A DNA stretch of 54,112 bases, taken from Octopus bimaculoides (taxonomy: Eukaryota). Shown here one piece after another: positions 1-54,112 of the stretch; position 1 is the first letter of the stretch, and each line of letters opens with the position of its first letter. The position numbers and the translations under genes were made by a program. The notes beneath the pieces are model-generated. The model did no database searches. It had not been told where the DNA came from and saw nothing but the letters and a program-made list of their open reading frames with translations. Where the stretch lies: the NCBI RefSeq assembly GCF_001194135.2, contig NC_069002.1, forward strand, positions 36,600,433 to 36,654,544. Reading direction: 5' to 3'.

Positions 1-120
1 ATATACCAAATCCACTCACAAGAGCAGAGACACTTGCTCATGGTGCCACGCAGTGGGACTGAACCCTGATCCATGTGGTTGGGAAGCAAGCTTATTACCA
101 CACAGCCACCCCTGTGCCTA
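1..120 (-). mobile_element. tRNA-derived SINE family A, 5' fragment with internal deletion
   Basis: Shares CCAAGGTGCCACGCAGTGGGACT-like and AAATCCACTCACAAG blocks with the longer copy at 12021-12363. The minus strand reads a tRNA-like head ending in a GGGTTCAGTCCC B-box-like motif. Confidence 0.8.
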
Positions 121-819
121 TATAGTTTTAATATACTTTAAATGAAAGAGTATTGTGGTTGTCGACCGGTTTCGCTTTCACTAATCATGACATTGAAATT
201 ATTGTAATTGGGTATTTTCTTAACAAGATTTTAGTCCATGTTCTTTTACGAAAGTTTGGGAATGAATCAACAAGCAGAAAATCGAAGGGGAGGTAATTGG
301 TGATAGTTATTACTCGGGACAGGGGAGGTAATTGCTCATTTTTGGGGTGGGATAAATAAATATACAAAAACTCATAAGCTAAAATAGTGAGATGAAATAT
401 GTACAGTAATGGATATGTGATCATGAATTAAAATATATATTGAGACTAATGTTGGTTATGCGTGTTCTGTATTTTTCAATCAATAAATTTTCTTTATTGA
501 AACGTTCTTGTACAGAAATTGATGGGGAAAACTGTAAAATTTGGTTGGAGATTCCCTGCATACCTCTCTATGTGTTCACTCAAAGGTATCTGTCTATACT
601 TTGGGAAACGGATTTGTTCCTTATGTAGTGTGGTTCACCGTCTCAGTGCCATGCCTCTCTGTCCTATATAGTTATGTCGACAACCTGAATATGTTGTATT
701 GTAAATTGAATGTTAGGGTTTATATTATTTAGTATTGATTTAAATTCCAAGATGTATATCAATGGTCTCATTCCAAATGATTAAGCAGTCATCCAGATAA
801 CTTTTCCAGTTCTCTCTTA

Positions 820-1400
820 AATAATGGTGAAATGGATATCCATATTTTTGCAAAGCCGCATTAGCCGTATTTGGACCAAAAACCTAAACGCTAGAAAATT
901 TAGTTTTCTGGAAGATGAGGAAAATGATAATAATGCAGGAATATATGAAAAATGGATGAACTTAACACCATTAATTCTCCCACGAAACTACAAATTAAAC
1001 CAATCCCGAAAGAGCCCGGACAACATAGACTAATTAAGGAGAAATTAGCGCTAGAGAAAATGAAAATAGAAATTAAGTTACTTAGAGTATCGAATAACGA
1101 ACAAAAAAGAGCCCGGACAACAAAGACTACTTAGGGAGAAATTAGCGCTAGAGAAAATGAAAATAGAAATTGAGTTACTTAAACTTAGAGTATCGAATAA
1201 CGAACAAAAATATAAAACCATCGCTGAAGAAATGCATACCGAACTCACTAGACATCTGCCGAACAACTTTTGGAGTGTTATGAAGCTATGGCAAGGAAAT
1301 AGATTCCATTCAACGGTGGGAAAGCAGTGTTAATTCTTCGCAACTCAGTTTAAAAGAGATTACAGTTCCGATAACCGTTTCCTGAAAAAATCTAAAACAA
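820..1400 (+). mobile_element. Degenerate coding-like relic, possibly a retroelement gag-like fragment, containing a 97-bp tandem duplication
   Basis: Broken short ORFs encode a coiled-coil-like peptide (KLALEKMKIEIKLL) twice. The family assignment is a guess. Confidence 0.3.
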
Positions 1401-1735
1401 ATACATCTACAGAAATGAATAAACATCCAACTAGATCAAAGTAAACATCTAAAAGAACACAAACGCACAAAACTGACTTCTCACTTGGAAATAAACTGTT
1501 CTCAAACTAGGAATAGGAGCAACTCACAATTAAGAAATACTAGAAGAAACCAGCCTAGAGTTAGGAGTAACTATTTCTCGCTATCAGTTAGAATTCGATC
1601 ATCTTGTTCCAAAAATGCTTTAAGAAAATTTATAATGATGAGAGCTACTTGTAAATTCATATGTACATATGTGTGTATGCAAGTTCAAGAAATACTTGCA
1701 TGTATGTATTTATGTATGTATGTATGTATCTGTAG

Positions 1736-2366
1736 CAAGTCTTTACTTCATTTTAACCTTGGAATTTGTTATTTTAATGAGGAATATTTTCATTAACAAA
1801 AACAATCTTCATTAACAACACCCGGATTTTTGAAACGTCATCAAAAAGATGGCCCTTATCTTTCTTTTCTGCCGGGTTACTTCATCCATTGGAAATATGG
1901 AACATTATTCATGGTCCGATATATTTACTGACGTCACCCAGTAGTGGAATGCTTATGATCATCGATGCCATATGCAACATGAACAAGATAAGTTGGGGCA
2001 CGAGAGAATCGAGCTACCAAACTCCTGAACAGAAAGCACAACTAGAGAGAGCGAAACTATCACGGACTAAAAAATGGTGGTCATTTCTGAGAAAACAAAG
2101 CGACAAAACCTTTAGTCTGGTAGATTTATTTACTTGTAAGTGTTGCCATAAACCAGCCGATATTACAGGAGACATGAAAATGAATAGCATCCTCGATAAA
2201 CTGGATGCGATTGAGAAACGTATCGAGAGTTTACCGAAATCTGGAAATTATTCTTTGGTCGGCTCCAATATGTCATCGACATTCAATTCGTCAGCCCAGA
2301 ATGGCGATAGTAAAGAAAGAAGACCTTCCACCCGGAGAGCCAAAACAGATGGAAGGGAAGGCAGTG
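1736..2366 (+). CDS. chs: Chitin synthase copy A, penultimate exon; 5' end disrupted, start coordinate uncertain
   Basis: The frame from ~1868 reads SAGLLHPLEIWNIIHGPIYLL...ICNMNKISWGTRE, matching the HPQE...WGTRE region. It is followed by a CKCC cluster and a coiled coil (SILDKLDAIEKRIESL). Donor G|GTAAGT at 2367 is phase 1 and matches the acceptor at 4482. Confidence 0.8.
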
Positions 2367-4482
2367 GTAAGTAAAGTACACCGTTCCTATGGGTGGGGAT
2401 CTACGTGGTCATTTGACTTGCTAGAAATAGCAACCAAGCCTTCCAAATTGCTCATTGCATTTTAAATCTTTTTTTAAGGTGGGGGGGGAATTAATTAATG
2501 CACTCTGTGATAAGCTATATCAAAAAGTTGAGATGGTCATGGTTAGAATCCTTTTGGTTAAGTATTTATTTTACGAGGGCTGACTTGAGACCAAATAAGC
2601 CTTTACGTGTATCTTTTAACCTAACTACAACTTACATTTAATTTCTCTCAAATCGCACCCTCTCGGCTGCTTCTAGTTTATTTTAAGGAAGATTAAGCGC
2701 GGCATGCCACATTTCACACGGTCACGGCTTCAAGTCCATTGACGTTTTTGGTTCTTCTATGCTGTCAGCCATTCCAGGTTGTGTTTACTTAAGGATATAT
2801 ATGCCAACCCCCGAGCTAAGAACGGTAGAGGCGGTAGAAAGTCGAACAAAAATACCTCATACTATTTATTTGATTGCATCCCTTAACGTTTTGATTGCGC
2901 CTCCTCTTTAGGCTCAGTTTCACCTGAAGCCACTCAAAATAACACCAAAAGTACTCAGGTCAATATGATCGGCTAATGTCCCAAAACGTTGGGCCTCACT
3001 AAAGCCAGAGAGAGAGAGAGAGAGAGAGAGAAGTATTGTAATAATAGGGAATGCCAAAATCCAGACTTACAAGGATATTCAGTTTAGTAATACCATATTG
3101 AATTTTATAATAAATATGTTAATAATTTAGAGATGAACCACCAAAATGCAATTCAAACAATGAAGGAGATCAAAGACCATCAAGAAAAACGTACTCTACA
3201 AAGTACTAATTTAAAAATCTATAAAATCTAAAAGAAAAGTTTATAATCCATAAAAATCTATAAAATACTAGACTTAAAATTTAATTAGTTAAGTAAGTTG
3301 ATAAAAAAGAAAGTGAACTGTAGACTACGCGCGTTTCGTGGCCACATAATACCAGAAAAATCTGTACAATTCACAATAAATCTATCAAGATAAATTCTAC
3401 TCAAAATGGAGTCACTGTTCATGTGTTTATAAATTCAAATAACGTATCCTACTATTTAAATAATACAAATAAAATAAAATAGGAATAAAGTAGGAATATC
3501 TGTACAAGTAGGAAAGCTCTTATAAGAACACTACATAAAATGTCAAGGTTTAATAATAATAATGATAATAATTCCACTAATAAAGAAATGCTATCTGACG
3601 ATTAAGAATAGGAATACATATTAAAAAAATAGTGTTATTAACTAATAAAAGAATTCGGACATTTAATAGTATTAATTAAATAAACGGCATCATTTATCTT
3701 AACGAAAATTCCTTGTTGACTGTAGTATTAACCTTAATGCATGGAAGTCATACGAAGTGTGTCACATGACAATATGGCCTCTCTCCGTGAACAAAATATC
3801 AAACTTACTATATAGAATTTAAAATATATAAATCACGTGACAATATGGCGTCACAAGGAGAAGATAGAAGAACATATTATAATGGATAAAATGACGAAAT
3901 ATGTATAGGAATCGGGAAACTAATCTGTAGTATGCGATTTAGTGGAGGAATAATATTTTAATTATTATTGAAGTCCAAGTAATAAGAGCTAGTAAAAGTA
4001 AGAGGCATTTAAGGTACGTAGGTCATGCTGTATTATGAAGAATAGAAATATTTCGTTGAACTTATTATTCATCTCTAAGTAGCTCACTTACTTTTATTTT
4101 AACTATGTATTTTTCTCAAAATCTTCACAATCCAACTAAACTTTATTGTCTTCTGCGTAAAATGTATTGTGCGCCTATGGACATTTATTTCTCTGTGTGA
4201 TAGGATAAGAAAAGAGCTATTCAACTTAGTTGTCCTTAAGTGGGAGTTTTTGTTGTTGTTCACGAAAGAGATGGGAAGCGAAAGCACAACTGTGTTGCAA
4301 GAACCCACAAACAGCAAGATAAAGGTGGGTGGGAGTGACTAGGAGAATCGAACTAGCGAACAACAGGCGTAAGTGGTTCGTTGCTTTTTTTTTGGGGGGG
4401 GGGCTAAATTCCAACCAGTTTCCCTTATAATAATAAAAAAACCATTTATGAATAACGTAAATTTTCTTTCATTTTGATACAG

Positions 4483-5672
4483 GTGCGTATGAAAGAAGTT
4501 CATTCAGCCTCAGTGGAACTTCGGGATGGCAACGTGATTTACAAGACTTATCTGAAGATATTAGTGTCATCAGTGAGAAAGAACAGGAATTCTGGGACGA
4601 ACTCATTAAAAAATATCTTGAACCACTCAACATAAGCGAAGAAAGACAGATAAAGGATGAAAAAAATCTCGATGCTCTCCGTAATAAAGTCTGTCTTTTT
4701 TTCTTTCTTTGCAACGGTCTGTTTACCATAATTATTTTCACGCTACAGTTCATCAACAATCGAAGCATAAATACCGATTCCGCAGGTTTATATATATCAT
4801 TGCCGTGTTACTCAAATACAGGCTACCAGCTAAAAATCGAACCACTGTCCATGCTATTCATGGTGATGTTTGGTGCCATTCTGCTTATTCAGTTTATTGC
4901 TATGGTGTATCACCGACTTTCAACACTGCACCATATTATAGCATCGACATATATAAACTGTTTGAAACCAAGCCAAAGTGAAACGTCCTATATGAACATA
5001 TTCAGTAATTTAGAACTAGTTAGAGACATGATTAACCAAGAGAAAGAGGACGACGAGAAATCCATTTTGTCCAATGACAGCATCACCACATCTGCATATA
5101 ACACCCCTCCAAGAAAGCGCCGAAAAACAGTTATAAAACTGGCGAGAAAAAACAAAACCAAGCAGCCAAGCAACAGTCTCGCAGATATATTCTTGCGGAG
5201 TTTTCTAAAACAGGAAAAAGGTGCTCCGAAAATTGAACCCAGCTTGAAATTTCAAGGGAGGAACTCAATGCAAACTTTCACCGCATTAAGAGATCAAAAA
5301 CATTCAGTTTTAGAAAAAATAGATCGTATCAATGACATCATAAAACAAAAAGAACTTACGAAACTGACCCAAATCCCTGAACATGACTCTAACATGTCTC
5401 TTCCATCCACCAGTCAAACATCAGCACGTACTGACGAAGCCAGTGATATTCCAGCAGTCAAAAGTATGTCTTCTTCTAAGACTAAAAGAAAGAACAGTTT
5501 TCTCGCCAGAGTAGACGAGCTGAAGACGTTTCGTGGTAGCCATGAAAGTCACTCAGATAAAATGGCTGTTCAGGACATGTCTGACAGCGATCGATCTATG
5601 GCGTCGCATTTAGACGTAAGATGTCATGAAAACGTTTCATCAAATTATCTAATGCAAACTAGTCGATTATAA
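4483..5672 (+). CDS. chs: Chitin synthase copy A, terminal exon
   Basis: Acceptor TTTTGATACAG at 4481-4482. The open frame reads W...ISEKEQEFWDELIKKYLEPL...LDALRNKVCLFFFLCNGLF...IEPLSMLFMVMFGAILLIQFIAMVYHRLSTLHHII, the classic CHS C-terminal TM region, with the stop at 5670-5672. Confidence 0.92.
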
Positions 5673-5979
5673 AAGCAACTGAAGGTTTTATTTTACCACG
5701 TACATATCTCTCTTATAAATAGGAAAACAAAAGGGCGTACACAGTCGATACAATCGGCTGGTGTAGCTCCCTGGCTTCTGTTTAATCAACCCCCTCGAGG
5801 AAACGGGCAAACGAGACACTGACATGATATTAACTCAGGCGTGCGTAGCATCTAGTCAGATATTGATATGTTATTTGTGCCATAATCCTTTACACCTGTG
5901 AAAAAGCATACCTATTCAATTAATGGATTCTTCAAATTAGAATTCTTTAATTCTTTCACTATCCTACAATCACTTCCTA

Positions 5980-6330
5980 CACACACACGCACGTGCTTAT
6001 ATATATACGCACGTGCCTATATATATATATATATATATATATATGTTTATATATAGTTGAATTAGGTACTTAAGTTATGTTTATATATATATATATATAT
6101 ATATATACATACATTATATATATGTGTGTATATACATATATATATAATTTCATAAGACGTTATCAATATCTGTATCAATATGTAGATATTTAGGTATCAA
6201 AATTGCTGCTGACACACACAAACATACACACGTACAAACGGACACAAACCTACATATATATATATACATGAATACACACGCACGCACATGCGCGTGCGTG
6301 CGTGTGCGTGTGCGTGTGTATGTGTTTGAA
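5980..6330. repeat. Compound (AT)n/(AC)n/(GCGT)n microsatellites
   Basis: Direct inspection. Confidence 0.9.
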
Positions 6331-6898
6331 AGTGTTGAAATCTCGGTTGCAGCTTTTTACGTTTCTTACTCGCAATTTCATTTAAATATTCTCGCATTTG
6401 AAAATATCTGACTCTTTGGGGTCTCTAAATGCAGTCAAATATATGGAGAAGAATTAATGCATATCATTTCTGATTCTGTGACACAACTGAATGCAAGACA
6501 TAGTTTTCGGTGAAGCGCAATTAACTCTGATATTAATACTGCTACAAACAATAACAATAATTATTATTATTTTATTTATTCATTTATTATTATTATTATT
6601 ATTATTATCATCATCATTATTATTATTATTAAAATTGTCGTTGCTTTATTTTGTACGAGCCGCTCGAAGTCTCACAAGTTATACGTTTTTGTTGTATTTG
6701 TTATTTATGAGAAGCAATCGTATATTGTTGGGAAGGGAGTTCGCTAAAATTTGGGGGTAAATTTTTACCATTTTCAGATATTCTCAGTTTGATATTTTTT
6801 TTTTTATCATATGGCAGTATCCATGAGAACATTTCCTTTTAATTCTGAGACTGCTGGGTACTTGTATGTGATACTTGCATGTGACTATAGTATATAAG

Positions 6899-6949
<51 letters not shown>

Positions 6950-6951
<2 letters not shown>

Positions 6952-7163
6952 GGCGGCGAGCAGGCAGAATCGTTAGCACGCCGGGCGAAATGCTTAGTGG
7001 TACTTCGTCTGCCACTACGTTATGAGTTCAAATTCCACCGAGGTCGACTTTGCCTCTCATCCTTTCGGGGTCGATAAATTAAATACCAGTTGAACACAGG
7101 GATCGATGTAATCGACTAGTCCCCTCCCCACAAATTTCAGGCCTTGTGCCTATATTAGAAAGG
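6950..7163 (+). mobile_element. SINE family B, copy 1
   Basis: AAGGCGGCGAG...GAATCGTTAGCACGCCGG...GAGTTCAAATTCC...GAGGTCGACTTTGCC...GGGGTCGATAAA, then an (ATT)n tail. Repeated four times locally. Confidence 0.88.
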
Positions 7164-7179
7164 ATTATTATTATTTTTA

Positions 7180-7383
7180 AACCAGTGAGCTGGCAAAAAT
7201 CGTTAGCACGCCGGACGGAATGTTTGGTGGTATTTCGTCCGTCTTTACGTTCTGAGTTCAAATTCCGCCGAGGTCGACTTGTCTTTCATCCTTTCGGGGT
7301 CGATAGATTCAATACCAGTTGAATACTGTAATCAACCCATCCCTTCCCCCCAGAAAAGCTGCCCTTGTAGCAAAATTTGAAAG

Positions 7384-7384
<1 letters not shown>
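7180..7384 (+). mobile_element. SINE family B, copy 2
   Basis: Colinear with 6950-7163 and followed by (ATT)n. Confidence 0.85.
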
Positions 7385-7429
<45 letters not shown>

Positions 7430-7493
7430 GATTACTACTATTACAATTATTACCATTGCTCTGCTGTCACTAATATTATTGTTGCCTCTGTTA

Positions 7494-7707
7494 AGCCAGC
7501 GTGCTGGTAGATTTGTTAAGCACATCGGACAAATTACTTAGCGGATTTCTTCGGCTTTACGTTTTCAGTTCAAATTCCACCTTAGTCGACTTTGCCTCTC
7601 ATCTTTTCCGGGGTCGATAAAATAAGTACCAGTTGAGCACTCGGATCGATGTCATCAACTGGTCCCCTTCCCCAGTATTTCAAGCCTTTTCCTTATTGTA
7701 TCAAAGA
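7494..7707 (+). mobile_element. SINE family B, copy 3 (more diverged)
   Basis: Colinear blocks CAAATTCCACC...GTCGACTTTGCCTCTCATC...GGGGTCGATAAAATAAGTACCAGTTG. Confidence 0.8.
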
Positions 7708-7765
7708 TTATTATTATTATTGTTATCATCATCATCAACATCATTATTATTATTATGAGAATTGT

Positions 7766-7980
7766 GAAGGCAGCGAGCTGCCACAATCATTAGCACGCTG
7801 GACGGAATGTTTGGCGGTATTTTGCCCGTCGCTACGTTCTGAATTCAAATTCCGCTGAGGTCGACTTTGTCTTCCATCCTTTCGGGAACGATGAAATAAG
7901 TACCAGTTGAACACTGGGGTCAATGTAATCGGCTCATCCCCACCTCCCCCAAGCTGCCCTGGTGACAAAAAATTTAAAAT
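7766..7980 (+). mobile_element. SINE family B, copy 4
   Basis: GAAGGCAGCGAGCTG...CAAATTCCGCTGAGGTCGACTTTG...AAGTACCAGTTGAACACTGGGGTC. Confidence 0.82.
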
Positions 7981-9114
7981 AATTATTATTAGAATTGTAT
8001 TAAAAGTTTTACTTTCATTCTGTGTGCCACCGGTGTGCATACAGCATGTGAATATACTATGCTTATATACCATATTAATATAATAGGGATATATGCACTT
8101 TTCATACAGTATATGTATATTATACACTATCTGTGTTTCTTTAATCTATTGTTACTCCAATATTCATTTATTAAAAATAAATTTTTTACAAAACCACACT
8201 TGTGATTATTGTTTGTAATTTCTGTTGCTTCTTTCGTTACTTGTGTATGAATTAGTGGAATTTGTGTAATATTCTATATTTACAAATACACAAATATATA
8301 ACTCTCTATAAATTCAGGGATAGTGCAACTCATAACCAGAGCATTAGCAAAGAAGCATATTTTATCGCAAAATATAAACCTATTTTGAACGCCGCCACCA
8401 CTACAGATGAAACGACAAGAATTTAGAACAATTCCAACCACTACTGCTACGACCACAACAGGTCACTTTTAGGTCAATTGACCATTAAAGAGATTCCACG
8501 AACAATTTACAGTACTCCTGTATTTTTCTTCTCTTTTCTTCTCTTTCTCCTCCCTCTTCTTTCCCTACTCCTATTTCTCTTCCTCCTTCATCTTCTACTC
8601 CTCCTCCACCCCTCCTCCTTTTCTTTTTGTTTTTCTTCTCTTTCTTCTTTTCTTCATTCGGCTGCTCCTGCTAAAACTATCAATTTTCTGTGCCCAAACT
8701 ATTCCTTCAGATTTACTACTACCCACCTGACTTTGTTGCCTCATAACTTCCAGAAAAATGGATACTTTTTAACGAAACTTTCACCAAATAATTGCTTATA
8801 TCCTATAGATTGAGTGTATGTAAAGATTTATTGGAAAAAGGTTCCGAGAAGGTGGGGAGAAGAGTTTCGGAAAATTCACAGGACCCGACATTTTCCTCCT
8901 CATAACTTTCTAGAAAATAAGTATTTTTAATGAAATTTTATACAAATACCTTTCAAACGCTCTCGATTACGATTACAAAGAAATTTGTTGGAGAGGGGGC
9001 GGGGGAGTTTCTGGAAAACGGAGTTTCGGATCAGACGGCCCACATAAATTGGAGTTTCTCCGTCTTGACGGGGATCTTTTCCAATGTTTTTTCACCATAA
9101 ATGCAAAACAACAT

Positions 9115-9186
9115 CGCGGAGGAATCGACGTAAGCTTAAATGATAAACCGCGATAGATGAACCGCAATATGGCGAGGGATTACTGT
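9115..9186 (+). mobile_element. Terminal fragment of a Tc1/pogo-type MITE
   Basis: Near-identical to 17575-17646 (GACGTAAGCTTAAATGATAAACCGCGAT...GGGATTACTG). Confidence 0.65.
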
Positions 9187-9659
9187 GCTACACATATTTG
9201 AAGAACAGGTTTCTATCGGTGATATCGGTGGACTATGTTCTGTAGGTGGCTTGTTATATCTTTATATGTATTTTTTTTCTGCCTGACGGTAAGAATTTTT
9301 GCTGCCATTGTTGGCTTTTTTATAATTGTTATCGCAGTTGTTCCGTGAAGGATTGCCATTACTGAACAGTTGAACCATTTTTTCCCCGGTTTTACCGGGA
9401 AATATTTCAAAAATATATACATTGACTTTGTTGACCATTGCGACATCCTTATTTTTAAATTTTATTGCCAAAAAAATACAGTGAATAGTCTTTTTAGATT
9501 ATTCTGTGCCCCTCCCCCCGAACGGGGGTGGGATTTGAAACATCTTTGTCCTCTTTTGGAGAACATTTTTTTTCACAGCTTAAAAAATATTTTTTCATAG
9601 GTTTCCCAGTTTGCGTGGGAAAAATATTATTATGCCAATTGAATTTATTTCGCAAAAGG

Positions 9660-10030
9660 AGTCACTCGTTGAGAGTGAAAACATGGCGAAAAAAATTTCA
9701 GCGGTTGCCGAATTGGCAACCGAAAATATCGAAATTGACATAAACAAGCTCGGTGAGATTTTTAAAAGAAAAAGGAAAAAAAAGGGAAACAAAATTATTA
9801 TGATGATGACATGAAAAGCGAACTTGTGTTGATCGAGTTCGATACGAGAGACGACTATATCAGGGGCGTAGTGTTGCCACACCACACTACAAGACTTTAT
9901 AAACAACTGGAGGGACATAAGGAAAGATGTGCCTGGATTGGCGAAGAAACATTCAGGCAGCTGAAGGCTTGGCACCCGAAATCAATCAGGAAATTGGACA
10001 AGTTGCCAAAATACTTAGAGAGGGAGGAAA
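9660..10030 (+). mobile_element. C-terminal fragment of an L1/Tx1-like ORF1
   Basis: IRGVVLP...EETFRQLKAW...KLDKLPKYLE aligns by eye with IIRVKLP...KDTYRKLKDM...EFDKLPPVIE at 20946-21140. Confidence 0.5.
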
Positions 10031-10119
10031 GGGGAGGGGCCGACGAGTGAATGGCGAGATCGGCGCCGACCTCTCCAGTAAAACGTAAGTAGAACTTTTT
10101 CTTCTTTCGAAAGGCCACT

Positions 10120-10520
10120 TGAACCTTCTGTCGCCACTCATCCAGGTCCACTCTGGCACGTTCGGATGTTCAAGCCTGTAACGGTCTGCTAGCTGAAATC
10201 GAGCCGATGCTATCGATGCGAGTGTCAACAATAGCGTTGAAGTCCCCTCACACCACTAATGTCTTCGACGTCATGAGAAAGCCCTATAGGCGCCGATAAA
10301 AGTCAGTTTGGAAACCTCTAGCGCATGGTGCGTAGAGTCCGATCAGCCTGAAGGCCTCACTGCTGTATCTCACATCAAGGACGACCAGCCCACCTTCAGG
10401 GTCCACATAGACTGTACTTGTCTGCAGGGTGAGCAAAGTGGGTCCGAGAAAAGACTGCTCACACACATCTGAAGCTACAGATACTTCTACAGGGTCCAAA
10501 TAGCTGGTGATTCTCATTTA
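10120..10520 (-). mobile_element. L1/Tx1-clade ORF2 AP-endonuclease fragment
   Basis: VYVDPEGGLVVLDV...FRLIGLYAP...DFYRRL and LADRYRLEHPNVPEWTW are typical APE-domain motifs. Split across frames. Confidence 0.72.
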
Positions 10521-10540
10521 ACTGACGTCTCCATTGTGAA

Positions 10541-10939
10541 AGTGGAGGCGCAATGGCCCAGTGGTTAGGGCAGCGGACTCGCGGTCATAGGATCGCGGTT
10601 TCGATTCCCAGACCGGGCGTTGTGAGTGTTTATTGAGCGAAAGCACCTAAAGCTCCACGAGGCTCCGGCAGGGGATGGTGGCCAACCCTGCTGTACTCTT
10701 TCACCACAACTTTCTCTCACTCTTACTTCCTGTTTCTGTTGTGCCTGTAATTCAAAGAGTCAGCCTTGTCACACTGTGTCACGCTGAATATCCCCGAGAA
10801 CTACTTTAAGGATACACGTGTCTGTGGAGTGCTCAGCCACTTGAACGTTAATTTCACGAGCACACTGTTCCGTTGATCGGATCAACTGGAACCCTCGTCG
10901 TCGTAAGCGACGGAGTGCCAACACACACACACACACACA
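10541..10939 (+). mobile_element. Full-length tRNA-derived SINE family C1 with (CA)n tail and 9-bp TSD
   Basis: Head GGCCCAGTGGTTAGGGCAGCGGACTCGCGGTC...GGTTTCGATTCCC carries A/B-box-like motifs. CCATTGTGA is duplicated at 10531-10539 and 10940-10948. A second partial copy lies at 19002-19251. Confidence 0.88.
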
Positions 10940-12020
10940 CCATTGTGAGAAGCTAACGGGTACGACAGACCTACTTCCGTTCCACTAGATGACTTTTAAG
11001 GGATAGAAGCAATCTGGAGGGAATCTTTGTAAGCGTGGTTTTCTTTACCGTCGAGAATCTCTTCCACGTCGGTTTTCATACGTCTTTGACAAGGAGTCAA
11101 TTGGAGCGACAATGTTAGAAGTGCACTCACGCCTCTTCCTTTAAACTTTGCTCTCCACTGTACCCATGGCAACAGAGATATCCGTTTCCGTTAACATAGC
11201 TTCTATTCATAGAAATTTAAAGTGAGACAACTTTAAATGTTACAATGCTATAAAATGTTTTCGATTAGGTAAATACTGATTAAACACAAATCTGCATAAC
11301 ACAGGTGTGTGTGTGTGTGCGCGCGCGTGAATGTGTGTGTGTGCGCGCGCGTGAATGTGTGTGTGTGTGTGTGTGTANNNNNNNNNNGTGTGTGTGCACC
11401 CAGTTTGAGTTCCTGATAACGTTGACTTGACTAAGAATTTCAGAGGGGGGGTTATTTTCACTTATCAGTAACTGAATAAGAACAAAGCATTGGCTATTTA
11501 TCATTCAATCAAAAATTTAATCGACTCTCTCTCTCTCTCTCTTCTCTCTCTTTTCTCTTTCCTCCATTTTGTGTCCTTGTCTCTATGCTAAAAGCTGCTA
11601 ATCTCACTTCTAGGTTATCAGCTCCTCCCTCATTTCGCAACTATTGTTCTTATCGTTTCATATCCCCAGCTATTTGCAACAACTTATCTGAACTTACCAA
11701 TACATTACATTTCACAACGAGAGAGAGTAAGTAAGATCTTTCATTTTGCTTCCTTTCTCCACACATATATTCCGCTTATATGTTCTCTTTTTTTGTCTCT
11801 CATGACAATGGATTGTTTCTTACCGTGCCATGAAGATTGGATTTAGGCATAAGCTACACCTAAAGACCTGCATGAATTTAAATACAAGCTACAACTTGGT
11901 ATTTCAACTATATGAAATCTCATATTATTTTCCTTTTCATTTGTTACAACTTTCATATTGATCTATAATTAAATAATGATTTATATTTTCTTCAATTAAC
12001 GTAATTTGGTAACATTTAAC

Positions 12021-12363
12021 TCTTTTACTTGTTTCAGTCATTTGACTGCGGCCATCCTGGGGCACCGCCTTTAGTCAGCAAATCGACCCCAGGACTTATT
12101 CTTTGTAAGCCTAGTACTTGTTCTATCGGTCTCTTTTTGCCGAACCGCTAAGTTACGGGGACGTAAACACACCAGCATCAGTTGTCGAGCGAAGTTGGGG
12201 GACAAACACAGACACACAAACATATACACGCACATACATATATATATATACATATATACGATGGGCTTCTTTCAGTTTCCGTCTACTAAATCCACTCACA
12301 AGGCTTTGGTCGGCCCGAGGCTATAGTAGAAGACACTTGCCCAAGGTGCCACGCAGTGGGACT
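12021..12363 (-). mobile_element. SINE family A, near full length
   Basis: Body ACTTGTTTCAGTCATTTGACTGCGGCC...ATCGACCCC...GCCGAACCGCTAAGTTACGGGGACGTAAACACACCA, internal microsatellite, head GGTGCCACGCAGTGGGACT. Partial copies recur elsewhere in the window. Confidence 0.88.
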
Positions 12364-12584
12364 CTTTTATTCATTTACTTCCAGTCGTTAAACTGTGGCC
12401 ATGCTACCGCATGTTAACAATTGTTAAATAGAGTATAACCTCTTACATAATTCTCTCTATTGGGGTTTCACCATTGCTAAATCTGGCTCCACGTACGAGC
12501 CCGGGGCAATAGATTTGTTTCAAACCAGCACTGCTAAGCTGTTGTTGTTGTTGTTGTGGCTGCTATTGTTTTTTTTGTTTTTGT

Positions 12585-12786
12585 TTTTTACTTGTTTCAG
12601 TCATTACACTGCGGCCATGCTGGGGCACCGCTTTAAGGAATTTACAGTCGAATAAATCGACCCCAGTACTTTTTTAAGCCTGATACTTATTGTATCAGTC
12701 TGTTTTGCCGAAATGCCAAGTTACGAGGACGCAACTTGTCAAGCGGTTGTAGAGCGGTAGTGGGGGTAAAAACGACACACACACAC
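12585..12786 (-). mobile_element. SINE family A, 3' portion
   Basis: Colinear with 12021-12200. Confidence 0.8.
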
Positions 12787-13252
12787 GTTGCTATTGTAGA
12801 TGTTTCTAGACTATTTTTGCCGTTGCTGTTATTGAAGCTGTTGCTTTTGTTGCTATTTAACCCCAGTCATCTTGATCAAGCAGACTAATCAAAGGTATTT
12901 CAATCCGAACAACACTGTCAATTTTCTTCGTAGTGGTGGACGGGTTACACACAACATTAATAAATGTGTACATTTTATGTAAAGACGGTACGACGAGACT
13001 TGGGCATAATTTCACTGCTATTTCTAGCAGATCAAGTACCGCTTGGAAACCTCCTCATTGACATCAGTTCCCATGTAAAAGAAATATCGATCATTTAGAG
13101 GGCAAATATCTGGACAAAATGCCTTTAAGGTTACATTAACTCTAAAATAATCCGATTTCATTTCTCAAAAAGAAAAGCGGACAGAAACGAAGACATTTTT
13201 CAAAATTCGGTGCCTCGTTTACATTAACTCAACCTCTTATATATATATATAT

Positions 13253-14009
13253 NNNNNNNNNNNNNNNNNNNNNNNNNNNNNNNNNNNNNNNNNNNNNNNN
13301 NNNNNNNNNNNNNNNNNNNNNNNNNNNNNNNNNNNNNNNNNNNNNNNNNNNNNNNNNNNNNNNNNNNNNNNNNNNNNNNNNNNNNNNNNNNNNNNNNNNN
13401 NNNNNNNNNNNNNNNNNNNNNNNNNNNNNNNNNNNNNNNNNNNNNNNNNNNNNNNNNNNNNNNNNNNNNNNNNNNNNNNNNNNNNNNNNNNNNNNNNNNN
13501 NNNNNNNNNNNNNNNNNNNNNNNNNNNNNNNNNNNNNNNNNNNNNNNNNNNNNNNNNNNNNNNNNNNNNNNNNNNNNNNNNNNNNNNNNNNNNNNNNNNN
13601 NNNNNNNNNNNNNNNNNNNNNNNNNNNNNNNNNNNNNNNNNNNNNNNNNNNNNNNNNNNNNNNNNNNNNNNNNNNNNNNNNNNNNNNNNNNNNNNNNNNN
13701 NNNNNNNNNNNNNNNNNNNNNNNNNNNNNNNNNNNNNNNNNNNNNNNNNNNNNNNNNNNNNNNNNNNNNNNNNNNNNNNNNNNNNNNNNNNNNNNNNNNN
13801 NNNNNNNNNNNNNNNNNNNNNNNNNNNNNNNNNNNNNNNNNNNNNNNNNNNNNNNNNNNNNNNNNNNNNNNNNNNNNNNNNNNNNNNNNNNNNNNNNNNN
13901 NNNNNNNNNNNNNNNNNNNNNNNNNNNNNNNNNNNNNNNNNNNNNNNNNNNNNNNNNNNNNNNNNNNNNNNNNNNNNNNNNNNNNNNNNNNNNNNNNNNN
14001 NNNNNNNNN
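13253..14009. other. Assembly gap (N run); further gaps at 14744-15050, 17027-17247, 18104-19001, 25012-25562 and short ones elsewhere
   Basis: Runs of N, mostly bordered by microsatellites or repeats. Confidence 1.
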
Positions 14010-14014
14010 ATATA

Positions 14015-14160
14015 TGGGAGAATTTACGAGAAAAACAACAGACGAAGACAGGTGGTGTAAACAATAAATGGATGTATTAGTATAACGCTCGGGAATAGAG
14101 AAAGTCTTTGACGTTTCGAGCCTACGCTCTTCAACTGAAAGGAACACAGAAAGAAACAAG
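14015..14160 (-). repeat. Short interspersed repeat with a GAGC-GTAG-GCTC-GAAAC-GTC motif
   Basis: Its reverse complement matches 16890-17026. Confidence 0.75.
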
Positions 14161-14167
14161 GAGAGAG

Positions 14168-14407
14168 AGGTGTAAATCCATTACGGCCGTTTCTAACGAC
14201 TTCTTTTATTGATTAATAAAAACATTACATCATTGTAAAGAAACTATTTTCGTCAGATGACTCCATGAACTTCAAAATCATTTTGAATGTCCTTTATTTG
14301 GAACTTCATGAATTCATCTGACGAAAACGGTTCCTATACAATGTTGTAATGTTTTCATCAATCAATTTAAGGAGTCGTTAGAAACGGCCGTAATGGACTC
14401 ATACCTG
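14168..14407. mobile_element. Foldback/MITE with ~105-bp inverted arms
   Basis: TCCATTACGGCCGTTTCTAACGACT pairs with AGTCGTTAGAAACGGCCGTAATGGA. The arms stay in register (position sum 28574) to ~14273/14301. The right end CCTG|TA is Tc1/mariner-like. Confidence 0.8.
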
Positions 14408-14675
14408 TAACTCTACTGTTACTCATATTTTATCCACCTGTCTCAGAATCCATCCTTCATAAATATTATGGACCGTATATTTAATATAATGTTCATGTCT
14501 GAACAGCTCAAGATTTCTTCACTCAGCTGAGTCTAATTGTCAACATACGTTGCAAGAATATCATTCGTCCGGTACTTATGTACCAACTTAGATATTTACA
14601 TAATATTGTTGTGTGTGTATATTCTTCTGACATAACGAGATGCCTCAATTTAAGTACCTAATTCGACTGAATCTA

Positions 14676-14743
<68 letters not shown>

Positions 14744-15089
14744 NNNNNNNNNNNNNNNNNNNNNNNNNNNNNNNNNNNNNNNNNNNNNNNNNNNNNNNNN
14801 NNNNNNNNNNNNNNNNNNNNNNNNNNNNNNNNNNNNNNNNNNNNNNNNNNNNNNNNNNNNNNNNNNNNNNNNNNNNNNNNNNNNNNNNNNNNNNNNNNNN
14901 NNNNNNNNNNNNNNNNNNNNNNNNNNNNNNNNNNNNNNNNNNNNNNNNNNNNNNNNNNNNNNNNNNNNNNNNNNNNNNNNNNNNNNNNNNNNNNNNNNNN
15001 NNNNNNNNNNNNNNNNNNNNNNNNNNNNNNNNNNNNNNNNNNNNNNNNNNATATATATATATATATATATATACATATTCTTTTATTCT

Positions 15090-15255
15090 TTTGCTTGTTT
15101 CATTCATTTGACGGGAGCCATGCTGGAGCATCGCCTTTAGTCGAACAAATCGACCCCAGGATTTATTCTTTGTAAGCCTAGTGATTATCTTGTCCGAATC
15201 TCTTTGGTCGAACCGCTAAGTTACGGAGAGTAAACACACCAACATCGGTTGTCAC
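15090..15255 (-). mobile_element. SINE family A, 3' portion
   Basis: Colinear with 12021-12190. Confidence 0.8.
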
Positions 15256-15539
15256 GTATTCAGAATGAGGTCAATGAACAAAACTGGTCGACTAGTCTCT
15301 TTACGCGAGATATTGACATAAAACTACGGAACTTTATGACAATCATGCATGACATATGCAGTAAATGAATGTCAAATCAACAAAGTTCCTGAATGTCAAA
15401 CCAACAAAAAAAAAAAACATAACTCCCAGAGATAGGAAGATTCTAATGTAACGACGAGCAAAGATTTCAAACTGTCAAAGTAGACCACTAAAGGAAAGCG
15501 TAAAATCCTGTCACAAACATATACTGCTTGGGATTGAAA

Positions 15540-16820
15540 GTGAACTCAAACACTCCCTTGAAAAGGAGAGAGCAAAGAAAAAACTCAGGATTGTAAAGAA
15601 GGTAAACCCTAAAACTTTCTATAGACTTGCAGATCTGCTTCAGTACGGTACAAGTTAAGGCCGCTGTGCGAAGAAAATAGCTCACCGACTACAGTCCCCC
15701 AGCGGATAAGTGAATGTGTCACACAAAAGTGTTTTCCCAACTCTGTTGGGAGTTGATTAAAGGAATTCAAGTAAAGCACGATATGTCTTAGCCACAAAGG
15801 AAGTGACAGAGCAGATGCTAAAAATTATAGGCCTGTCTCTCTAACCTCACGTGTATCAACGTCATGGAATACATTGTCTGGAAGAAGCTGATCACGTTCC
15901 TAGAAGATAATTTCTTGCTCCCTGACATTGAGCATGGCTTCCACTCAGGAAGAAGCTGTCTTGTACAGCTTCGGCAGCATTATGACTGTATTGGAACAAC
16001 TAATAAATCGCTCAAACGTGGATGTTAGACACTTCGATTTTGCGAATGCTTTTGATAAGGTTGATCATGGGATGATACGCCACAAGTTACGGAGACTCGG
16101 GAGAGTTGTTACATGACTTCTTAAAAGAGAAAAGTCAGGCTGTAGCTGCCAACAGGCCCTCTCCAGGGAGATAATAATAGCGGGTGGAGTGCCTCAGAAA
16201 ATTGTCTTGGGGTCGCTGTGGTCCATGGTGGCTCTATCGGATATGCCCTCATTTACAGACAGCCACACTCACTAGTGTGCCGATGACACAAAAGTAGTAG
16301 AAGCAGCCAAGGAACCTCTCGATGCTAATCTTCTAGAGAAAGACCTAGATGCCATATATGAACGGACTGAAAAAAAAAAACATGCAACTTAATGCAGGAA
16401 AATTTCACCCCCACCCCCCCGCTAACACGCTGCAGCAAGGATACTTTGAACCAAAAGGAGTGGCAATTCCAGGGTCAAGTACAACAACGCCTTGCTTCAT
16501 GTGCCTATCAGTAAGATAGTAGCAATGAGCACGCAAATGGTTAGATTGATTCTGAGAACTTCCAGAACAAGGGACCAGGAAACTGCACTCGGTCTACGGA
16601 GAACATTTGTCCTCACCTGTGTGGTCTACTGACCTCAACTGTGGTCACTGCACAGTGTAAAATTAACAGCTGAACTTTAGGCAGCTTAGTGGTGCTACGC
16701 CCGGAAGATTGCAGAAATGGAACAACTGAGCTACTGGGGGAGACTAAAAGAACTACGGCTCAACTCTCTGAGCGAAGACAGAAAATATATGCAGTGATAT
16801 ATGGGAGACCCTGGAGGGGT
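15540..16820 (+). mobile_element. Decayed CR1-clade LINE reverse transcriptase (ORF2)
   Basis: Across broken frames: NYRPVSLTS, HGFHSGRSCL, FDFANAFDKVDH, GVPQ, ADDTKV, ILRTSRTRD, LSYWGRLKELRL. Multiple stops and frameshifts. Confidence 0.85.
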
Positions 16821-16889
16821 TGGCACCAAAAGACTGGCCATTGAAAAGGTGATAACAGTGGCGGTGCTCCAGCATGACGACAGCATTTG

Positions 16890-17026
16890 GGCTTTCCTCT
16901 CAATCTTTTCTGTCGAAGAGCGTAGGCTCAAAACGTCAAAGACTTTTCCATTCTTCCTGAGCGTTACACCTGCTTGTTGTTCCCTCACCTGTCTTCGTCT
17001 TTTGTTTTTTCTGTAAATTTGCACTA
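16890..17026 (+). repeat. Second copy of the short repeat with the hammerhead-like motif
   Basis: TGTCGAAGAGCGTAGGCTCAAAACGTCAAAGACTTTT...CACCTGTCTTCGTC matches the reverse complement of 14015-14160. Confidence 0.75.
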
Positions 17027-17429
17027 NNNNNNNNNNNNNNNNNNNNNNNNNNNNNNNNNNNNNNNNNNNNNNNNNNNNNNNNNNNNNNNNNNNNNNNNNN
17101 NNNNNNNNNNNNNNNNNNNNNNNNNNNNNNNNNNNNNNNNNNNNNNNNNNNNNNNNNNNNNNNNNNNNNNNNNNNNNNNNNNNNNNNNNNNNNNNNNNNN
17201 NNNNNNNNNNNNNNNNNNNNNNNNNNNNNNNNNNNNNNNNNNNNNNNCGAAGTCTTCAAAAAAATAAATCCAAGATAATAAAACAAAGTTTCTTCTGCCT
17301 TTTATATGAATCGAAAAGGGAATGTTATTTTGTTTTGTTTAGAAGAGAAGAAATTTTGGGATGTTTTTTGGGGGGGTGGGGGTGAGTAAAGGAGAAAGAA
17401 AGGAAGATCAGAAGGATATTCTTCCTATC

Positions 17430-17646
17430 TTCCTCGACTGTCGCAGGTGTTACGTTCCAAAACACCCCGCCACAGGTGAAAATCTGTGAAGTAGAAACAG
17501 TACTGTACTGTATATTTTTTGTATTATTTTTATAATTTGTATATATTTATTTTATTATACATGCAAAACTACACCACGGTGGAAGTGACGTAAGCTTAAA
17601 TGATAAACCGCGATTGGTGAACCTCAATATGGCGTGGGATTACTGT
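17430..17646. mobile_element. Tc1/pogo-type MITE with degraded left terminus
   Basis: The right end is GGGATTACTG|TA. The left end CTCGACTGTCGCAGG partly mirrors it. The same right end occurs at 9115-9186. Confidence 0.55.
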
Positions 17647-19001
17647 ATGTAGTGGCTGAGTATCCCGTCCTTGCCAGGTAATTTTCACAATTGAATGCCT
17701 TGGCAGACATTCGGAATAGCATACCCACATAAGTTGTATTTTCTCCGTTTTAACGGTGAGTTTTCAAATATTTTTTTATCTCCACACCCTTGCAAATGAT
17801 GGGAGAAGCTTTTTTGATGAAAAACTGTTTTGAAAATTTATGAACCCCGCTTCCCTTTTCCGGACCGATTTTTTTCTTTTTTGTCTTTTATTTTTTTTTT
17901 TCTTCGTTTTCTCGGTAGAAAAATGTTTTTTGAAAATATATTTTTTCAGACACTCCTCCTCCACTCAGTACCGATTTTGGCCTTTTGCTTTTGGAAATCG
18001 GCGATCATCATCACAATCCCCACTTCCTTTATTTTCAGAGAGAAAACGAAACTTAATTTAAAAACAATAGTGAAACCTTTTTTTAATTTTTTTCATTAAT
18101 CCCNNNNNNNNNNNNNNNNNNNNNNNNNNNNNNNNNNNNNNNNNNNNNNNNNNNNNNNNNNNNNNNNNNNNNNNNNNNNNNNNNNNNNNNNNNNNNNNNN
18201 NNNNNNNNNNNNNNNNNNNNNNNNNNNNNNNNNNNNNNNNNNNNNNNNNNNNNNNNNNNNNNNNNNNNNNNNNNNNNNNNNNNNNNNNNNNNNNNNNNNN
18301 NNNNNNNNNNNNNNNNNNNNNNNNNNNNNNNNNNNNNNNNNNNNNNNNNNNNNNNNNNNNNNNNNNNNNNNNNNNNNNNNNNNNNNNNNNNNNNNNNNNN
18401 NNNNNNNNNNNNNNNNNNNNNNNNNNNNNNNNNNNNNNNNNNNNNNNNNNNNNNNNNNNNNNNNNNNNNNNNNNNNNNNNNNNNNNNNNNNNNNNNNNNN
18501 NNNNNNNNNNNNNNNNNNNNNNNNNNNNNNNNNNNNNNNNNNNNNNNNNNNNNNNNNNNNNNNNNNNNNNNNNNNNNNNNNNNNNNNNNNNNNNNNNNNN
18601 NNNNNNNNNNNNNNNNNNNNNNNNNNNNNNNNNNNNNNNNNNNNNNNNNNNNNNNNNNNNNNNNNNNNNNNNNNNNNNNNNNNNNNNNNNNNNNNNNNNN
18701 NNNNNNNNNNNNNNNNNNNNNNNNNNNNNNNNNNNNNNNNNNNNNNNNNNNNNNNNNNNNNNNNNNNNNNNNNNNNNNNNNNNNNNNNNNNNNNNNNNNN
18801 NNNNNNNNNNNNNNNNNNNNNNNNNNNNNNNNNNNNNNNNNNNNNNNNNNNNNNNNNNNNNNNNNNNNNNNNNNNNNNNNNNNNNNNNNNNNNNNNNNNN
18901 NNNNNNNNNNNNNNNNNNNNNNNNNNNNNNNNNNNNNNNNNNNNNNNNNNNNNNNNNNNNNNNNNNNNNNNNNNNNNNNNNNNNNNNNNNNNNNNNNNNN
19001 N

Positions 19002-19251
19002 GGGGGGGCGAACCCTGCTGTACTCTTTCATCACAACTTTCTCTCGCTCTTACTTCCTGTTTCTGTTGTGCCTGTATTTCGAAGGGACCAACCTTGTCAC
19101 ACTGTGTCACGCTGAATATCCCCGAGAACTACGTTAAGGGTACACGTGTCTGTGGAGTGCTCAGCCACTTGCACGTTAATTTCACGAGCAGGCTGTTCCG
19201 TTGATCGGATCAACTGGAACCCTCGGCGTCGTAAGCGACGGAGTGCCAACA
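19002..19251 (+). mobile_element. SINE family C1, 3' half (5' part lost in the gap)
   Basis: High identity to 10680-10922. Confidence 0.88.
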
Positions 19252-19629
19252 TTCCAGGAAAATTTCAGAAAAATGTTACAGAGGTTTAAAGTTTGATCAT
19301 TTTTTACACAATTAGCAAACAGGATTTGTGCACAATCGATGTGATCAAATGAAAGCAAACATTAGAAGATGAAGTGAGAGATAATACAGAGAGAGAGAGA
19401 GAGAGAGAGAGTAAGTGAGTGAATGATAAAGCGTGTGGTAAATAATAGAGAGAGAGAAATTGATGGTGACAGTAGCAATTTTGTAGATCTAAAAGTTGAG
19501 TTATTTCTTGTAGTAAATTATATATTTTTTAATATTATTTCCGGGCGACCTTATCTTTGGGACACTGTTGTGTGGATGTCCCCCTCCCCCTCTGTGTTGT
19601 GGCCGTAAGTGCCGAATAAAGAAAAAATG

Positions 19630-21475
19630 TTGACTAGCAGTTTTGGAATTTGGGTTGAGTTGTCGATAACGAAGAGTTTACGAAGTGAGTTGCAACGTTG
19701 AATATTTTTTGTTGAAAAATTGATTGTTAATTTTTGCTGTTGATTGTTGACATTGTTCGTTGGTTTTTCTCTCTTCCCATTGTGGGAAAATGGAGAAAGC
19801 GCCGGTGGGTGGCCTGAGTTATGCGGCCGCAACTGAAAGATGAATAGAGGAAGGAAAACTGGAAACAATTGAAATGAAGGTGGAACCGAAGAAAATGAAA
19901 GAATGTGAGAGGTTGCTGGCGAAAGTTGACACCACCTGCGGAGCTGATAAGCGGAGTAAGAAAAAGAACTGTGGTATTTAAAACCATGAAAATCGCAATA
20001 AGAAAGATAGAGCTCGCGACAGTGGAGGAGATTGAGGAATGCCTGAAAAGTATCAGGAAACAAACAAAATTTGTAACAAGAGGAAAAATGTATGCCACCG
20101 TGGAGGTACGCTTTGGAATAGAAGTAGAAGCAATTAAGAACTCCACGTAGGCTATACGATCGGAAGAATGGGTGCTGTTGCCGTCGTACTGTAGCAAACG
20201 TGTGGCCAGAGTGCGAGTAGGCAAAGTACCCCCAGAGCTAGAAGAAACATGGCTGATGACAGCAATAATGTTCAATACGAAGGAAGAGGCCAAGATATTG
20301 AAAGCCACAAGAACACAAAGTGTTGATTACTGGGGATATGGAATTGAACTCACTATCCAGGCAACAGTGGAAGATTTAAATAGAATCGATGAGGAGATAG
20401 TGCTGCCCGACGACCTAAGATTGAGAGTGAAAGTGGAGAGCAGGCCGCCTATATGTTTTGCATGTGGTGAGAAAGGCCACATGAAGGCGAGATGCCCACA
20501 GAGAGAACCGACAGGTAGTACAGGTAGAGATGGAAGAAAATACAACGGAGGAGGGATTCACGGTAGTTGAAAGAAAAAGGAGAAGTGGAAGAACGAACTC
20601 GCCACCAGAGAACCAGAAAAAGAAGAAAGAAGAGGTGGAAAAGAAAGCTGTGACCAGAAGGAAGACAGACGAAGAGGTGATGGAGAAAGAAAGAGAGAAG
20701 GCAATTAAAAAGGTGGATTTACAGAAGGAGGAAACAGTGCTAATGACGCCGGTTGTCCCAGCGAAGGAAAAAGATTCGGGAGTGCAACTGTGCAAGGGTG
20801 AAATAGAGAAATTGTTTGGAGTTGAAGAGGGAAAGACACCACTAGTGGAAGAAGAAAAGAAAAAAACAAGAAGAGGAAAAAACAAATGGAATTTTGTGAC
20901 ATATTCAAAGAACAAGGAAGGAGACGGAGAAAAAAATTGTAAAATTTAATTATAAGAGTAAAGTTACCCACAGATGTCTACTCTGAAAATGTGAAGGCCA
21001 TTGTAGTCGATAAGGACACATACAGAAAGCTAAAAGACATGTGCAGAGAAAAAATTGACCTGCCCGGAGTAGCGGTGGAGTTCGACAAGCTGCCACCAGT
21101 AATCGAACTCAAGGACTTGGAGCCTTTTATGAGATATTAAAAAGAAAAAAAAAAGAGTGAAATTGTTCGGAAAAAAAAAGGAACAAAAGAGAAGGAAAAA
21201 AAGTGTTTTGAGTTATAAACAAAAAAGAGAGGAAGAAAACAAATAATTAAGAAAAAACAATAGAAAAAGTGAACGATGGTAAAAAGAAACAGTGTCTATA
21301 AACGTTCAAATGGTACCGCATGGGAATGGGGCCCGTGCAGCCATTTCATTTCTTCATTGTATAACATCTCATTGTCATTCGTTTTATGTTTTATATCCCC
21401 ATTGTAATGTTGTGTCTGTCCTTGTAGTGTCCCCCTCTGTGTTGTGGCCGTAAGTGCCGAATAAAGAAAAAATGT
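19630..21475 (+). mobile_element. L1/Tx1-like element carrying a decayed ORF1 only (~19790-21140)
   Basis: MEKAPVGGLSYAAA start and a CX2CX4HX4C knuckle (CFACGEKGHMKARC). In-frame TAG at 20148-20150 plus frameshifts, with the stop at 21138-21140. An A-rich tract follows, then an AATAAAGAAAAAA end with no ORF2. Confidence 0.7.
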
Positions 21476-21960
21476 GTGGATGCCCCCAGACGATAAGTAG
21501 GCTAGTCCAATACGTATAAATAGTGGATGTGATAGCTAGAGCGGAAGGGTCGAGTAGAGAATTTTTGAGTTGTTGATTTAGTCTGGCGATAACGTTGTTG
21601 TTGAGAGCGGTGAGTTGTTGCAATTTAAATTTTTTGAAACTGTTATTTGTTGGAATTTTGAGATTTGTTAATTATTGTTGACTTTGTTTATTTCGTCCCC
21701 ATTTTGACGTAAAGATATGGAAGCTGGCAGTTACGCCAGCCGACGTTCTGCAATTGAAGGAATTGACGTTAAAGGAAAAAGATTTTAAAAAGTACTAAGG
21801 ATTTTTTTTAAAAGAGGGAGACTGCCTCAGGCTGATACCCCCGGTAGAAGCGATGGAAAGTGCAGAAAGGAAAATAATTTCTTACAGAACTCTGAATGTA
21901 GAAACGAAAAGAGTGGAAGTAGCGGAGGTCGATGCCATTGAGGAATGCCTTACGAACTAA
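21476..21960 (+). mobile_element. 5' fragment of a second, diverged ORF1 element of the same family
   Basis: MEAGSYA start. LIPPVEAMESAERKIISYRTLNVETKRVEVAEVDAIEECL aligns with LTPPAELISGVRKRTVVFKTMKIAIRKIELATVEEIEECL. Confidence 0.68.
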
Positions 21961-22277
21961 AAGCAACATAAGGATAGAGTTCCCCGTTCGCCATTTTCAC
22001 CCATATGGACAGCCAACTGAACTGATCCAAAAGAGATAACCCGCCATTACCAACCCGGATTGTTTATTCCTTGTTTACTAACTGACCGTAATAGAATTCT
22101 ACCTCCACAGTTTGAAGAGCAATATGGCCTTCGCCGTTCGTCTGGTGAGTCGTCCATAGAGCTAAGCGTTTTATGGATACGAAACCATTCGTCACTAGGA
22201 TCGGACATATACTTAACTGTTCTATACTTTAGAATATGCTTCTTTTTCGGATACATGATACCCTGACGATATGTGTT

Positions 22278-22326
<49 letters not shown>

Positions 22327-22699
22327 GCACGCACATTTATACACATGTGCGCGCACGCACTTATACGTGTGTATGTGTATATGTGTGCACGCGTTTGTAT
22401 GTATAAATGTATGTGTATGTATTTTATGTATGTAGTTAGTTACATGATAAGAGCCGACGTACTTTATCTGAAATTGAAATGTTAAAGCTGCAAAAATGTC
22501 GAACCAATACAAATCGCAGTGAACCAAAATAGATTTATCAATATTTTTTTAGTAAATTCTTTCATATCTTATAGAACGAAATAAGTAACACCAGTCACAT
22601 TTGATAAGATACAAACAATGACGTCAGCTTATCTGATAAAATCTGCGCATTCTAACAGAGATATAAATACATATTAAAAGCATCATTGTTATTATTATT

Positions 22700-24577
22700 A
22701 GTTTGGTTTAGCTCAGGTTTGGTCTTATTCCTGGTAGGACTTATCTGGGTAGCGGGCTGCTACCTGTAACCTTAGGCATCCACAAGTTTTCAGCGGTCTT
22801 TCAAGTGCTTAGAACCCTCCTGATAATCCTTGCTGTCCCTAAGAGACAGACTTCCTGTAGGAGTTCTACCGGGTATTTTATTTCAGTCTCCTTCAACCAT
22901 CTGTCTATATCTTTGCTTTCTGATCCCAACGAACCAATTATTATAGGCACGACCTTTACCCCAAATTCTTCCTATTTCAAACTTTAATCGATTGTATTTT
23001 CTTGTTTTACTTCCTCGTTTTTTACGATTCTGCAATCAAACGGACATGACGGCTCGAGAAGTAAGCAGCTTCGCTTTTCCTGATCTATAATCGTTATAGC
23101 AGGCCTATTATTTTTTAACTTCTTGTCCGTTTGAACGGGAAAGTCCCACAAAATCTATTTCTCCGACTCCAGGACTCTTTCGACTCGATGACTCTGCCAA
23201 GTGTTTCCAGCTTCAAATCCCCATTTCTGGTTCAGTTTCCAGTGTATAACTTTTGCAACCTGGTCATGCTTCCATTTCTTATATTCCTCCTGTGCCAAAC
23301 TTCCGGCATTCCGTCACAATGTGTATCACTGCCTCGTTCCAAGTTCCACAGACTCTACATTATCCTAACACATTCTCTCCATATATATTTTTTCTCAACT
23401 TATTTGTTTTTATCGCTTGATCTTGGATTGCAACAGTTTAGGCTCTCTCTTTCTGTTTGTTTTTTTTTTTTAATTGCACTTTTTTAACCAAGTCCAGGAT
23501 TTTGTTCCGCATGCGTCTTCAGTGACTCTCCAAAATTGTCCATGCAGAGGTTTCTCTTCGATCTGTCTGACGTACTCTCTTTGTATTTCATTCTTCTCCT
23601 TTTCTCCTATTACGCACTCCATCACCTGATCTTTATTAACTGTCTTTAGTAGTTTTTCTCTGCTGCTCTTCAAACACTCTTCGAGACTTTTTCTTTCTAT
23701 CTTTACACATTTTTCTTCAACTGCTATCAAGCCTCTTCCACTCTGATCTCTCCTCAAGTACAACCGGTTGATATCAGCTTTCAGACGGTTGGCTCCATAC
23801 ATCATCAACAACTTCCTAGATTTTCTGTCAAGTTTCTTTATATCGTTTCTGGTCCAGTCTATAATTCCGACCCCTTATCTGATTAAGGATACTTATCTTG
23901 AATCTATTACTTCAATAGGATTTTTGAAATTCAACTTTGGCTGCAAAAATTTTCTAACCCTCCTTGTGTACTTCCTACTGGTAATTTCTTCATTTTTTAT
24001 CTCGTCTGCTTCCAGTTTTCCCAAGTAATTACACCACAGTCCTTTCTCAGCACCTTGGTTACTCATTTGGCATTTCAATTCCCTGATTGCTTCCAAATCT
24101 TTCTCGTTTCATTTTCAATATTCCAAATTCCATAATAACGTTATTTGATAAAATGCGGATAGTATATAGAAGACTCTCAAGTCGTTTCTCATTTTTCGCA
24201 TAAATCGTTATATCACCCATAAAAAGGAGATGATTTATCTAACCATTTCCTTTTCCCAAATTATAAGCAACTTTAACTTTTCGTAGTATCATAGCGAACA
24301 TTATCATGGCCATTACGAATAGTAATGGAGATAAGCTATCACCTTGGAATATCCCATGTCTGATGTTCACTTTTCCGAGTTTTTGTTTTCCTCCGATCAT
24401 TTCAGTATTCCAATGTTTCATACTTTCATTAAGCATTTTCCTGCATCCTTTCTGTTCTTCTGGAAGTAGATTGTTACTTTCCGCCATGACACCGGTCATA
24501 AGCTTCCACATCAGTGGTAAACCGGTTATAAGTAGAAAATTTGATGCCAAGTTCCCATTCAAGGCATCCTTGAGGCA
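22700..24577 (-). mobile_element. R4/Dong-clade non-LTR retrotransposon, decayed RT-to-C-terminus fragment with 3' end
   Basis: [49 protein letters not shown] and VCLLGTARIIRRVLST*. A short 3' UTR ends in TAATAATAA. Confidence 0.8.
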
Positions 24578-24603
24578 TTATTATTATTATTAATAATAAT
24601 AAT

Positions 24604-24995
24604 ATCGTCTTTCAATATAATGTCTGGCCTATTCGCATCTATCTTTCTGTCAGTTTAAACGGCGAAATTCCAGAGGAGTGAGATGTGATCATTTTCAAAC
24701 ACTGGAGGTGGTTTGTGTTCCCATCAGTTTTTATTATGGGGCAGATCCAGGTTTTTTCACATCTCTTAGTCTACAAGTATTTTCTTCCCTGTCTTTAATA
24801 ATCGTGGCTGGTCGATTAGCCTGGATCGTTCTGTCAGGGTTGACTAGAAAATCTCAAAGGAAAGTGATATTTTTACCTTCAGCGACTGGCTCAAGATGAT
24901 GTTCATACCAGTAAGCAGGAGTTCCGATTTTCTAGCGTTTACATATTTTCTAATGTAAATACTATTCTACCCTATCGTGACAATTTTTGTATTCG
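24604..24995 (-). mobile_element. R4/Dong-clade fragments (region preceding the RLE domain)
   Basis: ENDHISLLWNF...TDRKIDANRPDII motif, with nucleotide similarity to 29667-29800. Confidence 0.72.
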
Positions 24996-25879
24996 TTTGG
25001 TGTCAGCACAGNNNNNNNNNNNNNNNNNNNNNNNNNNNNNNNNNNNNNNNNNNNNNNNNNNNNNNNNNNNNNNNNNNNNNNNNNNNNNNNNNNNNNNNNN
25101 NNNNNNNNNNNNNNNNNNNNNNNNNNNNNNNNNNNNNNNNNNNNNNNNNNNNNNNNNNNNNNNNNNNNNNNNNNNNNNNNNNNNNNNNNNNNNNNNNNNN
25201 NNNNNNNNNNNNNNNNNNNNNNNNNNNNNNNNNNNNNNNNNNNNNNNNNNNNNNNNNNNNNNNNNNNNNNNNNNNNNNNNNNNNNNNNNNNNNNNNNNNN
25301 NNNNNNNNNNNNNNNNNNNNNNNNNNNNNNNNNNNNNNNNNNNNNNNNNNNNNNNNNNNNNNNNNNNNNNNNNNNNNNNNNNNNNNNNNNNNNNNNNNNN
25401 NNNNNNNNNNNNNNNNNNNNNNNNNNNNNNNNNNNNNNNNNNNNNNNNNNNNNNNNNNNNNNNNNNNNNNNNNNNNNNNNNNNNNNNNNNNNNNNNNNNN
25501 NNNNNNNNNNNNNNNNNNNNNNNNNNNNNNNNNNNNNNNNNNNNNNNNNNNNNNNNNNNNNNACAACCACATATTTATGATTATCTCAAGTACAAGACAA
25601 AAGTTGAAAATGAAAAACATTTAACAAAATCTTTTAATAATAATTAGAAATAGTAATAATGAAAATAACGATGGTAGTGGTGGTGATGGTGAGAATGATA
25701 AAAATAATGATAATATGCCGCAGCTGCTAATACTACTACAACTACTACTATTCTGATAGCACAGGAATCTGTGGCCCAAGCAATAATACCAGTGATATCA
25801 GTGATGATGATAATAATAATAATAATAATAATGAAAGGAAACGGGTGGAGCCTCCCCATGGACTGATTTATGATACATC

Positions 25880-26290
25880 TAGTGATAGTGTCACAATAAA
25901 AACACTGGTAATTGTGCAACCTGATAATCGCTACCTCATATGAGTGACAATGAAAAAACAGAATATTGTGAATAACGGTGGTAATAAAACTGAAGCCAAT
26001 GATGGTGACAGTGTTGCACCCGGCAGGCTCAGAGATTCTGGTCTGGCTCCAGCCTGTCGATGTCCAGAAAGGGACCACCACACACAAATTAATGCTGTGG
26101 TCATGGAGTGTTACTACCTGAGCAACCCGGTAGATGAAAGTGGTCCTCAAATTAGGGGTTGCCGACAACGTATGTATGATCATTGGAGGGAAAAGGGATT
26201 GTTTCAACTCACGGAACAGAGATTAAGCTAGAGCAATAAGAAAAAATTATTGGTTCACAGAAGTAGAGCTCGAAGCTATCAAAAGGCGGG
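25880..26290 (+). mobile_element. R4/Dong-clade ORF N-terminal fragment
   Basis: NAVVMECYYLSNP...RGCRQRMYDHWREKGLFQLTEQRL resembles R4/Dong ORF N-termini (from recall). Confidence 0.6.
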
Positions 26291-26480
26291 TCTTGGAAAA
26301 TAGCATGATTCCACATTCGAGTTACCTTTATTTCCAGATCTTTGTATTTTAAAAGTTTCTCTGTTTCTTTTAGAGAAACGTTGTCGTCTGCTGGTATTTC
26401 TACATCAATTAGAAAGCATTTTTTTCTCTTGATGATCTTTGACAATTGTATCCAACCTATTGGCTTTAATTTTCTATCTA
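26290..26480 (-). mobile_element. R4/Dong-clade restriction-like endonuclease fragment
   Basis: KCFLIDVEIPADDNVSLKETEKLLKYKDLEIKVTRMW, an RLE motif. Confidence 0.75.
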
Positions 26481-26499
26481 TGTGTATTTATTATTATTA

Positions 26500-27000
26500 T
26501 TAGAGCAGAATCAATTAGGTTTGGTAAGGCTCTAGCTGTAGAACGTAAGAAAACAGAGCGGGATTTAGTTAACTAACTAGACGAGGCTCTTAGGACAGGC
26601 ATCGCAACCGACGTGTTAGCAGCGAAGTTGGCCCTCGACCAACACTTTGATGCCAAGCATGAAGGCTGCGTTGTCAGAGCTAAAGCACTTTCGGTAAGCG
26701 GGGAGGGGACTAAGGCCGCTCGATGGGCCCGCGTGGTTGAGGCGAAGCGTGGCAACAGAGCGACCATTCGGTCTTTGGTGGACCAGAACGACTGCGAGAT
26801 TTCGGAACCGAAGCAGATGTGTGCTGCCTTCCAGCAGCACTTTGCTCAATTGTTCGGGACGACGGTAGGACGGACGACGGTAGGACGGACGACGGTAGGA
26901 CGGACGACGGAACAGACTTCGGTGTGTACCTAGACGGCCTGCCGCAACTCTCGACCAGCGAAGCCGAGTGCTGCGAAGGACCCCTCCTACTCTCCTCTGG
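26500..27000 (+). mobile_element. L1/Tx1 ORF2 linker fragment (between APE and RT) with a 15-bp tandem repeat
   Basis: EGCVVRAKA...GEGTKAARW...TIRSLVDQ...MCAAFQQHFAQLF. GGACGACGGTAGGAC occurs ~3.6 times at 26857-26910. Confidence 0.62.
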
Positions 27001-27169
27001 CAGCTGAAATCAGTCTTTGTGAGTTGCTTCTCACATACTCTTCTCTTACTTTTTTTTTTTTTTTTTTGGCCTATTAATCCTTGTGTATCACAATTTCATC
27101 TACCCAATTTTTACTCCAGAACTCCTGTATTTCATGCTCTGATGGGATTTCTATTTTGATGGTGCTCTT

Positions 27170-27780
27170 TTCAATATGCCTATAGAATGTCTTTGGATTA
27201 TTTTTAAACATTCTGTTGTCTTTGAAGAAACTGGTTCATTTTCCGAAGCTGCGACTACGCGCGGCTTTCTTTTCTTAGATAGTTTTTTATTATGATTATT
27301 GCTTCAATTTTCCAATGCTTCTATATCAGATCGGAGAACATCGAGTTGTTTCTTAGATTTTTTTTTCTTCCCACGTTGGTCTTTTATGAGTATTTACTAT
27401 TCTATCTTTCATGTTTTGGTGCAGAAGCATAGAGAAAGAAACCTCATTCAAGGACATGATGTCTAGTTCATTTTCGTTTACGATGGATTTGAGTGCCGTG
27501 TTAACTTGGCAAATTATTTTGTTATCTTCTTTACATTGTGAATTTACAGTGTGAAGGTCGCTGCATCCCTTCATGTTCACATCTTGGACTTTGATCCATT
27601 CAGAGATCATTTGTTCTTCAAGCTTTTCTTCATTTTTCAGCTCTTGTCTTCTTATCAACATTATTTTTATTATTATTTATTTTCTCGGAATTGTTGGCTG
27701 TCTCTTCAGTATGGCCATCTACAATGGTCTGATCACGAGAAAGTGTATTTAGCTTGTTTCTGATTGCATGTGTCTTGTTG
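27170..27780 (-). mobile_element. Probable R4/Dong ORF N-terminal-region fragment
   Basis: Broken ORF (RRQELKNEEK...KRPTWEEKKI) located among other R4/Dong fragments. No diagnostic motif. Confidence 0.4.
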
Positions 27781-27787
27781 TTTGCTT

Positions 27788-27864
27788 CAGTGGTTCCCAA
27801 CAGCGATCTCCAATCCTTTTATTTAAATGACTTTTCCCACGGACCCCTTTTAGTATGCTTATCC

Positions 27865-27899
<35 letters not shown>

Positions 27900-27919
27900 N
27901 NNNNNNNNNNNNNNNNNNN

Positions 27920-27956
<37 letters not shown>

Positions 27957-28040
27957 GAAATCTTGAATTTAGTTCACGGATTCCCAGCACTACCTTTGCG
28001 AACCACCAGGGGTCCGCAGACCCCAGATTAGGAACCACTG
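27788..28040. mobile_element. hAT-type non-autonomous element with 13-bp TIRs
   Basis: CAGTGGTTCCCAA at 27788 and TTAGGAACCACTG ending at 28040. The right flank is CTCTAG. No matching 8-bp TSD on the left, and the element contains an internal gap. Confidence 0.6.
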
Positions 28041-29020
28041 CTCTAGTGGTCCTATATAATTATTTTCAAAATAGAATACAATTGACTGTGGAATATCATT
28101 ATCATCATCTACAAGTTGTAAATATCCATCTACAACATCATCAACCAGCAGGGAGGCAAGGGTAACAAAACACTGCGTTTTTAAACTAAAACTGTCATCT
28201 TCGTGATATCTGAATTTTAGTCCTTCTTGCACAACATGCTTGTACACATTTTGTCCTAAATGAAACAAGCAGCATGCCAAATTCGACCCAGGAAACGATT
28301 CTAGAAATCCATTATAAGCTGCTCTTTCGAAATCCATAATTATATTATCAAGTCCCTCATTCTGCAGTAATTCATTTATTTTGGCAAAAAGTCTACTATA
28401 TGTATCTTGACTTTTGTCAGAGAACAATCCTGGGGTATTAAAATTATCGATTTGAATGGGAAGTATATATATATAACTGAACAAATATACTAGAGCAGCA
28501 CTTAAATGTTCCATTTGCCACCCAGTTCTTGTGCCGTTTTAACTGTCGAAGTGCTTCGTCACTCTCAAATATTAAGTATTCGTTTTGGATCTTCCGTCCC
28601 ACTTTCATACATTAAAAACGTTTCATCATTGTCAAGATAGGAGAATTCACTTGGAATGGAAAACCCAACAATTGTAAGCGGGGTGTCAGGATAGATGGAA
28701 TCAGCTTGCCTCCAGCATCTAATATTCCTATTAAGCTGTGCAAACAGATATTTCCAACAATGTACAGTCGTTTAAATTCTGAGCTTCACTGACGATAATT
28801 GAGTGAAGGGCACCACGAGATGAAACAGACTTTACTTTAATATTTGAAACTATTAACCTTGCATTTACCTCTGCAGCAGTTGAAGCGTGATTATAGGTCC
28901 CTATCTAATTAAGCTCTTTATAATTTTCATCCGTTTGAAGTCTTAAATTTCTAAACATGGCATTTTGCGCGCCCGTTTTTTCTGTCTTCACAAGCATAGA
29001 AACAACTGGTGAAGGTGCAT
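28041..29020 (-). mobile_element. MULE/Mutator-family transposase relic
   Basis: IIMDFERAAYNGFLESFPGSNLACCLFHLGQNVYK matches the D-F-E...C-x-F-H-L-x-Q signature of MULE DDE transposases. Upstream frames are broken. Confidence 0.8.
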
Positions 29021-29381
29021 GCCTCGTGGTTAGAGGTTGGGATCATGATTATCAGATCGTAGGTTCGATTCCTCGATTCTTCACATTTACTCAGCTAAAA
29101 TGAGTGCCAGTCAAATCTAAGTGCAGCTTTCTTTTCCCTGAAACTGTCATATTCTGAATATTTCACAAAGTGTTGGAAAGGCCGAGAAATGTCTGTCTGC
29201 TTGAAATTACACAGGCCCTTAAAACAATTAGCGAAAAGTCCTCAAATGTAATTGATTAAGGAACACACACGTGCGCGCCCATACTCGTACACATACACAT
29301 TACACGCACACTCACTTTCTCACTCTCATTTCTCTCTAATCCCTCTCTAAAAATTCTGTCTTTCTCTGTTTTATTCTTGCT

Positions 29382-29461
<80 letters not shown>

Positions 29462-29659
29462 GTTTAGTGTATTTTTTGCTTTTTTATCTTTCAGTGACAA
29501 AAGGCCATGGGCTGACCAGGGATTACGAATGGAGATGAACTAATAACAACAATAACTAAAGCAAAGATGGCTGTCAAACTGGGAAAAGTTGTTTACCGTA
29601 ATCATGCATTCGTAAATGATAACTTTTCCCTGCATGAACCCCAACATTCAGAACGGTAG

Positions 29660-30020
29660 GTAACCTTTATTTGTTCGCATCTGTTTTTCTGTCAGTTTGA
29701 ATGGTAAAGTTGCAGAGGAGTGAGATATGATCATTTTCAAGCATTTGAGGTGGTTTGTGTTCCCACCAGTTTTTATCAACGGGCAGATCCAGGATTTTGC
29801 AAATTACCCAGTGAATGTATTGCGCTGTTCTATCCTGCCTGTTGAGATACTCTGTAGGCGCAAGAAGACTGCACATGGAGACGACATGATCAATGTTTTC
29901 ATTTTGTTGCTTACACACACGACATGGGCTACTGCCGTTCTTTAATATGTTGACCTTGTAGATAGGCATTGATCTTGGGCTGCTATAATAAACCCTTCTG
30001 TTTCTGATGAGTGGCACGAG
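29660..30020 (-). mobile_element. R4/Dong-clade zinc-knuckle region fragment
   Basis: IIAAQDQCL, then CRVCKQQNENIDHVVSMC...QYIHWVIC...ENDHISLLCNFTIQTDRK. Confidence 0.82.
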
Positions 30021-30244
30021 ATGATTAGATTTCGGGATCGATCCGGTACCGGGCAAGCATTCTGCGTTATTTGTTATATTTACTTTACATGAAGTATTAC
30101 GATCTGACATTGACTTTTAAGTCTCTCTAATTATCTCCCTTGAAAGCACGCTCATGGTTTCCACATAAATTATGGCGGCGTTGCTGTTTCCAAAGTTTTA
30201 TTTTCGTTAATCTAAAATTAATTTTACTCGCGTCTCCATCTGAG

Positions 30245-30535
30245 TGTGGTGGCACATGGGTTAGTGGTTGGAGCAGCAGACTCGCAGTCGAGGGATCGTG
30301 GGTTCAAATCTCAGACCGGGCGATGTGTGTGTTTATGAGCGAAACACCTAAGCTTCACGCGGCTCCGGCAGAAAGTAATGACGAACTTCTGGTGACTTTT
30401 TTTCCACAGCAACTCACCTGCGTCGGACCGGTGTCCCGTCCAGGTGGGGAACCTATACGCCAATGAAACCGGAAATTGGCCCTTATGAACCAGTCAGGGC
30501 TCGAGAAGGAACAAACAACAACAGCAACAACTCTT
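30245..30535 (+). mobile_element. tRNA-derived SINE family C2
   Basis: The head is colinear with 10541-10670, but the body differs. Ends in an (AAC)n tail. Confidence 0.8.
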
Positions 30536-30884
30536 AGTAGAAACTGATGGATAAAGAAATCGAACTCCATAAACAAACGGCAGCAAAACCGTTGAGAAAT
30601 TAAATAATACTAACATATTCAGTGAAAATAATAAATTTAATTTATCCTTGACAATTTTTAGTTTTACCATTTTCGAATATATCACTCCTGTTTAAAATCT
30701 CTTACCTACTTGACAATTGCATTTCTAGCTCTGCCTTGAAGGAAGCATTACTTCTTGGACTCACGTTTTTGTGCGCAACGATGTTGTTAAACCTCTGTTA
30801 ACAGCACCATGTGCAGGTCCTTTCCATTTTCTTTCACGCACAGATAAATATTTCCCTATATACCTTAATGGTTGTAAAGACACT

Positions 30885-31031
30885 ATGTCAGTGGATAAAC
30901 TAAAAGAAGAAAAAAAAGGCTTCATAGAGAAAACTCTCCCTGTTCCCACTGCAGACGATACACACACAGCATTACGAACACGACCCGCACACCCACCTTC
31001 GCATTCCGTGACTACCATTGAGATCGATCAG
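30885..31031 (+). CDS. chs: Candidate first coding exon of chitin synthase copy B
   Basis: Acceptor TTTTCTTTCACGCACAG at 30843, ATG at 30885 with A at -3, peptide MSVDKLKEEKK...TIEIDQ, donor CAG|GTACCA. The phase does not match the strongest downstream acceptor. Confidence 0.4.
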
Positions 31032-31553
31032 GTACCAGACAAGAATTCTGGATTATTTTTCCGGTTTTTTTACTTAATTTTTGAGAGCGTTTGGGTTCAT
31101 TTTTAATATTCTCGTTCGTGAGAGTAGTCGAGTTTATTTCAGATATTCTCATTTTAAAAATCATCTCCGACTAATCGTTGAGAGGCCGTTGGTGTTGCCT
31201 TGGCGGAGGTTTGCACTCTCTGAGTGTCCTTGTTACTATTATTGTTGTTGTTATCATTATTAGTCAGCAGAATCGACAGAGTCAGATAAAAAAAGACTTG
31301 CAGTATTTCTTTTTGATCTTTACATTTTGTGTTCTAATCCGGTTGAGATCCACTTTGCCTTTCATCTCTCCAAAATCGCTCTAATGTAATAACAGTCAAG
31401 TGCTATGCTCAATGTTTCTTTTCTCTTTGTATGCGCGCGCGTTTGTGTGTGTATCATTTGATCTCTTTTTCAATCCATCCAAATTTTTAGTTTATATGTG
31501 AGAATTAATTACAATTAATGGATTGTTCATTCTCTAAATTTTGTTTATTTCAG

Positions 31554-31986
31554 TCATGTCCACCGTAAGCTGCCGTGGGACGTGTTCACAGAAACTTCCC
31601 ACAGTAATTTCCGCCATGGGAATGTCATACAGATGACAGTTTTAAAAATACTGTTCAAGTTACTCTGTGCCTGTGTCTTAACGATCTTGATCTTCTCTCT
31701 GGCTGTTACAAACAGAATAACTTTAATAATACTAACCCAATCCTTACGAATAAACGAGGATCCAAGGCACTGTAACAATGGCAGCCAGTTAATGCATTTC
31801 TGTGAAGCAATTTCAAATTGTACAACAAAGACTTCCTCCCAGAACAGTCGTCGCGAAATAAATGTCTCTTCGATATGGGCCATGCTGCTTGTAATCTGCT
31901 GTCCCTACATCTATGAATTTATAGTTAATATGTGGAGAGTAATTTTCAAGCGTCTATTCAAGCTGGAAATAAAATGGTTCATACTG
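31554..31986 (+). CDS. chs: Chitin synthase copy B exon (N-terminal WDVF motif and first TM segments)
   Basis: Acceptor TTTATTTCAG. KLPWDVF motif and hydrophobic helices. Donor CTG|GTAAGT, phase 0. Confidence 0.85.
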
Positions 31987-33039
31987 GTAAGTATAAAAGC
32001 ATTGTCGTCGTCGTCGTTCTTGTCATCGTTGTTATTGTTACTTTTTTTATCTGTTTCTCTTAAAGACCGCTTGGCTTTTTTCTTGATGCAATTTGCCAGT
32101 CGATGTCTTTATCATTTGCCTAATTGTTGTTGCTGTTGTTCTTCTTCTTCTTTTTCTTATTTCTTAAACAATGATTCTGAGACAATATAGTCCAAGGCGT
32201 CCCTACTTTTTTTTTATTACATGTGCTTTGAGAGAGAGTAGGGTGTTATTTCTAGCAAGTCTGCGTAATTCTTTCGATGGTAGAATTTCAGATTTACTCC
32301 GTAAGTTTAACGAAACACTTGTGAATTGCACGATGTTACTGATACGTAAAGTAATTATTTGACACGCCAATGAGAAAACCCTTATGTGCTTTACTCAGCC
32401 TGCTAGAAATAACAAGTGTATCCAGTTCTAGATATACTACACCTGAAAATAAAAATGAGATGGTCAGTTTCAACACCTTTTATTATAGGACCGACTTGGG
32501 TTTAACAAGAACAAGATTTAGCCGAACTATTAAGAAGTGCTTGCTTACAAACATGTGAAATGCGCCATTATTCTTCTTAATGGGTCAGCCGTTGGAGAGG
32601 GTAGTGACAATGATATTTTTTTCATGCCTTCAGAGAATGCTGGAAAGAAGGTGGGGAGTTAACATCGGTCCAAAGACTCGGCCGCGATAGCCGCAGCAGA
32701 GGCAGCCAAGAAACATGTGATCGTGTTCAACCGGACGACGGATTAAGATTAGCACAGATTAAGACAAGTACGGAAAAGTTGCATCCGACAGGGTTCCTTC
32801 TAATCCTCTTAGATTACATGATCCAATGTCCTTCCTTTCGTAAAGACGTTACGCTTGAGATTTCACAGAAACTTGACTATCATTTCTAGCAGTGCAATAT
32901 ACACACTCTACAGAGATGACGTAGAATGCATCAGGAATAATACATAGATTCAACTTACAAGAAATAATATTTATATACACTGTGCACGTATTGATTTCAA
33001 ATTTTGGCATCTGTAGGCATAGTTCATGAAGACGGACCA

Positions 33040-33097
33040 CTTGCCGCTAAGCATTTCGTCCGGCGTGCTAACGATTCTACCAACTCTTCGCCTTTAG
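33040..33097 (-). mobile_element. SINE family B, 5' fragment
   Basis: GCTAAGCATTTCGTCCGGCGTGCTAACGATTCT is the reverse complement of the family B head. Confidence 0.7.
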
Positions 33098-33606
33098 ACA
33101 CTGTGCACATATTAACTTGAAACAGTGTAATTCTTTGGTATATTGTGTATATCCTGAAGTAGTCTATCTAATACATGTATAAGTTCCTAATAAATCCTAT
33201 TCTATTATAAACTCGTTTTGCAGACACTTATACTTTGTAAAAATACTAACTTACCTCTTCGGTTTATTGAAACTTCACAGGTAAGACCAATGTGTACCTG
33301 AAAACGATTTCTAAGGGTTGAGTTAATTTCATCTAGTCAAGTTGCGTATGTTGTTATTACTCTATTATCGATTGTAATAAGATAAAGGAAGATTGGATCT
33401 CAGGATTTGAAAGATTATTAGCACGATGAACCTTTTAATCCAACACCCCACTCAGTAATGCCTGGCATCTTTCTCAAATATATTCATCTTCTGATTCTTC
33501 TATGCCTACAAATGTCAACGGTCATGAATCTCCTTTTCCTCTCCAGCAAACACAGCGATCTCTCTGTGTTCAGTCAGTAAGACTATAAGATATCCTTTCT
33601 TTCCCT

Positions 33607-33677
<71 letters not shown>

Positions 33678-34549
33678 TTCCCCGCTTTCTTCCTTTGAGT
33701 TTTCTAGCTGTCATTAAGTGTTCAAGGCTTGTCTTTTCATACGATGTCCACTGAACTGAGTGTGATGCCTCCTTGTTGTGATGGTGGTTTCTGCACGTCT
33801 AAGCACGTTTGCCACTCTATCAACACAGGACGTCTTCGGCGACTGTCTGAGTAACCACATCGCTGCGGCTTAATTAAAAGTTTACATTTTACATAAGGAT
33901 TAGTTCTATGTATACCGTTAAGGACTCTTATACTCACTTTTACTGTCAGCCGTTTAATCGACAATATAGTTTTGATCTCACTAAGCATTCTAATTTTTAA
34001 ATTGCAATTTTTGAAATTGCAAAATCTTCTACAGCAAGTCTCGCGGAACTTGGTCATATACATTTTTGAGGGGTCTACAAAGCAAACGTAGAGGCAATAT
34101 TCCCACGATTTCCCTCAGACTTGCTGTAGAGTGAATATCTAGTCGGTTGTGCTGCATTTCAAGGCGGAAGCTACACTCCAGCTAGCTCGAGTTCGACAAT
34201 TTCCCTACCGAAGTGAAGTTACTTCGAAGGATCTCTGACTGTATTCAAAGTTTCCGCAGGCCCTCGTGAGCCTTGATCGACCATGTTGATGTTTTTGATG
34301 CTTTACTTGAACGGTAGCATGTTGACGGCTGTTGTAAGAAATAGAATATGCAGAAAGGATATTCCAGGGGACTGGCATCGTCCGAAGAACGGACTGGTTG
34401 GAAAGCAGTCTTGAGACGATGAATACAAGATATAGATAACAAGAGGAATAGAAAAGTATGATTGTGTGTGTGGGTGTGTGTGTGCGCGCGCATTCGTGAG
34501 TGTGTGTATTTCTGTCAGTTTTCTGACGAATTTCTTCTTTCTTTTCCAG

Positions 34550-35460
34550 ATTTGCGTAACAGAATGTCTTCACACTGTTGGTTTATGGATGCTCGTGTTT
34601 GTTTTGCTACCAAACGTGGAACCAGTGCAGGCAGTGCTTATATTATATGGCATCACATTCTTTCCATGTCTTCTTGACTTCGTTGCTTCTGTTTTACTGT
34701 TTGAGACACCCTCATCTTACACTGTTGACTATTCGAAAAAAAAATCTTTCGGCAGAATATTTCTGACTGTATTGATTTTTCTCCTTACCGCCATGCTTAT
34801 CGCCTCTTATACATATTTCCAATATAAATGCAAACCCACTTTGCACTATTTGATTCCCATCGCGCTCATTCTCGTGTCTATACGGTGGTGGGAGTCTTTT
34901 GCCGATATCATAGAAGATGAATTCTTTACAGAGATGTTATCCAAAATAAAAGAAAACAAAGCCGGAAGTAATGTTTTCATGTCACCCTTGAAAATAGCAC
35001 TCAACCTTTTCTTAACGGCCCTTTATTTTTCATTTAACAAAGAGTGCACAGAAGTCCTGATTTTCGTCAACGAAAAGTTATCACATTGCGGATTATCAGA
35101 AACGACTCTGAAATCTGATCCCCATTTCAATGAACCGTTTACTTTCGCAAGCATTAACATTATATCGTCCTTTTTATGTTTTCAGTTCGCGAAAGTTGCT
35201 TGCAAACTGATGCTTCAGAATCTGTCTTTTTCTTTCCCTTTGATTATTGTTGGCCCTGCTTCGTTCTTCCTAGTCTCTTACATACAGCACAGACGAACGT
35301 CGTTTCTAGATTTTGGACAAGTCAATTGCAACGACTTTGTCGACGTTTTCCAACAGTTCGGCTGCAACAGCATCTTGTTAATCTTATTGTTCATCGCTTA
35401 TGTAATAACCACAAGGCACGTGTGGTACCCGAAAATTGAGAGACTTGCCAAAGACAGAAA
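34550..35460 (+). CDS. chs: Chitin synthase copy B exon (N-terminal TM domain A)
   Basis: Acceptor TTTTCCAG, phase 0. Reads ICVTECLHTVGLW...LVSIRWWESF...CFQFAKVACKL...HVWYPKIERLAK. Donor AA|GTAAGT, phase 2. Confidence 0.92.
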
Positions 35461-35515
35461 GTAAGTTTGAGCTTTTGTTGAGGGCTGTTGTTGTCACTGT
35501 TTTTTTTTTGTTGTG

Positions 35516-35725
35516 ATGATGAGGGGGCGGAGGAGAGGGGAGCGGAGGCGGAGGGAAATGAAGAGGGGGATGAGGAGGAGAGAAGGAGAGGGGATGGGAA
35601 GAGAAAAGGAGGAGAGGAAGAGAAGGGGAGGAGGAGGGGCGGAGGCGCAGGAAATGAGGGGAACAGGCTGAGGGAAGGAGAAGTGAGGAGAGGAGGGGAG
35701 AGGAGGGGAGAGGAGGGAGGGAGAT
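35516..35725. repeat. Polypurine (GGA/GAG) tract
   Basis: Almost pure A/G for ~200 bp. Confidence 0.9.
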
Positions 35726-35893
35726 GATGGTGGTGGTAGTGACTGATTGTCATGTTCAGGATTCTGTTGATAGAGGAAGTGATGGTGATGATGATGATAA
35801 AGACGGTGATATCAACAATTCAATGAATTTCTTTCTTTCTTTTTTTTTTTTACTATATGTACTTTTAATACGAATTTATCTTTTATATTGCAG

Positions 35894-35990
35894 ATTGTTC
35901 TTCAAATTGAGTTACTGTGGAATCTTGCTGGACCAAGATCTACTTCTAAACAGAAGACATGACAAAGGTGAAGTGAAAGCGGACCAAAAC
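35894..35990 (+). CDS. chs: Chitin synthase copy B exon
   Basis: Acceptor TATTGCAG, phase 2. Reads KLFFKLSYCGILLDQDLLLNRR. Donor AAC|GTAAGA, phase 0. Confidence 0.88.
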
Positions 35991-36826
35991 GTAAGACTCT
36001 GTTTCACATCTCTAAATGGAGCACGCAGCATTACAATCGCATGAACGGACTTTGTCTAAAACGTGGTTGAAAACAAAATTGAGTGGTAGGGTCAATCTAT
36101 CGCTCTGTCAAACAACCCAGCTACCTGGCTCTGGAGCACCTTTAGTAGAATCCATTCTGTTACAAACATTCGTTACTGTGTTTCTGGTGTGAGAATAAAT
36201 TCTTCCCTTCTTTTCCATTCTTTTATCTTTCGTCAGTTTCTGACTCTCCGAAAAGACCCCACCCCCCACAAACGCTGCAAACCTTCTTTGTTTGATTTTC
36301 GTCTTTATTTCTGTTTCTCGGTGTATTGTACATGGAATCGTCTCTGAACGGTTCCTGGGCAAATCAGGCTTTTTCTTCTTTGAGAAGAAATTGTTATTAT
36401 TCCCTTACTTAATCGTTCTCCATTTCTAGGAAATGGTTGAGCGAGCGGCTAATCCTGACAGCACGATCCCTCTTATAATGCAACATAGTGGATTCTGTGT
36501 ATGAAGAGAGAGAGAATGATATAAACAAACAAAAATCGCCCCACCTCCACCCAGTATACGACCAGTATCTTATTAGCTCTGTAAAAATGGAAGTTAAATT
36601 TGACTTCGGCGAGATAAGATCTCAAGAGACAGAGTTCCTCTGGCCAACACACACACACATACTATACAATGACGCTTCTCTACACACCCGAGTTACCCCG
36701 AAGATGCCACCTCCTTGCTAGCTTTTCTTTTATTTGCTTTTCTGAGGTGGGTGTTAATTATAGATTTTTTGAATTTTTTTATCAAAACCATTAACTGTTG
36801 TTTTTTGTCCTTTTTTTTCTTTTTAG

Positions 36827-36969
36827 GCCATCAGAATCAGTGCCATGAAATATGATGCGGATGGTATGCATATGTATAAACTAGGATCCACACCAAAAAT
36901 TTACGCATGCGCAACAATGTGGCATGAAACGGAAAACGAAATGTTACAATTATTGAAATCTATGTTTAG
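36827..36969 (+). CDS. chs: Chitin synthase copy B exon (CATMWHET)
   Basis: Acceptor T-rich TAG. Reads KIYACATMWHETENEMLQLLKSMF. Donor AG|GTATTG, phase 2. Confidence 0.95.
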
Positions 36970-37897
36970 GTATTGCTCTGCATTTTTCCGCAGCGGTTAT
37001 TGTAATTATTATTTATTTAATTTTATGAGTGCGGGAAGATTGGTTTATTAAATGGAATAAGTGTTGCGTGTATAATGGAGGGCATGTCTTTGAAACCCTT
37101 AGGAGTCACACCCTGAAATTATGCATGTGCTCCTTATGTAGAAAGAGGTATTACCAAAAGCTATGGAGCTAAATCTGAGTCGGTCAGGTGCAAAATATTT
37201 TGAAATTTGGTTGAATCCACATGGAATGACCCAATTATATAATTACTGTATAACCAACCGCTGCACACAATACCTTATTTAATTGTGCAATCAGCACAAA
37301 TGGTGGTGGTGGTGGTGGGTCAGCTCCAGGTCAGTCCTGAATGAGCAGACCTGTAATCAAAGTTGGTCCAGTCATGTCCAGCCCACATTTTTCAGAATGC
37401 GTCTTTTCCTTTCCCAAGTTAGTTGTACCAATCTGCCTGGCGCAAAAGTATGGCTGATCTAGGCTTCTTAAGGAGAAATGCAACTCCTTAATTCATACAC
37501 TGCAAATGATGGCAATATCTGAGACAATAAGAATCTGCAAGACCTTATGGTTTAAAGGATTATGAGAAAAATGAGATTTTTTCCTTGGGCGACCATCAAC
37601 AACTAGGTAGCAGACAGGTAGCCAATTAAAATTAACTCTAAATTAAAAGGCGAGAAAGAAAACACACACACACACACACATCCATACATACACACAAACA
37701 TACATACACACAAACATACATACACACACACATCCATACATACACACATACGAGCACACATACATACATACATGCATACATAGAGCAAATGAATATTCCA
37801 TTTTGATATTTAAGATATTGAATATAAATATTCGATATTTATTTGACAATTATACAAACAAAATTAAGACCAATTTTTCACTTTACTTTTCTTGCAG

Positions 37898-37977
37898 AAT
37901 GGATAAAGACCAATTCACACGGAGTTTCATGCAAGAGAAAGTTGGTATCGTTGACAACGACTACTATGAATTTGAAG
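37898..37977 (+). CDS. chs: Chitin synthase copy B exon
   Basis: Acceptor TTCTTGCAG. Reads RMDKDQ...DYYEFE. Donor G|GTTCTT, phase 1, which restores YYEFEGHIFFDDA with the next exon. Confidence 0.88.
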
Positions 37978-38784
37978 GTTCTTTTATTCTATCTTTCCTC
38001 CCCCACCCCACCCGTGTTTACTTTTACTAGAAATACAATTATTTGTTACTGTATGAGCGATGAGTTAATTGCATCACTGCTTCATATTTCATTGTGTATT
38101 TTTTCAATGTAAGGAAAGTGATTGATGAAACTGTTTCGATTTTTTAACTTGTTTCAGTGCTCTATATATTAGTTGGTGTTACAAAGTCCGACTTGTAATG
38201 ATACGGCCATTCCAACGTAATTCGCATAACCTCTAATCAATTAACGCAAAACAAACTTTTTAGGTGGTTGACCGGACTGGAAATGTTTTACGAGCCAAAG
38301 TGAATAGAAGCTGAAATCGTGATCATGCAAGGCTATGAATAGAACTAACTTGTTTCTTCTTTACTTTTTGTTAATTTTTAAATGTTGTACACATTTAATG
38401 ATGTAAAAATCAATAGGTGACATACACGACACGGTATGTAGTGGAGAGTCAAAACGTTTTCAGTTAGGCTGAATGAGTGTATAACGTAGGTTTGATGAAT
38501 AATTTAAATATTGTTTAGATTGGTTGATTTGATGCAGTCTCAAAACCGAGTCGACTTTCACTGCATTTTTCGATTCTGGACGTTAAGCAGAGAAAAAGAA
38601 AGAAAGAGCATGCGTGTGCAACATTATCATATTCAATAAAGCAGTGGCTAAAATAAGGCCATGAGCCTTACTTTTTGAACCTTGAATTGAAGGGCTGAGA
38701 TTTCGAAAACCCTGGCAAATATGTTTGTCTCACTTGCACCGTCTATTGCCCACTATAGCTATAAAAATATGCCAACTGTGCGGT

Positions 38785-38923
38785 TACGGGTTCGAGCCGA
38801 CTATGCGGCAAGTGTCTTCTAGCATAGCTTCAGGCTGACCAAAAGCTTGGGGTTGAAATTTAAAAGACGGCAACTGGGTGGAAGTGTGGTAGAAGAGTGT
38901 CCGTACATCATCCGGTTTAACAC

Positions 38924-38960
<37 letters not shown>
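38785..38960 (+). mobile_element. Degenerate SINE family A
   Basis: GGGTTCGAG...GGCAAGTGTCTTCT...GGCTGACCAAAAGCTTG is colinear with the family A head. Confidence 0.55.
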
Positions 38961-38969
<9 letters not shown>

Positions 38970-39139
38970 GAGTTTGAAGGGATATATCATCCGGGCGAAT
39001 ACTGTGGTGGCTCTCAGTTATGTTCCAGGTTACGGCTAACCGCATCGATTAGTATTTAACGTCTATGACTACTAGCAATTGTAAAACGGTGCCGTTTCGA
39101 CATATTAGATAATATATTTTCTTTATATATTGAATACAG

Positions 39140-39239
39140 GTCACATATTTTTTGATGATGCTTATACAAGAATAGACGGTGAACCCCAAATCAATGCATA
39201 TGTCGAATGTCTAATGAAATTGGTAGAAAAGGCAGGCAG
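39140..39239 (+). CDS. chs: Chitin synthase copy B exon (HIFFDDA)
   Basis: Acceptor TACAG, phase 1. Reads GHIFFDDAY...NAYVECL. Donor AG|GTAAAT, phase 2. Confidence 0.93.
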
Positions 39240-39606
39240 GTAAATTATTTTACTCTTAAAACTAATACAAAAATACAACATATATATAGACATACATACA
39301 CTACATATATATATATATGTTCTCTTCTTATACTTACACCACACCTGGAACCAACCCTACAGTCGGATCTACGGTTTAAATTGAATTTGGTACTCACATA
39401 TTTGCAGTATCTATTCTTCCTCTACAACTTTTGTATATCATTTTGGAAATTTGAATAAAATATACCTCTTTTTAAACAATATGACGATTGAATACCAAGT
39501 AGGAAAAAAAAATTGCATTTTCAATACTTTCTTCTTTTTGCTGTAGCTTACTACATTATTGACTGATTTCTTAAAATTGCTGATGTTATATTTCTGTCTT
39601 TTCAAG

Positions 39607-39757
39607 CGCAATCCACACAGACGTCTTTATCGAGAAACCGACGATATGTAGTACGCCGTATGGAGACCGCTTGGAATGGATCCTTCCTGGTGGAAACAAA
39701 CTGGTCGCCCACCTAAAAGACAAAAATAAAATAAGACACAGGAAGCGGTGGAGCCAG
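39607..39757 (+). CDS. chs: Chitin synthase copy B exon (TPYG, KRWSQ)
   Basis: Reads TPYGDRLEWILPGGNKLVAHLKDKNKIRHRKRWSQ. Donor CAG|GTGAGG, phase 0. Confidence 0.95.
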
Positions 39758-39789
39758 GTGAGGGCGTTTATCTATTATTTTTTGCCAGG

Positions 39790-40445
39790 GAATCTAGCTA
39801 ATGACAAATTACTTATTACGATCTGGTAATTACATCTTAGAAAAGACACTTCTTTTTGTAGTATCCGATTAACGACGTCAAAGTCCTGGTGCCGTCATCC
39901 TAGTGCCGTCGTCCTAGTAATGACCTCCTAGTAATATTTTGATAAATCATTCTCGTTATGACAAACTAACAAGGTAACGACATCTTAGAGAAATCCTAGT
40001 GAGTATATCTTAGTACATCCTGCTCTATTAATAATACCATATTAAAAACATGCTAGGACTATTGCTACATCCTTATAATTACATCTTTGTAATAAACACC
40101 TTAGCAATGACTTTCTGGTAATGGCACACTAGAAATACCATCCTGATAAAGATATCCGAGTAATATCTTGGTAATGATGTTGTAGCCATGGTATCCTAGC
40201 AACGACATCCCAGTAATGACAAGATGACGATAGCACTCTTGTAATGACTGCCCAGTTACATCATTCTGTTAACGCTTATCCTTCTAGGAGCAGCAGCATT
40301 TTAGAAATGACATGCTACTAAAGACAATCTAGTAATGACTTGGGTATCATTACTGCCATCCTATAAATAGCATCTCGGTAAAAGCATCCTCAGAATTTCA
40401 TTCTACTCTTAATGTCAGTTCTGGCATTCTAGTGAAGACCTCCTA
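39790..40445. repeat. Highly degenerate ~14-bp minisatellite (approximate consensus TAGTAATGACATCC)
   Basis: Recurrent CTAGTAATGAC/GACATC/CATCCT variants over ~650 bp. Confidence 0.65.
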
Positions 40446-41524
40446 ACTCTGATCTCCTATTCTCTCATAGTATCTACCGCAGTATAGATTGTGCTAACCA
40501 AACATCTACTTTAAAGGGCGCATAAATATTACCTCTTGGTGTTAATACTGCGCCTGTAACTGATATATATACATATGCATGTATGTATATAGTTACGTGT
40601 GTATGTATGTGTGTGTGCGTGGGGTTGTGTGTATGGAGGTATACGTGCGTTCCTGTGCGTGCGCGTGCGCGCGCGTGTGTGTATGTGCCCATTTTCGTAT
40701 GTATATGAATGTATGTATATGTATATATATTTATATTATAGATATAGATGTACATAGACGCGCGCGCACACAGACAGACAGACAATACAATACAATACAA
40801 TACAATACAATACACACAAGTTTATATTATTACTTCCTACTTCAGTTTAGCCACTATGATTGCATGGAATCCTGCACAGGTCATCAGGGAGCACTTTATT
40901 ACTATATATATTCAGATTTTCAACGTATCAGAGCAAGCTATCCTCGTGAATTTAATAAATGGTTCATTTTGAGATTCCGCGGGGCGCTAGCAAATATGGG
41001 CTATAACAACAGTTATAATGTCGTAACTATATCAGTCGTGAGTACAGCGCTGTTACTGGAACAACCAAACTTTCTGTGTTTTAGTCAAACATTGCAGCTG
41101 AGAAAATTTCCCAAGTTATTACTCAGTTTCCTGTAACTGATCATCGGGCAGTCGTGAGAATTTAGAATAATACTATGGTTTGCAAGTATTTCCAGAGTTT
41201 TACAACTATTACTGGACTCGTTGAATAAACAATTAAAGCTGAGAAAGAAGGAGGGGAAAATAAATCTTGAATATTCATGAAATCGATCGGTTTCATCAAC
41301 ATCGTATTCTGCCAAAGAGAAACTCGTGGACCAAATTTCAAAATAACGCTAAATGCATGTGAATATAAGTCTGTATATTTATTTAAAACCCACAGTGTTG
41401 GTATTCTAGTAATTAGAGGTCAATACGTAAGTCGACCTCAGCCTTCTCATCGAATAGTATTTATCCTCTTGTTATTCTGCTATCATACATATCTGTCCTT
41501 ATTACTTTTATTTTCTCTTTTAAG

Positions 41525-41735
41525 GTCATGTACATGTACTACGTCTTGGGCCACCAGATTGCATCCGTTGATATCAAGATAGGTCAAAAAGTTAAACGTT
41601 CCGATAATACATTTTTGCTAGCTTTAGACGGAGATGTAGATTTCGAACCGTCGTCTGTTCTGCTTTTATTGGACAGAATGAAGAGAAACCCTGTGGTTGG
41701 GGCAGCTTGTGGAAGAATACACCCCATTGGAAACG
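41525..41735 (+). CDS. chs: Chitin synthase copy B exon (DGD motif), ends at a GC donor
   Basis: Reads VMYMYYVLG...FLLALDGDVDF...GAACGRIHPIGN. Donor G|GCAAGT at 41736, phase 1. Confidence 0.93.
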
Positions 41736-42218
41736 GCAAGTTGTTTATTAGAGCGAAGGAGTTTGTAGATGCATACATACACATGCTTATGCACGCATCA
41801 TACACACAAACAAACAAACACGCACATACACACACGTGTATATATATATATTATTAACATTTAAAAATATTATAACATGATTCTAAAATTAAAATGATCA
41901 TCATTTTATTGACATTTACCACATTTAATTACAAAAAATTATCAAATATAAAGATGTGTTATTTTACTGGTACACGACTTTTGCGGCACCCTGTGTATAT
42001 GTATGTATATATATATGTATACATATATATATATATATACCTGCTAACTCCAGCCTCCTGCTAGCTCTAGTCTCAGCTGTGAACTTGTAACCTAACGGAT
42101 GTTCAATTATACAATTATAGCACTTACACAACGTATCTATTCGTTTAGATCACCAGTGAACTAAACCCCTCATATTCTATATATATATATATATATATAA
42201 ACATATATTCGTTTCCAG

Positions 42219-42419
42219 GGCCAATGGTATGGTACCAGAAATTTGAATATGCAGTCAGTCATTGGTTACAGAAATCCGCTGAACACATGACCGGATGTGT
42301 TCTTTGCAGTCCCGGATGCTTTAGCCTTTTCCGAGGATCAGCACTAATTAAGCCAAACGTTCTGAAGAGATACACTACAATGCCAACTGAAGCTAAACAC
42401 CATGTACAGTACGACCAAG
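42219..42419 (+). CDS. chs: Chitin synthase copy B exon (catalytic core)
   Basis: Reads GPMVWYQKFEYAVSHWLQKSAEH...GCVLCSPGCFSLFR...VQYDQ. Donor G|GTAATT, phase 1. Confidence 0.97.
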
Positions 42420-43258
42420 GTAATTATGCATATACGGCGGTCCCCCAGCATGGCCTCAGCTATCTTACAGAAATTAGTAAAGAGTAAAGAGAAATACAAA
42501 CACACACGCACACACGCACACACACACACACACACACTTGTAGCAAGTACATTTTCCTGCTGGTAGAGGATTGTTTTCTAAATCGTAGTCTGCACTTGAT
42601 ATTAGGATTGTAACTCCGTGAAGGAGACAATCTGGAGAAAGAATTACCCGAAAAAGACGACCACTGATATTCCCCACATAGAATTTTCTATCAATGTTGC
42701 TTCCTCAACTTGTGCCGATGCATTATCGATCATGGTATTCCGAGCTTTCGGCACAAATGGTATTAGCTGCAGAAATTTTTTACCTATGATACCAACCCTT
42801 TCCATGGGAAATGACAAAATAAGGTCAAGTACTGAATATAGACGTTTTATTTGACTATATTCTATTCCAACCCAGTTCGAAAAAAATGCTGTTCTTGTAA
42901 CTGTTAAAAATTAAGAAAATTTGATGGAAATTGATAAGTGTATGTTAAACTATGCTTCATAGATGAGGTCCCATAAAAACGAAACCAGCCTGAAGTTATC
43001 GTATTTATATCAAAGATCAGACTGACTCTTTATTGCATGTTTCCAGTCAATTGTTAATGAATTTGCGTTTTGGAATTCTCTCTTTTGCCTTATATATAAA
43101 GACTTTTCATTAAATTTCATGATTTTTTTTTTTTTTTTAAAATTTCGGATGTAATTCCAGTTGATTACAACTCTTTTAGGAGTCTTGGGCAGGGTTTCAC
43201 TGCACTGAATACGTTGTTAGCTCGCATTTGTTTATTACAAATATATTTGTTCGTCCAG

Positions 43259-43656
43259 GTGAGGACCGATGGCTGTGTACACTTCTGCTGCAAGAAGGGT
43301 CTCGAGTTGAATACTGCGCAGCGTCCGACGCCTTAACATATTGTCCTGAAAACTTTAACGAATTCTTCAAACAGCGAAGGCGATGGGCTCCGTCTACTAT
43401 GGCAAACATAATAGAACTTCTAGTCGACTGGCGGCATGTACGACAAGTAAACAGCAGTATATCTTTGCCGTATATCATCTATCAGACTGGTTTAATGGCC
43501 GTCTCAATCATAACGCCTGCAACAATTTTCCTCCTTGTGGTCGGGGCTTTGACAGCAGCTTTCCCGTCTATATCGTTGACAGCTTCTCTGTTTATTAACC
43601 TCATCCCAGTCGTAATCATGCTATTCTTGTGCTTTGTGTCACCAGAAGATACCCAA
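43259..43656 (+). CDS. chs: Chitin synthase copy B exon (GEDRW, QRRRW)
   Basis: Reads GEDRWLCTLLLQ...FFKQRRRWAPSTMANI. Donor CAA|GTATGT, phase 0. Confidence 0.97.
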
Positions 43657-43710
43657 GTATGTATTATCTCATTCACTTCATTACTTTATTGAATTTTTGA
43701 TTTTTTTTCA

Positions 43711-43880
43711 TTCTTCTTTGCCTTCTTCTTCTCCTCCTCTTTCTTCTTCTTTGCCTTCTTCTTCTCCTCCTCTTTCTTCTTCTTTGCCTTCTTCTTCTCC
43801 TCCTCTTTCTTCTTCTTTGCCTTCTTCTTCTTCTCCTCCTCCTTCTCTTTCTTCTTCTTTGCTTTCTCCGTCTTCTTCTC
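43711..43880. repeat. 33-bp polypyrimidine tandem repeat, about 4 copies
   Basis: TTCTTCTTTGCCTTCTTCTTCTCCTCCTCTTTC starts at 43711, 43744, 43777 and 43810. Confidence 0.92.
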
Positions 43881-44904
43881 CAGTAGTATGGTAGACTGTA
43901 GTGTTTCTATTACTTCATGATTTTTTTAATAATATTAATTTCAAACACACCGACGAATGTAAGGAGTAACAAAGTAAAACTGATCAAACCTAGAAACGGT
44001 TTTATATTGAATCCCATCGAATTCACTGTACCCAGGATTCAACACAGCAGATTTGTGGCACATATTCTCGCACTGATTTTTACCTGAGGGCTACGTTAAC
44101 GATACAAAGTGCCTGTGGAGTGCTCAGCACACATCCATTACCATAGGGTTTTATGAAATACAAAAGAGATGAAATGATAATGAGACATCTGTGCATCATT
44201 AGATTTAAGTGACAAAAGCTTGTACACTTTTGCCACTCTCTGTTAATATAGCAGGATCCAGTGACAAGCATTGCAAGATGACTGGTATTATTTTGACTGA
44301 AAGTTTTACGTCAGAATATCTTTCTCCTAAGAGCTGTGTTCACCCACAGTTTTGTCAAAAATAACGGGAGTCTGCGTATGACATTAAACTGCATCTGGTA
44401 GTGAGGCTCCAGTTTGTGAGTTTTGAAGTGTGAGAAACATGAAGTCGCTACTTATTTAACATTACTCCCAGCTCCGTTCTGATTCGGATCGGTAGTACCT
44501 GTCAGGGTCCCGTCTGTGTGAAATAGATTTTTCCATGAATTGAAGAGGGACCCGTTACGTGCATACACACACATACATGCATACAGACAGACAGATACAT
44601 TGTATCATTATGCACGTAAGATGGACCTGGTTCAATTTTCTTTACATTGTTAATAAGCCTTCTGCAACTTTATTTCGGCATCTTGAGAAGGAACGGTTAG
44701 CAAGTTCTAATTCGCTGTAAAGACAGCGAAACCGACTCGTTCAATCCTGATGAGAAGTCGGCGAAAAAGCCCTCGTGAATTTAATTTCATATTTGGATTA
44801 ATTACATATAGGTATGACTCCATATATTTATTTATTCATAAGGCATAAAGCTTCATTTATTCTAACCTGAGTAAGATATTTCACACACACACAAATATAT
44901 ATAT

Positions 44905-45053
44905 ATATATATAATTTAATTTATATAAGGGCATTACTATACAATAAAGCCTCACGCTTAGAGGGACCCCATAAGTCAAAACTACCAGGAGTCCCTCTAA
45001 GCGTGAGGCATTATTGTATAGTAATGCCCTTATATAAATTAAATTATATATAT
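44905..45053. repeat. Near-perfect inverted repeat (63-bp arms, 23-nt spacer), probably a MITE
   Basis: 44905-44967 pairs with 44991-45053, with a single A-A mismatch at 44948/45010. Confidence 0.93.
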
Positions 45054-45198
45054 TTATGGAAAAAAATGATGGGTTTTTTTCCTTATGAGGTTTTTTTACG
45101 CTAACTACTTGATAAATTCTTATAAAGTTTTTATCCTAAAATTATATATATATGTATATATATACGTATATAGTCTACATTGTGTTTTTGTTTTTCAG

Positions 45199-45952
45199 CT
45201 GAAATTTGCCTCGATAATAACGCTGTTCTATACTATAGCAATGATGCTTGTGTTTGTCGGTTTGATGAAAGAAATCTTTGAATACAAGTTCTGTTCCACT
45301 ACTGCTTTTTTGTTCACATTTGTTGCCGGCACGTTTCTGACGTCTGCATTTGCTCATCCACAAGAATTCAGTTGTGTTCTCCATGGTCTTCTTTACTTTC
45401 TTTTTGTGCCATCCACATCTATTCTGTTGATGGTTTATGCTCTGGGAAATCTCCACAATATTACCTGGGGAACACGAGACAATGCAGCTAAAGGTAAACC
45501 CGCTCCTGTCAAAGGGAAAAAAATGGCCTTTAATCAAATTAAGAATGTTTTAATGTCAAATTCTTCTGAGGGAAATGAAAAAGAATCCGAATACTCCTTT
45601 TCGTGTGGATATCTTTGCCGCTGTCTGTGTTTTCTGAAGGAGAAATCGAACAAAGAGCTAACACTTCTCGCGACAATATTAGAAAAGCTAGATAACCTTA
45701 TAAAACCTAAAGCATCAAAGAAAATAGATTCAGAGCAAACGGTCCCCTTGATAAAGATCAATAATGATGCAAACGCGGAAAAAGAGGGTGAGAGCAGAGC
45801 AGAAGATCAGGATCTCGCGAAACAACAACCAATACAACAACAACCAATACAACATCAACCAATACAACATCAACCAGTACAACAACAACCACAGCCAGAA
45901 GAACAACAGCCAACGGTAGAAACACAAGAAAGCAATCGCGTCACTTTTGCAG
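45199..45952 (+). CDS. chs: Chitin synthase copy B penultimate exon (HPQE...WGTRD, Cys cluster, coiled coil, Q/P repeat)
   Basis: Acceptor TTTTTCAG, phase 0. Reads AHPQEFSCVLHGLLYFLFVPS...NITWGTRD. Donor G|GTATAC, phase 1. Confidence 0.93.
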
Positions 45953-46079
45953 GTATACTAACACAATTGTACTTTTATAATGCTATCGTTATTTTGCTAC
46001 CATTCCTACACAAGTCATTGAAAGCATTAGCAACTTTAGAATTTCATATAGAATCCAGGTGATTATGAAAGTATCGTAT

Positions 46080-46215
46080 AGGTACAGGTGTGGCTGTTTC
46101 AGGTTCAGTCCCACTGCGTGGTACCTTCGGTAAGTGTCTTCTACTAAGGCCCCGGCGGGCCAAAACAAATGGATTTGGTAGGCGAAAACTGAGAGAAACT
46201 CGTCGTGTATATATC
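46080..46215 (+). mobile_element. SINE family A, internally deleted 5' part
   Basis: GGTTCAGTCCCACTGCGTGGTACCTT...AAGTGTCTTCTACTA...GGATTTGGTAG. Confidence 0.75.
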
Positions 46216-46728
46216 TAATATAATAAATGCGAAAACAAATTTCTGTGTGTTAGTGTGTCACACTTTGATCCCCTCTGTCACTATTCAATGACACTTCTAC
46301 TATTCCACATGATGGAGTGAGAGTGATAGTAGGTATAGAGACGGTGAGGTCAGTGGCGATGACAGGCAGACAGAGAGAGAGAAAGAAAAAGAGAGGGAGA
46401 GAAAGAGAGACAAAGAAATTTAGGGAGAGTTGCTGATGTTTTATTAAAAGTAGCAGTGTTGATGGTGGCAGTGGGAGTAATAATAGGAGAGAGAGAAAGA
46501 GTGAGTATGTGAGAGAAAGAGGGAGATGATGTACAACTTTGTTTAACCATGTCACTTTGACAGAAATTCCTGTGGCCAATGTACTGAACACTATCATTTT
46601 TGTTTTATTTTTTGCTTTCTTTAATACACACACACACATACACACTTTAATTGAAATAAATTTTCCCCAAAATTAAACAAATCTCATATAATAGATGTGA
46701 ATGTCAGTGTCACACTTTTTCAACTTCC

Positions 46729-46950
46729 ATAAATCCTTTCTACTGGGAGCACAAGGCCTCAATTTTTTTGGAGAAAGGATTAAGTTGATTACATCGACCC
46801 CAGTACGTAACTGGTATTAATTTTATCGACTCCGAAAGGATGAAAAGCAAAGTCGACCTCGACGGAATTTGACCTCAGGACGTAGCTGCAGACGGAATAC
46901 CACTAAGTATTTCACCCGGTGTGCTAACGATTCTGCCTGCTCGCCGACTT
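46729..46950 (-). mobile_element. SINE family B, full length
   Basis: The reverse complement is colinear with 6950-7163. Confidence 0.85.
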
Positions 46951-47504
46951 AATAATAATAATAAATGTGGATGTCAGTGTGTCACGCTTTTTCAATTTTA
47001 CTCCTAGAGGCTGACTCCATGAGTAAATTAAAAACATTCTGGGCCGAATCCGGACCTGCAATCCTGAAATTTTGGATTCCTATGTTTTCATTACTGCGAT
47101 TGTTTTCGGCGATTCTTTTTACATGAATTTTTTGCGATGAATATGATCATCATTGGAATGTGACTCTAGAGGAAGCAATTGCAACAAATTCTTCAAAATA
47201 AGTCAGAGATCTGTTTGCAGATCTTCCNNNNNNNNNNAACAATTTTTATAATCTAAAGGCTAACTCCGGGAGTAAATTAAAAACATTCTGGGCCGAATCC
47301 GGACCTGCAATCCTGAAATTTTGGATTCCTATGTTTTCATTACTGCGATTGTTTTCGGCGATTCTTTTTACATGAATTTTTTGCGATGAATATGATCATC
47401 ATTGGAATGTGACTCTAGAGGAAGCAATTGCAACAAATTCTTCAAAATAAGTCAGAGATCTGTTTGCAGATCTTCCCATTCAGGGTCAGTAGCTTAAAAG
47501 CCGC

Positions 47505-47536
<32 letters not shown>

Positions 47537-48330
47537 ACAGTTAGATGTTACTGATAGATGTAATAAATGGAGTGGTGATTAGTGTTGATAGCAGGTTAAT
47601 TAAAACTTCGTGGGGCAGTATGATATGCACCAAAATGAACAAACAAACAGAAAGAAAAGAGTAAATTCTTACAGATTTTGTTTATCCATCACAAATCGTC
47701 TCGTTAGGGACAGTGTGTACTCGATGGTAGTCGATTGTTTTCCCCTGATAAGGGAGTGATAGTAGCGACAAGGCTCGCACAATTTTTGGTAAGTTTGTGT
47801 CAGATGAAGGTGCTAGAAAGAGATAGACGTGCGAAAACAAAGTGTCCGAAAATATTTGGAAATGATTTGAATTTCTTCATCTTGGAAAGCTGAAAGTAGG
47901 TCGAGAGGCCAAAAAGTGAATGTGCCTATGTGTGTTGAACTAAATTTCACCTAAGACGTTGAATAAAAGAATAGGGCTTATCTAAGGAAAACGGTGTATG
48001 GCAGTTGACTCTCTTAAATTTCCAAGCACGAATGCCGAGAGCAATGGGAAGAAGCTTACGGAAAAATTAAGGCTAAGGTTCGATTCCTGACTAAGAATCC
48101 AAGAACTAACCATTTCATTCCTTCCCTTCTTATTGAACTTGTCATAAGTGAATGATAGGGGAAAAGTAGAGATGTATACAATGCGATAATAAAACAAGGT
48201 TCAGAATTGTGAACAAAAAGCAGGAAGTGAATAGATGGATGTGAAGCGAGGCCAGAAAAATTATAGATACCAGGAAGAATCTAAAGTGATATGCACAGGG
48301 GTACTGGTATGTATTCGAGTGGGTTCGAAT

Positions 48331-48389
48331 AGCGTGCAGTATTGCCTGTGTGCAAAGCGTGCAGTATTGCCTGTGTGCAAAGCGTGCAG
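48331..48389. repeat. 25-bp tandem repeat (~2.4 copies) within a decayed repeat
   Basis: AGCGTGCAGTATTGCCTGTGTGCAA at 48331 and 48356, partial at 48381. Confidence 0.85.
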
Positions 48390-48589
48390 ATTGGGTTTCG
48401 TGCAGAGTCGACTCGGGGGAAGCGTTGAGTGAGCGTGCGCGGGATTTGGTACCGCATTGTTTATACAAGAGTGTGAACGGTGCAGCCTCAAACTTTCGAT
48501 GAACGCAGCTGGGGCGACAGTCTGCAATTCTCAGTCCAGCGGATTGAGAATAGCATTCTGTATCATTCACATCTAGGATACTTTACAGG

Positions 48590-48740
48590 AGTATTCAATC
48601 GACCCCAGTACTTGACTTATATTGTAGCTTATTGACTCTAAAAACAAGATTTAAACTCGGTTCACAAAAGGACAAAAGTTGTAATTAACTACTTCCTGGC
48701 GTTTTGGTCGATTCTATAATTTACCGACCCTGCCAATTCA
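48590..48740 (-). mobile_element. Degenerate SINE family B
   Basis: ATCGACCCCAGTACTTGACT...ATTTAAACTC...GTCGATTCT are residual blocks. Confidence 0.5.
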
Positions 48741-49008
48741 CGCAAACTCTTTGACAAAAAAAGACATGTAGCATATGGTAGTGTGATCGATTTAAGCTGG
48801 TAGGGGTTTTATTTTTGATAAAGATGATGAATGTAATGTTAATAAAATCTAGCTCAGTAAGTCTGCAGTTCAAAAGAGGAAAATGAAAAATAATACTCGT
48901 AAATGTATAAATCATAAGTTCTCAATTATACTATTTCCCTCTTTTATTTATCTTTTATTTTATTTTTCTCGTTATTAATTTAATTTTATTTTATTTTTCA
49001 TGAATCAG

Positions 49009-50501
49009 ATTCGAGTGGTAAACCAACATATTGGCAGGAGCATGAGTATTTGAAAACTCTGAATGTGGCTGAACTTAGTGAAAGAGAAGACGAATTCTGG
49101 CGTGAGCTTATCCAAAAATACCTTTTTCCCATTGAGGAAGATGCAAAGAAAAAGAAAGAAATGGAAGCAAAATTACTCGAGCTTCGCAACAACGTTTGTT
49201 TGGCATTCTTCATAATAAATGCCTTATTTGTAGTGGTTATATATGCCATCGAATATAATGTTCAGACGAGCAAGAGTATCGGTTTACAAATTTACTGTTC
49301 TGACATGGAAAAAACCAAAATCGTAAATGTCATTTCGCTTGTCTTTTCAGCCGTATTTGGTGTAACATTGGTAATTCAACTGATCGCGATGCTATTTCAT
49401 CGATGTGGTACATTCTTACATATTTTATCAACTATCGATTTGTCTTTGAAGCCGATCAATAAAGAAATTATCGAAGAATGTCGTCAGAGTCTACTTTCAA
49501 CGAGTAAAGGCGACAATTACAGCGATGCAACAACCGATACTGTGGGTAGCACTAATTACGAAAAGAAAAAGAATCGGCGTGAAACAAAGAAAATATACAA
49601 GTCAAAGGCTCCACCCCTGTACAAAGATCTTCCCTCGAAGGCCGAGAATACGTTAGTTCATGTGGTGGATGATTATGTAAATCAGAACGATACGACGCAC
49701 TTATTTTCGATCAACAAACCAAAAATGAATTGGATGCCACTACTTGATAATGAGGATATACAAAAAGAAGTTTTCGAAAAAACAGACGAGATCAAACAGA
49801 GATGGCGAACTCTCATCGATAGAGCAACCACGTGTGATCTGACGACTGTTAAAGGAGTTACGAAAGCATTAATGGAAATGAGAAACCAGAGTAACACAAA
49901 ATCGAACAAAGATGAGCAGGAAGATTCCATTTGTATTACTGGAAGTAAGAACGACGTTTCATCATCTCCAAAGTTAAGGAATAAATTGCCAAGTATTCAA
50001 TTTGAAAATTATAATTCAACCTTCGAAACAGATGCAATTGTTCATTCAAGTAACAAAGTCAAAATACCAGGAAAGGATACATCAAGCTCTGATGAAGATT
50101 TTGAGGTCAGATCGAAGGGAAAGAATAAGTTGCTGAGATATACATCTGATCGAAACTTACGGAGAAATACAAATTTAAAGTCCAAACAGAATCCACTTAA
50201 AAGGGCAGCATCATTACTCATTTCATCAAAAAACCGGACCCCAACAACGAAGTCTGTGCCAAATGCACTAACATCAACCACAACACTGACGACGGCGATG
50301 GGAAGTATGTTGACGGTAACTTCAGCGGCTGCGAATGCAGAGTATGAAAACAACGTTGGCGCGAAAATGGCTTCGCCTGGAGACAATGTGAACGCAGTTC
50401 CGCAGAAAACGTGGAATGACGATTCAATTTCGATGATGACCAATTCGACTGACGAAGAAACATTGTCTGATAATTCAGATAGATATGAGACACAATTTTA
50501 A
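49009..50501 (+). CDS. chs: Chitin synthase copy B terminal exon
   Basis: Acceptor GAATCAG, phase 1. Reads YWQEHEYL...LSEREDEFWRELIQKYLFPI...LLELRNNVCLAFFIINALF...LVIQLIAMLFHRCGTFLHILS, then a long tail. Stop at 50499-50501. Confidence 0.95.
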
Positions 50502-51264
50502 TCTCATATCTGCACAGTATATATATATATATATATACACACACGCATAAGACACACGCATACATACATACATACATACACCGCGCCTATGCTCTACGCA
50601 GTATTACAATAACCACCATACCCTAGAGCAGGCTAGCGCGCGGAGTTTCGAGCCGTATTATACATTAGTAAGAAATCCAAAAAAAATGTGATTAGTGTTT
50701 TTAAGCTTTATGTAACATAAGCGCATTTCCCTAAGACGATTGTCGTTATTACATGAGCCGATTGGTTGCTACGCAATCCGATTGGCGCGCTTCCTCGGGA
50801 TTATCAGCGAAAATCACAGCACAATACGTTTGTTGCACGCCTTTACTTACCCGGTTATGCACGTTATGGGTAAGCTAGTTGGTGAAGTAGAAAAGAAAGC
50901 GATAGAAGGTGAGATAATAGAAAGGTACCAAGACAGACGGCCTTGAAGAGAAGAGAGAAAGGCAGAGATAGATATACCTACACACGCATACATTCAGGCG
51001 AAACCAACGTGCACCCAGACATACGCACACACATACAAGTCTATACACTTTGGAAGGAATACGAAAAGAAAATATGAAGGCCTTGTGTCGATGTAGTAGT
51101 AATAACCGACATGACAATAACTACGACATCATTCACTAGTTTATATCAAGGGGAAAAGAAAATTATACGTCCATGTTACCATTTCTATGGTATTTTGGTC
51201 AATCTCCATTCAGTGCAGAGACTTAAGACAGGATTGACGCTATGTAAAGATTATACACTTTTTA

Positions 51265-51289
51265 AAAATTGAATATTTATATACAAACA

Positions 51290-51352
<63 letters not shown>

Positions 51353-51423
51353 ATATATATATACATATACACATTCAAGTATACGTATGCGTGTACATAT
51401 ATATATTACATACCTTGTTTCTG

Positions 51424-51457
<34 letters not shown>

Positions 51458-51512
51458 GTGTGTGTATATATATATATGTATGTATATGTGTATATATATG
51501 TATGTATGTATA

Positions 51513-51569
<57 letters not shown>

Positions 51570-51600
51570 ATATATATATGGGGTGGGGTATGTATGTATA
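51265..51600. repeat. Compound (CA)n/(TA)n/(TATG)n microsatellite
   Basis: Direct inspection. Confidence 0.95.
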
Positions 51601-51779
51601 TATGGTCTAGTAGTGGTCTGCCCTTGAGCAGGTTCTGCGCATGTGAACGCAGTACTCTTCATACGACCTGGGAAGAGCCGTGCCTTCGTTTGCTGCCGTT
51701 GAGTACATTACTGGAACTTCGGCTATCATAACTAGGCTTCAGACGAATGCTGGAGTGGTTTCCTTTTTCGGGCAGGTGA

Positions 51780-51972
51780 GAGTTGAACTCAGAATGCAGA
51801 GAACCGGAAGATATACCATAAAGTATTTCTGCCGACGCGCCAACGATTCTGCCATCCCCCCACCCACAGAGCAACGTGAAATGAAGTGTTTTGCTCAAGA
51901 ACACAACAGACCACCCGGTCCGGGAATCGAACTCACCATCTAAAGATCGAGAATGCAACGCTCTAACCACTT
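51780..51972 (-). mobile_element. tRNA-derived SINE head followed by a family B-like fragment (nested or chimeric)
   Basis: The minus strand reads AGTGGTTAGAGCGTTGCATTCTCG...GTTCGATTCCCGGACC...TTGAGCAAAACACTT, then GGCAGAATCGTTGGCGCG...CTGAGTTCAA. Confidence 0.7.
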
Positions 51973-52559
51973 GTGTGAGGGTGCGCATATATGTGTAGAG
52001 GGTTGTGTCCATTATTTCTTTTACTAAAACACTTTTTGACTATGGTAATACTTATCAGCATCTCAAATGCAGTTAGTTAAACTGTGTTACATTTATAATA
52101 TATCTTAGTGTTTATATTCTATTTCTTTTTTAAGAAATCATTTCACTTTAATTTGTTATATTTGGCACATATATAAATATGATTTTGCTCTCTAAACGTA
52201 TTTGCCTTATTTCATTTTTTTTTTTTTTTTTTNNNNNNNNNNTTTTTTTTTTTTTTTTCTTCCTCATTTTCAAACAGCGTTACAGATAACGTAACAAAAA
52301 TCAAGACCAGGGGCTCCCAGCCTTTTTGCGTCTTTGCCTACTTTCACATAGAAAAATTTTCCACTGCCAACATGCATAGTAAATATCGAAAAGCAAAACG
52401 TTAACATTTTTTTAACTCTTACAAAACAATAAAAAGTGAATAATTTTTACATTACAAGATTCTTTATTGAAATTAATGTTAAAAGTAGTAACATCAAATA
52501 TTTTGGCACGCACATACCATTTTTATGTATCATAAATGCGACCGTTGTGTCTCATGCGA

Positions 52560-53160
52560 CGCAGCATTGAGTCTAAAAGTAATCATCTTTAACCGAAAGT
52601 CACATCGCTTGATTATATCTTGACACGATCAAGGAGATCTTGCGCAACTGAAGCCCAAGTGTCTTCTTGGACAGCTGAAAACAGTTTTGGCACAAACTTG
52701 GCAGACACGTGTCTCATACTCAAATCTTCAGTGCTAATGGATTGAATTGAACCGTAACTAATCTTCACATCCTCTGATAACTCACGTATGTGGATTCGAC
52801 GATTTCTCCTCACAGCTGCATGCACATCTGAGATATTTTTCTCAGTTCTGCTGATTGCAGGTCTCCCAGAACTTTCGTCAATATCGACATTTTTTCGGTC
52901 ATCTTGGAAACGTCTGAACTACTCGTACACTTTTGTACGGCTCGTTCACTCCTCTCCATATACTTTCTGCAAATTTGCGCAGGACTCTGAGCAGATATTG
53001 CCATGACCACTCTCTCTGTCATGGTCAATACGATGATCATACGCTACACACCTTCCTACCAAGCATTGCTGTAAACAGCGGAATTGAGCTAGAACGTTAA
53101 AAATTAGAGCGTATGCACAGCAGAGTTCAAGGTCAATCTTCGCCAAGCGGCTTCAACCTG
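52560..53160 (-). mobile_element. Mariner transposase relic (N-terminal HTH region)
   Basis: KVYGEE...SRTKVYE...SGRPAIS...RRIHIRELSEDVKISYGSIQSI...MRHVSAKFVPKL contains the mariner WVPxxL-equivalent motif FVPKL. In-frame stops are present. Confidence 0.85.
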
Positions 53161-53649
53161 CGTGCTTTTTGGCTTTGTTATTATGATAATAGTCCGGATA
53201 CTTATTGATCATACCTTGTATATATGTCATTATTCAGTTTTGTTTCAAGATTTCTTGTCAATAGAAAAACAGCCGGTTTCTAACCCAGATCCAAGGCTCC
53301 TTCATTGGAATTTCAACATCAACAACAGGGTACTTTTGTATGTATGTATGTATGTATGGATGGGTGGATGGATGTGCAATGGTAAAATAAATTTTGCTCA
53401 TCATATACTTTCTCTCTATATCTATAATTTACACACTCCTAATATTTTTCTACTGTATCAGAATATACATTCAATGTGAATCGTAGCCTGCTATATCGAG
53501 GGGCATATTTTTATGAGTACTAACAGAATAGTTAAATCCATATAATGTGAATTAAATTTATATACAAGTGCGAGTGTGTGTGTGCGTGTGTACACATATA
53601 AGTATATATAAAGTGTATATATAAATAGATAGATAGGTAGAAAGATAGA

Positions 53650-53690
<41 letters not shown>

Positions 53691-53849
53691 ACATATGTAT
53701 ATATATAAATGTATATATGTATCTATTTATTTATGGGTTTCAGCCAAGTGGCTGTGGTCATGCTGGAGCACCACCGTGATTTTTTGTCTTTATGCTTTGC
53801 TCTCTTCACGTTCCTTGCATGGCTCTTCTCCTGCACCTGATATGGTCCA

Positions 53850-54112
53850 ATCAAGAGTTTTGATGGCACATCTGGTGTATAAGAGAATTTGACATCGCTG
53901 CCCTAAACTGCGTCTCATTACGAGCTATTGGTTCGTCTGGTATCGTGGAGAGGAAAGCATCGAGTTTTGTCATGAAGACCTCCACATCCGTGTCTTGCAG
54001 GTCTCTCAAATGTTTTGGCAAGGCATTGCAGAGCTGAGATCCTCTGAAACCGAGGCTGCTGCAGTATCTCTCCATGAAATTCAATTGAATTCAGTTGTTG
54101 TCTTAAATTCAT
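53850..54112 (-). mobile_element. CR1-clade LINE ORF2 C-terminus
   Basis: SLGFRGSQLCNALPKHLRDL...VEVFMTKLDAFLSTIPDEP is a typical CR1 ORF2 tail. Confidence 0.75.

Follow-up and report, generated by a model that had tools for sequence, protein, structure and literature searches.

The occurrence of two chitin synthase (CHS) loci, here termed copy A and copy B, in a 54,112-nucleotide stretch of the Octopus bimaculoides genome (hereafter, the window) raises the question of whether both are intact, whether they are true neighbors, and whether they arose from one another by local duplication. The reading favored here, at a probability of roughly 80%, is that of an ancient head-to-tail pair consisting of an intact 13-exon copy B and the 3′ end of an A-type gene, whose position and orientation are kept in O. 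vulgaris. Coordinates are collected in Table 1.

Table 1. Coordinates, strand, and characteristics of the features discussed; positions are those of the window.
Feature	Position	Strand	Characteristics
Previously predicted start of copy A exon	1736..1865	+	As assembled non-coding; lacks homology with the first 130 nt (5′) of the exon's orthologue
Copy A penultimate exon, 3′ part	1866..2366	+	SAGLLHPLEIW...SWGTRE...GREGS; GT donor at 2367, phase 1; open frame 1781-2371
Copy A last exon	4483..5672	+	Phase-1 acceptor; W...EKEQEFWDELIKKYLEP; two hydrophobic segments; low-complexity tail; stop 5670-5672
A-B intergenic interval	5673..29566	.	7 assembly gaps; transposon debris; collinear with O. vulgaris
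zf-CCHC gag-like ORF	20172-20570	+	Pfam match, A-B interval
MULE transposase fragment	27993-28514	-	Pfam match, A-B interval
Copy B exon 1	29567..29655	+	ATG; MAVKLGKVVYRNHAF...; phase-2 donor; conserved at O. vulgaris L001 10001-10099; joined frame open
Copy B exon 2	31554..31986	+	KLPWDVF motif; first N-terminal hydrophobic (putative membrane) segments
Copy B exon 3	34550..35460	+	N-terminal block; hydrophobic (putative membrane) segments
Copy B exon 4	35894..35990	+	Junctions from fit to O. vulgaris protein P0001
Copy B exon 5	36827..36969	+	CATMWHETENE motif
Copy B exon 6	37898..37977	+	
Copy B exon 7	39140..39239	+	
Copy B exon 8	39607..39757	+	
Copy B exon 9	41525..41735	+	LALDGDVDF motif; GC-AG intron next
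Copy B exon 10	42219..42419	+	QKFEY motif
Copy B exon 11	43259..43656	+	GEDRW and QRRRW motifs
Copy B exon 12 (penultimate)	45199..45952	+	Hydrophobic (putative membrane) segments; WGTRD; Cys-rich block; Q-rich repeat; phase-1 donor
Copy B exon 13 (last)	49009..50501	+	Phase-1 acceptor; W...EREDEFWRELIQKYLFP motif; low-complexity tail; stop

Copy B is a complete CHS gene (29567-50501, plus strand) encoding 1686 amino acids; its joined coding sequence of 5061 nt is open throughout, and every splice site is GT/GC-AG, with the GC donor after exon 9 kept in O. vulgaris. The product matches the Pfam family Chitin_synth_2 (PF03142) with 91.5 bits (cutoff 27; E 6.5e-26), and has all the catalytic motifs of a type II CHS, including LALDGDVDF (DGD), CATMWHE (36908), QKFEY (42236), GEDRW (43258), QRRRW (43372), and WGTRD (45466), with FWRELIQKYLFP in the tail (49095). 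Among structures in the PDB, the fungal and oomycete chitin synthases 7xs6, 7stl, and 7wjm are matched, within the GT2 core only (about 150 residues, E 1e-12). The exons are 72-98% identical to their O. vulgaris counterparts at the amino acid level, except for the short exon 1 (about 43-64%); in the O. vulgaris stretch L001, exon 2 matches 13471-13917 (80%, splice sites conserved), exon 3 matches 15534-16445 (86%), and exon 13 matches 37302-38798 (79%). Exon 1 and the start codon are predicted from conservation. This 13-exon model improves on the fragmented annotation of O. vulgaris, where the copy B orthologue (90% amino acid identity) is divided between P0001 (“chitin synthase,” 707 aa) and an adjacent 524-aa model, P0001 skips exons 2-3 with their N-terminal hydrophobic segments and ends where a 5-nt insertion shifts the frame within the Q-rich stretch of exon 12, and separate genes have been annotated for the last exons.

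By sequence reading, hydrophobic segments occur in copy B exons 2-3, 11-12, and 13, and in the last exon of copy A. Copy B would be a membrane enzyme, in which an N-terminal hydrophobic, presumably membrane-spanning block leads into a cytosolic GT2 core (DGD, QxFEY, EDR, QRRRW); WGTRD belongs to a further set of hydrophobic segments downstream of the core, and the protein ends in a long low-complexity tail. From its homology, the enzyme is predicted to polymerize UDP-GlcNAc and to extrude the chitin across the membrane.

Copy A is represented in the window by part of its penultimate exon and by its last exon, about 570 codons in all, with the catalytic part and the N-terminus outside. The last exon is 83% identical in amino acids to O. 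vulgaris (stretch L005, 9452-10687), the penultimate-exon part is 70% identical in a tblastn comparison with L005, and the motifs WGTRE (1994) and FWDELIKKYLEP (4590) are present. As expected, the Pfam search returned no match for this tail, because the catalytic core to which the profile corresponds falls outside the window. The original prediction placed an exon start at 1736; this placement is not tenable, as the 130 nt from 1736 to 1865 have stops in all three frames (1754, 1775, 1778, 1794, 1813, 1831), and O. vulgaris homology begins only at ∼1866. In a global alignment of this segment with L005 5587-5716, the score was equalled or exceeded by 237 of 300 shuffles, and the next 130 nt are identical to the O. 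vulgaris exon at 122 positions, which defines a sharp, mid-exon homology breakpoint. Downstream, positions 1866-2768 match L005 5717-6637 at 86% (blastn); upstream, positions 126-1865 have no match in L005 or L001. From the lack of an open exon start at 1736 and the break at ∼1866, it follows that copy A is a 3′ fragment within the window, so that the prediction of two same-strand CHS genes holds for the two plus-strand loci, 23.9 kb apart, and does not hold for two whole genes. The fragment is the 3′ part of another CHS, from a different, equally old (A-type) lineage, and the remainder of the gene is either located to the left of the window or displaced.

Both copies are under purifying selection. 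Relative to O. vulgaris (synonymous divergence of the window, about 0.2-0.5), dN/dS ranges between 0.035 and 0.25 for the copy B exons that encode the core and the putative membrane segments (exon 3, 0.25; exon 11, 0.035; exon 12, 0.16 over the first 208 codons). In copy A, it is 0.49 in the penultimate exon and 0.42 in the last exon (0.23 in its first ∼200 codons). Near-invariant columns are retained at 40 of 44 positions in copy A and at 38 of 44 in copy B.

In the assembly, the penultimate exon of copy A either lacks its first 130 nt (5′) or has other sequence in their place, so that copy A may be broken in this species, and two explanations for the break have to be weighed. The first, to which we give nearly an even chance, is that the junction at ∼1866 is an assembly chimera or collapsed join, and that copy A is a CHS gene both intact and expressed, with its upstream exons just outside the window. 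The draft quality of the assembly and the redundant sequence flanking the 47228-47237 gap are consistent with this, as are the strong purifying selection on the copy A tail and the intact O. vulgaris orthologue over exons 9-13. However, the breakpoint coincides with neither an N gap nor a repeat, a (TATG)n microsatellite stops 130 nt upstream of it, and 28 codons upstream of the break are open, though possibly by chance. The second explanation, a real possibility to which we give somewhat less than even odds, is that copy A is truly disrupted in this species or haplotype, because at least 1.9 kb of sequence was inserted or rearranged within the penultimate exon; copy A would then have lost its ancestral acceptor together with two hydrophobic segments, and would represent either a truncated gene or a pseudogene of recent origin. 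The sharpness of the break (with shuffle-level similarity upstream) points in this direction, as does the interruption of the ancestral frame at 1813 and 1831 with no good in-frame acceptor. Unusual residues at otherwise conserved positions (HPLE instead of HPQE, shared with O. vulgaris A, and IID instead of IIY, in the window copy alone) and the elevated penultimate-exon dN/dS relative to exon 12 of copy B agree with it. Against disruption, no stop interrupts the remaining 166 + 395 codons, which evolve under purifying selection and largely retain the invariant columns; a search of positions 126-1865 found no transposon signature; and the assembly is shown to be prone to error by its 9 gaps and a falsely duplicated segment of 224 bp.

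The interval from the copy A stop (5672) to the copy B ATG (29567) spans 23.9 kb, including 2764 N. Scaffolding across these N gaps might have placed A and B side by side artificially, a suspicion raised by the seven gaps between the genes and by one 181-bp block (26307-26487) whose order differs from that in O. vulgaris. Apart from this block, the interval is collinear with the gap-free O. vulgaris chromosome OX597835.1 (blastn; 1866-14685 with L005, and 15055-52593 with L001, two stretches that abut on that chromosome with 591 bp between), and order and orientation across the gaps agree. The same A-then-B arrangement occurs there, with the orthologues head-to-tail on one strand, 20.6 kb apart: the copy A tail orthologue (CAI9738743.1, P0190; 229 aa, 80% identical) lies at 2196504-2197193, and the ATG of the copy B orthologue is at 2175912. 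Furthermore, O. vulgaris A has catalytic exons (LALDGDVDF, QRFEY, DRWL, QRRRW). The adjacency is therefore genuine, and is confirmed independently of scaffolding; the neighboring pair that had been predicted is borne out, and a misjoin is so improbable as to be negligible. None of the assembly gaps touches an exon, and all are intergenic except 47228-47237, which is in the last intron of copy B. SINE-like repeats also occur within the A-B interval. A further CHS copy was found neither in the window nor in the O. vulgaris flanks retrieved.

Copies A and B are deeply diverged type II (insect-type, GT2) CHS paralogues, and are not sister genes. As anticipated, the tails are strongly diverged, at 26% identity over 421 aa (27.5% over 287 aligned columns), and cannot be aligned past about 230 aa of the last exon. 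We built neighbor-joining trees, which rest on 265-287 columns and have weakly supported deep nodes: in the tail tree, A groups with the A-type sequence L002 in 99% of bootstraps and with B in 0.7%, and in the catalytic-core tree, with O. vulgaris A standing for the A-type, none of 200 bootstraps unites A and B as sisters. The two are thus not mutual closest relatives, and the sister placement expected to support local duplication was not recovered. A tandem duplication that was recent and confined to cephalopods, with very rapid divergence thereafter, would account for the adjacency, shared strand, and common exon structure of A and B, but is highly improbable. Each copy is nearer to the CHS of other mollusc classes than to its partner (the copy B core is 61.1% identical to O. 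vulgaris A and 63-68% identical to bivalve and gastropod CHS), and copy A shows no acceleration in a relative-rate test. The A-type cluster also includes “CHS1 [Sepia pharaonis],” and since the A-type occurs in this cuttlefish, the duplication is older than the coleoid split; judging from identity ranks rather than a resolved phylogeny, it probably also predates the mollusc classes.

The last intron had been noted as a feature shared by the two genes. It is in phase 1 in both genes, as predicted (copy A, donor 2366|GT and acceptor AG|4483; copy B, donor 45952|GT and acceptor AG|49009), and its position is shared only approximately, the conserved Trp lying 15 codons past the split codon in copy A and 8 in copy B, within a variable linker. 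A phase-1 intron 8-19 codons upstream of this Trp is found in A, B, both O. vulgaris orthologues, L002, Potamilus, and Bulinus. This last intron is common to the cuttlefish-like A-type gene and to bivalve (Potamilus) and gastropod (Bulinus) CHS, and provides no evidence for local duplication; since the duplication took place before the coleoid split, and probably before the mollusc classes arose, the intron is an inherited, ancestral structure of the family, which also speaks against a recent origin of the pair.

Comparable arrangements are known from other molluscs. In Lottia gigantea, chitin synthases CS2-4 and CS7-8 are tandemly repeated within a lophotrochozoan expansion of the family (Zakrzewski et al., 2014; PMC3942024), and the diversification has been dated to early lophotrochozoan or mollusc evolution (PMC3942024). 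Like the octopus, Lottia has several type II paralogues per genome, some adjacent on one scaffold; in contrast to the Lottia tandems, the members of the octopus pair are not each other's closest relatives. Myosin-motor-linked mollusc enzymes, among them the bivalve shell CHS of Weiss et al. (2006; as cited in PMC3942024), make up groups A-C of Zakrzewski et al. (2014). They have in common with the octopus pair the GT2 core, hydrophobic segments on the C-terminal side that include the WGTRE region, and the exon with W...EFW..LI..YL.P, whereas copy B lacks a myosin domain and begins with its own short ATG exon, conserved in O. vulgaris; the P-loop, switch I, and switch II motifs (GESGAGKT, NxNSSRFG, DIxGFE) occur in no frame of the window. 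Insect CHS1/CHS2 and nematode chs-1/chs-2 share the catalytic motifs and PF03142 (core identity to arthropod and nematode CHS, 60-65%) and belong to different lineages. Adjacent copies of CHS are already known in molluscs, and the evolutionary result extends to the octopus the pattern of ancient, sometimes clustered lophotrochozoan paralogues.

Chitinous structures of cephalopods include the beak, radula, sucker rings, gut cuticle, and gladius or stylets. Copies A and B may divide labor between chitinous tissues, and the 13-exon model of copy B, together with the A-type partner beside B in two octopus species, provides concrete targets for expression and knock-down work. A more elaborate scenario is rather unlikely: the pair would have been linked since before the octopus-cuttlefish split, possibly since early molluscs, with shared or partitioned regulatory elements assigning each paralogue its own chitinous structure, and an exon insertion might in addition have recently knocked out A in this octopus lineage. 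As a separate observation on linkage, the nearest relatives of A and B in Patella are not in tandem, but are still on one chromosome, 7.8 Mb apart.

The window (54,112 bases, 38% GC, nine N gaps) contains only one set of chitin synthase (CHS) catalytic motifs, wholly on the + strand in a motif scan of its complete six-frame translation, together with two C-terminal signatures. It thus carries one complete CHS gene (copy B) and, upstream, the tail of another (copy A). The same scan found no myosin motor motifs anywhere in the window. Some tblastn matches suggested a third CHS gene in the A-B interval, but they belonged to L002 (a cuttlefish-like contig with an A-type gene, i.e., one of the copy A lineage), and the motif scan shows none. 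The two genes form a genuine, conserved head-to-tail pair of CHS paralogues that diverged anciently. B is complete; copy A is a 3′ fragment, and its penultimate exon is cut short in the assembly.

Exons and CHS motifs of copies A and B in window coordinates (a slash marks the splice site)
Feature	Position	Strand	Basis or detail
Copy A penultimate exon	3′ end 2366	+	donor G/GTAAGT, phase 1
Copy A last exon	4483-5672	+	acceptor cag/GT
Copy A C-terminal signature, WGTRE with FWDELIKKYLEP	1994; 4590	+	motif scan
Copy B exon 1	29567-29655	+	junction fitting
Copy B exon 2	31554-31986	+	junction fitting
Copy B exon 3	34550-35460	+	junction fitting
Copy B exon 4	35894-35990	+	junction fitting
Copy B exon 5	36827-36969	+	junction fitting
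Copy B exon 6	37898-37977	+	junction fitting
Copy B exon 7	39140-39239	+	junction fitting
Copy B exon 8	39607-39757	+	junction fitting
Copy B exon 9	41525-41735	+	junction fitting
Copy B exon 10	42219-42419	+	junction fitting
Copy B exon 11	43259-43656	+	junction fitting
Copy B exon 12	45199-45952	+	junction fitting
Copy B exon 13	49009-50501	+	junction fitting
CATMWHE	36908	+	motif scan
QKFEY	42236	+	motif scan
GEDRW	43258	+	motif scan
QRRRW	43372	+	motif scan
WGTRD	45466	+	motif scan
Copy B C-terminal signature, FWRELIQKYLFP	49095	+	motif scan

The splice junctions of copy B were fitted using the protein of the Octopus vulgaris B gene model (P0001) and nucleotide conservation against the O. 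vulgaris B locus (L001). The joined coding sequence (5061 nt) encodes an open 1686-aa protein that scores 91.5 bits against Pfam Chitin_synth_2 and matches the GT2 core of solved fungal and oomycete chitin synthases. In protein searches, the catalytic exons share 90% identity with P0001, annotated as "chitin synthase", and 42-61% with CHS from molluscs, arthropods, nematodes, and vertebrates. Each of the exons 1-13 is present in O. vulgaris, with amino acid identities of 72-98% for exons 2-13 and ∼43-64% for the short exon 1, and dN/dS against this species is 0.035 in exon 11, 0.16 in exon 12, 0.25 in exon 3, and 0.67 in the low-complexity last exon. Copy B is an intact predicted CHS under constraint, and it has no myosin domain. 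All of its introns have an AG acceptor and all have GT donors save one, the GC-AG intron 9 (41736-42218; donor GCAAGT), at which O. vulgaris likewise has a conserved GC donor. Within exon 12 of the O. vulgaris orthologue (L001 33100-33300, the counterpart of window 45800-45900), the Q-rich PIQ(H/Q)Q repeat differs by an insertion of 5 nt (aatag) and a deletion of 12 nt. The insertion causes a frameshift, so P0001 is annotated as ending there, with the last exon called as a separate 524-aa gene; the P0001 model also omits exons 2-3, which encode N-terminal hydrophobic segments.

Just two exons of copy A are visible in the window, with 166 and 395 open codons, respectively, and 79-83% amino acid identity to O. 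vulgaris A. The first two bases of the last exon finish a Gly codon, which sets the intron phase at 1. In copy A, dN/dS is 0.49 across the penultimate exon; across the last exon it is 0.42, and 0.23 within the ∼200 conserved codons at its start. Of the near-invariant CHS columns, 40 of 44 are retained (vs. 38 of 44 in copy B). Rate acceleration relative to the nearest relative was not significant in a relative-rate test, except when B served as the outgroup. By these sequence measures, the remainder of copy A, beyond its breakpoint, looks functional. At 1964-1966 (...LMIIDAICNM...), in a conserved hydrophobic segment shortly before WGTRE, copy A encodes Asp at a site where nearly every CHS, including O. 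vulgaris A and L002, carries Tyr or Phe; this substitution possibly reflects relaxed constraint in this lineage.

The original prediction placed the start of the visible copy A sequence at 1736, and this boundary does not hold. All frames are interrupted by stops within 1736-1831, the two AG acceptors that are in frame (1781 and 1848) are poor, and the O. vulgaris A orthologue has an intact exon at the corresponding place (LVTAAILTCIYTLSMILVVIGLILKMAEEGICAPTTIFFLFLLGIFISAGLLHPLEIW...). Positions 1866-1995 are identical to that exon at 122 of 130 sites; 1736-1865 has no homology to it, its alignment being equalled or outscored by 237 of 300 shuffles. Together with the stops, this indicates that homology ends sharply mid-exon at ∼1866. 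A frameshift through a 19-bp imperfect tandem duplication (1786-1823) was also considered, given that removal of 19 nt restores the frame, but it is superseded because all of 1736-1865 is non-homologous. The break is either a real insertion/rearrangement or an assembly chimera. Window 126-1865 has no match in the 64 kb surrounding both genes in O. vulgaris. Pfam and repeat searches of 1-1865 yielded nothing informative except a SINE-like piece (28-125) and, upstream of the breakpoint, a tandem duplication of ∼100 bp (1009-1210; 95-100% identity). The O. vulgaris intron lacks any equivalent of the sequence carrying this duplication.

Assembly gaps lie between A and B (11378-11387, 13253-14009, 14744-15050, 17027-17247, 18104-19001, 25012-25562, and 27900-27919) and inside the last intron of copy B (47228-47237). 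As no exon contains a gap, the reading frame is not in question. Exhaustive HMMER searching with the copy A last exon recovered the O. vulgaris A tail, CAI9738743.1 (P0190; 80% identity), an orthologue which protein word searches with the A tail had missed. Its locus, L005 (OX597835.1 2186504-2207193, reversed), abuts L001 (2142670-2185912 of the same sequence, reversed), and neither contains a single N. The O. vulgaris A stop lies 20.6 kb from the B ATG, on the same strand. Window blocks 1866-2768, 4153-6570, 7816-8213, 10943-12020 (a single HSP across a 10-N gap), 12363-13248, and 14151-14685 are collinear with L005, as are 15055-18102, 22285-23204, and 29384-29676 and onward with L001. This collinearity with N-free sequence corroborates the scaffold joins, and the proposed same-strand CHS pair is therefore not a misjoin: the order of the collinear blocks and the A-then-B arrangement are both shared with O. 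vulgaris.

Two caveats apply to this corroboration. The first concerns a 181-bp block (26307-26487) that breaks the shared order: it matches L001 12636-12816, within B intron 1 in O. vulgaris, but lies upstream of B exon 1 in the window, and could stem from a minor rearrangement, repetitive sequence, or local misassembly close to gaps 25012-25562 and 27900-27919. The second is that the stretch at 23.2-29.4 kb includes ∼5 kb of window-specific sequence with a MULE transposase fragment. A 224-bp duplicate (47004-47227 and 47253-47476; 98% identity) flanks the 10-N gap in the last intron of B, and since both copies map to one O. vulgaris segment, it is an unmerged contig overlap, i.e., a false duplication. 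Transposon debris is scattered between the genes and in B intron 1 (20172-20570, +; 27993-28514, -; 29670-30110, -; 24242-24562, -), including a zf-CCHC gag-like ORF, the MULE fragment, a weak reverse-transcriptase zinc-binding match, and a further ORF that is RT-like by eye without a Pfam hit. The SINE-like repeat (28-125, 12015-12363, and 15055-15254) recurs many times, in both orientations, across the window, L001, and L005.

The last introns of copies A and B are both phase 1, as originally predicted. They interrupt a variable linker, the split codon preceding a conserved Trp by 15 codons in A and 8 in B. The same phase-1 intron, 8-19 codons before this Trp, occurs in five other genes: O. 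vulgaris A, O. vulgaris B, the L002 A-type gene, and the CHS of Potamilus (a bivalve) and Bulinus (a gastropod). It is ancestral to mollusc CHS and uninformative on local duplication, so the local duplication proposed from it is unsupported. Sister placement of A and B likewise fails. Their tails share 26% identity over 421 aa, and in a neighbor-joining tail tree (287 columns) bootstrap values are 99% for A with L002, 100% for B with O. vulgaris B, and 0.7% for a clade of A-type and B-type. Over 265 catalytic-core columns, with O. vulgaris A standing for A-type, B is 61.1% identical to A-type and 63-68% to CHS of Tegillarca, Pecten, Crassostrea, and Patella; the best A-type match is Patella P0192 (68.7%), and none of 200 bootstraps joins A and B as sisters. 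The product of L002, P0121, has a close relative, P0122, whose 90%-identity cluster includes "CHS1 [Sepia pharaonis]", which makes the A-type older than the octopus-cuttlefish split. These comparisons indicate an ancient A-B duplication and non-sister genes, and only this much is claimed, deep nodes being poorly supported.

Molluscs have up to ten chitin synthase paralogues, groups A-C possess a myosin motor and group D does not, and Lottia CS2-4 and CS7-8 are tandemly repeated (Zakrzewski et al., 2014, PMC3942024). The octopus pair is consistent with these findings and is an ordinary one, of a kind of gene cluster already known. No report of CHS clusters in cephalopods turned up in a literature search. 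Any tissue specialization of A vs. B is speculation. The nearest Patella vulgata relatives of B (P0003) and A (P0192) are on one chromosome, 7.8 Mb apart, and no B-type exon occurs within 10 kb downstream of the L002 A-type gene; tight A-B linkage is thus seen only within Octopus. In L002 (ENA contig ctg116999l, 7860-7890), the A-type penultimate exon changes frame at 7863-7890 with an in-frame stop, which is probably a long-read indel error, the alternative being a real lesion.
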